A DNA stretch of 64,000 nt from Piedraia hortae CBS 480.64 (Eukaryota), in the NCBI GenBank assembly GCA_010093745.1, contig MU005965.1, forward strand, positions 62,001 through 126,000. The letters are read 5' to 3'. Shown in pieces: positions 1 through 64,000 of the stretch (position 1 is its first letter; each line of letters opens with the position of its first letter). The position numbers and the translations under genes are program-made. The notes beneath the pieces were generated by a model. The model was not told where the DNA came from. It saw nothing but the letters and a program-made list of their open reading frames with translations, and ran no database searches.

Positions 1-489
1 CGACAGTCGCTAACATTTGTTCCCAGACCGACGCGATTGACTTGGACAGGCCATTTTTTTTTGGCCCTTTACATCTCCCGGGTTCCCGACTCTCCGAATT
101 TGGCCTATTCGGCTACTTTCGAGCGACATCGCACTTGGAGCGCTGTCGCGTTCGGCGCCTAACGAAGATCCACCTACCAGCCTTTTACAATTCAGTCGCA
201 CCTCATTTTGACTCGAAAGCAGCTTGTTTGCATCCAAAATCGACGAAAAACTTGCAAGGACGGGGTGGAGAGTTGTTGCACAATTCCCCTTCGTTCATCT
301 GGGAAATGTACTAGACCAGCGCGGTTCAGAACTGTCCAGGCGCTCTATGAATTGCAGGTCGGAGCGGGGATCAGCGACGCGACCGCGACCCCATCGCCTT
401 CAGAGCACCGGCACCACGACGACGGACTATCTAATTCCTACAGCAAACAGCTTGATTGCCTCGAGATATCTTGATATAATTGTTGCAAG

Positions 490-2795
490 ATGATGGCAGC
501 CTACCCTACGGCGGGCATGCAGCCTGGACTTGCACATCCTGGCGTAGCTTCAACTCCCTCACAGCTCGGGCAGCCCATGATGCACCCCGGTGTATCTGGG
601 CCGGGCCAACCACACGCAAATCCGGCCAACGCTATGATGGCCATGCAGCAGGGCGCCATGCCCGCCGGACAGCCTCAGGCCGTAGCAGGGATGGGCATGC
701 CTCAGCCCGGACAGGCAATGGCCGGACAAAGCGTGCCAAGCGGTGCGGCGGCTGCTCATGCCATGCAGCAGCTGAACCCGCAGCATCTCCAAATGCTGCA
801 GCAGTTTCAGTGTAAGTCATAGGCATGGATGGTGAAGGCCGAGCTAACATTTCAGTGCAACACTCGCAAATGAACATCCATCAGCAGCGTATGATGGCGC
901 AGCAGCAGCATCAGCAACAGCAGCGACAGCAGCAGCTTCTTCAGGCACAGATGGTGGCTCAGCAGGCAAACAGCATGGGCAGACTGCAGTCTGGCGCGAT
1001 GCAGCTGAACCCGCAAATGCACTTTCATCCAGGTGCCGGCTTCCATCCGCCAGGAACGGCCGTGCAGCTGCCGCCGCATCTGAAGCAGCAACAGCAGAAT
1101 GCTGAAATGCAACTCGCACAGAGATATGCACATTCCCAGAGTCACCAGGCGCACATTCAGCAGCAGCAACAGCAGCAGCAAGGCATGCAGCATGCGAATT
1201 CTCAGCAGAGCAACGCGAGCCAGGCGGGACATGGGGCGAATTCGCAAATGCGACCTCCGTCACGCGTGGCGAACGCCCACGGTGCGAGTCCCGGCGTGTC
1301 GCAAGCGCACCATCAGGGCGGGCCGGTCAAGACGGTGCACACGCCGCAACCGAGCCAGACGCCGCAGATCCCCCCGCCGCCATCGCAACCGCCACCGCAG
1401 ATGCCGATGCCGGCACAACGGGTGACGATGCCTATGCAGCAGCAGCAGCAACATCAGCTGCAAAGGCTCAAGCAGGTACAGCAGGCGCAGATACAAGCGC
1501 AGGCGCAGCAACAGCAGCAACGCCGGTTTGGGTCCTCGATTCTGCGCATCAACCAGTTTGCGGATCATCTGGGGAACTTTGACCAACAGCGCGGGCTCGA
1601 TCTGACGGCGTGGCACGAGTTTGTCGACAAGCATTTCCACGAAAAAGGACGGTTAATGCACAGCTTCGACGACAGCCCAACCGGCGGCAAGGGCAAGCGG
1701 TACGAGGTGATGCGGGCCAACATTGCACGGTATTTCTACATGTGGTTCATGTCGGGCACGTCGGGCCCCCGTCTGCACACGGAAGATCCCAGCGAGTCTG
1801 TGATGCCCGGCGGACGACTCAAGGTGCACTGCTCTCGTGCCACGCTGTCGGCCTACTTTCCGAACGGACTCCGGTGGGAAATGTCGGGCTCGCTGATGGT
1901 CTTGTTCGCGCAGGCATCGGACGAGATTGAGTGTCTGGAACTGCGGCAGACTAACTCGGAGGAGGTGTTGTCCATGGCCGAGATTGAGCGGGTGCTTGCT
2001 GACACCTCGACGGATAATTCGCCGAAGCTGTCCAAGGGCAAGTTGCCGAAACAGCGGGGGACGTCGCGGCTCGAAGGCCTGACGATTGCGGGCTTTCCGC
2101 GGGTGCCCAAAGGAAGCCTGGGCGTCACGTCCCGCGTCCAGCAGTTTCTCGAGGTGAGCGCATCCTCGGCCGATCCTGCCTGCGAGGCGCTGACTTGGGG
2201 GCAGATTGCCGAGACGATGAATTTCATGGAGGATCTCATGGTCATTTCTCAGGAGAAGGAAGTCACTCCTGGGCTGGCGTTGGAGACGTGGAATGCGCAA
2301 ATGGAAGCCCAAGGCGCACCACAAGCCGGCCAGCAGCAGCAGCAGCAGCAGCAGCAAGCGCAGACGGCCGTTGGTTTTGCGCCCAACGGCGTGCCGATGA
2401 TGGCCAGGACGCCCAGCATGCAGAGCATGGCAATGTCGGCTCAAGCCGGTGCGTTCCCGTCTCCACACGTGGCACAGATGCAACTTCCCAACGGGATCAA
2501 TGGCTCGCCACATTTTGGATATGCGCCGGCCATGGCTGCCTCATACACGTTCCCGCCCGGAGCCCACGCAATGTCGCCGCGTCAAGGAGCCATGGCGGCG
2601 CCGTTGATGATGGCTCAACGGTCGCAACAGGGCACCAACAGCAGCGCAGCCAGCGGGACAACGAGCCCGACGGTGAACAACAAGAGGAGACGCAGCGCCG
2701 CCAAAGGAATGGAAGACGACGGAGGTGAGGTTCACGGAATGCAGCGGATGAAACCCAGTCCACGGATTGCCAAGAAGTCGAAGCCCGGCGGTTAA
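490..2795 (+). CDS. MFG1: Mfg1/PtaB-like transcriptional co-regulator (LIM-domain-binding/LDB1-like domain, Q-rich)
   Basis: ATG at 490. Intron 812-855 (GTAAGT..GCTAAC..CAG) joins the ORFs in frame; a second in-frame intron at 2154-2204 (GTGAGC..GCTGAC..CAG) gives VQQFLE|IAETMNFMEDL. Central domain WHEFVDKHF..IARYFYMWF is flanked by poly-Q, with a basic NKRRRS tail. Confidence 0.8.
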
Positions 2796-2982
2796 TTCTT
2801 TTCATGTACGGCTGATATTTGAACATTTTGCCCCTGTGCTGGGGTGGGGGTGGGGGGGTTTTTTTTTTTGTAAACGAACAACGAATTTAAATTCCTTAAT
2901 CAAGACAGTGAAAGCATTTTCGGATGATCCAAGCCAATCACGATGGGTGGCTCCCACAGACCAATCACAGCCGACGACTCGT

Positions 2983-3009
2983 GGCCTTGAGGCCTTGAGG
3001 CCTTGAGGC
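2983..3009. repeat. (GGCCTTGA)x3 tandem repeat beside two CCAATCA boxes upstream of the GH63-like gene
   Basis: Read directly; CCAATCA occurs near 2934 and at 2961. Confidence 0.7.
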
Positions 3010-3156
3010 TTCTGATAAGGTGCAAAATCTGCATCCGTCATGAGTCGGAGCCCCACAAAATAAATCTTCTCCGAGCCGCACATCTCCCCTATAGACTAGC
3101 GGCGGCGAGCTGCTTCTGTCGTCGGTGACACTGAGGTTGCATCAGTTGCATCAGTC

Positions 3157-6100
3157 ATGGTCCTCGCTGACGGCTCTGACGTGCTTAGCGCCGAGGAACG
3201 GCGCCTGCGGGAAGACCGCGACCGGGTGAAGTACTGGAAGCGGTGGGGCTCATACACGGCCGAGAGGCAGTGGGCTACGGTGAGGGAAGACTACTCGGCC
3301 AACGGCGACGCCTGGTCCAGCTTCACCTACGACGACGCCCGTTCCCGCGCCTTCCGCTGGGGCGAGGATGGCATCGCCGGCGTCTGCGACACCCACGGCC
3401 TGATGCACATTGCCTTTGCCTTTTGGAATGAAAAAGAGTGGGTTCTCCCGCTGTTGTGAGCGTGTGTGTGTGTGTGTGTGGTTCGGGTGCTGACGGGACA
3501 GCGGCCATCTAAAGGAACGGCTGTTCGGCCTGTCGAACCCACAGGGCAACCACGGCGAGTCTCTCAAGGAATGCCATTTCCACCTGGACAACACTCCCAC
3601 CCACTCGTACATGAAATACCTGTACAAGCTGCCGCAGAGCGAGTTTCCCTATCGGAAAATCATAGACGCAAACGCAAAGAGGACGAGGGAGGAGCGGGAA
3701 TACAGCCTCATCGATACTGGCGTGTTTGACGAGTCCAGATACTGGGACTGCTTCATCGAAACGGCCAAAGAGTCGGACAATGCCGAGGAGCTTCTGTTCC
3801 GCGTAACGTGCTACAATCGCGGGCCCGACCATGCCAAGGTGCACATATTGCCGCATGTTTGGTTCCGCAACACCTGGTCGTGGGGCTACGACGATTACCG
3901 GCCCTCGATCAAGCAGCAGGGGCCTTTGGTGGCCGAAATCAACCACCGCAAGCTCGGCCGTCGCTACTTTGACTGCTCGCCTTCGCCTAACAGCTGTGGC
4001 GGCCAGGACGACGTGCGGCCGCAGCTGCTCTTTACCGAGAACGACACGAACTACAAGTCGCTGTGGGGCGGCGAGAACAAACAGCCGTACGTCAAGGATG
4101 CCTTTCATCGCTACGTCGTGGATGGCGAGAAGGACGCCATCGATCCCGCCCGGAAGGGCACCAAATGCGCCGCCTGGTTCGCGTTCAACGAAGGCAAGGG
4201 CGTTGCACCCGGAGAATGCGCTGTCGTGCGGTTTCGCATCGCCACAAACCGCCCGGTAGACTACCTCGACGAGGAGCTGTTTGACGACATCATGGACCAG
4301 CGAATGTCAGAAGCGGACGAGTTTTACTGGAAAATCAACCCGCTGCCAATGGCAGACGACCTTCGCAACATCCAGCGGCAGGCGTTTGCCGGAATGCTCT
4401 GGTGCAAGGAATATTACCACTTCGTCTGGGATCAGTGGGCCAACGGCGATCCAGCAACGCCTCCTCCGCCGCCGGAGCGCAGACACGTCCGCAATGGGCA
4501 GTGGAAGCATATGCACCTGGATGACATCCTCTCGATGCCGGATTCCTGGGAATACCCCTTCTTTGCGGCGTGGGACACCGCCTTCCACTGCATCCCGCTC
4601 GCCATGATTGATCCCGAGTTTGCCAAAAAGCAGCTGGATCTCTTCACCCGGGAGTGGTACATGCACCCCAACGGACAGCTGCCGGCGTACGAATGGAACT
4701 TTGGCGACGTGAACCCGCCCGTACACGCCTGGGCGACGTTCCGGACGTTCAAGATTGAGCGCAAGATGTATGGACGGGAAGACCTGGACTTCCTGGAGCG
4801 CGTCTTCCAGAAGCTGCTGATGAACTTTACGTGGTGGTGCAACCGCAAAGACTTTGACGGGAACAACATCTTTGAAGGAGGCTTTCTCGGGCTGGACAAT
4901 ATCGGTCTGTTCAACCGCTCTGATCCGCTGCCCACCGGCGGCAAGCTCGAACAGGCGGACGCGACCGGATGGATGGGTTTCTACTGTCTCTGCATGCTGA
5001 ATATTGCGCTGGAGCTGGCCAAGCACCGGCGCATTTACGAGGACATTGCGTCCAAGTTCTTCGAGCACTTTGTCCTCATCTCCGATGCCATGCAGCACAG
5101 ACAGGGCGGCGAGGAGAAGTCTCTCTGGAACGAAGAAGACGGCTTCTACTACGACTCCATCACCTGGGGCGGCGGCTGGACGCACTCGATGCCCATCCGC
5201 TCCCTCGTCGGCCTCATCCCGCTGTATGCCACGCTGACGCTGGAGCCGCAGGTGGTCAAGCGGTTTCCGTCGTTCAAGAAGCATCTCGACTGGTTCATCA
5301 AGAACAAGCACGACCTCGCGGGACGCAACATGGCGAGCATGAAGCGTCGCGGCAAGGATGAGCGTTTGCTTCTCTCCCTCGTCAATGAAGACCGTTTACG
5401 CTCCATCCTCAAATACATGCTGAGCGAAGACGAGTTTCTCAGCGACCACGGCATCAGGTCTCTGTCAAGGTACCACCAAGACCATCCAGTATCCATGGAA
5501 GTAAACGGCCAAAAATACTCGGTCAGCTACCTCCCCGGCGACTCTGACAGCGGCCTATTTGGCGGCAACAGCAACTGGCGCGGGCCGGTCTGGCTGGCCG
5601 TCAACTTTCTCCTGATCGAATCTCTCCTACGTCTGTACATGTTCTACGGCAGCAGCTTCAAAGTCGAATGTCCCACGGGGTCAGGCGACATGATGCATCT
5701 CGGCAACGTGGCCGAAGAAATCCAGCATAGGCTGCAGCATCTCATGGCCGTCAACCAACAAGGCCGTCGCGCCATGAACGACGGAAACGACATGCTCGAC
5801 TTTGACCCCAACTGGAACCAGTACCTCTGGTTCTGGGAATTTTTTGACGGCGACACTGGCCGCGGCCTGGGAGCCAGCCATCAATGCGGCTGGACCGGCC
5901 TCATGGCGAAGATCATCCATGACACTGGGTAAGCTTTTCATCCCTTCCCAACGAAATCCACAACTAACATGGCTAAAGTGTCAACTGCCGCCTCCCCCAA
6001 ACCCCCCGCACACCCACCACGGCCGCAGCGCACTACTTTGACGACGTCTTTAGCCGCCAGCGGCGACAATCCCTAGGAGGTCGCTCGTCCCGCCCCACAA

Positions 6101-6309
6101 GAGGCCACAGCCGCACCCTCACCCGCAACAGGTCTATCGGCCAAAGAAGCGACTTGAGCGAATTCACATCCCGCACAAACGCAATCAATACTGACGACGA
6201 AGAAGAAGAAGAGGACGATCCTATCAATAGATACGTCTCTGGAGAACTCAAACGCATTAGAAGTCATGAGAGTAAGGAGTATGCCGAGGAGTTGGCTGCT
6301 GATGATTAG
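3157..6309 (+). CDS. Glycoside hydrolase family 63-like protein (yeast YMR196W-like glucosidase)
   Basis: Exons 3157-3437, 3502-5928 and 5979-6309; intron 1 carries a (TG)n tract. Motifs WATVREDYS, LKERLFGL, SMPDSWEYPFFAAWD, GGNSNWRGPVW, GLGASHQCGWTG; the spliced C-terminus reads VNCRLPQTPRTP. Confidence 0.88.
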
Positions 6310-7945
6310 ATGTTTTTTCTTTTTTTTTCTTTTCTTTTCTCTTTTTTTTTTTTTTTCCTCTTAGACCCCCCAACCCGGGAGGGGCACTCGGGACCCAACT
6401 GAAGGCGGTCGTAGTACAAACCCAAACTTTGTACAACTTTTACTGAGTTTTTCTTTTCTGATGGGATGGGGAGGCATGCCTTGGTGACCATCTGTTGATC
6501 ATGATCTGTGGTGAGAGAAGGCTTATGGCGTATCGTGCATACTCAGTGGATTATGTTCATGTACCCACCTTGTCGTTTTCCCCCGACTATATCCTCCAAG
6601 TCCATCTGAATTTATTGTCAACAGTAGGCGCAGCCGCGTGTATATCTCCCGTCCCAGTCAGGCTTCCTCGTCGGGAGCTGCTAACAAGTCCCGCTAGGAT
6701 GGAAACTTGATCCCGATAGGAAGAACTTCGTGATTGGGGCGTTTATCTTGGGAACAACCACGCTGCTGTATCCTACGAGTTCGGTTTTTTTTTGGATTTC
6801 TCACCTCGGTCGTGACCATTCCTCCTGGAGCTGGATAGTAACTTGGCCATAATGAATCAATTTAAAGTGCTATCTGGGCGGGTCTGGGTAGTAACTTACC
6901 CCGTTTATTTTGCGGTGACGACGCGGGAACTTGCGTCGTTTGTTTTAAATGTGGAGGTGCTTATCCTCTCGTGACGATGGCTCCGTTATTTGCCAGAAAA
7001 TGGATTCCGGGAGGTGTGTCTGCGACTTGCGGGGTTAGGTGGATTGTTTGCAACATGAGTTCGGTGGGTGTGTGATGGTACTGGTGGATTTTGGAAGGCT
7101 TCAATGGATGTGCGAGGGCGATTCGTGCTGGGCTGGTAATGATCGGGTGTGTTGGGACGTGCGAAGTTAGTTCAAGTGCGTGGAAGCCGAAGATTTAGCT
7201 TTGGTTTTCATGATTGCTGGGTATTCATCACTGGTGTGGACAGGAAACGGCGATGAACGAAAGACAACGCGACTGCCCGCCCAAGCCGGCGGGCGGAACT
7301 ATGTACAAGAAACAACTAATCGATCAGCAAAAGCAATGTCGATCATACGATTGACATGCTGAGGCACCGGCAAGGATCGACATTAGCCACCGCCTTGTAG
7401 TATCTTGGCTGAGGTGGTTAAGAAACGGCTCCGCCCTTGAGAATTGTCGTGGTCAGGGTTGGTGAACAACGTGCTGTCTTTCGAGCAGATGAGGAAAGGT
7501 GAGATGATGAGATGTTGTGCATGCTTGCGGTCTTTTTAGGAATGGAACCTCCTTGCTATGAGCATGTGAGTGTTTTGCAGGTCGCCACGGAGCGATCCGC
7601 AGGTGATGACCCATATCCCTGACCAGGGTTCGAGTACTCGGAAATTTTCTTGTGTAGCTCTAGATACGCGTATATACTGACACACCTGTGAGGTGCCGCT
7701 GCTTATTAGAACAGTGAGCATATATTGCCGGACTTTCCTAGATTTTGTTCATGCTACAAGATCGCCGTGTGGATGTGGCTGATACGCTTCCATTGACAGG
7801 TTGTCATGCTTGCTGTCATGCTAGCTGTCAACGCAAGATGAGATACATGACTCTGCTCGGCTTTGCTAAGCCCCATTTGTACGCGATCATTAAACTTTGC
7901 AGATTTTCAGCCTACCTCACATCAAAATACCCATCACACAGAAAA

Positions 7946-9421
7946 ATGGTGCCTCTTGCTTTCGATATTCTGGTCGAGATAGCAAAAAGCCTGAAATGCG
8001 ACAAGTTCTCCTTGCTCAACGCAGCAAAAGTCTGCAGATCATGGAATGATGCAGTCGCGCCTTGCCTTTGGCGCGAAGTTCCGGAAAGTGCGGTCACCAA
8101 TGTCAAGTCCCTTAACCGACGGCAGTACCTCGCAAATGGCATTTGCTCACTCCACTTGCGAGGTAGTTCGACCTGTGAAAAGCTAAACGTGGGCGTGGAC
8201 TTTCCAAAGCTCCGGACCTTGTCTATCACTTTTGAGGCAAGTCTTCGAAGCCGCAGTCCAGAATGCTGTATACGTCTCTTTTTGGTCACATTCTCCCGCG
8301 TGAAAAACCTCACCTTGATTGACCCATTGAAATCCGCATTTGGCGTTCAGGTGATTGAACTGTTGGGGCGACTGGATAACCTACGAACTTTGGAAGTCTA
8401 TCTCGCAAAAGGGCACCGGGGCAGTCTGGAACATATGCTGCTACACTTACCTCGGCATTTAGGTCTTGAATGTTTAAAGATCCATGGGGGCGATCGGAGT
8501 GATGGTACTTTAGTGATAAACCTCGAAACTTTCACAGTACCTGACCCGATTATGCCCAATCTTCGGGTGCTGGAGATGTCTTATGAAGTTCTCAGCCGTC
8601 CAATGACTTACCAATGTGCACACGGTCTACGGAGACTGATCGTCACAATCAAGCACCCACAAGGCCTTTTTGAGGCCATAGGCGAAATGATAAATCTCCA
8701 TGAGCTTAGAATCATCATTGCTCCACACCAGAGGCCATGGCGGTCATACGCATCTTCGCGGCAAGTTTACCGCCTTAAAGCATTGAAAAAGCTGCAGATA
8801 CTCGAAATCAGTGAACAGTCCAGAGGCCAGGGTCCATTCAACAAATACCACTGCTCGCATAGAGACTTTGCCATTATCAAGTTACTGCCGTCCTTTGGGA
8901 ACCTTCGAGAGCTCCATCTTTCGATCGAGGACAGCCTTGAATTCGATATCATGTCGACACTAAGGCAGCACTCTCCCGATATTACGTCGCTAGCGGGAAT
9001 GACCTTTAACGTAGACATTATCTTTATGCTGCGTTTCTATCGGAGGTTTTTCCCTCGCCTCAATAGGCTTGCGCTCGGGATTGTGGTTGAACCGCCGGAT
9101 GAGCTGACCCGTGTGAAACCGAACCCTTGGCGTATTGGTGTTACCGAGTAAGATTCTTAATAAGCAATGACCACTCGAACATCGCTAAAGGTATTGAACA
9201 GGCTTGATAAAGAACGAGTAGTCCAAGTTGATAAGGCTCTTGCATACCATGCGTCCAAACTCAAGGAATTCGTTGTGAAGGATAAGGATATATTTTACTC
9301 GAAAGAGTTGCGTAAGCTCTTTAAGAATCGGGCAAATAAGATTTTAGGCCAAGGATATGCATTGCGGACAAAAAGCCGAAATGGATGTGAAACTTGCATC
9401 GGTAAAACAGTACTTCCATGA
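7946..9421 (+). CDS. F-box-like plus leucine-rich-repeat protein; the only apparently intact member of a local family
   Basis: N-terminus MVPLAFDILVEIAKSL..AAKVCRSWNDAVAPCLWR is an F-box pattern, followed by repeated LxxLxxLxI units. Intron 9148-9201 (GTAAGA..AACAG) removes the stop at 9149 and joins the 9167-9421 ORF in frame. Confidence 0.72.
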
Positions 9422-11600
9422 TCTCATATGGTCCACACACCGACGGGTCCAGAACTTTGAGAGCTCTTCTCGATTGTTGAAACTTTGTTGTGGCCGCTCA
9501 TTCCAGACCATGATCATGATGAATGGATGTCAAGTGCTATCTGGTTTCCATACGCTATGAACGCCATGTCAATAGGAGCCGCCGCAAGGAGAAACTACAT
9601 TCCAGCTCCTGTCGATTTTGTGCAGGTGGAGCACCTCTGACGAGTCCATTGTTCGTCAGAGATCGGTCAGACGCTTGTCCTGCCTCATAATGGTAATTTA
9701 AGATGCCTCTGCCTTACCATGACTACCACGAGGAGTTGCAAGCTGTGGCCCCAGAGTGCTCAAGCATTTTACGTAAACCAACCTCCTCGCAACGCGTTCC
9801 ACGCGATAGAGCAGAGGCTGCAGACGTTTGGCGTTGTCACTTGGGACTCCAAGATATTCCTGCCTTGAGTTTTGTTGGTCGCCCCAACCTGGGCGCACCT
9901 GATAGAATCGAATAAGCTACGCGGCAGCTGGAATACGAACGAACTGATGAATGCAGACAGACATGTGGTTGATGGTATGATTATATGCCACAAGAATGTT
10001 CCCTATGGTGCTAGGGAGGTGTTTGATTATTGTGGCGTCCATAACTCTTGTCACTATGACTCGTCCCGCCAGTCACCTCTTCGATTCGAACATTCCTGCT
10101 CGCATCTTCAACACCAATCATTATCTTGATCCTGGCAACCAGAACACTGCCGAGGTTCGATTCTAACAGATTGGCGCCGTTCATCGTTGTTGGGCTGCCC
10201 TTACGTCCCTTGAAGCAGAAGCCACAGTGAGAAGGCAAACCTGAAGATTCCTATAACCCCGAATCCAAACAAGACGATGAACATAGTATTGTCAAGCCAA
10301 CAGGACTGCCCTTACTGCGAGCAAGCGCGATCAGTCGAGATCGCGCAACGCAGACCGAAGCCTTAGGCTCTGCCACACGTTCCAGCAGACTCAGCAGGTT
10401 CTTCACCATCGTGTTGTCGGCGTTCTGCTTTTGCATGAGTGAAAATGGCTCTGCACTGTACGTGCATTTACGCATTGTGTTAGTGGTCTCCATGTCTGTG
10501 CTGCTTAAGGTGGTGCGGCGGAAAACTTTCAGTGCGTGAAATGCACCCGGGACGAATATCATGAAGGGGCTGTGCCCCACACAGGCCACGCTCCTGCTGT
10601 GTTCTCGTACCACGGCCAGCACGTATACGGGAAATCGTTTAGCACGTTGTCGATACCTCCGGCGGGTGCAGCGAGTGAAGAGGTAAAAAGACTCTTACAC
10701 CGCGGCATTGTTTGAACAGTCTTCGATGCAGATCATGGTAATGGTGGTGACTGAATTGGCCGTGGCGGTCGTGGTTGCGATAGATGAGCGTGTCGCTGTA
10801 ACAGCAGCTGTAATGGTTGTAGCGGGTGCGGTGAGTGTTATGGCAATTGATAATTCGTACACCACCACATCATGAAAGGAATCGCTGATGCTTTCTGTTG
10901 CAGTTCCACCTCGTCGGGTAGTTATGGTCAGTCCTGGGTCTGCAACCACGAGATGCCGTGCATAGCGGATAAAAAGTTGCGGGAGGTCGATCCGCTGCGT
11001 CCAGACTCGACTGTCAGAAAGGACCAAGGAACATTGTCACACCGCACGGTGGGGATTAGTGTTGCATGGTGTGTGTGATGGTTTGTTCAAGAAAACAGGG
11101 GAGTGTAAAGGATGAAACAGTGTGCCAAGACTTCCCCATATCTCGGCGTCACCCGCACGGCATTTGCCGAGACTACGTCATATCACGTGACCTTGTGGCC
11201 TCAATAATCGTTGTTCGAGACGAGCCTTGATAGGAATCCTGGTCAGTGTGGTGGCTTAGTGACTTCAGACAGAAGCCTGGCTCGTTACCCTTGCTGAATA
11301 GCACTTGTAAGTCCTAGCAAGCTAGCATGCTGTTTCTGGCAATTCAAGAAGCTGTTTCAAACTGCACACTGGTTCAATTTAACCGTTAACTACTTCAAAC
11401 TCAAGAAACTTGCGCTTGAAGACGCCCCTCTGGCCTTGTCATGTACCATGTATTAAAGCCGCTTTACCATTTTCAAAAGTAACCCGCCTGTGAATAGAAC
11501 TATCATTTTGTTTCCTTTCCCAAGACAAAACTGTCTATGCCTTACACAAATCATAGTCTCCTGATCCGACTGCTGTCTCGGGGAAAAGTCCAGCTATGTC

Positions 11601-12146
11601 TCATGCTGTCGAAAATTGCGTTTCCAGTTGGCGACCGACCCCAAATACTTTCACCGCAATTACAAACTCCCCGTTTCTATTTCCCTGCCAGTCACCTACC
11701 GTGATTTTGCATTGCGAGCCCACAGTTTCCCGAGCTGCGGCGTAAATTTGTTCACACGCTTCCCGTATAACTTCCTTGCGCGAAGAATTCCCGGGGTGTA
11801 TAATGAGCTTTAGCGACTTCAGATCAACTCCCTATCGGCGAAAGCGAACAGCAATCCATCTTCTCAACAGCGTGTGCACACGATACATGCCTGGAAAAGC
11901 AAATGTAAAATGGCGCAGGGCTTTGGCCGTCTCGTATTCGGGGATGACGGCACGATCGTCGGAGGCCGGAGTCGGGTCGCAGAGAAACATGAGGAACTTA
12001 CAGCAGGAGAATGCTAGAAGATGCGCTTCTTTGTACATCTGGCGGCAGACAAGGAGGAAAATAAGCCGCTGCGAGGGACAGCACACGGGAAAGATGCACC
12101 TGTAGACCATGTTGCGCAGCTCCGGAGGTAGCCTAAGAAGATGCAT
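11601..12146 (-). pseudogene. Small F-box-like gene with one internal TAG
   Basis: Starts MHLLRLPPELRNMVY..LLVCRQMYKEA. TAG at 11832-11834, then the same frame stays open for 76 codons to TGA at 11601. Confidence 0.55.
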
Positions 12147-13899
12147 CCTGATGTTTGTCAGGTCACTGCGTTGTGTGGTTTGACAGAATCCTGAGTCAGT
12201 GACGGGTGAGGCGGAGTAGGGAACGCTGCCCGTCTCTATTCATAAATAAAGAGTGAAGTGCGTTGACGTATTCACCAGCCTCGACAACGCTTTCACTTTG
12301 AGGTACAGCACAATACTTCGGCTGTTGGCATGGATATATGCTTATGGCATCCATTTCCAGCAGTTCGACTTAGGCCGTCAGCCCTTAATTCGTCATCACC
12401 ATCACCACCCTGCAACTGTAATTGCGATTCAACCGACAGGCTGCATTCCGTTGTTAGCAGCACGTTTTGGCAATCTAAACTTCGTCTTGCGCCTGCTTCT
12501 TCTATAACCGCTACCAGAGGCTCTGCGGCATCAGACTTCGCCAAGTCCTCCACTTGCTTCTCTCCATTTGTGGGGCTCAACGACTTAAACTCGGCGACTA
12601 GCCTGCTGTATGATGTGAGCTTGCACTTCACCTTAAATACCACTCCCGAGAGCCTATGCAGTCTAGCCGCCCGTTCCCCCGCAGCCACTCTCCATACCCA
12701 ACTCGAAACTGAACTGCTATCTCCATAAACCCCGAGCAAAGCCATCTTTGACACAACAAGTACCTGTTCACCAATGGAAAAAAAAAATAGAACAGTCAGG
12801 ACAATGCTACCAGACATTATCTACACAACAACCCACCTCCAGGTCTACACCCAATCCTTCCCCGCCGCATGCATGCTCGTATAACCTTTAAACTACGCGA
12901 CATCCTCTCTACACAAGACTACCGCAAAACTTCCACCCCTTGAACAATATTCCCCTCCGCTGAAATATAAACATTGGGAACTGGTTCTTATCGTAGTCAA
13001 GCTAAGCGACCAACGCAAAAAGCTTCCTTGGCCGACGTGATTCGCCAAGGTCCTCTCAAAAGAATGTAGTAAAACTGCCACCCTGATTTCCAAGAAATAG
13101 GGCCATTAAAAACCCAACCACTGGTTGAATGTCCAGTGTATCATCACCAAAAGAAAAGTCCAAATACATGCTTGTCGGCGCGTGCTAGGTCCTGCAGTGA
13201 CCCTCCTTGCAGCGTCGACGTGACGAGCAGTTGCTTTGGTTCAGAAAGCAGGCGATTGCGCAGGCCATGTTAGGCTGTGATTGGGTTGCGACCCACATGA
13301 GGCTTTCCACAATGCATTGGTCTGATGGTGTTTGAAGGCGGTGGTGAGAGCTTGATGAGTGGAGACAGGACGAGTGTCAAGTTGCTGAGCTGGATGACAT
13401 CATCTTGGGTTATGCAGAGGGCTCTTGACGACCAATCTCTGCTAATACGGCACCCGATATGAAAATTGACCAGTCCGAAGGGAGTAAATTTACATGACCC
13501 CCTCAACCTAAGTTTACGATCCTAGAAGCGAGAATGCCACCCCTCCGCCTCAAGCCGCCAAGGGGGGCGGGAATGAGTAGCCGCGCGTCCGAAAAGGCTA
13601 CTTCGAAGTTAATCCCGGCAATCGCGAGCCCACAGAACAATATTCAACTCTTCTCCAGGATTCTGGTCTTGCCAAACATGTTCAGTTGGCTGCTCTTTGC
13701 TCAACCCGCGTATATGGCTGTTGTCAAATGCTCGAGTCAATTCAACCCAAGTTTCGACTGGAACTTCGCAGAGTGCGTTCAGCTCCGCGGTTCCGCCCAC
13801 CAGTTCCAACGAGTCCACGATATCTGGGAGATCCGCCGAAGACTTGTCAATGCACTGGGTGCTGAGTTGCGTCCGTTGCATTGCGCAGGTATTCATGGG

Positions 13900-15960
13900 G
13901 ATTGATGAATGTAGGACACGGTGTTGCAGTTGCCCCACGCGGGAGGACGCCTGCATACTCGTAGCTGTCCTTCCTTGATCTGTGGTGTGGGGGCATTTAA
14001 ATTGCCAGGCAGACTCTATTGGTGGGTCAGCAATCTTGTTTCGACCGTGCATTCCAAGGGAAACCCAGATCAAGGTGCCTTCCCTAGCGGAAGAATTGCT
14101 TGATCATGGCAGATGTGGACGCCCCGCGTGCTGCATTGCGCTTTACTGGCTTGTATCTCACGTTTTGCCGTAGCTTCCCTTGAGACAACGACGCGAAGGC
14201 GCAGAGATTTTACGAATCATCTGAAATGTGTTTTGGATCACTGAGAATGCGATTAGGGACCAGGAATATCGCCGTCAAGAAGGGCCATGGATTGGCAAAT
14301 GCTCTCGAGAATCTAGCATGTAGCGTTTGCCATGGGACCAGAAAACTTGCAGCGTCGACGTGCCAAAACACGGTGACCACCTCATCTGACGCAATGCACG
14401 GGTCTTGCTCACGTAAACATAGGCTGTATCCATGTAGGTATGCCGTGAAAAAAGCTCTCCCACGCCTCTGCCGAGATCGCGTGTGCTTGTACCGTATAGT
14501 AATAGTCGAGCAGAGCAGAAGAGTCGCGTAGCTTTGCCCAAATCGTGCAGCAGATGCCAACCGCACAGTTGGTTCTTTTCATACTTCAAGTCTTTCATCT
14601 CCACCGAATCCTTACCCTACCGACAAAGCAAAGTTTGACTCCCACTTCCGCATGAACTGGATCAACAGCCTCATCATCGCCCCAGATGGTATTTTCATCT
14701 TTCCATGTGCATCGGTCTGAGGCCTTCCGACGAAGTTGTAAACCAACGGAATACCGCACACATTACCACGAAAACATCCATACAGGAATCGTTGGTGGAT
14801 GATATAGAAAGCCGTTCCCCGAAGTTACCACCCCAGTGCTCGGCGAGGAAGTAGCCCTTCTCTCCCAGCAAGATCAAGGCCGACACTCTTCGATCATAGT
14901 ATCGCGTATGTCCGCATTCGCGGGTACTACACCTCCACTTCTCCGCCCTTAAATTTTCGCACGCACGGAAGAGCTGAGGCCGTTTGATTGAGTGCCCTAG
15001 ATTGCACAAATTGTATGATTGCGGGATTCAGTCTAAGAGATACGTACGGAGCGTGATGGCTATGCATCAGGGCCAAGTTCAACACACACATTCTTTGGTT
15101 CACCGTCAAGATCAGGCCACTCCTACAATGTATCTGATGTTTCTGCTCAAGGCTCGATCAGTCTTGGGCGTTGGTGGGCAATGAGCACAACAGTAATAGA
15201 AACGGCAAACCGTCTGCGGTTCTGAGAGTTCAAAGTTTGAACCCCCCCCCCACCCATGCAGCCAGACCGGATCCAGTAGCGGGGCGCGATCATCGTCTAC
15301 GTCCTCGCTCCGAGGCGGACAGATCGGATTCGACCACGTAAGATGCTCAACCACGTCCTGGGTCATCTCGTCGGCCGGATTAGTTTGATGTCCGCGGTCG
15401 GAACTGGTCATTCCTCACAGCGTCGAACTCGGGAATAGTGCGCACTTGGAATAAAACTTGAAGCTCATTCTCGAAGTAAGGAGCTTCGCGGGACAAGATA
15501 GTCTTGGCCCGCAGGACTCGGCACGCATAGCGAACCGTAAACTCGCTGGTTAAAACACTAACCCAGGTTCTGGACATCGACGTGGCCTGCAATCCAGAAC
15601 CAAATGTCACAAAAGGTCCTAGAGGATCAGAAAGACTTGTTGGCAATGTCTAGTGCCTGAGGGTCATCAAAGTCCAGGCGACACAGCTCCAGATCAGAAG
15701 TCACGGGGACTCGGCGCGGTTGGATGGCCCCGTCTGGCTCACAGACTGCCGGCTGCCTTCCCAAGGTACGGCCGCATCATATTGTCACGCATCCATGACG
15801 TCTCCTCTAGCCACCGCTTCCTGGCCGCTTCACTCTCACGGGCGGTAGACTCTCTCAACGCCTCGGCGTCGACGAATTTCATCCACGATTCTGACTCCTG
15901 TTGGTATTCGTCGCTTTGGGGTTCGCTGCCCGCAAAATAGATCCAAAGACACAAGCTGTG
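13900..15960 (-). pseudogene. Degenerate relic, possibly of a telomere-linked-helicase/DUF3505-type gene
   Basis: Collinear frameshifted fragments (RWLEETSWMRD, SALILLG, TIRYKH, RDLGRGVGELF, AMIKQFF, HTT) loosely match the motif order I recall for that family. Confidence 0.3.
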
Positions 15961-16005
15961 CTTCACACATGCCCTCCTTGAACGTCTTAGCTGTGTGTGC
16001 GCGGG

Positions 16006-16204
16006 ACGACCCGCGCCGCCTAAGCGCACAGGGAATTTGATACACCAACGCGCCCTGCTAGTTATTCATAGCTACGCTCGCTACTACGCTCGAAGGGACG
16101 GCGCTTCTGGGTTGGTTTATAGTATATTAGCTTCCCAATAGATAGCAGTTTGGATTGTCCTCGTTGTTGGGACTTTGAACCTTTTCCTCTGAGCACCGTA
16201 ACAT
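16006..16204 (+). repeat. Repeat module B (about 200 bp); inverted copy at 46536-46737
   Basis: gcgccctgctagttattcatagctacgctcgcta..tttggattgtcctcgttgttgggact..ctctgagcaccgtaacata matches the reverse complement of 46536-46737. Confidence 0.9.
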
Positions 16205-16831
16205 ACAGCTTGTGTGGCTGTAGGGTGTTTGCCTTTCCACTGTCAGCTGTGCTGCGTCACTTTTCCAGAAGGTGGCGTAATTTCGTCAACGGTAGTCTGC
16301 CACATGCAACTTGAATGCTTTGCCCAGGCAAAGTCTTTCATCTGTGTTTAAGAGTTCGCGCGGAGCCCACCACATTGCGGAGGTAAGATGTTAGGGTGAT
16401 AGCGAGAGCGCTGAACTGCCAGTCGTTCCGGGAAAGAGAGGCCGGTGTTTCATTGCAAATTTTTGGTGGCCTTGGCAACAGACGCCGCAGGAAGATCCTT
16501 TTTGGCTTGTGGGAGGAATTGAAGAATGGCTTCATGTGTTGTGAATGTTGAGGCCGTTGGCTTCCTTGGGAGGTTTTCGTGGGCCGGCGGCACTGAGGAC
16601 GACCGAAAGGACAAAGTCGAGGTTCCAAACGCAAGAAGCAGACCGAGAAATTAAGGGGGAACAAATTTGTGCGGGCACAGGCCGATCCGTAACATAGCTT
16701 GTAGAATACGGTCATTATCGGGCTAACCGTTCAAAGTCGAGAATATAGATTTCGAGGTATTTGAGATCGATTTTTAATAAATCCCTACAGGTCCATTACA
16801 CAGTCCACATCAAAAGGCTCTATTGTAGTAT

Positions 16832-18331
16832 TCAACCCCCAAGAACACCAACCATATCCCAAACACTCGTCAACTTCTCCCTCTCCTTGCCCTTCTCCCC
16901 TCCCCTCTGCCGTTCGACCTTATCAATCGCCAACCAATCATCCCAACTCACAGGCCTAAGGTTTCTCTCCTTCAAAACCTTACTCAACCCATCAAACCCC
17001 CCCTTAGACTCCTCCCCCAAAACCCCAAGTTTATAATCCTTCACGACAGAATCCGCGGTGGCAAACGCATCCTCCATCGTACGAGCAATGACCCCCGTTG
17101 GTCCACGCTTAACCCACCCCGCGCAATACAAACCCTTAACAGGTCTGCCCTCTTTGCCCATAACCCTCCCCCACGGATCGTTGGGAACGATACCCCTGAT
17201 CTCATCAAACTCAACACCCAGCTCCTCCAAGCCCGACAGGGGGGTGGAGCGGTATCCAATCGATCGGAAAGCGAGCGGGCTATGGACGAGGGTCTTCTCA
17301 CCCGTGGGGACCACACGGATGGAGCGGAGATCGTAGAGGTCCTTCTCTGGGTCGCCTGTTAGGGCGGTATGGTTGAGAGACTGTTTATCAAACCCAATGG
17401 CGGAGAGGTTTGTGGAGTCAGTGGAGAGGAATTCGACGGGTGAGCGGAGGAAGCCCAATTGCCACCACTTTGCACCCGTGCATGGGGCGGGGGAGTCGCC
17501 GTGTTTTTTCAGTAACTGGACAATCCGACGGAGCTGGCGTGGGAGTTCCTTTTCTGGGTAAGGGACTAGTTCCTCCCACGGCTCGGGAGGGGGTTTGTAT
17601 CCCAGGCCAGGGAGGGTGAGGAGTTCCCTAAGCTCCGCGATCGCGAAGGGGGCTTGTAATGGGCCGCGACGACCGATGACTTGTACTTCGCGGATTTTGG
17701 ATTCGGAAAGGGTTTTGAGTGCGTGGGATGGTATATCTGTTTTGCGGAGGGTGGTGGGGTCTGTGGTAAGGATTCTGGCGACATCTAATGCGACGTTGCC
17801 TTGTCCCAAGACTACGGCGCGTTCGCAATCGAGGTTGGGAGCAGCATCGGCGAAGTCTGGGTGGCCGTTGTACCAGCCTACGAAGTCGCGTGCGCTGTGG
17901 ACTCCCCGGAGGGATTCGCCGGGGATGTTGAGCTTCCTGTCTTCGCTGGCGCCGTATGCGAGGATGATGACGTTGAAGTTTTGTTGAACGTAGCGAAGGG
18001 GAAGTTGGGTTGCCGAGTCCCCGATGGAGACGTTGCCAATGAAGTGAAACTTGCGACCATTATGCTCCCGGGCTAGGCTAGTAAGGGTCTCGCCCGAGGT
18101 TTTGACTTCCTCATGATCGGGTGCGACGCCATAGCGGACTAGGCCATAGGGACAAGGTAATCGTTCGAGGAGGGTGATTTGAAAGTTGGTGGTAGGGAGA
18201 CGTTGTAGAAGGCGGTGCGTTGTGTAGTATCCTGCTGGACCGGAGCCAATCACGGCGATGTTAAGTGGGCTGGAGGTCGTAGTAACATGTCGTCGGAGCG
18301 GCAGCGCGATTTGCAATGTCCTCCGGCGCAT
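16832..18331 (-). CDS. ARH1: NADPH:adrenodoxin oxidoreductase, mitochondrial
   Basis: Motifs IGSGPAG, PYGLVRYGVAPDH, GQGNVALDVAR and GWVKRGPTGVI; Arg-rich presequence. Confidence 0.95.
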   Translation of the reverse strand: MRRRTLQIALPLRRHVTTTSSPLNIAVIGSGPAGYYTTHRLLQRLPTTNFQITLLERLPCPYGLVRYGVAPDHEEVKTSGETLTSLAREHNGRKFHFIGNVSIGDSATQLPLRYVQQNFNVIILAYGASEDRKLNIPGESLRGVHSARDFVGWYNGHPDFADAAPNLDCERAVVLGQGNVALDVARILTTDPTTLRKTDIPSHALKTLSESKIREVQVIGRRGPLQAPFAIAELRELLTLPGLGYKPPPEPWEELVPYPEKELPRQLRRIVQLLKKHGDSPAPCTGAKWWQLGFLRSPVEFLSTDSTNLSAIGFDKQSLNHTALTGDPEKDLYDLRSIRVVPTGEKTLVHSPLAFRSIGYRSTPLSGLEELGVEFDEIRGIVPNDPWGRVMGKEGRPVKGLYCAGWVKRGPTGVIARTMEDAFATADSVVKDYKLGVLGEESKGGFDGLSKVLKERNLRPVSWDDWLAIDKVERQRGGEKGKEREKLTSVWDMVGVLGG

Positions 18332-18541
18332 CGTCGTCCGTCGCCTGACGTTTCAAAACAATTTTCGAGGTTAGCGTCATTACGTAAGCGATTCCGGGAA
18401 AATGGATGCGGAGCTGTTCCGCCAATCCAACCTTTATTCAGGGGGCAAACGTTCTTGGTTGAATCCCTTTCGAAGCTTGATTCGAAATGTTTGTGTGGAA
18501 CTAGTGACAAAATGCTTCATTAATTTACGAAAAGACAGCTG

Positions 18542-20335
18542 CTATCCAGCCCCTCCTCTTCGGGGCTCTCGTAACAGCATCTCGCCCTGCTCTTCCTGAT
18601 ACAAGCTCGGTCGACGATCAAGTCTTCTTGTAGGCAGAGGCAAGAGAGATTCTAACCTCCCCCAAAGCGCTCTTGAACGCCGAGACGAAGCTGTCGAAGC
18701 AAGCCCCAAGCAGCAGGCAAGTCCGAGCAGTAGCAAGATGATGATGCCCACCACGCTGGCGGCAAAGCTGGGCCAGTCCTTTTCCGTCTTAGAGATGCCA
18801 TCATCCCAGACGGGTTCGCCGGACCTGAGATCTACGGGCTCTGAGATGCCAATGTGTTTGCCTTCGCTGTCCAGAGCCACGGCCTCGATGAACCTCGGCA
18901 GCGACGGTGCACTGGCAAGGTCGACGCAGGTCTCGAATCCGACCTTGGGCATGATAAGCGTCTCGTCGAAGGTGCCGTTGAGGGAGTCGGTTGCCCGTAC
19001 AATCCATTGCTTCACTTCGGTGGCCCCGAGCCAGGAGATGAACAGATGGTTATCAAAATGCCTCAGCTTAGGCTTCGTTAACGGCTGCCCGGTCCAGTTG
19101 AACTTGAGATTCTTGTAGCTCTGCACTCCACCCGTCCCGAAGAGGGATTTGGGCTGGAAGTAGACTTCGCACAGTGCCGAGCCATTGGCTAGAAACTCGG
19201 TCATGACTCCAGACTCGCCAAAACCCACGACTACACGTCCGTTGGGCAGTTTCTGCATAGAGCCCTGCGACTTGGAGCGGATCGTGGCTTCGTTGTAGTA
19301 AGATCCGTCTACCTTGGCCGTCCACATCTTCAGGTCAAGCACAACACGGATGCCGCGTGATCGCAATTCATTGTCCGGATGAAACGCCTGGTCGCCGCGA
19401 TTATCAAAGAGGGTGATTGCGTTGGCACCGTCCCATTTCGCATCGTGCTGGCCGATGAACTGGGTTGCAACGCCGCCGGAAAGGTCATGGAAGAAGTTTC
19501 TTCTACCTCCGAGCTGCCACAGGATGGTCCCGGTGCGGCCGTCAATGTACAAAATCGACCGCGTATACCGCGCGGAAATGAGGTAATTACCGGCCTTGTC
19601 TTTGACAACAGAATTGATGTGGAACCAGTCCCAGGGAAGTTCTGCTGTCCCGTTCCTGAGCGGCTGGAAGGTCTCATCCAGCCCGACATGGTCCGATGCG
19701 CGCCATTCGAATACCACCTCGTCCGTGCTAAGATCGATCTCCTGGAACAGCGAGTCCCAGATATAAATCTCGTCGGGCCCGTCCAGCAGCCCGGCAAGCT
19801 TTGTCTTTCGCGAGTCATAAGCTGTCAGCGTCGCATGGCCGTCGTCCCAAATGTCGAACGAGTGCAAGTCAATCTGGAGGCCGTTGCCCGCATCGACCGT
19901 CTTAAATAGTTCGTAATGCTTATCAAACATGTACACTTTGCCCCTCCCGTGTCCGCCCCAAGTGTCTTGACCGCCCCAGAAGCAGAGATAGTCCTCCCCT
20001 CGATACCGCTGCACCTGGAAGTTGTACACCTCGCCGTAGTCCCCGTCCACGGGCGTCCAAACCATGCTTCCGTCGGCGTTTAGGATGTACGGTCGCGGCG
20101 CCGTCGCATTGGGGCCGCGCGGCGCGATAAACAGCAGCGAGCCATCATCGCAGGCCGTAAACGGCTTGATCTGATTCAACACCGGCGCGACAAGCGCCTC
20201 GTCGCTGATAAACTGCTCTTCGACGTATGCGCCAAAGAGGCCCTCATTGTACCGCTCGCTGTTGATTAGCGGCGCGCGGTCGGCTCCCGAAAGCGCCAGG
20301 AACAACAGCGCGAGGCTCAGCAGCACAGAAGGCAT
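18542..20335 (-). CDS. Arylsulfotransferase (ASST)-domain protein with signal peptide and C-terminal TM helix
   Basis: Motifs DSLFQEID, WDWFHINSV, YLISARYT, QHDA, SQGSMQKLPNG. Signal-like MPSVLLSLALLF starts at 20335 (the ORF is open to 20455). Confidence 0.82.
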   Translation of the reverse strand: MPSVLLSLALLFLALSGADRAPLINSERYNEGLFGAYVEEQFISDEALVAPVLNQIKPFTACDDGSLLFIAPRGPNATAPRPYILNADGSMVWTPVDGDYGEVYNFQVQRYRGEDYLCFWGGQDTWGGHGRGKVYMFDKHYELFKTVDAGNGLQIDLHSFDIWDDGHATLTAYDSRKTKLAGLLDGPDEIYIWDSLFQEIDLSTDEVVFEWRASDHVGLDETFQPLRNGTAELPWDWFHINSVVKDKAGNYLISARYTRSILYIDGRTGTILWQLGGRRNFFHDLSGGVATQFIGQHDAKWDGANAITLFDNRGDQAFHPDNELRSRGIRVVLDLKMWTAKVDGSYYNEATIRSKSQGSMQKLPNGRVVVGFGESGVMTEFLANGSALCEVYFQPKSLFGTGGVQSYKNLKFNWTGQPLTKPKLRHFDNHLFISWLGATEVKQWIVRATDSLNGTFDETLIMPKVGFETCVDLASAPSLPRFIEAVALDSEGKHIGISEPVDLRSGEPVWDDGISKTEKDWPSFAASVVGIIILLLLGLACCLGLASTASSRRSRALWGRLESLLPLPTRRLDRRPSLYQEEQGEMLLREPRRGGAG

Positions 20336-21176
20336 TGCTTGGTTAGAGACATGACCGCCAAGGGGGGGCATGGACCCAGAAAAGCTCGGGGCTGCTGCTT
20401 CAGGGATTGTGAAACGGTCTGCAGCTGTCTCACCCCGGCCCTTTGACATATGCATATAGTGCGTTAATCTTTTGACAGGGAAATGTTCTGTTCTGAACGT
20501 GACGCTTCATGAGTAGAAAACATATAGCTGGCCAAGTGCTTCACATCGTCTGCCCTTTGCACAAGGACGTCGCCTGGCTGGGTATAGCTCCTTGATAGGT
20601 GTGTCCTAATCGCCCACCTCTATCTCCAAAGCCATTCTGCTGCTACCCCAACCCATCACGTTTCATGACCATATGTTATACCACCCCTCAGCTCAGCCTT
20701 TGTGTGCCCTGGTTGAGAACGCGTCGTCCATGGAATTCTATTGACAGATGTCGTCTACAAATCATGTCTGCATTACAGTTTAGGCATGACAGAGCATATC
20801 GACAGCACACCTTTTTGTCCTATAGCGATAACACCCATCCGTCTATATTGAAACTTCATATTAGGCTCAGGGCGGTACACACCCCGCTGTTTGCTGTCGG
20901 TGTCCGTTACTGCCTACGTTGCCCATCCCCAAGGCTTAGAGCAGTCACACGACAGCAAATCTCATCTGAGCCGCGAATGAGGCGCATTCGACAACCCAAT
21001 GATCGGTGCGGCGCGCAATCATCTCGGGACCTCCGCGACGCATCAAAAACGGTAGCTGAGCCACGCCGAAAACGGTCCGGTCCGAGAGCCGGTCATTTTC
21101 GCCATCGCTGCGCCACCCACCGCAAAACAACTTTTCGATAAAGACTTCCAATCATTCCCATTCCAGCAAAGCAAAC

Positions 21177-21917
21177 ATGTCCTTCCACGGCCGCCGTCAA
21201 AGCCCCGGATCACTCGACCTCTCAGAAATTCCTCCTCTCTCTCACCCCTCCCCTCCAAGCAACACCCTTCTCATAACGAACCTCAACGCCCCAGAAATCT
21301 TCACCACCTCCAACCTCGAGAGCATCAGAGCCGCCATCAACGCCAACGCGCCCCTCCATTCTTTTAGCCCTCTCAAATCCTTCCGCCGCATCGTCTGCAC
21401 ATTCTACACTTCAGCAGACGCAACCCGAATACTCCAAGCCCTCGACGGCGAAACTGTCCTCGGCAACCGCACCCGCGTCTTCTTCGGCGCGGAAACCAAC
21501 ATCTCACCTGACGAAGAACAACGCTACCTCAAAGCCCCACCCGCGCAAAAACAATTCTTCATCTCCCCTCCTCCCTCCCCCCCCGTGGGCTGGGAAATGC
21601 GCAACGAAGAACCCCCCAACGCAATGACACACGCCGATGATCTCGTCGCCGCACTCGCAAAACTAAACGCCCAGCCTTCATCACCTGAGAATCCTCACCA
21701 CCAAGAAGACGAAGAGGGTGAAGTTCCCCGTGGACGAAGCGTTCGCAGACGGAGAGCGGGGACGGGGACGTTGGTTTATGAGCCGGAGGATAACCAGCTA
21801 CCGGCTATTGCGGTCGAGGATCTTTCGGAAGGGTCGCCGGAAGGGGTTATCACCCCGGCGGAGAGTATTGCACCGTTGCATCATACGGCGAGGCCGCCGG
21901 TGGAGTTGATGGAGTAG
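21177..21917 (+). CDS. RCN1: Calcipressin / regulator of calcineurin
   Basis: Motifs LKSFRRI, QFFISPPPSPPVGW, PxIxIT-like PAIAVE and C-terminal TARPPV. Confidence 0.93.
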   Translation: MSFHGRRQSPGSLDLSEIPPLSHPSPPSNTLLITNLNAPEIFTTSNLESIRAAINANAPLHSFSPLKSFRRIVCTFYTSADATRILQALDGETVLGNRTRVFFGAETNISPDEEQRYLKAPPAQKQFFISPPPSPPVGWEMRNEEPPNAMTHADDLVAALAKLNAQPSSPENPHHQEDEEGEVPRGRSVRRRRAGTGTLVYEPEDNQLPAIAVEDLSEGSPEGVITPAESIAPLHHTARPPVELME

Positions 21918-22506
21918 GGTTTTGGATATGGTGTGATTGGGGTGTTTCTCTAAAAACTGCAATGGATGAAAAAGTTTCCCTTTTTTCTTTTTGTTTTTTC
22001 TCCTTTCGCCCAAGGTGATGAAGGGGTTAGGGGGTTATTGTGATGATAGTGTAGGCTTGGCAACGGGACGAGCCGTAGCAGGTATCAAATCTTCCGAGAT
22101 TTTGGATCCCGTGTCTCGCTCTGCAGACTTTTCAATTTTGATGATGGGAGCATATTCCCCGTGGGTTTTTGAGCTGAAACTATTCTACAGCCGTCTCGAT
22201 GATTGAGGACTGCGGAGAGATGGTGTGTGCTGTGAAGAAGTTGGAGAGGGTATATACAGTGGTTGTTTACTCACTATCTGTCTATCCGAGATACTGTCAA
22301 GCAGGAAAAATTCAGACTATCTAGGTACCTCGGGGTCGCAGTTGGGGTGTTCGCAGACATGTACTAGTGCTGTGACGTCCTGTCTTTTCACCCTAAACTC
22401 GCATCTGCAGACAATTGGGTGACTTTCAAGCTCTTTGAGGAACCGCTCCACCACCACTCAGTGTCAAAATACATTCATGTTCTTACACGCAACCACCAAG
22501 CAGTAC

Positions 22507-24831
22507 CTAAACCTTCACCCGACTCATGATCGTATCAAGGCCCCTCTCAACCGTAATCGCCGCGGCCGCGTTCTTAACCTGCGACAGCAGACTCCTCTCA
22601 TAATCGTCCCTTGCTCTGAGGACCGTTTCGATCCACGAGAACTGCACATCCCAATACTGAAGTCTAAACCTCTTAAACGCCTCCACAACCTCCCCATCCG
22701 TCTTGTCCGCCACAATCAGATCCACAAAAGCATTCACAACCCTCCACCTCTCCTTGACCTGGTCCAGCGCATAGGGGAAATTTTCAAAAAAGTTAAACAC
22801 AGTCATGAGGTCTTCACGGATTTTCGCTGTGAAGGGGTCTGTGTTCCTTCGGAACTTTGCGGATTTATTCTTTACGCTTTCGAGGTAGGCGATCAGGAGG
22901 GCGTCTGAGAGCTCTACGATGATGATTTCCTGGAGGCTAGGGTGTAGGACTTGCATGATGTTGTTTTCGCCCATGAGGTAGTCTTCAAAGGTGGTTACGA
23001 TGAGGGACATGGTTGTTTCGGTGTACCAGGCCGATGTGAAGAAGGTTTTTGTGATGGAGCGGAAGTCGGTTTTGAAGAGGAGTTCGGCGAAGAGGCGTAG
23101 ACAGTGAGAGGCGAGGTCGATGTACCCGTTCATGAGGCTTTCGTGTTCGGATTCGGAGGAGATGGGGTAGGAGGGTGAGACTAAGGGCTCGTAGTCGCGT
23201 TTGAAGCGCGTGAGATAGGAGACCTGGCCCGTTTCGGAGGAGTCGTCGATGTTGGTGATTTGGTCGTTGGCGATGGCGATGAGCCAGTCTTGGTAGGCGG
23301 GTAGGCCTTCCAGATCGGAGGACTCGCTGCCGTATTTGAGGGATTCGTTGTCCACGAGCCGCTGCCACATTTGCTGCCGCGTGCGGAGGGACTGCATCAT
23401 GGCGTCGACTACGCCTTCGATAACGTCTGGTCGACCGGATTGCTCGGCTACGGAGAGCTGCTCCCTATGCATCGTCCACATGTCTCCGAGGGATTTGGTG
23501 TGTAGACAGCCATCGCCGCCCACGTCGAGGACATCTTCCCTTGCCTCGAACTCTTTGGTGTCCCGCTGCGCCATGCGCTCCATCCATTCCTCCACTTTAC
23601 TGGTGATGAGCCCTCGGTATTCCCGGATGAGGTCTGCTTCGCGCTCGTCGATAACGTGCGGCAGCAGCTTGACTTCGGGGTCTTTCACGCCCAGTCTTTT
23701 GAGCTTGGAATAGTACTTGGGTACCCAATCCAGTATGGCCAGCATGTGCACGGGTGAAATGTTGACATCTTCAAGTTGCGACACCAAGAAATCGTGCATT
23801 TGCTGGTGGTAGATGTGCATATACGTGCTGAATATTTTCCACTTTTTGGGCAGCAGAGGACGCATTCCGAGCTTCACAATGTTGAGTTCAAGGAAGAACC
23901 ACCTGGTGCTCTTGTCCAACTTCTCCGGAGTCTCGATAAAAGACTGCCGGACTTGGTCAAACTTCTTCTTCGTCTCTTCCTGTATGTGATCGAGTAGCTT
24001 CTTCTTGTACTCCCTGACCTCCCTCTGACCTGCATTTGCGGTTTTAAATCGAGACGCGATGTCCTGAAACTCTTTTTGCGCTTCCCGCACCGCTTTGGTT
24101 TGTCGATCTTTCTGTTCTTCCTTTTCGATAACCAATCCCAGCCTCACCACCAGCCCCTTCTTCTCCATATCCACGAGTTCGGGTAATCTGCTGCAAGCAT
24201 CGTCAACATGGCTGTCGAACCAGGCGCCGACCTCATCCAGCTTGCCAAAGAGATCGCGCAGGGTTGCGCCTTCGGCACACTTGAGCGGCAAGTTCTCAAT
24301 GAGCTCCAGTCCGCTTTCCCCGTCGCTACCCGCCGCGGAGCTCTGCACCTGGTCCAGCGCCTGGTCCCTCATATCTCTTAGACTGGAAATGCCCTCGTGG
24401 ATGGCCAGCAGATTCGGCTGGTCGTCCATGTCCTCGTCGTCCTCGGCCAGAAGCTGCTGGAGCTCTACAAGCCTCAGCCCAAAGCTCTCGACGGCCTCCT
24501 TCATTCCCTTGACGGCCGCAAAGTTCCTCTGCATCAGACTCAGCTTGTTGATGCCGGCAAAGTCGCGGATCATGCCCTGGGCTTCGGTGCAGAGTCGGTC
24601 AATCTGCATCATCTCCTCTTTGATTGCGCTGACTATCGCCTGGCCATCTGTGATGCCTCCAATCGCCTTTTGCGTCACCGCCATGTGCTCCTGCAGGCCG
24701 ATCTTGAGCTGGCCATCGATGGCAGCCTTGTTGCGCGCCAGTTCGTTTTTGATTCCGGAGATTGCGTCGAGGTCATCGGGGTGCTTGAGAAGCTCGGCAA
24801 CTCGGGCGTAGGGGTCATCGTGGCCGTCCAT
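22507..24831 (-). CDS. SEC6: Exocyst complex component Sec6
   Basis: 774 aa; ELLKHPDDLD N-terminus, DWLIAIANDQI and TIMSRVK C-terminus are typical of fungal Sec6. Confidence 0.9.
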   Translation of the reverse strand: MDGHDDPYARVAELLKHPDDLDAISGIKNELARNKAAIDGQLKIGLQEHMAVTQKAIGGITDGQAIVSAIKEEMMQIDRLCTEAQGMIRDFAGINKLSLMQRNFAAVKGMKEAVESFGLRLVELQQLLAEDDEDMDDQPNLLAIHEGISSLRDMRDQALDQVQSSAAGSDGESGLELIENLPLKCAEGATLRDLFGKLDEVGAWFDSHVDDACSRLPELVDMEKKGLVVRLGLVIEKEEQKDRQTKAVREAQKEFQDIASRFKTANAGQREVREYKKKLLDHIQEETKKKFDQVRQSFIETPEKLDKSTRWFFLELNIVKLGMRPLLPKKWKIFSTYMHIYHQQMHDFLVSQLEDVNISPVHMLAILDWVPKYYSKLKRLGVKDPEVKLLPHVIDEREADLIREYRGLITSKVEEWMERMAQRDTKEFEAREDVLDVGGDGCLHTKSLGDMWTMHREQLSVAEQSGRPDVIEGVVDAMMQSLRTRQQMWQRLVDNESLKYGSESSDLEGLPAYQDWLIAIANDQITNIDDSSETGQVSYLTRFKRDYEPLVSPSYPISSESEHESLMNGYIDLASHCLRLFAELLFKTDFRSITKTFFTSAWYTETTMSLIVTTFEDYLMGENNIMQVLHPSLQEIIIVELSDALLIAYLESVKNKSAKFRRNTDPFTAKIREDLMTVFNFFENFPYALDQVKERWRVVNAFVDLIVADKTDGEVVEAFKRFRLQYWDVQFSWIETVLRARDDYERSLLSQVKNAAAAITVERGLDTIMSRVKV

Positions 24832-24897
24832 TGGATTCGCGCTGGCGTTTCTTCTGCCAGTCCCAGCGGACTGGGCGGCGGAGGCGGATGCGGGGGC

Positions 24898-24930
24898 GGG
24901 AACGGGAACGGGAACGGGAACGGGAACGGG
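24898..24930. repeat. (GGGAAC)x5 microsatellite in the 192-bp SEC6/MRPL33 divergent spacer
   Basis: Read directly. Confidence 0.9.
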
Positions 24931-25023
24931 AGGAAGCGGCCGGCGGTCCGCCGAGACCCGACAACTGCAACAACTCGACGACTCGTTCAGCGGCTCTCAA
25001 GCTACGCCTCGGCGGATCCAATC

Positions 25024-25287
25024 ATGCCCAACTTCTTTCGAGTCACGCTGCTGCGCTCTGCGATCGGCCTGCCGCGGAAAACATCCGGCGTACTGAAAGC
25101 GCTCGGGCTGCACAAACGAATGCGCACCGTCTACCACCCCGTCAATCCCGACGTCGCCGGCCAAATATTTGCCGTGAAGGAGCTTGTCGACGTAGAAGAG
25201 GTTGACCGGACACTGTCAAAAGAAGAAATGCGGGAACTACGGAGGCCGGACAAGGGCTGGTATTTGGAATCGAAGGCGAGGCCATGA
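25024..25287 (+). CDS. MRPL33: Mitochondrial ribosomal protein uL30m
   Basis: MPNFFRVTLLRSAIGLP..VLKALGL..AGQIFAVKELV; ATG at 25024. Confidence 0.92.
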   Translation: MPNFFRVTLLRSAIGLPRKTSGVLKALGLHKRMRTVYHPVNPDVAGQIFAVKELVDVEEVDRTLSKEEMRELRRPDKGWYLESKARP

Positions 25288-25609
25288 AGGACAAGCGGCG
25301 GAACGGAACTACACAAGCGGAAAGACGTTCGACTGAGAGGGCGAACTTCCCGCCATTGGACAACAGATAATCCGCAACAACAGCATCATGTCAGGAAGCA
25401 ATCTTACGTAGAGTCGAGGTGGCGGGAGATTTACGGACGGACCTTTACTCTGTTTAGTTTAGAGCCTGTATGGCCTCAACCTACGAGGAGACCTTGAGCT
25501 TCTAACGATGTCGGCCCATCTTTCCATCACTCCTCCATTACTCCTCCCAAAATATGACGTAGCCATCATCAACGGAATTCTTTCCGTCCAACCTCCAACC
25601 AAAGAAACA

Positions 25610-25993
25610 ATGCGCCCAATAGCCACCATGATGCTCAAACCTCTCCGCTGCTCACAGCTCCGCTCCTTCACAACCAGCAGCAGGCGCCTTCAATCGAAAT
25701 GGACACCGAGCCCATCCCCTCCACGTCTTCCAAAAGAAGAGCAAGAAATCTTCGAAAAACTCCAAGACAACTTCGTCGGCGCATTCGGCACTCCCCAACA
25801 ATCCTCCACCCAACAAGCCTCCGCCAGCCCCGAAGGCGATAGCCTCCACCCCAACATCCGCCGCGGCGCGCCCCCCGAATTCGAAGGCGACGTGAACCCT
25901 ACAACCGGCGAAGTGGGCGGTCCCAAAACCGATCCTCTCAAATACGGCAGTCAAGCAGATTGGAGCTACAACGGCCGAGTCACAGACTTTTAA
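25610..25993 (+). CDS. SDH8: Succinate dehydrogenase assembly factor 4 (DUF1674)
   Basis: PSPPRLPKEEQ and EFEGDVNPTTGEVGGPK..DWSYNGRVTDF; presequence. Start is 25610 or 25628. Confidence 0.9.
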   Translation: MRPIATMMLKPLRCSQLRSFTTSSRRLQSKWTPSPSPPRLPKEEQEIFEKLQDNFVGAFGTPQQSSTQQASASPEGDSLHPNIRRGAPPEFEGDVNPTTGEVGGPKTDPLKYGSQADWSYNGRVTDF

Positions 25994-26862
25994 ACCCCAG
26001 TCAACCTCCCAATCTCCCTCTTCACCTTCTCAATCTCCCTCCAAACCTGAACGTACTCCCTCGCGCGCGCGTCCGCGCCACGGAGGTCTTCATACTGTTG
26101 CAGCACCTCCTCCGCATTTCTTATCTTTGCCTTTAGTTTCCTCTCCTCATCTTCCAACTCTTTCGAACGAGCGAGGAGTGGTTCGGCGTGTTGTGTGATG
26201 AGCTGTGCATTCTGCACTGCGAGTTTCTTAGCCATCCCCTCTGCTACGGAGGCTAGATAACTCGCTCGCGCGCGTGTGGCTCGCTCCACGGAACCGTGGA
26301 TGCTTTGCTCTAGGAGTTTTACGCTTGTTTCGATCACTAGGTCTTTTAAGTCGTTGAATTCGGTAAGATGCTCTGCGATCGAGGTGCGGGAGCGGGTTAG
26401 TTCCTGCCGAAGTGAGGTGATCTGTTCTTGTGTAGATGTGATTTGGGTGTCTACTCCGCTGTCGTTTCCTCCGAGGATCGTATGCAAAGCGCGCGTGTCT
26501 TCTTCAAGCGAAAGGGCTATTCTCTCGCCGAGGGGCTGTAGCATCTCGGTGAAGTTTTCTTGATCCAGGGCGGAGAGGATTAGGTCGCGATCTGCAGACG
26601 TGAGGTTTGGTTCTAGGGCTGCAGAAGCGAGGAGGGATGTTTCATCGCCGAGGCGTTGGAGGGTCCATTGGAGAATGGCCCGCTTCGCGGTTTCGAGGCG
26701 TAAGGTAGCGAGGTTTTGTTGGAAGAGTTGGCGTTCGGGAGTGGTGGGTGGGAGGGTAGAGCCGTCGGAGGCGAATTTGTTGAGGAAGAGGTCGTCGCAT
26801 AGAGAGGAGAATTTGGGGTGCGAAGCTAGGATGGAGGGGGCAATTATTTCCGAGGGGTGCAT
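25990..26862 (-). CDS. Coiled-coil protein, possibly augmin/HAUS4-like
   Basis: 290-aa ORF; N-terminal ILASHPKFSSL..DGST pattern and coiled-coil C-terminal half. The family assignment is tentative. Confidence 0.6.
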   Translation of the reverse strand: MHPSEIIAPSILASHPKFSSLCDDLFLNKFASDGSTLPPTTPERQLFQQNLATLRLETAKRAILQWTLQRLGDETSLLASAALEPNLTSADRDLILSALDQENFTEMLQPLGERIALSLEEDTRALHTILGGNDSGVDTQITSTQEQITSLRQELTRSRTSIAEHLTEFNDLKDLVIETSVKLLEQSIHGSVERATRARASYLASVAEGMAKKLAVQNAQLITQHAEPLLARSKELEDEERKLKAKIRNAEEVLQQYEDLRGADARAREYVQVWREIEKVKREIGRLTGV

Positions 26863-27227
26863 GGTTGGTGAGTAGATGACTGGCTATATGGTTGGCTTGG
26901 ATTGGAGGTTTTGATGGGATTGCTTGTCTATGCCGTTCAACGCGAGATCGATGTTGCTTGGCGGGGAGTAGTGACGCGTTGTTTTTTTCTTGTGTGTGAT
27001 GCCAAGCTGGCTGTCGTGGTGGTTTCTGTGGAATCGACGGCACTCTAAGCCCGAGAACGAGAAATGAGGAGTTGGTCATCAATAACGAACGAATGCTTCC
27101 TGCTCAGTGTTGGGATAGAAATCGTTGATAGACTGCACAAGAGTGCCCAGTACAACAAGGGGGTTATACAGACGACATGATAGCCATTTGAGTGTACCAT
27201 TCACTATGAGCGCATTCGCTGCTAACT

Positions 27228-27790
27228 TCAAGTATGTCCTCTTTCTACTGCCCCTTTATCGACCACGCAATCGAACACAACAGCTTCATGTTCCCAACAT
27301 CCAGATATCCATGCACCTGCCACACATCGTTGTGATCTATATACCCTCGCCTCAAAGACTTCTGTCCCACACCGGTACCCTTCGTGGCATGCCGAAATAG
27401 CCCGACACACCCTCTGGAAGTGTTTATGGATGGTGATCATCTTCACGGATGCCAACTCGTCGAGCACATTCTTTCGCAGGTCGGACAAAGTGTTGCCACA
27501 GTGCCTGCGGAAGTAGGTTTTGGCACCGCCTCAGCGATATTCTATCCAATTTAACTCTGTATGGAATCTCGGGAGGAGCATAATGACCGCGTGCTCTTCC
27601 AGAGTTTCTCTTATCATGGAGCGCTGAGCTTGAAAATCCGGCTGCGAAGCTAGGGTTTTCCTCGCACAGCAGTTGTCGTCACCAGCATGGCCCTTCCGGC
27701 ATTCGAGCAACAACACATCTCGCCACAATTCCCCGCTCTTGCAGCACCATCCTCGCACCTTTGGCCACCGGACCATTGAGCCCTTGGTAC
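27228..27790 (-). mobile_element. Tc1/mariner/IS630-superfamily DDE transposase relic (C-terminal part)
   Basis: CCARKTLASQPDF..LPRFHTELNWIEYR*GGAKTYFRRHC..LRKNV; TGA at 27531-27533 sits where the conserved W is expected. Confidence 0.8.
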
Positions 27791-29083
27791 CACATCTCCC
27801 CTGTCGACCTTGGCAAAGTACTCCCGGAGGCTAGTCAGAGTAGCAGAGGTTGCATCGACACGCTCAGTTCATTCAGATCAGTCCTCATCTTCCGATGTTG
27901 GCTCCCCACGAACGACTGTAGGCAAAGCATTTTTTGAGTGGGAAGCCGAAGGCAAAGCAGGTGACGTCATATCCACGTGACGATTCTAGCGCGTGATTTG
28001 CGGAAATTTCCGGCCGCACTTCACGGTGAGAATTGACTTTTCAATCGTAATGGGCCTCAACGCTGCCGTGAAATGCGTTCGCAACCTACTCAATAAGATC
28101 ACTGGGGACGATTCTGCTTCATCCGGTCGACGCACATCCATTCGATCTGCATATAAGTTGAATCCGACGAACAAGAGGGCATATTTATTACATGTTGTTA
28201 CATTTGTGAGAAGATGTGTAACAGTATGCATACAAGCCTCTACGGAAAACTAGTTGACGCGTCAAGTCGAGAGCCGAGCACCGATTACTAATAATGCGCG
28301 TAATATACCGCATATTCACAACACATGTCCGCTGGTCGTTAGTTGCACTTCTGACTCTCAATTAGAAATTCGCAACAAAAGCATTCATACGAGGTACTAG
28401 CACGGTGAGCCCTGTGTCAGATGAGGTAGATTGGTGGTAGTTAGGACGCCCGAGGCTTCGCTGGGTTTTCTGCCTCATAGAGGAGTTTTCCCTTGTGTCG
28501 AGCTCACGTCATTGCGTGGTCTCGGCAAATGCGGTCTGGCCAACTGTGGGTCTGTGGAGGACGTTGCGTTAGCTCTCAGCACATAGAGACGTACGCAGTT
28601 ACACACACCTTCTGACCCAGACCTCACGTCTTACCCTCAGTCTCTCGTGTCCTTCAACCGCTTCTGCAACCGTTCCCTTTAAATTCCTGTCCTTTCAACT
28701 TCCATAACTAGGCCTCAACCATTCCAATTAACAATATGACCTACCCATGGATCCTTGCTTTATGAAAAGCAAAAATTTCAGCGCTGTAATCTCGATTCCC
28801 AGTGACCCTGCATCCGCTCTGCTGTGGGGGATGAAGCAAAGTAACGTATGCAGAGTATCGCGGCTCATGTTCATGTCATCATATTCAAAGCCGAATACCA
28901 GGCCATTTACATGTAAAAACGGCCAACCATGTCGAACGTCCCATGGCGGAACTAGCAGCACCCCGCTACAGGTGTCATGGTGCTGTCATGTCAACGGTCA
29001 GCTAAGGTTCAAGTCCGCAGGACCACATCTCAAGCATGGTGAAGAAACCACCTCGCGTCGAAAACGTCTCTGTATGCAACAGC

Positions 29084-30107
29084 ATGGTCTCTCTTCCCTT
29101 TGATATCCTGGTCGACATAGCAACAGATCTGCAAGATGACAAGGTCTCATTGCTCAATGCAGCAAAGGTGTGCAGAATCATGGAATGATGCGTTTACACC
29201 TTGCCTGTGGCGCGAGGTTCCGCATCGAGCTGTAACCAAATTGTGCCTTAACCGGCGGCAGTTCCTAGCAAACAGTGTTCGCACTCTCCACTTACGAGGA
29301 GCTTCGAGCTGGAAAAAGGTGATAGTAGATGTGAGCTTCCCTCAGGTGCAGAACTTGTCCATCAATTTTGAGGCGAATATCAGTTCGATCCGGTTCTTAC
29401 GAGGTGCCAAACGCGTATTACAACAGATCCTTTTTGGCTCGCTTCCGCGCTTCTGGACACTCAGTGCAGAGCACTGTCTGCAGCTCCTTGTCGACACAAT
29501 TCCACAATTGCAAACCGTAACCCTGGCCCATCCACCGGAATCCGCGTTCGGAATCCGACTGATCAAAGTGCTGGGGCGACTGAAAATTCTGCAAACTTTG
29601 GAAGTCATGTCCGCAAGAGGAAATCACAGGACTTTGGATTTTATCACGTTGCATTTGCCTCAACAGTCAAATCTTAAATACGTCAAAGTCCGTGGATGCA
29701 AACTGACTCATGAACGTCAGAAGATCGTTCCTAGGACTTCCGTACCGACTGAGTCAGTTCTGCCTAATATTCGGGTACTCGAGATATCCCATCAACTTTT
29801 GAACTTGCCAATGATATCCAGATTTGCACGCCACTTGCAGGCGCTCATCGTCAGAACCCTGCACCCACAAGGTCTTTTCGAGGCCATAGGTACATTGGCT
29901 AATCTCCTTGGGCTTAAAAATATCGTTGATAAAACTCCGGCCTGGCACTCATACGATCATTTACGGCAACTTCGCCACCTAAAAGTCTTGACGAAGCTGA
30001 GGAAACTCATAATCGGTGAACCGCCCAGTCAATACCTCCGTAACTACTGCTACTTTGGCCAAGTTGCCATGGAGACGATGTTGCCATCGTTTGGGGTGTT
30101 GGCATGA
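29084..30107 (+). pseudogene. F-box/LRR paralogue, frameshifted and 3'-truncated
   Basis: MVSLPFDILVDIA..AAKVCR, then a +1 A near 29178 (AGAATCATGG versus AGATCATGG in the 7946 gene). Homology runs to LPSFG and then breaks into repeat DNA. Confidence 0.8.
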
Positions 30108-30129
30108 AGTCTCGTTGCTGTGAGTGTAC

Positions 30130-30242
30130 GATGCTACTATGCGACACCTCTTATACCAGCAGCTGCACCCTAGGTTCTGTCCTCACAGAGGTTTTCCTCA
30201 GGGTCGTTTCGCATGCGACATGGTGAATGCGCCCTGCTACTG
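30130..30242 (+). repeat. Diverged copy of repeat module A
   Basis: cagctgcaccctaggttctgtcctcacagaggttttcctcaggg..gacatggtgaatgcgccctgcta aligns with about 42038-42117. Confidence 0.85.
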
Positions 30243-31339
30243 TTTGAGGTGAGTCATGGAGTAAGACTGCATGCTGACGGTCTTGCAGACCGGGAGGTGC
30301 CAATATCTCCCCAAGCCTGTACGAGACACTTCTGTAGCTGTTGACAATACAAGCAGCATCAAAAGCTGGGCGTCTCTTTGCACTTGATTCTGGAGTGCGC
30401 TGACTGTTCTTTGAGCTGCTTGCTGGCATTGGTCTGCTCTTGGATGATGTTGGCCTGCTCTTCGGTTGCCTTGGCTTGCCCTCAATGGTATGCTGGGTGC
30501 AGCGAATGTAATTGTAAAGAGAAGATTCACACACCGCGGCGTCGTATGAGCAGTCGCCGTTGCTGGCCATGGTAGCCGTGGTTGCCAATGTCGTTGCAGT
30601 CTGTCAAAAGGATGTGGCACCCACCATGACCAGAACTATAGATAGAAGTCGAAACTTCTCAGGGTTTTTACCTCTTTAGAGGAAGTTTTCCCTGAGACGG
30701 GTCATTGTCTCGTTCATGCTTAATGGCATGGTTCGCTGACGTTGTCCTGGCAAATGCGGTTAGACTGAGGTAGTGTGGGGGAGATTCTGAACCTCACCTC
30801 ATAGAGATAGACATCTACGATTACACATTTTTCGGTAAAAGTTGAGTAAAAACTTTCGTCGTTGAAATCCACTCCGCTCTAGTCCTCGGAGGTTCACCCC
30901 TCCGACACAGTCAAACCTGGATATAGCGGACACTGAAGGCAGGGAATTTCTTGATATCGCATGCAAGACATTGTGCTATAGACTGAAATACCAGAAGGGG
31001 GAAAGAAGTATAAAAACATGGCTGAGTCATTGTGTTTGTGTGGAAAAAAAAAGTTAAAGTGAAGGGAAACTTGTGTGCCAAGCTCGCCCTACTCCACGGC
31101 GCCACCCGAACGGTATTTGCCGTGACCCTGCAACCGCCTTTCCTAAATGGGGGAGAGCCACATGTGAAGCCTCATCTCCGCGATGCATCCAAGTACGGTG
31201 ACATGCCTTTGGATAGGCCCGCCGTGAAATAATTTAAACTGCTGGATAGCCGCCCCTTGTTAATTTGCACCATACTCACGACCTGCCTGTTTCACCATTT
31301 CTCAACCTCTCGTTAAGCAAACACCCATCACCCAACAAG

Positions 31340-32070
31340 ATGCCCCCTCTTCTCTCTGACACCCCGGTCGAAATATCAACAAATCTGCAAGATGACAAGT
31401 TCCCTTTACAGCAGCAAATTGTGCAGATCACCGAACGATGCATATACGCTTTTCCTGTGGCGCAAACCAGCTCTTTCCACGACGTCCCTTAGCCGGCCTG
31501 ACAGTATCCGCGCACTTCATCTACGAGGTGCTTTACACTGAAAGAGATTAATATTGGATGAGTACTTCCCGTGGCTCCGAAACTTACCCAGGAAGGTCTG
31601 TTTAATCTGGTTCTTTTACAAGATACAAAACACATATTATAATAGCTCCTTGTCAAATTGTTCTTACGTTTCTGGTCCCCGGTGCAGGGCACAAACAACT
31701 CCTTGACACAACCCCGAACGCACACCATTACCCTGACTTTATCCCCAGAAATCGCCATTGCAATCAAAACAACCAAAGTGCAGGTTGACGAAAAGCCTAC
31801 ACTGAGAATCCAAGGGAGACAAAGAGCATCATACATCAAGCCCAAAATCAAATCTCTCCATTGATCTACCCTCAGAATCCAAATTCAGCGGCAAGCCAAT
31901 CAGAATGCAGGTCGACCGAACAGTCTACATCAAAAGTCCAAGGAAAATAGTGCGTTTACACTCACATCTACCCTAGCAATCAAATCTTTCCCATTGATCT
32001 CTCCCCGGCTGAAAACTCCACATGAAAAGTCAAGGAAAATAGGGAGTTCACCCTCACATCCACCCCAAGG
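31340..32070 (+). pseudogene. Highly degenerate F-box/LRR paralogue with internal tandem duplications
   Basis: atctgcaagatgacaag is shared with the 29084 copy; cctgtggcgc is also shared. Duplicated blocks caaatct..ccattgatct and aaggaaaatag..ctcacatc lie at 31848-32066. Confidence 0.6.
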
Positions 32071-32951
32071 ATCGTGTCCAAAGATCCCGTAGGTGCGAAC
32101 AATTCAATCCAATCGCCCCAAAGTAACCCAAACCTCCCAACATCCATGCGATGAAATATTTCACGAAGTCCTTAACCTCACACTTCACCAAACCTACAAT
32201 CACAACGGCGTGTAAAGGGTCTCTTTGAAGGAATAGACAGCTCGTAGCCTCACCAGCATAATCTCCCAACCCAGCACTCAAAAGACTCCAAACACCGCCT
32301 AGACAAAACTCACAAGCTCAGATCAGCCGAGTGCACTGCTCGTCAAAGGACTTTTTTCTGAGAGAGATCCTTCCACGCTGGAAGATCTCTATCTCTGGCT
32401 CGGGTGTTTTGTTGGCGATGGGAAGGATTGCTTGAAGCTAATTGGCTGGAACGGCTAATGATATGCAGACCAGAGATTTTTTTCGGGGCTAGGAGGCTGG
32501 AGATGGGACAGGGTTTGGAGGCGGATGGAGGCTGTCTACGGCGATCATGCGGAAGTGGTGTGCTTTCGGGGTAAGCATAGGTGAACGCTGGGATGTTGCT
32601 GATTTGATTTGGGTAGGGATGATAGCGTGATGGAGTACCAAGCGTCGGAACTGAGGGGCCTTGGTTGCGAGATTTGTGAGAGATTTTGTAGGCTTGGATA
32701 GATGGCGACGATTCCTGCAAGCGCCTATCTAGAGAGGAGAGAGGGTGTGTTGCGGAATTCGAGATTCTGAGCTTTGGCAGCAAGCTGAGCTATAATTTGG
32801 ATGAGTAACATCCAGTGGTAATAATACACAAAGGTCGTTCTTTTATCCTCTACTCTCATTCCAGGTTCCTCGCGAAGCCCGTGTCTTCCCCTTTGGACAG
32901 CGCGGTCGGCGAAGACTGGTATACACATCCCTGTCTGATAAACGACAACAA

Positions 32952-33323
32952 TCAACTCGCTTCACTTCCCTGCACCCTCTGATCGACGACTTCCTCCCTA
33001 TACCATCGTCTGATGCCATCAAACGGCGTAGGTTCCCCCTTCGTATCCATATCCATGTACAACACTCCATAAACAAGAACAAACAGAACACTCCCCCATT
33101 GCGTAAGCTTCAAAGCCTTAACCCAAGTCGGACGAGCCCATTTCAATTTCGTCCGTCTTCTGTACCTTCTCTCGAGGCGAAACTGGTGTTTTTGCGACAA
33201 CTTCTCAAAGTCTGGGGGCCAGGAGCGTTTGCAGTTGTACGGATTCGAGAATACGTTAAACGGGACTTGTATTCTGGGTGCTTGAGCCGGCGCACGACGG
33301 AAGAGGGCGGCGATATGGGACAT
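32952..33323 (-). CDS. Small conserved fungal membrane protein, probably mitochondrial
   Basis: WPPDFEKLSQKHQFRLERRYRRRTKLKWARP plus one TM helix; divergent from LeuRS with a 154-bp spacer. Confidence 0.75.
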   Translation of the reverse strand: MSHIAALFRRAPAQAPRIQVPFNVFSNPYNCKRSWPPDFEKLSQKHQFRLERRYRRRTKLKWARPTWVKALKLTQWGSVLFVLVYGVLYMDMDTKGEPTPFDGIRRWYREEVVDQRVQGSEAS

Positions 33324-33477
33324 AATCTGTCTTGTTGGGTTGGATTGTTGGATGGTTGGTTGTCGGGGAAACGTTTCTCCGGGCTCCACCTTCGAACTTC
33401 CCAAACGGGTAAACCCGCGCATGAGAATCTCTGCACCACGTTCTTTGCGACTCGGGCTGTCATTTAGACAATACACA

Positions 33478-36400
33478 ATGGCAGCTGTCGAGGCGACAAA
33501 GAAGGCGCTGGCCCCAGTCCAGGCCAAGGGCACGTTGGCGCTGGAGAACACGGCCAAGCGCGACGAGCTCATCGCCAACGAGAAGAAGTGCCAGCAGGCG
33601 TGGGCACAGACGAAGGTGTTTGAACAGGACGCGCCGAGTCTGGAGGATGTGCCGCTGCATTCGATTCTGCCTGCTGAGCTGCGGAAGAAGTACCCCAAGT
33701 TTATGGCCACCATGGCCTACCCGTACATGAATGGAACGCTTCATGCCGGACACGGTTTTACGGCTTCGAAACTCGAGTTTGCGGTCGGATGGGCCAGGAT
33801 GTGCGGGAAACGTGCGCTGTATCCGCAGGGTTATCACTGCACTGGCATGCCGATCAAGGCCTGCGCCGACAAGTTGGAGCGCGAGATTGAAATGTTTGGG
33901 CAGCAGTTTGAGCGGTGCGAACTCAACCAGATCAAGGAAGAGAAGGAGGAAGCGGCCCCCGTGCAGGAAGCGTCAAAGGAGGATGTCACCAAGTTCGCCG
34001 CCAAGAAGAGCAAGGCGGCGGCGAAGACGAATGTGGCGCTAAAGTACCAGTTTCAGATCATGCTGGCCCTGGGCATTCCGATTGAAGAGATTTACAAGTT
34101 TGCGGAGCCGCAGTATTGGCTGGAGTTCTTCCCGCCCCTGTGCCAGCGTGACTTGACCAATCTCGGCTGTCGTGTGGACTGGAGACGGTCTTTTGTCACG
34201 ACGGATGCGAATCCCTATTATGACGCGTTTGTGCGGTGGCAGATGAACCGCCTGAAGCAAATGAACAGGATTAAATTCGGGAAACGGTACACAATCTACT
34301 CGCCCAAGGATGGACAGGCGTGTATGGACCACGACAGAAGTACGGGCGAGGGCGTGGGCGTGCAGGAATACGTAGCGCTGAAGCTGAAGGTCAAGGACTG
34401 GGCCGAGGCGGCTAAGGACAAGGTGTCCAAGCTGCCTGAAGGCTCAAATGTGTATTTTGTGCCTGCCACTTTGCGCCCAGAGACCATGTATGGTCAGGTG
34501 TGCTGTTTTGTCGGGCCTACCATCACATACGGTATCTACGAGGTCGAGAAGGGGAAGGAGTATTACTTCCTTTCAGAGCGTTCAGCTCGCAACATGGCTT
34601 ACCAGGGCATCTTTCCCAAATGGGGCGAGCATCCCAAGGTGGCAGAGCTGAAAGGTGCTGATGTTATCGGTACTCTTGTTGATGCACCGCTGTCGGTACA
34701 TAAGGATGGAGTGCGCGTCCTGCCCATGGCAAGCGTCAAGGAAACCAAAGGCACGGGGGTTGTGACTTCTGTTCCCAGCGATTCTCCCGATGACTATGCC
34801 ACCATGTTGGATTTGGCCAAGAAGGCTGAATACTATGGCATCAAGAAGGAATGGGCAGAGTTGGAGGTTGTGCCGCTGATCGAAACTCCGTCCTATGGCA
34901 ACCTGACAGCCAAGCATCTGGTGGAGACGATGAAGATCAACTCGCCAAAGGATGCGAAGCAGTTGGCAGAAGCAAAGGAGTTGGCGTACAAAGAGGGCTT
35001 CTACAAAGGAAAGATGATATACGGGGACTTTGCTGGCAAAAGCGTGGAGGAAGCGAAGCCGCTGGTGAGGCAGCAACTGCTGGACTCTGGCGATGCTTTC
35101 AACTATGCAGAACCGGAGAACCTCGTTGTCTCCCGCAGCAGCGATGAGTGTGTGGCCGGCCATCTGGACCAATGGTTCATGAACTACGGCAAACCAGAGA
35201 ACAGCGGTGACGGTGAGTGGCAGCCGTCGGTGTTAAAGCATGTGCAGAATGAAGACGGACAAGGCCTCAACACTTTCTCCACAGAGGCCAAGAACGCCTT
35301 TGTCCAGGTGCTTGACTGGCTAAACCAATGGGCTTGTGCGCGGTCGTATGGCCTGGGCACCAAGTTGCCCTGGGACCACAGCCAGCTGGTTGAATCGCTG
35401 TCAGACTCTACCATCTACATGTCATACTATACCATCGCTCACCTTTTGCACAAAGACATCTTCGGTGCTACCCGTGGCCCAGCTAATGTTGGGCCGGAGC
35501 AGATGACGGATGAGGTGTGGGACTATATCTTCTGCCGCTCCACTGAAGCTCCCGACGTAATCCCAAGGGAGACTCTGGACAGGATGCGGAGAGAATTCGA
35601 GTACTGGTACCCGCTGGACGTCAGAATATCCGGCAAGGATCTGATCCAGAACCATCTGACCTTTTTTCTATACGTCCATCTAGCTCTGTTCCGTTCGGAG
35701 TACTGGCCACGAGCGGTGCGTGTCAACGGTCACTTGATGCTGAACGGCGAGAAGATGTCCAAGTCAACAGGAAACTTCCTGACACTCGCCGATGCAACTG
35801 TGAAATTCGGTGCAGATGCCACTCGTATCGCCTTTGCAGATGCAGGCGACGGCATCGAAGACGCCAATTTCGAAGAGACTGTGGCCAACTCCAACATCCT
35901 CCGCATGTACGAGTTGCGCGTGTGGTGCGAGTCTGTGATCCAAGACGCCCGTCTGTTGAAAGACAACGAGACTTATGCCCAGGTAACGAAACAAGAGCGT
36001 CACAAGAATAACGACGCCGTCCAACGAACGGGATCAAAGATGTTCTGGGACGAAATCTTCGAAAACGAACTCAACACGCTCGTCAAGCAGACTGGCGAAT
36101 CCTACGACCTCTCAAACTACAAAGCAGCTGTCAAATCTGGTCTATACGACTTTATCTCCGCCCGTGACGCCTATCGGGAGAGCACAAAAGCCGCCGGCGT
36201 GGGCATGCACGCAGACCTCATCAAACGCTACGTGGAGCTACAAGCCCTAATGATCGCCGTCGTGGCACCTCACTGGGCGGAATACATCTGGCAGGAAGTC
36301 CTCAAGAAGGACTCTACCATCCAAAACGCCCTCTTCCCATCAGTCCCAGACCCCCAACCCGCCCTAACAGCCGCAAGGGACTACGTCCGCAGCACATCCA

Positions 36401-36882
36401 GCAACATCACCTCAGCCGAAGGCGCACAGCGCAAGAAACTCTCAAAGGGGAAACAGGCCTCTTACGACCCCAACCAGCCCAAGAGATTGTACATATACAT
36501 GGCACGCAGCTATCCTAAATGGCAGGACGACGTCGTCGAAATTGTCCGCAAGAATTTTGACGGCATGAAACTAGACATGGCGGAAGTGTCCAAGTCAATC
36601 CCCAAAGGAAACGCTAAACGCGCCATGCCGTTTGTGCAGATGTTGAAGCGGAGCTTAGAAACAACAGACGAGCGGGAAAAGGTCTTTGACCGAAAACTAG
36701 CATTTGACGAGGAGGCGGTGCTGAAAGAGATGGTTCCCGTTTTGATGCAGACTTTGCAAAAATGCGAGGCGGTGGAGGTTATCCCAGTCGAGGAAGGGTC
36801 TGAAAAGAAAGACCTCCCGCAAGTAGCTGAAAACGCTATTCCGGGACAGCCCACTTTCTTCTTTGAGAACATCGCTCCGTAG
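33478..36882 (+). CDS. CDC60: Cytosolic leucyl-tRNA synthetase
   Basis: YPYMNGTLHAGH (HIGH motif), ATLRPETMYG, GTGVVTSVPSDSPDD editing domain, KMSKS; intronless. Confidence 0.97.
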   Translation: MAAVEATKKALAPVQAKGTLALENTAKRDELIANEKKCQQAWAQTKVFEQDAPSLEDVPLHSILPAELRKKYPKFMATMAYPYMNGTLHAGHGFTASKLEFAVGWARMCGKRALYPQGYHCTGMPIKACADKLEREIEMFGQQFERCELNQIKEEKEEAAPVQEASKEDVTKFAAKKSKAAAKTNVALKYQFQIMLALGIPIEEIYKFAEPQYWLEFFPPLCQRDLTNLGCRVDWRRSFVTTDANPYYDAFVRWQMNRLKQMNRIKFGKRYTIYSPKDGQACMDHDRSTGEGVGVQEYVALKLKVKDWAEAAKDKVSKLPEGSNVYFVPATLRPETMYGQVCCFVGPTITYGIYEVEKGKEYYFLSERSARNMAYQGIFPKWGEHPKVAELKGADVIGTLVDAPLSVHKDGVRVLPMASVKETKGTGVVTSVPSDSPDDYATMLDLAKKAEYYGIKKEWAELEVVPLIETPSYGNLTAKHLVETMKINSPKDAKQLAEAKELAYKEGFYKGKMIYGDFAGKSVEEAKPLVRQQLLDSGDAFNYAEPENLVVSRSSDECVAGHLDQWFMNYGKPENSGDGEWQPSVLKHVQNEDGQGLNTFSTEAKNAFVQVLDWLNQWACARSYGLGTKLPWDHSQLVESLSDSTIYMSYYTIAHLLHKDIFGATRGPANVGPEQMTDEVWDYIFCRSTEAPDVIPRETLDRMRREFEYWYPLDVRISGKDLIQNHLTFFLYVHLALFRSEYWPRAVRVNGHLMLNGEKMSKSTGNFLTLADATVKFGADATRIAFADAGDGIEDANFEETVANSNILRMYELRVWCESVIQDARLLKDNETYAQVTKQERHKNNDAVQRTGSKMFWDEIFENELNTLVKQTGESYDLSNYKAAVKSGLYDFISARDAYRESTKAAGVGMHADLIKRYVELQALMIAVVAPHWAEYIWQEVLKKDSTIQNALFPSVPDPQPALTAARDYVRSTSSNITSAEGAQRKKLSKGKQASYDPNQPKRLYIYMARSYPKWQDDVVEIVRKNFDGMKLDMAEVSKSIPKGNAKRAMPFVQMLKRSLETTDEREKVFDRKLAFDEEAVLKEMVPVLMQTLQKCEAVEVIPVEEGSEKKDLPQVAENAIPGQPTFFFENIAP

Positions 36883-36992
36883 ATAAAAAGTTCTGCATAC
36901 CCAAAAGTCATTCATCCTCAATTATCCATCCAAATCACCCCCCCTCCCCCCAAACCTCCCCAAACCCCCCTTCCCCATCCCTCCAGGGTTAT

Positions 36993-37934
36993 CTACCTTC
37001 CCATCCACCCCCCATCAACGACAACAACCTCCCCGGACACAAACCTACTAGCCTCGCTTGCGAGGAAAACAACCGGCCCCCCAAAATCCTCCGGGGTCCC
37101 CCACCTTCCCATCGGGACCCTCCCCAGAATCTCCCTCTCCCTGGTTTCATCCCTCTGTAATGCCTCATTCATCTCCGTAGCGACATATCCGGGGGCAATA
37201 GCATTAACCCTAACCCCCCTACCCGCCCACTGATTCGACAACGCACGCGTAAGCGTCACTACACCCCCCTTCGAAGCCGCATACGCGGGAACGTTGATTC
37301 CCCCTTGGAAGGAGAGTAGTGATGCGATGTTTATGATGCTTCCCCCGGGTGGGGTGCGGGATAACATATGCGCTCCTACGTCGCGGGAGAGGAGCCAGAG
37401 GGAGGTTAGGTTTACTTGGAGGACGGAGAGGAAGGCTTCTTCTGGGAAGGACTCGGGCGCGTGGCGGGACTGAACGCCGGCGGCGTTGAGGAGGATGTCG
37501 ATTTCCACGCCGGTGGAGAGGAGGGTGGGGATGCAGGAGCGGACGGATTCTGGGGAGCTGAGGTCGAGGGGGTGGATGGTGCAGTGTCGACCAAGGGAAC
37601 TGATGAGGTGTTGGGTGTGCGTGTTTGAGGTGTCGCGCTGAGTGGGGTTAGATTTTTTTTTTTTNNNNNNNNNNNNNNNNNNNNNNNNNNNNNNNNNNNN
37701 NNNNNNNNNNNNNNNNNNNNNNNNNNNNNNNNNNNNNNNNNNNNNNNNNNNNNNNNNNNNNNNNNNNNNNNNNNNNNNNNNNNNNNNNNNNNNNNNNNNN
37801 NNNNNNNNNNNNNNNNNNNNNNNNNNNNNNNNNNNNNNNNNNNNNNNNNNNNNNNNNNNNNNNNNNNNNNNNNNNNNNNNNNNNNNNNNNNNNNNNNNNN
37901 NNNNNNNNNNNNNNNNNNNGGTGGGGATAACCAT
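36993..37934 (-). CDS. Short-chain dehydrogenase, KduD/gluconate 5-dehydrogenase-like (5' part hidden in gap)
   Basis: Visible exon 36993-37637 follows a CTAAC..CAG acceptor; motifs IINIASLLSFQGG, YAASKG and VNAIAPGY. Possible ATG at 37934. Confidence 0.88.
   Translation of the reverse strand: MVIPTXXXXXXXXXXXXXXXXXXXXXXXXXXXXXXXXXXXXXXXXXXXXXXXXXXXXXXXXXXXXXXXXXXXXXXXXXXXXXXXXXXXXXKKKKSNPTQRDTSNTHTQHLISSLGRHCTIHPLDLSSPESVRSCIPTLLSTGVEIDILLNAAGVQSRHAPESFPEEAFLSVLQVNLTSLWLLSRDVGAHMLSRTPPGGSIINIASLLSFQGGINVPAYAASKGGVVTLTRALSNQWAGRGVRVNAIAPGYVATEMNEALQRDETREREILGRVPMGRWGTPEDFGGPVVFLASEASRFVSGEVVVVDGGWMGR
37665..37919. other. Assembly gap
   Basis: N run next to poly-T. Confidence 1.
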
Positions 37935-38173
37935 TTAGTCTGCAGGAGGAACCGGAGTAGAGCTTCGATATGCAGAAATACTAGTTAGGAGATTATTACA
38001 ATGCATTTTTGGTGGCATTGGAATGGATAACAGCTATGCTCGATACATATATCAGTCGACGGGGAATTTTAGTCGACAGGATTGTCCATAAATTTGAGCA
38101 CTGCTACATCGGTCAGTGCCTGCAATGGCCAGAGTCTGGGTGCAATATTACATGATTACTTTATCTGCTCAGT

Positions 38174-39244
38174 TCAGTCGCTATCGCTATCGTAATTCAC
38201 CAACGGAATAGCCGCCGGTACTTCTGCCTTTGACTCTTCCGCCTTTGCCTTTGCCTGTGCAGCATACCAGACTTTATCAGGGGCTTCATAACCAGGAAGG
38301 CCAAATGAGCCCTCGATGCACCGCCTCTTCCTCTCCTCTTCCGGATCCGCGCCGTTGTACGGCCTACCCTCAGTCTCTGCAACGACCGAAGCGGACAGGA
38401 CACTGCGAATGGCCTCTGCCGCTTCCTCTTCAAGACGTCGATGCTCTCTTTTCTGCGCGGCGGGATTAGGGTCGACGGTGGCCCATCGCACGTTCAAACA
38501 CTCGTCGTGATCGAGTTTCTGATGAGCCATGGCCTCCTTTGCGAATTCTGCGTTTGCAAGGTGAACATACGTTACGAACGCAACGCCACGGGAGGGAAGG
38601 ACGCGTATCCGTTCAACTTGGCCCCATTCCTGGAAGTGTCTTGCAACGACCTCTTCAATATCATCAGTCACGTGTATCCTGCCGACATAAAGCGTGCGAT
38701 TGATTCGCAGAAAAGTGCCAACGCCGCCCATGTCGTCCCTGTAGTCGCTAAACTTGTCTCGCCCAAAACAGTCGACGTTGCTGGGGAACATGTCTCCAAA
38801 CTGCCCGCCTCTCCCATCCGTCTTGCCGATGCGGCTATTGGGCAGCCGGTGCAGGTACTCGCAGTCCGATCCCTTTGGACACAGTCCGCGCGCAAAGAAG
38901 AGGCAAAAGTAGCTCCCTTGGATCTTGTCCGCCTTGGTGTAGCCCGTATCCAGCGCAATGTTGCATCGGCCTTGGGATTGGTACTGCGACGCCAACGCGT
39001 CTTCGCGATCGCCGCCAGACCATTTGTTGTACCAGATATTGTATATTGTACCCGTCTGCGGCGCTTGGCCGGTCTTGAGATTCGCCGGGTCCTGCTGCGG
39101 CCGCGCCGGACGTCGCCGGCGTTTGACAATCTTGGTCCGCCGCACTTTTTGCACAGCGCCATCAGCTGGGTTGGATACGACAACCGCCGTTTCCGCTGCT
39201 GCTGCATCTTCTTGCGCTGACGTCGCTTCTTTCGTTGCTGCCAT
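38174..39244 (-). CDS. CWC2: Pre-mRNA splicing factor Cwc2 (CCCH zinc finger plus RRM)
   Basis: YNIWYNKWSGGDRED, CLFFARGLCPKGSDCEYLH, YRDDMGGVG and RRM; ATG at 39244. Confidence 0.95.
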   Translation of the reverse strand: MAATKEATSAQEDAAAAETAVVVSNPADGAVQKVRRTKIVKRRRRPARPQQDPANLKTGQAPQTGTIYNIWYNKWSGGDREDALASQYQSQGRCNIALDTGYTKADKIQGSYFCLFFARGLCPKGSDCEYLHRLPNSRIGKTDGRGGQFGDMFPSNVDCFGRDKFSDYRDDMGGVGTFLRINRTLYVGRIHVTDDIEEVVARHFQEWGQVERIRVLPSRGVAFVTYVHLANAEFAKEAMAHQKLDHDECLNVRWATVDPNPAAQKREHRRLEEEAAEAIRSVLSASVVAETEGRPYNGADPEEERKRRCIEGSFGLPGYEAPDKVWYAAQAKAKAEESKAEVPAAIPLVNYDSDSD

Positions 39245-39696
39245 TTTTACGGGAAATATATTGTCCGTCGCTTCGTGTGAGGTCACTTTGCTCTAGCCGA
39301 ATGGGGATAGATCTAGCCGAGCCCCACATCTGATCGACCAATTAAGCTCTGTTTTATTTTCGGAAGAGTTTGGACATCCCGACAGTTTGGTTTCGCGCGT
39401 ACAACATGGTCTTCACCTCGAAGCTGATAGGCCGTCCGTCCAGGATCCCAGTTTCCCCATCAGAGTCCTACATATATCCCTCGTTCCTGCATGGACCGGC
39501 GTGAATACGCCATCGGGAAGTAGTTAATGGTAACGTAGATCAAGGCCTCGTATTGGAGGGGCGGGAAACAAGGCACCCACTAAAGCAGACCCCCCCCCCC
39601 CCATGGCCGGCCAGGGATTCGTCTGGCAATGCAGCTTAAATATGATATAAATTTCGCCTCTTTCCTTCTGTTCTTTTCCATTCTCTAACGCCAACC

Positions 39697-41363
39697 ATGG
39701 AGATGAACTACGATGCCGAGAAGTTGCATCGCATCGAGCAGGAACTCCATGCTGAGATCCTACCGGGCACGGAAATCATGACGGATGTCGGCGACGTTCG
39801 CTTCGTCAAAGGCGGTTCTCATGTCTTGGTCCCTCAGCCATCCGACGACCCGCACGATCCTCTGTGAGTCGATTCTTAATTGTTCAACCCGCACTGCTGA
39901 TATTCGACAAAGTAATTGGAGCCGCAAGTGGAAGATTATGTGTATTGTATCGGCCACAACTGTTTCCTTTACCCAAGGTCTGGGACCTCTGGCTTTGGCA
40001 CCCATGTTTCCCTTGTACATGAAAGACTTTGACTCCAGTCTTCCCGAGGTCATCAAGTTTACCGGCGTTGCTGTCCTTGTTCTGGGCTTCTCCAATTTCA
40101 TATGGGTACCTTTGAGTACAGCGTTTGGGAGACGACCAGTCTATATCTTTTCCCAGCTTCTATGCTTCGTCTCATCCATTTGGCGAGCACTGGCCACAGA
40201 CTATGCTAGCTTCATGGGAGCATGTGTCCTCAACGGAATCGCAGCTGGACCGGGTGAAAGCATCCAACCCGCAGTCATCTCAGATATTTTCTTTCTCCAC
40301 GACCGTGGTTTCTGGATGACAATGTACTGGACCTTTTACCTCTCCTCTCTCATGATCGGGCCCATCCTCTCCGGCTCCGTCTCTCTGCACGTTGGATGGA
40401 GGAACTTCTGGTGGCTGAACACAGCCATGATCGGCGTCTCACTCCTCATGATCATCTTCATGTTCCCCGAAACCAAATGGCACCGTCCTCATCCCAACGA
40501 ACTCGGAAAAATCGATGCCACATCAGACGCTTCCACCAAAGAAGACCCATTCCTCGACCAAGGCCATCCCGGCAAGAAACAATGGGGAATCTACACTCCC
40601 AGCCAAAACCCCTTTAAATCAATCGGCATCGAACTCTGGACGCCCTGGAAACTATTCGCCTTTCCCATCGTCGAATTCGCCGCTTTTGTGAGCTCCTGGT
40701 CCGCCAGCGTCCTCTTAACCCTCAACCTCACCCAATCACATCATTTCGCCGCCCCTCCATACAATTTCAGCCCCCAAACAATCGGCTTTACCAATTTCGC
40801 AATCCTCATTGGAGCAATGATCGGTCTCGTCACCGCTGGTCCATTGTCAGACTGGGTTAGCGATCGTGCGACTAGAAAGAACAACGGTGCGTCCCCATCA
40901 CCCCCCTTACTGCAACCCAACTAACAAAAAGGCGCCAGGCATCCGCGAGCCCGAAATGCGCCTTCCCACCATGATTCCCTACATCCTCATCATGATTCTC
41001 GGCAACTTCATCGCCGCATTCGGCATGCAGCACAAATGGCACTGGGCCGTTATCGTCATCCTCGGCTATACCTGTGTCGGGATCCAAGTCACTGCGTTAC
41101 CTTCCATCGTAACAACATACAGCGTCGACTCGTATAAACCCGTTGCGGCGTCAGTCATGGTTGCGGTTACGGTGAATAAGAATGTCTGGGGGTATGGCTT
41201 CTCTGAGTTTTTGGTTCCGTGGTTGGAGAGGCAGGGGTACGTTCCGCCCATTATGACGAATATGTGTTTGCTTGTGCTGTGGTGCGCATTTGGGGGGGTG
41301 TTTTATCGTTATGGGAAGGTGTGTAGGAGGTGGAGTAGGGGGAGTAAAGTGCATTTGATGTGA
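39697..41363 (+). CDS. MFS transporter (Hol1/DHA1-like)
   Basis: Introns 39864-39912 and 40887-40938; motifs PQPSDDPHDPLNW, FGRRPVY and REPEMRL. Confidence 0.9.
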
Positions 41364-41959
41364 GGGTGGTTTGGGATAGAGGTGTTTTGGATGCATGGGG
41401 TTTAGATGGCCGGCAGGGTGGTTATACAGTTGGGATTACAGGTGTCATGGGGCTGTCATATGCTGTCAACTTAGTTTGGTTGGGACTTTCCGATTCTCAA
41501 TAATATTGACTCTACCTAGCCCCTGGAAGTAAATCCCCGTTTCCCAAGTGCTAAAAATTTCTGTCCACCGTGATATCAACATGCCGGACGACCGAGATCT
41601 TATCACTTGGTGAAGTTTTGCTGAGTGACGGATCGGTCCGATGCAGTCCGTTTGACAACCCGCGAAAATTCTGCAGAACTATCATAAGATCCAACACCGT
41701 AAACCCAAGAACTATCTGGAAGATGCAAGCCAACACAAGATCAATTAGGTTAAGAGCCTGGCACGGCGCTTGTACATTCCCGACACTCGATGATAATATC
41801 CATTTGCGCTGCCGCACGCTTCAATTTTACCTCTCGTTACGTTTGATTTTTCGCATTGAGGAGAGACTTCGGTGGGATCGCACAGGCCGCTGCTTCTTGT
41901 GAGTTATTTTGTCGAGATGGGGCTGTTGCTGTGGATGAACTCCTTTGCGCCTCCCGCCT

Positions 41960-42314
41960 CCTGTTGTATTCAAGCATCGCCGCTAGCGCGTATGCGGGGC
42001 ATTTGCATAGCAAGTCAGCGATGCCTCCTACACTACCAGCTGTACCCTAGGTTTTTCCCTCACAGAGGTTTTCCCTCAGGGCCATGTCATATGTGACATG
42101 GTGTATGCGCCCTGCTAGTGTACGATGTGACGTCACCGGCCCACCGGTATAGAATATTTATTCTGACGTCCCCTCATAGAGATAGATAGTCCTTCACACT
42201 GTGATATCGACAGTGGTATTGACTCATATCCATCTACATCTGTCCTGTCCCCGTTTCCGTCTATTGCTTCGTTCTCTTAGTTCGGGCCGTTGCGCACTCT
42301 CACCCACGGGAGCC
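41960..42314 (+). repeat. Repeat module A (about 350 bp, palindrome-rich); inverted copies at 45426-45583 and 46748-47100
   Basis: Long reverse-complement matches, for example ccctcacagaggttttccctcagggccatgtcatatgtgacatgg. Confidence 0.93.
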
Positions 42315-42319
42315 CAATC

Positions 42320-42716
42320 GCTACAGAAAACAATTTCATCTTGAATCTCCATGGGCTTGTTCCCGAATCTTCTGGCATTTTCATTGTGCTCGTTGTAAGA
42401 GCGCAAAATCTCCCTTCGTCGATGGTGAGTATCCTGGGCTTATTCTACCCCATCCGCACTGCCTCAGCAACTTTGAGAGGTCTTTCCGTCCTTCCATCCC
42501 TGGGAAGCAAATGGACTTTTCCGTACAGAGAGGTTTCTGGCTTCACGAGGCTACATCCTGCCCTATGACAGGCTCGCCTTGGGGGCAAAGGTTTTCTTGT
42601 CGCGCGAGGTGCGTAATGAACTTTTCCATCATCTCGCACGTCCAAGACATCCGCTTTTCCGCTGCAATTATTGTGTTCTGGTTGGCGTCTTCACTTGTAG
42701 AAGATGGGGTAGACAT
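42320..42716 (-). mobile_element. Myb/SANT-like ORF relic (PIF/Harbinger accessory-protein-like)
   Basis: KRMSWTCEMMEKFITHL, then LLRQCGWG*, then SYNEHNENARRFGNKPMEIQDEIVF, spread over frameshifts and stops. Confidence 0.5.
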
Positions 42717-43432
42717 GATGCGTTGACGATTGCGGCGATCGAGAGTTTAGCCAGAGATGTGCGGAAATCCAAGCCGCTCTGCTCTGAGATGGGGTTAAAA
42801 AAAAAACAGCTGCACCTTCAGCCTTAGTTAGAACTGTCGGGTCGGCCAGCTGTGAATCTAGGTTTCGTAAAATCTGAAGGGGAAAGTCCGACGAGTGCAT
42901 TGAATGCATATATTCAGGTTGCCTTTGCGCACGGCCCACGTTGGAGGAGCTTAGGTAGAGGCCGACACTTCTCAGGGGCTTGCCACCAAAGAAGGAAGAT
43001 TTCCTCGTGACGAAGCACGATCCCGTTGATGCTCCATGCGTGATAGGTGACGTGGTCTCGGTGGATGTGATTAGGCCTTGGCTAGCGTGAGTGATGTTCA
43101 GCACTTCACCTCACCACACTACACATGCATAGACACACACATGCGTGCTTTTTACATAATTTGCCTATCCCATCTTTCCGATAGATTTCCTCCAAAATCC
43201 GGTTGCATTGAACGCCCCCTCATCAGACACTCCGGCGCTGCGGATAACTTAACCCGTTTTTAACAGGTATGACTCTACCCACCTCCTGAGCGGGGGTTGA
43301 TCCCCCTGACTGATTTTCATAAGTACTCCCTGGTTCCCAACCTCGACACCGATCCTACTATCACCCTCTATCCATTTCCACTAACGTCATCATCCCGCCC
43401 ACACGCAAACAGAATATAATCCAAATCACAAC

Positions 43433-44230
43433 ATGTGGGACCTACCCATGGGACATGTTCCCAATGGCCTACTCCCGTATCATGGATTCGGCCAATCCAC
43501 CTACATTTTCTCATCACCTCCCAAATCAATTCCACTCAAGACCTGGATGCCGCCCCCCGAGCCAGTCCCACAAAAAAACTGGATTCTGGAACAATACCAC
43601 GAATTTCCCCTACCCCCAACCCCTCCCACCTACTCGTCCGCCATCGAAACATTTTATTTCACAGTCAAACAACCTGAACACATTTTCACCACCATCGAAA
43701 AATTGCCCAACCTTCGCGAGCTGCGAATAAACCTCAACCCAACACCCACAACATGGCGCTCCCAATCCCTCGACTTTGCACGGCAACTCCCCCGCCTCAA
43801 AGCCCTTGAGAGCCTCGAAACCCTCGAAATCCATTTCGTGCATCGACACCAAGGTGAATTTAGTAGAGAGTACTGCTTTCTTGAGCAAGCTTTCATGACC
43901 GAAGCTCTCCAGTCGCTGAGAAATCTTAGGGAGCTGCATCTCTGGACGAAGACTGGTCTTGGAAAGATGGTCATGGGCGCGCTGGAGCAATGTTGTCCGT
44001 ATATAACGTCGTTGTCGGGGGTGATTCAGGATACATTTTATGAGGAGATGAGCGAGGAAAACCTGAAGTATTTGTCACTAACGCGGACGCTGTGGGTTCA
44101 ACTTGAGAACATAGGGCAGCAGGAAGACGCGTCTACAGATGTGTCTGATGGAACAAGTTCTCAAGGGACTAGTTTCACCATCGAACCTGAACGAAACGCT
44201 CATCGTCGTCCGGTATCGTGTTCATTGTGA
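43433..44230 (+). pseudogene. LRR fragment of the F-box/LRR family, lacking the F-box
   Basis: TIEKLPNLRELRINL, LKALESLETLEI, LRNLRELHL and PYITSLSG parallel the C-terminal half of the 7946 gene. Confidence 0.65.
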
Positions 44231-44443
44231 GGATAACCTCTGCTTCCAGCGTTTTGGAGGTCTGATGATGAGCTGCTGTGAAAGAAGTGGACATGGAAGA
44301 GAGGCTTGAAAAGGTCTCGCTGATGTGTCGCCAGCCCCATTCTGAACACTTTCACCGTGTCACTACCCATCGTCCTGATTTTTGCCAAGTCAACATTCCA
44401 ACTTCGTCAAGATGCCACTTCACACAAGTAAAATTCCCAAAAC

Positions 44444-44610
44444 GATTCCCCTTCCCTTCGAGATTTTGGTCGACATAGCAACAGATCCGGAAGATGACCA
44501 CGTTCTCATTAATAAGCGCATTAATATCTTCAGGCTGTGAAGAAATCATGAAAATGGTCATCGAATCGCCCTTAGTCGGCAGCAATACCTTGCGCGATCC
44601 ATTCCCATGC
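44444..44610 (+). pseudogene. F-box N-terminal relic
   Basis: cttcccttcgagattttggtcgacatagcaacagatccggaagatgac is nearly identical to 29093-29140. Confidence 0.7.
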
Positions 44611-44760
44611 CGACAAGAAGTTTCACTGTGAGCGTGAAAAATCCTCTGCTTCTATCATTTTGAGGTGGATGCTTGCATGGACTGATCTATGCAAGGTGTT
44701 AAACGTGTACTAACGTCTTTTTTGTTTTTTGTTTTTTTTTTCCTTTTTTTTGTTTTTTTT

Positions 44761-45425
44761 NNNNNNNNNNNNNNNNNNNNNNNNNNNNNNNNNNNNNNNN
44801 NNNNNNNNNNNNNNNNNNNNNNNNNNNNNNNNNNNNNNNNNNNNNNNNNNNNNNNNNNNNNNNNNNNNNNNNNNNNNNNNNNNNNNNNNNNNNNNNNNNN
44901 NNNNNNNNNNNNNNNNNNNNNNNNNNNNNNNNNNNNNNNNNNNNNNNNNNNNNNNNNNNNNNNNNNNNNNNNNNNNNNNNNNNNNNNNNNNNNNNNNNNN
45001 NNNNNNNNNNNNNNNNNNNNNNNNNNNNNNNNNNNNNNNNNNNNNNNNNNNNNNNNNNNNNNNNNNNNNNNNNNNNNNNNNNNNNNNNNNNNNNNNNNNN
45101 NNNNNNNNNNNNNNNNNNNNNNNNNNNNNNNNNNNNNNNNNNNNNNNNNNNNNNNNNNNNNNNNNNNNNNNNNNNNNNNNNNNNNNNNNNNNNNNNNNNN
45201 NNNNNNNNNNNNNNNNNNNNNNNNNNNNNNNNNNNNNNNNNNNNNNNNNNNNNNNNNNNNNNNNNNNNNNNNNNNNNNNNNNNNNNNNNNNNNNNNNNNN
45301 NNNNNNNNNNNNNNNNNNNNNNNNNNNNNNNNNNNNNNNNNNNNNNNNNNNNNNNNNNNNNNNNNNNNNNNNNNNNNNNNNNNNNNNNNNNNNNNNNNNN
45401 NNNNNNNNNNNNNNNNNNNNNNNNN
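44761..45425. other. Assembly gap
   Basis: N run between a T-rich tract and repeat module A. Confidence 1.
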
Positions 45426-45583
45426 CACTAGCAGGGCGCATACACCATGTCACATATGACATGGCCCTGAGGGAAAACCTCTGTGAGGGAAAAACCTAGG
45501 GTACAGCTGGTAGTGTAGGATGCATCGCTGACTTGCTATGCAAATGCCCCGCATACGCGCTAGCGGCGATGCTTAAATTCAAC
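45426..45583 (-). repeat. Repeat module A, truncated by the gap
   Basis: Near-identical reverse complement of about 41963-42120. Confidence 0.92.
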
Positions 45584-46535
45584 AATTTCGAACGATCAGG
45601 AGATTAGTCTGTAGCAGGCAATCTTTTGCCGGCTGTTGTATAAGAGTTGGCTGACATGTCATTTGGCACGATTTCTCGGTGAAGAGGCAGCATTCTGAGT
45701 CAAGTCGGAGAACGTTGGGCTGCGTCCATTCAATGTAAATTTTTGCGTATGCGCGAACGGCGTTTTGGTGCTGCAGTCATTGTCTGACACCTGCCTGAGG
45801 TCAAATATGATGACCTTTTAGGAATGTGGATGTGATACAACTCTCACAGAACGATGTCATGTATAATATTACGGCTAATGCCGTTCGGGTGGCGCCGTGA
45901 GGTGGGGCAGGCTTCGCACACAAATTCACAATCCGTTCTCCTTTCTTCTCTGACAAACACACCATCACAAACATCTTGCACTACCGCCATGACTCGTCAT
46001 TTCTTTTATACTTCTCATTCCTCTCCAGCAGTTCAGCATGTGGTACAATGTCTTGACCGCCATATCAAGAACTTCGCTGTGCTCAATCTCCGCTACACCC
46101 CTGGTTGTCAGACGCCTGCCTTAGATAGATAGGGTACCGGACTTTCCAGGGTTTTACCTCATGGAGGATGTTTCTCTGGAGCGTGGTTACGTCAAAGGAC
46201 GCTGTCACCGCGAATGCGGTTCGGGCCGGGGAGAGAGTCTAGAGCAGTCTTGCGGTGCAAGCCTTCTCTTGACCTCAGACGGATTCCATAGTGATATATC
46301 ACACACACTATTGACTGCGTCACCATTCACATATATCGAAGTGATGTGAGTAGATCCCTCCCTCCTTCCGATACCGGTTGACTGCAATCACCGTGACCGC
46401 CGCAGCCGCTGTGGTTGGTATTGGCGTTTACTCATCACGATGTATGAGTCTTTTATTTACCACTGCATCCACCGCACCAACCACAACTACCATATCCATT
46501 GCGCGCAGCAGCTCAATGCTACCAGACAGCAGGCC

Positions 46536-46737
46536 TATGTTACGGTGCTCAGAGGAAAATGTTCAATAAGTCCCAACAACGAGGACAATCCAAACTGCTA
46601 TCTACTGGGAAGCTACGACACTATAAACCAATCCAGAAGCGCCATCCATTCGCGCGTGGTAGCGAGCGTAGCTATGAATAACTAGCAGGGCGCGTCGGTG
46701 TATCAAACCCACTGTGCGCTTAGGCGGCGCGGGTCGT
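46536..46737 (-). repeat. Repeat module B
   Basis: Reverse complement of 16006-16204. Confidence 0.9.
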
Positions 46738-46747
46738 GTAGATATTC

Positions 46748-47100
46748 AGCTCTCGTGGGTGAGAGTGCACAGCGACCCGAAGAGGACGGAGCGATAGACG
46801 GAATCAGGGACAGGAAAGATGTAGATGTATGTAAGTAAAAATACCAGTTGCAGTATGGTAGTGTGAATGACTATGTGTCTCTATAAGGGGACGTCAGAAT
46901 GAAAATTCTCTACCGGTGGGCCGGTGACGTCACGTCGTACACTAGCGGGGCGTATTCACCATGTCACATATGACATGACCCTCAGGGAAAACCTCTGTGA
47001 GGGAAAAACCTAGGGTGCAGCCGGTAGTGTAGGAGGTATCGCTGACTTGCTATGCAAGTGCCCTGCATACGCTCTAGTGGCGATGCTTGAATCCAACAGG
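46748..47100 (-). repeat. Repeat module A
   Basis: Reverse complement of 41960-42314 with moderate divergence. Confidence 0.92.
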
Positions 47101-50100
47101 TCGTCCCGCGCACACAGCCTCGCCGTAACAGCCCATACCATTAAAGGGTAGACCAACATCATCCAAAAGGAGGTTAATGCTAGCAAACAACTTAAGGAAC
47201 AGTCAGCGCTCCCCAGAATCAAGTGCAAAGTGACGGTTACTTAAAACCATCACTGTTGATCGGGAATCCAGACCCTGCGTCCGACAATTTCAGAAGGTGT
47301 TCAAGATGAGGAAGGGCAGTTAGCAAGTGTCTGCCAGTACCCACAACCTGCTCGCCGCATCCTGAGGAGATACAAGCCAGCAATGTATCGACTAGGCCAG
47401 AGAGCACGACGACCATGGCGGTCCTAACCAAGAATGACGCAAACAGCAAATACTTCAACTGCCCCGCGCGTGGCGAAGGAGATTGTATCCGGCGCTACGC
47501 CGAATGGGAAAGGAAGATGGGGACAATGGCCTACTGAGGTCGACATCAAGAAGCCTGTCCCCATGATAAAAACTTCACTCATCTGCGTAATGAGGAGTGT
47601 CGTCCCTGTAAGTAGCCCCAATAAACCACAGCAACGAGCTTGATCGCTAACGTGTCCAAAGGTATAAGCGCCCGTCTCACGCAAGAAATGCGTGACGCGG
47701 AAATGAAGAAGGCTGCGTATGTGAAGGGAGGGCTTGGTTGTACTTTAAAGACCGCAAGGCAGGTAAGTGGATATCCGACTATCTTCGGACCGTGGGCGAG
47801 AAGGTTAACAAGGACGAGAAATGCGGACGATGCCCAGACGAATGGAGATGCCACGCTGTTCCTTTCACGAGCATTCGACAGCCCAATGTGGCACTGCAAA
47901 ATCTTCTACCCCCTCGGCATGGGCAAGTGGCCGCTTGTCGGTGATTCAAGCGAATACGGTGAGATTTTCTTTGAACGATCGCGCCTGATTTTCCAGCAGG
48001 ATTTCCCCAGCACCCCGGCAGGCGTGGAGTTGAACGTGATTCGGCGCGCAGAGCGTCAGTTGACCCACCAGGGCCAACGAAAGTCGAGGAGAGAAAATTT
48101 GAATGAAGAAATTGGTGATCCGTTTGGTGTTCCTGGGATCTCATCGTCTCCACTGTTGTTGAGAAGTATCGGTGCCATACCCCGGCCTGATAAAAAAGAC
48201 TATGTGAAGAAAAATCCTGTATAGCAAAATACTCAAAGAGCATAATAAAGAGGACAGTGGAGCAATGGAGTAATATTTAAAATTGTGTGAACAAAGAAGC
48301 TACTTGTATATAAGCTCGCTGCTGAGCATCAGAGAAGATAATTTTGTGAAATTCAATCTTCAGAACGATTACGTTAAGCAACAACTATCTTCCAACACGG
48401 ACATTTGCTGCGCTGAGCAATGAGGGCTTATCATCCTTCAAGCGTGCTGCGATATCGATCAGGATATCGAATGGAAGAAGGGTCATTCAGTTGTTTGCAG
48501 TGAGTTTTATTTTTAATGTGTGATGGTCTTGTGACCGAATTCTTGGAAATCATGATTTAGAGAGATGACTCTCTCATCGCATTGAGACTAGCTCCAACAC
48601 CGTTTAATCGTACGTATTGCGACAACCTCGAACACCCATTGTACGCGTCCACGGAGAATCCCCAACGCTTCCAGTAACATTGCCCGCAAGAACAGCACAC
48701 TCAAGCGCTATGGAAACACAAATGTCCTTGCCATCAGGAGGTAATTCACCATCGCACAGCACGTGGAGATATGTACATCCCCGCGTGACGCAGCAGGATG
48801 CATCGACGGGACGAATACGGCCAAACCCGCAAGATGTGATATGATATCAATCTCCGGGGAATATGATATTGTCAGAGGTGTTTTATCATGTTGTCTTGCG
48901 CAACCTAACATCATGGTGATAACTACTCTTTGAAGTTCAATATTTCCTGACATCTCTTTGCAACGTTCCATCAGATATCGCAATGATATTCCCGGGAGGA
49001 TTTTCTGACAATCCCGCAAAACAGTCATGGGAATATTTCCTAGTACAACGCCGCAACGTCTTCCCGCCTATCACTAGGGTCTTTTCTGAAGCATCATTAT
49101 TATATCTTTTGAATATGCTTTGGCTACTGGCTACCATATCACTATGATGGTATTGACTTGATATGCCAATTCAACAGCCTAGGTTGTCTAGGTGTCATAC
49201 CCCTGAAAGTTCATGGGCTCATTAGAGCACCCAGCTCCCAGATGCTACATGACCATCATTTCTCCTCGCCCAAAATCCTTTACGTTCGTTCTCGAGTTCT
49301 TTCTCTTTTTCAGGTAGATGTTAGCAACGCAGTCGGGTGAGGGAATGCGATTTAACACGTGGATATGGTATTGATGTGAGCACTGAACAATGTCTCAGGA
49401 ATTTAGAATCAGGATTGGAAGAAATGACCTGGGCGCTGATAACCCAAAGGGCGAGGAAATCACAATTCGTCTCCAGCTATCGTTGGAAAAACATTCAAAG
49501 CATTATTGTGGCCGCAGAACATTGTATAAGAGTTTTGTAGATAATTGAGAATTGAGAACGCTGTGAACGACACTAGGCTGGAAAGAGAAATTTTACTCGA
49601 AGCTGGGGGTCGCAGTGCAGGGAAGAAGGAGCCTACAGTGGCAGTGCTACATGGATCTCATGGCTTAGATGGCTCCTGTGGAATAATGACGCTGATAATG
49701 ATGCTAATAATAATAATAACAATAATAATAATAAATCTTGAGCAATACTGACGCTCAGGCAATTTATATCACATTCTTATAAGATGAGCCAGGCAATGAC
49801 TTGGATGCCTTCATATCGAACATAAGCCAGCCTTCGCATGGAATTCCAGGATCATCTAGGTCTTCATTCGGGGCCTCGGATGGCTTTACATCGGCTTGAT
49901 CTGATCCAGCACTCGGAGCTGTCAAGCATCATTCTCGGTGGCTCTTAAGCCAGCTCCCTTGCATCGAACTCATCGATGGAACTTGACTGTTGCTAAGGGA
50001 TGGAAAACAGGGGAGGGGAAAGACTAGGGCTAGGTGCGGGTTCAGAGTCTCATAGAACGGAGACGAACCGGATGGGAGCCCTGAGGGGCATGCAGTTCTG

Positions 50101-50210
50101 ACTATGTACCTAGTGATCGTGCAAGGGGCTCGATCGAGGGGCCCATCAAGGAATGCAGGTCTGGTTTTCTTGGTTCCCTTGCCTGCCTGGTGCTCTCTGA
50201 CTTTGTGCTC

Positions 50211-50735
50211 TCACAACAGTTTGTACTTGGGCTGAGTTGGCTGCTTTGGTTCGGCCGTTTTGTTTCCGGGCGTCGATAGCTCGCCCTCGGCCTGGTTCAG
50301 CGCTTCCAACAGTACTTCGTCCTCCAAATCGCTGTCATCATAGGATGTCTCGTCTGGATTGCGTTTCACTGCTGTACATTTCTGTGGTTTGGGATTCTTC
50401 GATTTAGGTTCCCCTGATGTATCTGCAACATTTTTGCGCTTGGTCTGCCCAAAAAAGGCCCCTAGATGGTATTGGTTGGTCAGATGTCCGTACTGGTCGC
50501 ATACCCTATCTCTTCCCAGTATTGGCTTTTCTTCTTTTTTGGCGCGCGATGCCTCCTCTGCTTCCTTCTTCCTCAATGCAGCCTGGCAATCTTTTTCTTT
50601 GATAAATTCTGCGCGCTGGTCTAACTCCATAGCCCGAGCCAGTTGGCGCTTTTCTTTTTCGGTCATGGTTGGATAGCCACGCGCTCTGTAGGCGGCTTTT
50701 GCTTGTCTACTGGTCATTGGTGGGATCTTCGACAT
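50211..50735 (-). CDS. Hypothetical charged protein, possibly truncated
   Basis: 174-aa ATG-initiated ORF, PPMTSRQAKAAY..coiled coil..LGAFF, resembling conserved fungal hypothetical proteins. Confidence 0.5.
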   Translation of the reverse strand: MSKIPPMTSRQAKAAYRARGYPTMTEKEKRQLARAMELDQRAEFIKEKDCQAALRKKEAEEASRAKKEEKPILGRDRVCDQYGHLTNQYHLGAFFGQTKRKNVADTSGEPKSKNPKPQKCTAVKRNPDETSYDDSDLEDEVLLEALNQAEGELSTPGNKTAEPKQPTQPKYKLL

Positions 50736-52369
50736 TGTGATGGTATATGCATCCGATCGTGCGTGATCGTTGATTGAAAAATAAGGACAGATGGAGTAGG
50801 CAATGGCTTGTGAAACACCTAAGTGTGTGTATGTGTGTGTGTGTTGTGGTGAGGTGAAGCAGCACTGTTGAGGAATGAATTAAATAAATGTCTTGGCAGA
50901 GTTTTGACCTCAGGCATCTTGTGGAGAGGGTCCCGCATTCGACACATCACATTGAGGTCACACTTTACGAGAGAGGCCACGCAATGCAAGAAGCCGATCA
51001 TCAATGCAATCGTCGGTAGTCTGAAGACGCAACTCGACTTCGCTGAATCAGGGTCCGATACTCACAGCCCGGAAATGACTGATAGGAAAAAGTTTATCGA
51101 ACTCACTGCAGCTCAAAAGTATTGTGAGAGATACTATTAATCTTTTATGTTGCTGTGAACCTACTTCACACGAGGAGAGTCTTAAGCGAAGACCTCGGGG
51201 CATTTGGGTGGCTGAAAAATATGTATGGGTCATTGCGGCCAGCTTGCAAGCATCAAATGGTGGCAGCTATGCTCACTATTTATTATTATCTACGTTTTTA
51301 ACAGCCTTGATTCTGACGACATCCCTGTCTACCCTTCAGCTGCACCGCTCGACCTTTCCGTATCTTGACGACAACTCTGACCATCCAAATTGCCATTCAC
51401 GAACATCTAAGGCCCCCTCATCTTTCAATCGGACGTACGAATCGTAGTATGTGTTCATTCGACAACCACCGGCCCAGCTGCTGGTTACCGACGTATTTCT
51501 GACATTGAAATTGGAGTCAAAAATTGCGAAGCCGCCACAAAGCGTGGCGTGATGACGCTCAGTTCTCCGTCTGGAGACACTGCCATATGCCGCATTCCGT
51601 CCCATAATTTCCACCGAGAAGTGCGACGACCCAAGAATGGCACTTATAGAGGTCATTGTGCTATTCATAATATCCGGGTAGGTTCTCATTGCCCACTACC
51701 ATTTGTTAGCTCCCCGGAGAAACTCACAAATCGGAGCTGCTTACCACTGCAAAGCTGTGATACGATATTGCTGTATTCGATTGGAGGTGGACATGCGGCG
51801 CTGTTGAAAGAGAGAGAGAAGACGAAGAATAGCAAAAGGAAGACGTGGGCCCACACTCTGGACACGAGTGTTCGCTATTATCAATCAACGGTTAGATATC
51901 ATAAGACACACTGGGAAAGAGCGTAGCCGTGGCAATACATACCGCACGCGAACTTCGGTTGGCGCTGTCAACTAATTCATAGGTGGAAGCAGTTGCCATC
52001 CTTCTTGCTGTTACCTGTGCAGGGTGCGTGAAACGTCATCGATCCCTGAAATGTGGACCTGTTTGCCGTACACAATCGCACTCGACGGGTTTAACTCCAG
52101 GTTGCAGGCTGGGACCACCTCGTATTTGGCGCCGGGCCCTCTCGAGCCTGAGAGAGAGCGTTGGTGGCTGATGTCCGCGCCCAACACAAATCAGCGCGTA
52201 TCAGTTGCCATTCGGTTGCAGTGGACCTAAATGACTACCGCCTCCACTGGCGAGGGCCAAAAACGATAGGCGCAAAGTAAGGCTGGACTTGTTTTCCGTG
52301 ACGGTTCTCTGAGGATAAGGTCATCCTGGTCGGCAGACTCTCCTCGGTATCAACATCAATTCTTCCAAC

Positions 52370-53258
52370 CTTGCCCAATATCCGGGTGCTATAAATGTCT
52401 CATAAGGTTCTCAGCGTGCCAACTATTCGCAATTTTGCACACATGTTACAGACATTCATCGTCACAATCGGATACCCACGAGGCCATTTTTGAGACCATA
52501 GGTACAATGGTCAACCTTCAAGAGCTTAAGATCGTCGTCGATTCAACTCCAGATATCTGGAGGTCATACGGCTCTTCACAGCACTTCCCACCATTTGATA
52601 GCATTGACAAAGCTGCGGAGCCTCAAAATCAGTTGGCCCCCAGAGGACGATGATCCATTTAGTCGAGAGTGCTGCGGTTTGTATGTATTTGACATCAAGG
52701 AGGTCGCACCGTGGCTTGGGGAGCTTGGGGAGCTTGGGGAGCTTCAACCTTGGACAGGGAGCGGCCTTAGAGGAGACACTGTGTTGACGTTGGGACAGCA
52801 TTGTCTCAAACTTACGTCACTATCTGGACTGGCTATGGATACTGAAGTCGTCAGTCTGCTGCATCACAGTCAGCGGCTGTTCCCATGCCTCAAAACGCTC
52901 ACGCTTGACCATATTGTTATGACCCCGTACGTCGACCACTCTTATGATTCGAAATCAAAAATTGTTCTTTCATGGTAAGTAATAAGATGTCAACGATGTT
53001 TCGGACATGGCCCACGAATTGAACAGGTTCGACTAGGAAAGGTTACACTTCTTGGCCCAGGTTCTGGAATACCATGTACCCGAACTCAAGGAATTCGTAG
53101 TATATGGTCACCTTGGTTTGTTTTCAAGGGCGATGGCTAAGCGGTTCGAGGCCGGAAAAAAAAATAGCAGAAAATATTCGCGAAGATATGGATGTTGGGT
53201 GAAAAGAATAGCTCTAGATGGTTGCAAACTTTCATCTGATATTTATAGTTTTAGATAG
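52370..53258 (+). pseudogene. C-terminal F-box/LRR paralogue relic retaining the family intron
   Basis: ttgcccaatatccgggtgcta; FETIGTMVNLQEL; GTAAGT at 52975 and ttgaacag at the same relative position as intron 9148-9201; YHVPELKEFVV matches YHASKLKEFVV. Contains stops, frameshifts and (GCTTGGGGA)x3. Confidence 0.75.
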
Positions 53259-53274
53259 GATACCCACGTCTGAC

Positions 53275-53697
53275 GAGTGCCATGTTGTGGATGTTGGGTT
53301 GAGGTTTGTTCGCAGCTCGCGAAGGTTGGGCAATTTTTTCGATGGTGGTGAAAATGTGTTCAGGTTGTTTGACAGTGAAATAAAATGTTTCGATGGCGGA
53401 CGAGTAGGTGGGAGGGGTTGGGGGTAGGGGAAATTCGTGGTATTGTTTCAGCATCCAGTTTTTTTGTGGGACTGGCTCGGGGGGCGGCATCCAGGTCTTG
53501 AGTGGAATTGATTTGGGAGGTGATGAGAAATTGTAGGTGGGTTGGCCGAATCCATGATACGGAAGTAGGCCATTGGGAACATGTCCCATGGGTAGGTCCC
53601 ACATGTTGTGATTTGGATTATATTCTGTTTGCGTGTGGGCGGGATGATGGCGTGAGTGGAAAATGGTTAGAGAATGAGAGATGCCGTGTCGAAGTTG
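53275..53697 (-). repeat. Inverted near-identical duplicate of about 43338-43761
   Basis: Both copies encode MWDLPMGHVPNGLLPYHGFGQ..; this copy has an extra A frameshift after TIEK. Confidence 0.95.
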
Positions 53698-54079
53698 CAG
53701 AGCGACATCTTGTTGACGGAAATGGAGAATTCAAGCTGAAACCAGCCGTAGATTTGGTCAGGTTGGCAGTAGCCACAAAAATCCAGCAGATGGTCGTGAA
53801 AGGCCAATCTTTGGCGTAAAAGGACGTAGAAGCGACTACATGCAAATGCACACTTATCTGGTCATGGGCGACAATTCACTGAGCAATTTAAACGGAGATA
53901 CCTCTGTTTTACTCAAAGACTCGTGGCCACGATCGCAGCTCATAGAACATGTCACGTCCCCACTCACCTGCGTCACAGTGCGCCAAGCTCCAGATTACCC
54001 CACAGCGCCGACAGCCCACAGCGGGGTCCCCGGTCGGGACTCCCCGCTTACCCCGCCGAACCACTCCACCACTTTCAAA

Positions 54080-55239
54080 ATGTCAACCAGCATCGCCTCC
54101 GTCCTCCACGGCCCCAAAGACCTCCGCCTCGTATATACCCCCTCCCACAACGTCACCCCGTCCCTCAACTAATCCCCAACCAGGAGCCCCGCTCCCTCCC
54201 AACACCCGCCCCCGACGAACTCCAAATCCGCATCACCGCAACGGGCCTCTGTGGCAGTGACCTCCACTACTACCACACCTTCCGCAACGGCTCCATCTAC
54301 GTCCTCGAACCCTTGAGCCTCGGCCACGAAAGCGCGGGCATCGTCGTCGCCGTCGGGTCATCCATTTCCCCCTCCACCTTCTCAGTCAACGACAAAGTCG
54401 CAATCGAATGCGCAATCCCCTGCTCAACCTGCAGTTTCTGCACCTCCCACCCAAGCCGGCAGAACCTGTGTCCCAACCTCCGGTTCCGCTCTAGCGGGAA
54501 GCTGTATCCACATTTCCAAGGGACGCTGCAGCAGAGAATAAACCACCCCGCACGATGGTGTTATAAGCTTCCTGAGCAGATGGGGTGTGAGATGGGGGCG
54601 TTGTTGGAACCGTTGGGAGTGGCGGTGCATGCGTGGAGGCGCGCCCAAGCGGAAAGGGGGGAGAGGGTTCTTGTTCTCGGTGCGGGGGCTGTAGGGCTGC
54701 TTTGCGCGGGTGTAGGGATGCTTCGCGGGATGGATGTCACGATTGCGGATCTGGATGTGGGGAGGGTCGGGTTTGCGGTGGAGAATCGCTTCGCGGGGAG
54801 GAAGGTTGTGTTGTCCCCGCCAGAGAAAGACGCGGGGGTGGAGAGGATGGAGGGGATAGCGAGGGAAGTGGGCGAGTTTGATCTTGTGATGGAGTGTACC
54901 GGCGTGCCGGCGTGTGTGCAGTTGGGTATTTATGCGGCTAGACCGGGGGGAAGGGTTATGCTCATTGGGATGGGACATCCCGTGCAGACACTGCCGATTG
55001 GGGCTGCGGCGCTGAGGGAAGTCGATCTACTGGGGGTTTTTAGGTATACGGATACGTATCCGGAGAGTATGGAGATTGTGAGTAAAGCGTTGGATGATCC
55101 GAAAGCGCCGGATATTGGGAAGCTCGTTACACATAGGTTTAGGGGACTGGAGAGTGTGCCCGATGCGTTTGAGAGGGCGGGAAAGAGTAGAGACGAGGAG
55201 GGGAATGTGGTTGTTAAGGTTATGGTCGTGGATGAGTGA
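54080..55239 (+). CDS. Zn-dependent MDR polyol dehydrogenase (sorbitol/xylitol/L-idonate dehydrogenase-like)
   Basis: Intron 54131-54183; motifs GLCGSDLHYY, LGHESAG, CSTCSFC..C, GAGAVG and GVFRY. Confidence 0.92.
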
Positions 55240-55620
55240 TTGACATTGATGGATGGGTTTGGCGGTTACGTCGAGAGACGAGCTCGTGTGTTCAGTCGAA
55301 CGCCTGTATCGTTCTATTTTCCTACCGGATTTTCCCACCTCCTGCCGAACGGTTCCCGGATGTTCGACTGCTCTGGGGTTACATCCGAGTCACAGTGATC
55401 TCGCCGAGGTGAAGGAAAAACGAGAATAATTAGCTTCTGAAGGCGGAGAGCCTACCACCCATTCACCCACTGTCGCCTGTGCGCTAAAGTTTAGCTTCAT
55501 AATCAGCGGAAGCACAGCGTAGTTCAACTTCCTGCATTCTCGAGTCAAACTCCCATCGTCAATAGACAGCTAAACAAACCCATAGACATAACTCATCATA
55601 GAACGCTCATACCACATTGA

Positions 55621-56540
55621 CTACGCCTTCCCCTGCTCCCTGAGCAGCATCTTCTCCTGATACCCCTTGAACACCTTCCCACTCAGATCAAACACGGGAA
55701 GCGGACACGGCAACCCAACCGTCTCACACATGGTCACAAGTAGGAGATACCACCCCATCACCATCGCCAGCACCCCAAACCTACATCATGTCAGCAACCC
55801 CTTCCCCCCCATCAATCAACAAGAGTTTTCAACTCACCCCCCTGCAATCTTCAACCTATGCAGCGCCCACTCCGCCGACTCCGTCGGGACCCCATGATGC
55901 GCACCGGCAATACTCGCAAACATCCCCGTCAGCGCAAAAAAGAACACAATGAAAACGACATTAACCCTTATCGACGCGATGGCAATCATCGCGCAGAAAA
56001 GCGCCATGATTGCGTAGTGAAACGTCTGGGAGGAGTTGTATATCTTCCCTGCAGGGCCTCCGAGTTTCGCGAACGCGGCGATGTTTTGCGTAATGGGGTC
56101 TTGTTGGTAAGCGATTGCGCCCCAGTGCGCGCCAAAGAGGACGAAAAGGGCGAAGGGGAAGGTGTTTCCTAGGATGAATTCCGCGAGGCCAGCAATGACC
56201 ATGCTGATGACGCCGATCATGTAGTAGTCCCCCAGGACGCCGACGGTGGAGTAGGGGGGCACGGCGCCGGCGGTGCCAAGGAGGCAGAGGACGGTGGAGG
56301 TTAGGGGGACGGTGAGGCCGATTGGACCTAAAAGGGTTGGGTTTGCTGGGACGGGCTTAGAGGGGTTTAGGGTGGATTTGGGGGGTTGGATGTACCGAAG
56401 CGTTTGGCATAGTCGCCGTGACGGGGCTGGTTGGGCTGGAAGAACATGCGCTCATATTGTGCTTGCGAGAGGTTGATGGTTACGTTGCGGGTTAGCTCAG
56501 CGCTGCCGGGGAGGTCGGAGAGGGGGATTTCGTCGGGCAT
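55621..56540 (-). CDS. GPR1/FUN34/YaaH (ATO) family acetate/carboxylate transporter
   Basis: Introns 56346-56395 and 55781-55837; spliced FANPTLLG, EFILGNTF and LPVFDLS motifs. Confidence 0.88.
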
Positions 56541-57364
56541 GGTTATTCGTTCGTCGACGCGTGTGTGAAGGTGGTGTTGTTGGTCTTGTATAGCGAAGTT
56601 GCTTGCGGGGGTGGCGCGCCTGAAATCAAGCCACTCGGCTATCGGTCATATAACTAAATAGACGTTGTTGACCCGCGCGGGGCGATGAAGATTGGTCAGG
56701 CGGTCTCGTCGGCTGGGCACTTCTAGACCTTGGTGGTTAAGGTCAGCCTTGGCTTGGGGTCGGAGCACGTTCTTGCTTCAGGGAAGAATTTCGCTCAAGG
56801 TCATGTCTTTCATGACCTTGTGGGTACGCATGTCGGAGCCATGCGAACGTTCCATCATGGGGACAGGGATGCGTATGCAAATGCATGTAATAAAAGCTGG
56901 GTCGTTGACACCGTCTCGGGGCGGTGGAGTGTCGCGACAGAACGGCGATGCTTTGGGTGGTCGTCAAGCCAAGAACTAACTGCGTGCTCCGGGTCCGCTG
57001 CTTCCGGTCGCACAAGACTTGGCGGTGTAACAAGGAGACTTGGAGCATTCTATAGACACCATCCACTTGTAGTCAGGCCTATATAAACGCTAAACAGCCT
57101 CCATAGGACTTCAAACCGAAAGCGTAGTATGATCGCGTAATGGCCAAAGCGGTGCGGACGAGATCAGCTCTATAAAACTGCATCAGAGACGTATAGGCAA
57201 GCACAAGCACAAGCACAAGCACGAACAAAACGGACAGCCGAGCAAAGGCAGTCATCCTAAATGCGGATGCCTGCAACAGGCACAACATAATGACCAAACA
57301 GGACGAGATATAGAAGAAATTATCCTCAAAAAATAGCCGACCAAACTCCCCAACCTCCATCTCC

Positions 57365-59545
57365 CTACTTCATAACAACATACTGATCACTCCTGTACCA
57401 GCCTTCGGGAGTATTACCCTGCTGCGCATAAACCGCCGTATGATTATCATACCTCAACAGTGAAGGCCGACAGGCCATTCCAGCTGCAGTTTGCTGTGTG
57501 TGATGGTATGCCCAAGTTGCCAGCTGTGTGCTGTTTTGGTCGTAGTTATAATCACAGACGTAATATAGCTCTGGGCTGCTGCACAACAATGTTCCAGGCA
57601 CACAAGGCAGGTAGCTTGAAACGTCGCTGGCGCGAACGTAGTCGAGGCCCGTGCTGTTGGAGTTGCTGCCTGTAGGGAGGGGTGGTGTTGCTGCACTAGG
57701 CTCTACCGGAGTTGCCGTTGGGTCGGTAGGGGCGCTATCGGTAGGGGATGGTAAATTGCTGCTTGTTGGGAGGTTGCTATCGCTTGGGAAGCCGGGTAGG
57801 GTGTCGGTTGGACTGTCGCTAAGCGTAACGTTTGAGTCGGTTGGAGTTGCAGCAGGATCGGTGGGAGTGGCGTCAGTGGGAGTAGAGTTTGTGGGAACGG
57901 CATCGCTGGGGGTGGCATCAGTTAGAGTGGCATCAGTAATAGATGGGATGCCACTGTCGATTGGACTGGCAGATGGCGTATCAGTTGGAAGGCCGCTTGT
58001 AGAGACCTCTGCGCTGGCTGATGGGCCATCACTGGGCTCCGGGTCAGACGGAGCATCAGTCGGGAAGCCCGCGGTTGGACCAGCAGTAGAACCAGCCGCT
58101 GGGCCATAGGTGATACCAGAGAGTGTAGAGTTCCAGCCATACGGAGGTGCAGCGCCGGTAAGAGTTGTCGTAGGAGCCGTACCCAACACATCGATGGAGG
58201 TAGCGGAGCCAATGTCGGTAGAGCCACTGTCAGTCTCCTCTGGAACGTCTGATCCAGTAGGGTCGTCTGGAGCGTCGGTAGCGGTGGCAGTAGGATCAAC
58301 AGTAGCATCCTGTGTAGTCGTGCTATTGCTCCATGGTCCGCCGGTTGGGATGGGAATGTAGAACGAGCCGCTCGCACCAGTGCCACCAGTTGCATGGATA
58401 ACGTCAGTCCCCATGGACACTACAGTGGTATCGGACGGCATTTCGGGCGAATCTGGGACAACCATGCTGGTCGCCTCAGGCAAGGAGCTCTGAGAGACAG
58501 TGTCGGTAGCTGAAGTGATGGCCTCCGTAGCGTCTCCCGAGGCATCCGTAGGGTCCGTAGCGTCTCCCGAGACATCCGTAGGGTCCGTAGCATCTCCGGA
58601 GACATCAGCAGGATCCGTAGCGTCAGCCGAGTTATCGGTGGATGCGGGGTCCGCAGTAGCTGTTGCATCTGCAGTGGTTGTCAATGCGTTGTCACGCCTC
58701 ATGAGCGGAGTTGCAGTTGGGGCAAGCACAACCGAATATCCCCCATCTGGTATCGATAAGAATTCATAGTGCCTCTTTTGTACCGGTAAGTCGTCCTCCA
58801 CGCCGGTGGGTTCCTCGTCCACAATACCAACATCACGTTTCACCTTCTCAGGTTCGTCACAGACACCTGGAGTTGGCATCTTGTTCCGAACAGAAGGCCC
58901 ATATTCCACATCAGGTCCCGGGTGCGGATACACAACTTCGACGCCGGCCTTGGTCTTGCACTGGTTGTGGCCTTGGATGTTGGCTTTCCAAATGTAGGGC
59001 AGATTGTTGAACTGGCTGGACGCGGTCCTTCGCTGTTTTGGCGACGAGCGTTCTGTCGTTATACGGACCGGGGCGCAGTTCATATAAAAGTCTTGCTCGC
59101 CTCGGAGATTCTGCCAGGTCCAGGCCAAAAGCATATCGCCGGCAGGTGTGTAAGAGGGAACAGTGAATTTGTAGCTTCGGTCTAATGGACAACCGCCAAT
59201 GATGCTCTTGATGACGCGGAACGTCGCACCGTTATCGTTGGACAAGGCAATTTGGCAAGAGCCTCCGCCAAGGGGGTCGTTTCCAACCAGAGTAATGTTG
59301 TAAGTCGATCCGGCTGCATAGGTAGCCGATGGTGTCAAAGGCTGGGCTTGGTGATAGTGCTTGCAGGGAAAGTCGGAGCCATCATGTTTCAATGGTGCCT
59401 GCGTACTGAAGTCGACCTGACTCTTGCCATTGGCAGCATTGAGCCTGCTTTGGAAGGGATATGGCCAGCTCATCTCCATATTACCCCATGCGGAAGAACA
59501 CAGAAACAAAAGGCTGTAAAACACTGGCATCTTGGAAGAGGCCAT
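57365..59545 (-). CDS. Secreted AA11 LPMO-like protein lacking the His brace, with a long S/T/P/D linker and a Cys-rich C-terminal module
   Basis: Signal peptide then NMEMSWPYP; DFPCK, GGGSCQ, VIKSIIGGCP, LAWTW, FYMNCAPV. Start is 59545 or 59530. Confidence 0.85.
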   Translation of the reverse strand: MASSKMPVFYSLLFLCSSAWGNMEMSWPYPFQSRLNAANGKSQVDFSTQAPLKHDGSDFPCKHYHQAQPLTPSATYAAGSTYNITLVGNDPLGGGSCQIALSNDNGATFRVIKSIIGGCPLDRSYKFTVPSYTPAGDMLLAWTWQNLRGEQDFYMNCAPVRITTERSSPKQRRTASSQFNNLPYIWKANIQGHNQCKTKAGVEVVYPHPGPDVEYGPSVRNKMPTPGVCDEPEKVKRDVGIVDEEPTGVEDDLPVQKRHYEFLSIPDGGYSVVLAPTATPLMRRDNALTTTADATATADPASTDNSADATDPADVSGDATDPTDVSGDATDPTDASGDATEAITSATDTVSQSSLPEATSMVVPDSPEMPSDTTVVSMGTDVIHATGGTGASGSFYIPIPTGGPWSNSTTTQDATVDPTATATDAPDDPTGSDVPEETDSGSTDIGSATSIDVLGTAPTTTLTGAAPPYGWNSTLSGITYGPAAGSTAGPTAGFPTDAPSDPEPSDGPSASAEVSTSGLPTDTPSASPIDSGIPSITDATLTDATPSDAVPTNSTPTDATPTDPAATPTDSNVTLSDSPTDTLPGFPSDSNLPTSSNLPSPTDSAPTDPTATPVEPSAATPPLPTGSNSNSTGLDYVRASDVSSYLPCVPGTLLCSSPELYYVCDYNYDQNSTQLATWAYHHTQQTAAGMACRPSLLRYDNHTAVYAQQGNTPEGWYRSDQYVVMK
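58522..58625 (-). repeat. 30-nt coding tandem repeat (DATDPTDVSG, about 3 units)
   Basis: Repeated ccgtagcgtctcccga units. Confidence 0.85.
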
Positions 59546-59989
59546 TTTGCCAAAAAAAAAAAACAAAAAAAAAAACGAGTGGATGAACTAGGAGATTGGA
59601 GACGGGAAACAAGAAGATATACTGTGAAAAAGTGCCAACTGCAGCCTAACTGTTGTTCTCCGATTGCAGGAGCCATATTGTCATCTTGAGCTGGGAACAA
59701 AGCCATGCGTGGCTGCTAGGATTTGCCTGCTCGGGTACCGATCATACTTCACGACTAACAGGCTGTTCCTGTTAGGAGTTTAGTAGGGGTTAGTCATCTC
59801 GAATTAGAAAGCGGTTGCCTTCAGCCACGTCGCACAGGCTGCGACACCAACGGATGCAGGAGCACTGTGGGAGATCCTGTGTTGACACAATTCCTTGAGG
59901 CTTTTGGCGGTTGGGATTGATGATTTATGGATGGGAATCAACAATTGATGGCTTGACGAATTGGGATCTGATGGGCCGCAGTCGGGAGC

Positions 59990-60020
59990 TGACGTTGACG
60001 TGGACGTTGACGTTGACGTC
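59990..60020. repeat. (GACGTT)x5 array containing CRE-like TGACGT sites just upstream of MHF1
   Basis: tgacgttgacgtggacgttgacgttgacgtc, followed by A to give TGACGTCA. Confidence 0.8.
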
Positions 60021-60066
60021 AAACCAACACTAACCAAATTCATCCAACATTAACCATTATCAACCA

Positions 60067-60366
60067 ATGGCAGAAGAGGACAAGACGTCGCAGCTCAAGT
60101 CGGCGCTCTGGTTCTCCATCGGCCAGACGGTCGATGCGGTCGGCATGACGCAAGATTGCAATGCATCTCCCCATTTTATTGGCGGGTTGAGCGAATTGGT
60201 GTGGGCGCAAATCGAAAATGCGGCGTGCGATCTGGAAGCTTTTGCGCGTCACGCAGGGCGCAGCACCATATGCGATAAGGATGTTATTCTGTTAGCCCGC
60301 AGAAACGAGGGTCTGGAGCGCGTGCTGAGCACAACGGCCGACGAGGTGAAGAAAGGGAAGCGGTGA
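60067..60366 (+). CDS. MHF1: CENP-S/MHF1 histone-fold protein
   Basis: LKSALWFSIG..DLEAFARHAGRSTI..DVILLARRN. Confidence 0.93.
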   Translation: MAEEDKTSQLKSALWFSIGQTVDAVGMTQDCNASPHFIGGLSELVWAQIENAACDLEAFARHAGRSTICDKDVILLARRNEGLERVLSTTADEVKKGKR

Positions 60367-60421
60367 GCAGAGACGGAGCACATATCAACGCGGGCAATTC
60401 TAACTATCCATCTCTCTACGA

Positions 60422-61392
60422 TTACTGCTTGTCCGGGAAGCCCAAGTTCACACCAAAAGGAGGGTAGATGAAACGCGTCACGCCCTTCTTCTTGTGCAGT
60501 CCATTCAGCTTCTCCATGTCAGACTCATCAAGCTTCACTGTCTTCAAGTTCTCCTCAATGCGAGACGGCGTGACCGACTTCGGCAAGACCACGAGGCCGC
60601 GGTTAACTAGAAAGTCAGCATTGTCTCCATTCAACCTCGCACATCATTACCTTGATAGCTGATGCAAATGGTTCCGGGTCCAACATTGTGCTTCTTTGCC
60701 ACCTCGTTCAGAGCATCTTCCGAAAACAAAGGGCTTCCCGAACTTCCCAGCGGACTGTAGGCCTCGACGATGATGCCCTTTACGTTGCAGTATTTGATGA
60801 CATCGTCTTGCGGCAAGAGGGGGTGGTTCTCAATCTGATTAGCCGCCGGCGTGATTTCACACTGGGGCAGTAGCTCTTCGAGGAACTTGACAGAGTAATT
60901 GCTCACTCCAATGGCTTTTGTCTTGTTCGTCTTGGGAAGCTTCTCCATGGCCTTCCACGTCTTGACATGTGTCCACTCCTTGTCAAGGTCCCTGCTGCCA
61001 TCGGGAAGCTTTGGGGCAATGGGATCATTACCACTGGGATTCATCGGCACGGGCCAATGCATCAGGAAGAGATCAACATATTCCAAACCGAGGCGCTTCA
61101 GACTCTCGTCAAGACATGCCTCTGGAGTGCGGTGATAGGTGCACCACAGCTTGGTCGTTACAAAGACATCCTCACGCTTGCACACGCCAGCATCAAAGGC
61201 GGCCTTAAGGCCCTTACCGACCTCTACCTCATTGCCATAAACAAAGGCAGCATCGATGTGGCGATAACCACACTTCAAGGCCGTTTCGACCGCAGCCGTA
61301 ACCTCCCCAGGACCGCTCTGCCACGTCCCCAAGCCAACGGCGGGAATTGTGGCTCCCGTGTTGAGAGTAAAAAAGTGTGGGACGTCTGACAT
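60422..61392 (-). CDS. Aldo/keto reductase (Gcy1/Ypr1/AKR1A-like)
   Basis: IPAVGLGTWQS, GYRHIDAA..Y, TTKLW, LMHWP, LPKSVTPSRIEEN; intron 60607-60650. Confidence 0.93.
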
Positions 61393-61959
61393 CTTTTCTG
61401 GATAGAGGATGGAATTGGGTGTACGGTCAAGAATGAATTTTGCCAATGCTGGGTTCATGAAAACTCCGTCATCGAAGCACGACACAAATGACGTTATGCC
61501 AGGCCAACCTCTGCCCTTGACCACCCCGCCCTTACCCCACCACCCCGCCTTCTGGTTGACATTTGATGACAGCCCATGATGACACGTTGCCAATTCTCTG
61601 CTATACTCATGGATTTGGTGCCTGACTGACGCTGTCCCCGTTCGGACTTTGCAAGAGACGGTTGAGACGCATCCGTCAGTCACCGGACAAATGAGAAGCC
61701 AAGGGAGAAAGTTTCGCCGACGCGGAACGGAAAAAGGAGAAACAAGCTCTCCGGTGCCCTGCCCCATCCAGTCTAGCCCCTCCGAACGGAGCCCAAAAGA
61801 CGCATAATCAGGACGAAAGTTTTTCCGGCTCCGCCAGTTATATCGAAACTGACAAGCATCTGACACGCATGTTCTGTGGGTACAGCTCAGCTGCTCCGCT
61901 TATAATCGAGTCAATGTCATCATCCATGGCCCCCAATTCGCTTTCCTTTGAGTTGCAAG

Positions 61960-62904
61960 ATGTCCCCCGCCATTACCGATGATACTTTCAACACATCACG
62001 AGACGGTCAGGCTCTCGAGGAGGTTTCTGATGCAATCGACACTGTCAACGTGCTCAAGGCCAATCTGTATTCTGATGAAGCCCCTAAATTCGCCCACGGC
62101 AAGACTGCCTCGGAATTCCGCCAATATGAAGACGCCTGCTCCCGAGTAAAGAACTTTTACCAAGACCAGCACACAAACCAAACGTATGCTTATAATGTAG
62201 CCGCACGCAAAGCATTCCACTCCCGCGTCCGCGCCAGAATGACAATCTGGCAGGCCATGGAGAAGCTTAACACATTGATAGACGAGAGCGACCCCGACAC
62301 AGACCTCAGCCAAATTGAGCACCTGCTCCAAAGCGCAGAAGCGATTCGACGGGACGGCAAACCGCGCTGGTTCCAGCTTACTGGTCTGATCCACGATCTA
62401 GGGAAACTTCTTTACTTCTTCGATGCTCAGGGACAATGGGATGTTGTCGGTGACACTTTTCCCGTTGGCTGTGCGTTTGATGAAGACTCCATCATCTACC
62501 CCGGCAGCTTTGAAAACAACCCTGACATGAAACACGAGGTTTATTCCACGAAGTATGGGGTTTACGCTCCGGGATGTGGAATGGACGAAGTGCTGCTGTC
62601 CTGGGGACATGACGAGTACCTCTACAACGTTTGCAAAGAGCAGAGCACACTACCCGAGGAAGCGCTGGGGATCATCAGATACCACTCCTTCTACCCATGG
62701 CATACCGCGGGAGGGTACGGTTGGATGATGAACGAAAAAGACGAGAAGATCCTGAAGGCAGTAAAAGCATTCAACCCCTACGACCTGTACAGCAAAGCGG
62801 ACGGCTTACCCGACGTGCAAGAACTAAAAGCATACTACATGGACCTAATTAACGAGTTCTTCCCACCACGTGAAGGTGAGACGGAGAGAATTCTCGAATG
62901 GTAA
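61960..62904 (+). CDS. MIOX: myo-Inositol oxygenase
   Basis: DESDPD, HLLQSAEAIR, LIHDLGK, QWDVVGDTFPVGC, SWGHDEY, RYHSFYPWH, DLYSK. Confidence 0.96.
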   Translation: MSPAITDDTFNTSRDGQALEEVSDAIDTVNVLKANLYSDEAPKFAHGKTASEFRQYEDACSRVKNFYQDQHTNQTYAYNVAARKAFHSRVRARMTIWQAMEKLNTLIDESDPDTDLSQIEHLLQSAEAIRRDGKPRWFQLTGLIHDLGKLLYFFDAQGQWDVVGDTFPVGCAFDEDSIIYPGSFENNPDMKHEVYSTKYGVYAPGCGMDEVLLSWGHDEYLYNVCKEQSTLPEEALGIIRYHSFYPWHTAGGYGWMMNEKDEKILKAVKAFNPYDLYSKADGLPDVQELKAYYMDLINEFFPPREGETERILEW

Positions 62905-62975
62905 AACCATAATGACATTAACAAATCCAAACAAAACACATCCACACCATCGCCTTTCATAAACCCATATCCACA

Positions 62976-63386
62976 TCAATACCCATACTGAACCGTCGAC
63001 CCAGAATGGTTATCCCTCCTCTCATAGAACCCTCCTTTTCCCCCATACGCACCCGCCGACGCAGCAGCATACGAATCTCTCGATCCGGGACCAGAGTACG
63101 CGTGTCCACCATTATACCCTCCCCCTCCTCGCGCACCACCGGCAGCACCCTGTAGAATCATCGAATTCCGCTCCCTCACATGTCGCATGTATTCATTCTG
63201 AGCCGGTCCGCGCTCGGTATCGACCGACCCACCGTAGCCGTGTTTCCACCAATTCGACATGCTTGCGTGGTTGTTCGCTGACGATGACGAGTCGCCGCGG
63301 TTATACAGCCACATGAACGCTCCCACGATGGCCATTAGTGCTGCGGCCAGCACGATGCAGAGGAGCACGATTGCTGAGTGATTCAT
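62976..63386 (-). CDS. Small single-TM hypothetical protein
   Basis: 136-aa ORF with an N-terminal hydrophobic helix, QNEYMRHVR and a G/Y-rich tail. Confidence 0.65.
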   Translation of the reverse strand: MNHSAIVLLCIVLAAALMAIVGAFMWLYNRGDSSSSANNHASMSNWWKHGYGGSVDTERGPAQNEYMRHVRERNSMILQGAAGGARGGGGYNGGHAYSGPGSRDSYAAASAGAYGGKGGFYERRDNHSGSTVQYGY

Positions 63387-64000
63387 CGTGAATCGATGCC
63401 CTTGTTTTAGATGTCCCTGCTGTAGCTATTCCCCTATGATAGCTATCCTCCTGCTGTAGAAATGCCCAGCGATATCTCTCCCAGCTTAGCTATGCCCGGC
63501 GATAGATATTCTCTCCTAGCAATCCCCTCGTTTATCCCACTCTCTTCGAATCGCCAGCCCCTCAACTTCCAACGAGTGGTGTCCCAACAAGAGAACGGGA
63601 GGTGTTTGTAGGAAGGATGTGGTATGCTTATCGTGCTGAAGCACACGTGCGGGGGTCTATTTCTTTTTTTTTTTTTATATCTTTTAGCTAATCGACTAGG
63701 CCTGGTTGGGATACTGCATCTGCAGCCTTGCGGATGACGCGCGTCGCGTTCAAGCAACCCCGCGGTGCCGAGGTTAAAGATATCGAACTCCCACGGCTGT
63801 TCACAATTGGGATGCCACCACCTTCGTTTCACATCCTGTTCGTTGAGTGAGGTGGGCATTAGTCAGCTAAGTTTTGATGAAGGATGTCGTCTTTGACGTG
63901 TGTCATGTGGTTGCGCGTCGAAATGGCGTTCATGTGTATTCATCGGCAGGGAGCATAGAGTCGTTCCACGACAGAATGCATAGAGCAATATCTAGAACCT

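Follow-up and report, generated by a model that had tools for sequence, protein, structure and literature searches.

A probable ancestral myo-inositol catabolic gene cluster, secondarily split in Piedraia hortae

Four enzyme genes of Piedraia hortae CBS 480.64 are probably what is left, in scattered form, of an ancient ascomycete cluster for inositol catabolism, which would have consisted of two head-to-head pairs, led from myo-inositol to gluconate and been split secondarily in this lineage. The genes lie in a 64,000-nucleotide stretch of contig MU005965.1 (positions 62,001–126,000, forward strand; assembly GCA_010093745.1), hereafter the window, and encode myo-inositol oxygenase (MIOX), an aldo-keto reductase (AKR), a Zn-dependent MDR of the polyol type and a KduD-like SDR, whose activities are predicted from sequence. 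A loose or disrupted cluster of this kind had been proposed in an earlier, sequence-only reading of the same DNA, and it is supported by tight linkage in relatives and by the grouping of the enzymes.

Profile searches of the window recover every gene named in that reading at its coordinates. Cytosolic leucyl-tRNA synthetase (LARS; 33478–36882, plus strand), a syntenic neighbour that also serves as rate control, precedes the SDR (36993–37934, minus; Pfam adh_short_C2), which is followed by the splicing factor CWC2 (38174–39244, minus; Torus and RRM), an MFS transporter (39697–41363, plus; MFS_1), an accessory block of repeats and gene fragments (41960–53761, no strand) and the MDR (54080–55239, plus; Pfam match). 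Beyond the MDR come an ATO/Gpr1/Fun34 transporter (55621–56540, minus; profile match and two spliced joints in transcript run X1, a single contig-level run whose reach does not extend to ranking genes), two genes absent from the earlier reading, namely a secreted Ser/Thr-rich protein (57365–59545, minus) and CENP-S/MHF1 (60067–60366, plus; PF15630), and finally the AKR (60422–61392, minus; PF00248) and MIOX (61960–62904, plus; PF05153). No tRNA genes are found in the window. As previously described, the SDR and MDR are transcribed in opposite outward directions around CWC2, the MFS gene and the repeat-rich block, and unrelated genes, five in number besides the 12-kb block, interrupt the enzyme set, which is therefore not contiguous in P. 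hortae. A post-hoc estimate puts the chance of finding any SDR, polyol MDR and AKR within 26 kb of MIOX in a 16.9-Mb genome at about 1e-5; gene order in relatives tests the linkage more strongly.

The linkage in relatives, proposed beforehand as a test of the cluster, proves to be tight. Of 12 named fungal genomes whose gene identifiers are ordinal, 11 give the SDR and MDR consecutive numbers (B0A55_01256/7, LTR15_011685/4, LTR16_001518/7, M8818_006470/1, CBER1_00863/2, BST61_g8884/5 and LTR85_007723/4, as well as Polychaeton, Saccharata, Curvularia and Aaosphaeria), and 9 of 10 genomes have MIOX at most five genes away from the MDR; in Eremomyces and Peltaster the genes are unlinked. Within a metagenome set of 48 related loci, the SDR is head-to-head with the MDR within 1.2 kb in 15 of the 20 groups that extend 1.5 kb or more upstream, and the AKR and MIOX are head-to-head in six of the seven loci that carry both. 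Among the 13 long locus groups, which have at least 10 kb of flank, the SDR is present in 10, an inositol dehydrogenase in 8, the AKR and a transcription factor in 7 each, MIOX in 6, CENP-S in 4 and LARS in 2. One locus (L014) has the gene order of the window without CWC2, MFS, ATO or the repeat block; several others (L013, L018, L034, L044, L047) are reshuffled with the enzyme genes still grouped, and L044, a locus of 20 kb, lacks MIOX. No 8-mer is common to more than four of eight SDR–MDR intergenic regions. The linkage of the four genes is inherited and not due to chance.

Part of this conservation is plain microsynteny, because CENP-S, LARS (which adjoins the cluster in L022, L024, L038, L047 and L050) and the secreted-protein gene (tblastn matches in 8 of 48 loci, 46–56% identity) travel with the enzymes in close relatives. 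It is nevertheless very unlikely that the whole arrangement is neutral and that the genes have unrelated polyol or stress roles, as those passengers and the dispersal of the A. niger genes might suggest: the enzyme genes remain linked at loci that lack the passengers (L034, L044, L051), the GAR1–IddA–KgrA trio discussed below is consecutive in two Sordariomycetes too, and the co-travelling set includes an inositol-dehydrogenase-like gene.

MIOX enzymes cleave myo-inositol, yielding D-glucuronate, and this first step would fall to the P. hortae protein, which matches PF05153 with 404 bits (cut-off 25; E 2.8e-121; profile positions 1–244 of 249) and is 63–74% identical to fungal MIOX homologues. 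Head-to-head with it, 567 bases from MIOX to its start codon, lies the AKR (PF00248, 135 bits), whose intact spliced frame of 308 aa contains a single intron near 60607–60651 with the spliced joint seen in transcript run X1; the remaining AKRs of P. hortae are 39–45% identical to it. Its motifs, which we take to resemble the GAR1 type, and its position, which agrees with the published trio, mark it as a putative GAR1/GarB-type D-glucuronate reductase. T. reesei Gar1 reduces D-glucuronate to L-gulonate, and the AKR here would do the same.

The MDR, a putative L-idonate 5-dehydrogenase of the GluE/IddA type that would oxidize L-idonate to 5-keto-D-gluconate, has an open frame with one GT-AG intron (54131–54183) and retains the zinc ligands and the family motif FRSSxKxxPHxQGTL; contigs of run X1 cover its exon 2, without exon 1. 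The Asp that follows its second strand (D206) is invariant in the alignment, which fits use of NAD+. In NCBIfam it matches bacterial L-idonate 5-dehydrogenase best (169 bits, short of the cut-off of 469), and its top solved-structure matches are sorbitol/ketose dehydrogenases. The latter could point to a route of the animal glucuronate–xylulose type (MIOX, AKR1A1, CRYL1, C11orf54, DCXR, SORD), an option that the sequence-only reading had left standing, in which the SDR would be L-xylulose reductase and the MDR xylitol dehydrogenase; the first two steps are alike in both schemes. However, against yeast xylitol dehydrogenase (7y9p) a paralogue on contig C38 reaches 277.7 bits and the MDR 176.6 (queries of different length, 359 and 351 aa), and the L-arabitol enzyme LAD (3m6i) scores 520.5 bits with a gene on C12 and 174.4 with the MDR, so that the P. 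hortae orthologues of xylitol and arabitol dehydrogenases lie on other contigs. In a FastTree phylogeny the MDR joins the cluster MDRs of relatives, apart from the P. hortae XDH and LAD paralogues and SORD (SH-like support 89–94 on the enclosing branches, none starred). Scores and tree together rule it out as an orthologue of either dehydrogenase. Since, in addition, the SDR resembles KduD/gluconate-5-dehydrogenase and CRYL1, BKGD and DCXR are typically missing from fungi (PMC12337341), the animal-type route is extremely improbable; a search for DUF1907/C11orf54 gave no match in P. hortae, but none in control genomes either, and so carries no weight here.

The SDR, of the GluF/KgrA type and a putative 5-keto-D-gluconate reductase that would yield D-gluconate, is read from its second exon (36993–37637, minus strand; stop codon 36993–36995). 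The first exon, with the TGxxxGxG motif, cannot be seen because a 255-base run of N covers it, the start at 37934 is uncertain, and public gene model P0121 omits this exon. The visible exon is open and retains the catalytic N, S and YxxxK and the C-terminal GGWMGR; KduD is the top match in PDB and NCBIfam, below the cut-offs, and identity to fungal homologues is 57–66%. The KduD-like proteins of aspergilli fall into at least two groups, and on the question of EHA27001.1 versus its paralogue the SDR is 61–62% identical to both; its tree, which contains a long branch (0.96) and whose single usable outgroup is very long-branched, places neither as closer. A. niger GluF (265 aa, annotated 2-deoxy-D-gluconate 3-dehydrogenase) has a GWMGR end, as read from its reverse primer, like the SDR family here.

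These assignments mirror the D-glucuronate pathway of A. niger, which comprises GaaA/GarB, GluC/GurA, GluD/GurB, GluE/IddA and GluF/KgrA (PMC4870679, PMC5306355, PMC5814732) and shares with the window the enzyme types for the first reduction, L-idonate oxidation and 5-keto-gluconate reduction; that GluE converts L-idonate to 5-keto-D-gluconate, and GluF the latter to D-gluconate, is established. In a published table (PMC13158570 supplement 4), garB corresponds to NCU01906 and TrC1350W (GAR1), iddA/gluE to NCU01905 and TrC1351C, and kgrA/gluF to NCU01904 and TrC1352W. The three enzyme types are therefore ordered in T. reesei and N. crassa as in the window, consecutive there and spread over 24 kb here, and the T. 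reesei strand letters reproduce the pattern of an SDR pointing away from the MDR and an AKR facing it. The putative orthology to GluE, GluF and GAR1 is drawn from the order and strands of the genes, from the way the families group and from this table; the enzymes fall with these types and not with the xylitol-dehydrogenase group. Against the proposed cluster stand the dispersal of the A. niger genes (NRRL3_06930, 00319 and 02652 for garB, gluE and gluF; same supplement), the lack of induction of that species' gar1 homologue on D-glucuronate (89, 59, 130 FPKM) and the failure of N. crassa, although it has the trio, to grow on D-glucuronate. No identifiable A. niger GluE sequence occurs among the 50% representatives searched. 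In A. niger gluE shares its promoter with gluD, gluF and garB lying elsewhere, whereas here the GluE type is paired with the GluF type and linked to MIOX, without GluC or GluD. The fungal gaaA–gaaC and gluD–gluE bidirectional pairs (PMC5306355) likewise place sugar-acid genes head-to-head on a short shared promoter, but the present set has two such pairs, plus a dehydrogenase and a regulator in relatives, and one pair is broken in P. hortae. In the parts of PMC13158570 that we consulted, the clustering of the trio is unremarked and inositol unmentioned, and no description of a MIOX–GAR–GluE–GluF cluster was found in a literature search that left subscription papers, theses and cluster-survey supplements largely outside.

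Between the two pairs of reactions, unclustered enzymes would invert C2, from L-gulonate through 2-keto-L-gulonate to L-idonate, and a gluconokinase encoded elsewhere in the P. hortae genome would pass gluconate into the pentose phosphate pathway. To our knowledge, no fungus has a gene assigned to the first step of this inversion, at C2 of L-gulonate. L-gulonate and L-idonate differ solely at C2, and a four-step route without the inversion can be drawn, in which the MDR oxidizes L-gulonate at C5 to D-fructuronate and the SDR reduces this to D-mannonate. A gluD-type 2-hydroxyacid dehydrogenase head-to-head with the MDR, as in aspergilli, is found neither in the window nor in the 48 related loci, which lack the motif altogether, and the four 2-hydroxyacid dehydrogenase genes found in P. 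hortae (a lower bound) include no clear GluC or GluD orthologue; fructuronate reduction has moreover been proposed, as a hypothesis, for E. coli KduD (PMC3578941), and the substrate library used for GluF did not contain D-fructuronate. We consider this route improbable in view of the A. niger deletions, which block glucuronate use (gluC) or accumulate 2-keto-L-gulonate (gluD) and 5-keto-D-gluconate (gluF), and of a search for enolase-superfamily dehydratases in P. hortae that gave enolase alone (a lower bound, UxuA being outside the search).

Clusters of relatives also carry an IolG-like (Gfo/Idh/MocA) inositol dehydrogenase, which probably brings in other inositol isomers, and a fungal transcription factor that probably regulates the set. 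Searches of the P. hortae genome find an orthologue of neither (best matches 28% and 24%, respectively), and both appear to have been lost in its lineage. It is an improbable idea that the IolG-like oxidoreductase performs the L-gulonate C2 step, the ancestral cluster then being a near-complete inositol-to-gluconate module; if so, its loss would account for the acceleration of the MDR and SDR, which act downstream, but not of the upstream AKR.

In our preferred reading, a rearrangement inserted CWC2, the MFS gene and the repeat/F-box block into the promoter shared by SDR and MDR, whose exons are 16.5 kb apart in P. hortae versus 0.6–1.0 kb in relatives. The block is indeed repeat-rich and lies between the two genes, with 2685 of 12,600 bases having a second copy in the window versus 0 of 8400 and 0 of 10,000 in the flanks; an interspersed repeat of ~366 bp occurs in it three times (39 other copies are 88–91% identical, among 390 candidates of which 40 were scored), beside fragments of F-box/LRR genes, one POPLD fragment, an inverted duplication of 426 bp (43338–43761/53275–53697) and a 665-base N run. 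Its role as sole cause of the split, as first suggested, is rejected: the split exceeds the block because CWC2 and MFS are likewise missing from relatives' clusters, CWC2 being found in 0 of 48 loci. The MFS and ATO genes, although present as described, are also rejected as pathway transporters, for they occur in 0 of 48 loci and in none of the 13 long groups; the MFS protein scores 92 bits with MFS_1 and 40 with Sugar_tr, its best match not being an inositol/sugar-porter profile. A sugar porter lies near the cluster at one locus of 48 (L059) and is for that reason excluded from membership.

The SDR and MDR have also evolved faster in this lineage. Relative-rate tests find P. hortae faster in 6 of 6 comparisons for each of them, in 3 of 6 (somewhat) for MIOX, in 0 of 6 for the AKR and in 0 of 2 for LARS, with lineage-unique changes of 39–50 versus 9–11 in the SDR and 51–65 versus 21–29 in the MDR. 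Together with the broken promoter and the missing partners, this excess could mean that the ancestral cluster was real and that only MIOX and AKR still cooperate in P. hortae, the other two being under relaxed selection or having new substrates. We regard such decay as unlikely, though less so than the other alternatives, given that the MDR frame and visible SDR exon are open with catalytic and zinc residues kept, that each is the sole orthologue-level copy found in the genome, that MIOX too is somewhat faster and that transcript contigs cover MDR exon 2.

The enzymes and the pathway are themselves of known kinds, and the window adds an example of a cluster disintegrating in a 17-Mb genome. 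How filamentous fungi break down inositol past glucuronate is unsettled, one step of the glucuronate pathway being without a gene, and two candidates can now be named in relatives, the inositol-dehydrogenase-like enzyme and the putative regulator. That MIOX is conserved together with genes of the GAR1, GluE and GluF types suggests that the glucuronate pathway has internal inositol as a main source, which would fit N. crassa, where the trio is kept yet outside D-glucuronate is not used for growth.

Pfam assignments on 29 translated frames, read together with the raw sequence, place the genes of the window in the order LARS(+), a KduD-like SDR(−), CWC2(−), an MFS transporter(+), a repeat-rich 12-kb accessory block, a zinc-dependent polyol dehydrogenase (MDR; +), ATO(−), a secreted Ser/Thr-rich protein(−), CENP-S(+), an aldo-keto reductase (AKR; −) and myo-inositol oxygenase (MIOX; +), confirming that four enzymes lie near each other, with SDR and MDR divergent around CWC2, the MFS gene and the block. 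AKR and MIOX are head-to-head, with 567 bases between their start codons. A GT-AG intron interrupts the MDR after codon 17, and spliced AKR encodes 308 residues; its intron, together with two in ATO, is matched by spliced joints in one public run (kept as contigs). Exon 1 of the SDR (about 45 residues in homologues) falls inside a 255-base run of Ns and is omitted from the public gene model. The secreted protein (57365-59545) combines a conserved, cysteine-containing N-terminal domain, weakly matching Kre9/KNH, with a long Ser/Thr/Pro repeat, and is 46–56% identical to cluster neighbours in relatives.

Linkage was surveyed at 48 loci from a single metagenome scan that took the MDR of a relative as query (P0008, 58% identical to that of the window); clustering at 95% nucleotide identity reduced them to 36 groups, and a group with 25% identity was left out. 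Of the 20 groups whose upstream flank reaches 1.5 kb or more, 15 have an SDR head-to-head within 1.2 kb of the MDR. Where 10 kb or more of flank is available (13 groups), SDR recurs in 10, a Gfo/Idh/MocA oxidoreductase in 8, AKR and a Fungal_trans_2 transcription factor in 7 each, MIOX in 6, CENP-S in 4 and LARS in 2, counts that are not independent events since the groups are interrelated and their taxa unnamed. AKR and MIOX are head-to-head in six of the seven loci containing both. The proposed linkage of the four enzymes thus stands, and membership of the MFS and ATO transporters does not: CWC2, MFS and ATO occur in 0/13 long groups. In the synteny check proposed for relatives lacking the block, SDR and MDR are adjacent, and locus L014 (transcription factor, Gfo/Idh/MocA gene, SDR(−), MDR(+), secreted protein, CENP-S(+), AKR(−), MIOX(+)) keeps the window order without CWC2, MFS, block and ATO. 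Because housekeeping passengers accompany the cluster, part of the linkage is ordinary microsynteny; L034, however, carries the Gfo/Idh/MocA gene, SDR, MDR, MIOX and AKR and no passengers. A further locus, L059:2954-9375, holds an inositol-dehydrogenase-like gene, a partial MDR match, a transcription factor and a sugar porter, with no SDR match.

Apart from the P. hortae CBS 480.64 entries, which match MDR and SDR at 100%, the closest relatives of the MDR are from Dothideomycetes (52–60% identity). For named genomes, selected by eye where both proteins were among the best 120 matches per search, linkage was read from the ordinal numbering of locus tags or accessions. SDR and MDR carry consecutive numbers in 11 of the 12, the exception being Eremomyces; six further genomes, with SDR and MDR contigs of equal size, lie outside the 12 checked by accession. 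MIOX is at most five genes from MDR in nine of ten named genomes (436 genes apart in Peltaster), and in Periconia the SDR is three genes from MIOX. Supplement 4 of PMC13158570 equates A. niger garB with NCU01906 of N. crassa and TrC1350W (GAR1) of T. reesei, iddA/gluE with NCU01905 (or NCU07022) and TrC1351C, and kgrA/gluF with NCU01904 and TrC1352W; by these entries the three orthologues are consecutive genes in both Sordariomycetes, and the strand letters of the T. reesei trio give an orientation pattern identical to that of the window and of metagenome locus L044. In A. niger, unlike in the window-type cluster, garB, gluE and gluF are far apart, and the partner of gluE across a 455-bp promoter is described as gluD (PMC5306355). 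Row 160 of supplement 4 of PMC13158570 lists NRRL3_06932, two numbers from garB (NRRL3_06930), among glucuronate-reductase candidates; one guess is that this gene is orthologous to the inositol dehydrogenase and that MIOX sits between the two.

An animal-type xylitol dehydrogenase, which the sequence-only reading had weighed for the MDR, is disfavored. The assembly has three other polyol MDRs (36–41% identical to that of the window); xylitol dehydrogenase 7y9p scores 277.7 bits with the contig C38 gene versus 176.6 with the window MDR, and arabitol dehydrogenase 3m6i 520.5 bits with the contig C12 gene versus 174.4. In a 39-row FastTree phylogeny, a moderately supported grouping unites the window MDR with cluster MDRs and sets it off from the XDH, LAD and SORD-like rows. 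GluF (265 aa) was, according to PMC5814732, initially annotated like the window SDR, and its published reverse primer, translated by hand, reads GWMGR. Since this terminus is common to the whole SDR family, a second Aspergillus group among them, and the two Aspergillus groups are not separated in the SDR tree, MDR, SDR and AKR are putative GluE, GluF and GAR1 types in a "works like" sense, with indirect support for orthology. Catalytic (SDR) and zinc-binding (MDR) residues are retained.

In relatives, two additional genes are conserved next to the cluster. The Gfo/Idh/MocA protein (L013:11126-12193, L014:2854-3984, L034:6234-7336, L047:12055-13212) has inositol 2-dehydrogenase TIGR04380 as its top profile (253 bits; cut-off 355) and solved inositol dehydrogenases as its top structures (4mkx, 174.7 bits); this IolG-like partner points to inositol independently of MIOX. 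PMC9788770 reports for Leptographium that pinitol co-induces MIOX and iolG and that use of myo- and chiro-inositol requires MIOX. The Fungal_trans_2 factor (L014:878-2551, L017:9162-10349, L018:13052-14209) is a candidate regulator of the inositol pathway. In lower-bound searches of the P. hortae assembly (16.9 Mb, 132 contigs) the best matches to the dehydrogenase and the factor reach only 28% and 24%, respectively, so that both look lost.

The block carries three copies of a ~366-bp interspersed repeat, found in the window at 41960-42325, 45426-45584, 46737-47100 and 30141-30256; there are 390 candidate places in the 17-Mb genome, 40 of which were scored, the best being 88–91% identical. The element, in which no tRNA gene was called, could be a SINE, a MITE or a solo LTR. 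The block also contains pieces of an expanded F-box/LRR family, which occurs in the window at 7946-9148, 29084-30104, 31340-31586, 43385-44227 and 52365-52927 and whose intact and broken copies give 24 matches over at least ten contigs, and a 426-bp inverted duplication lies close to both block ends. A short POPLD match (RNase P POP1 C-terminal; 47625-48221) inside the block is perhaps a captured gene fragment, and a second dispersed repeat of 202 bp, 92% identical and inverted, occurs at 16006-16205 and 46536-46737.

Relative-rate counts against ingroup loci, with two outgroups each, reveal a rate shift: lineage-unique changes number 39–50 versus 9–11 in the SDR and 51–65 versus 21–29 in the MDR, with p < 0.01 in 12/12 tests; significance is reached in 3/6 for MIOX, 0/6 for AKR and 0/2 for LARS, all these comparisons having sequences in common. 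Elsewhere, the assembly has a one-intron gluconokinase and at least four 2-hydroxyacid dehydrogenase genes (a formate dehydrogenase, a partly unreadable phosphoglycerate dehydrogenase-like gene and two unassigned), none of these four callable as GluC or GluD. Lower-bound searches found no glyoxylate-reductase-type gene and, in the enolase superfamily, enolase alone, with no sugar-acid dehydratase, a possible sign that sugar-acid metabolism has been pared down; as no L-galactonate dehydratase was seen, glucuronate is weakly favored over galacturonate as the AKR substrate.

MIOX chemistry, glucuronate reduction by Gar1, and the reactions of GluE and GluF with the phenotypes of their mutants are reported as established elsewhere; enzymes and pathway are already known, and the literature searched yielded no description of this arrangement or of an MIOX-linked cluster of these genes. 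Table 1 of PMC4870679 gives no induction of the A. niger gar1 homologue by glucuronate, and N. crassa is reported not to grow on it; both fit, rather than demonstrate, an inositol-fed module. The analysis itself establishes family-level gene identities, their order, the ancestral adjacency, the split and the rate shift. The window copies would have the corresponding activities, with inositol as physiological input and C2 inversion by enzymes outside the cluster, and repeats may have driven the rearrangement that split it. With linkage ancestral in relatives and an exon-to-exon SDR–MDR gap of 16.5 kb here versus 0.6–1.0 kb there, the suspected loose or disrupted arrangement is a real, inherited catabolic cluster, now disrupted.
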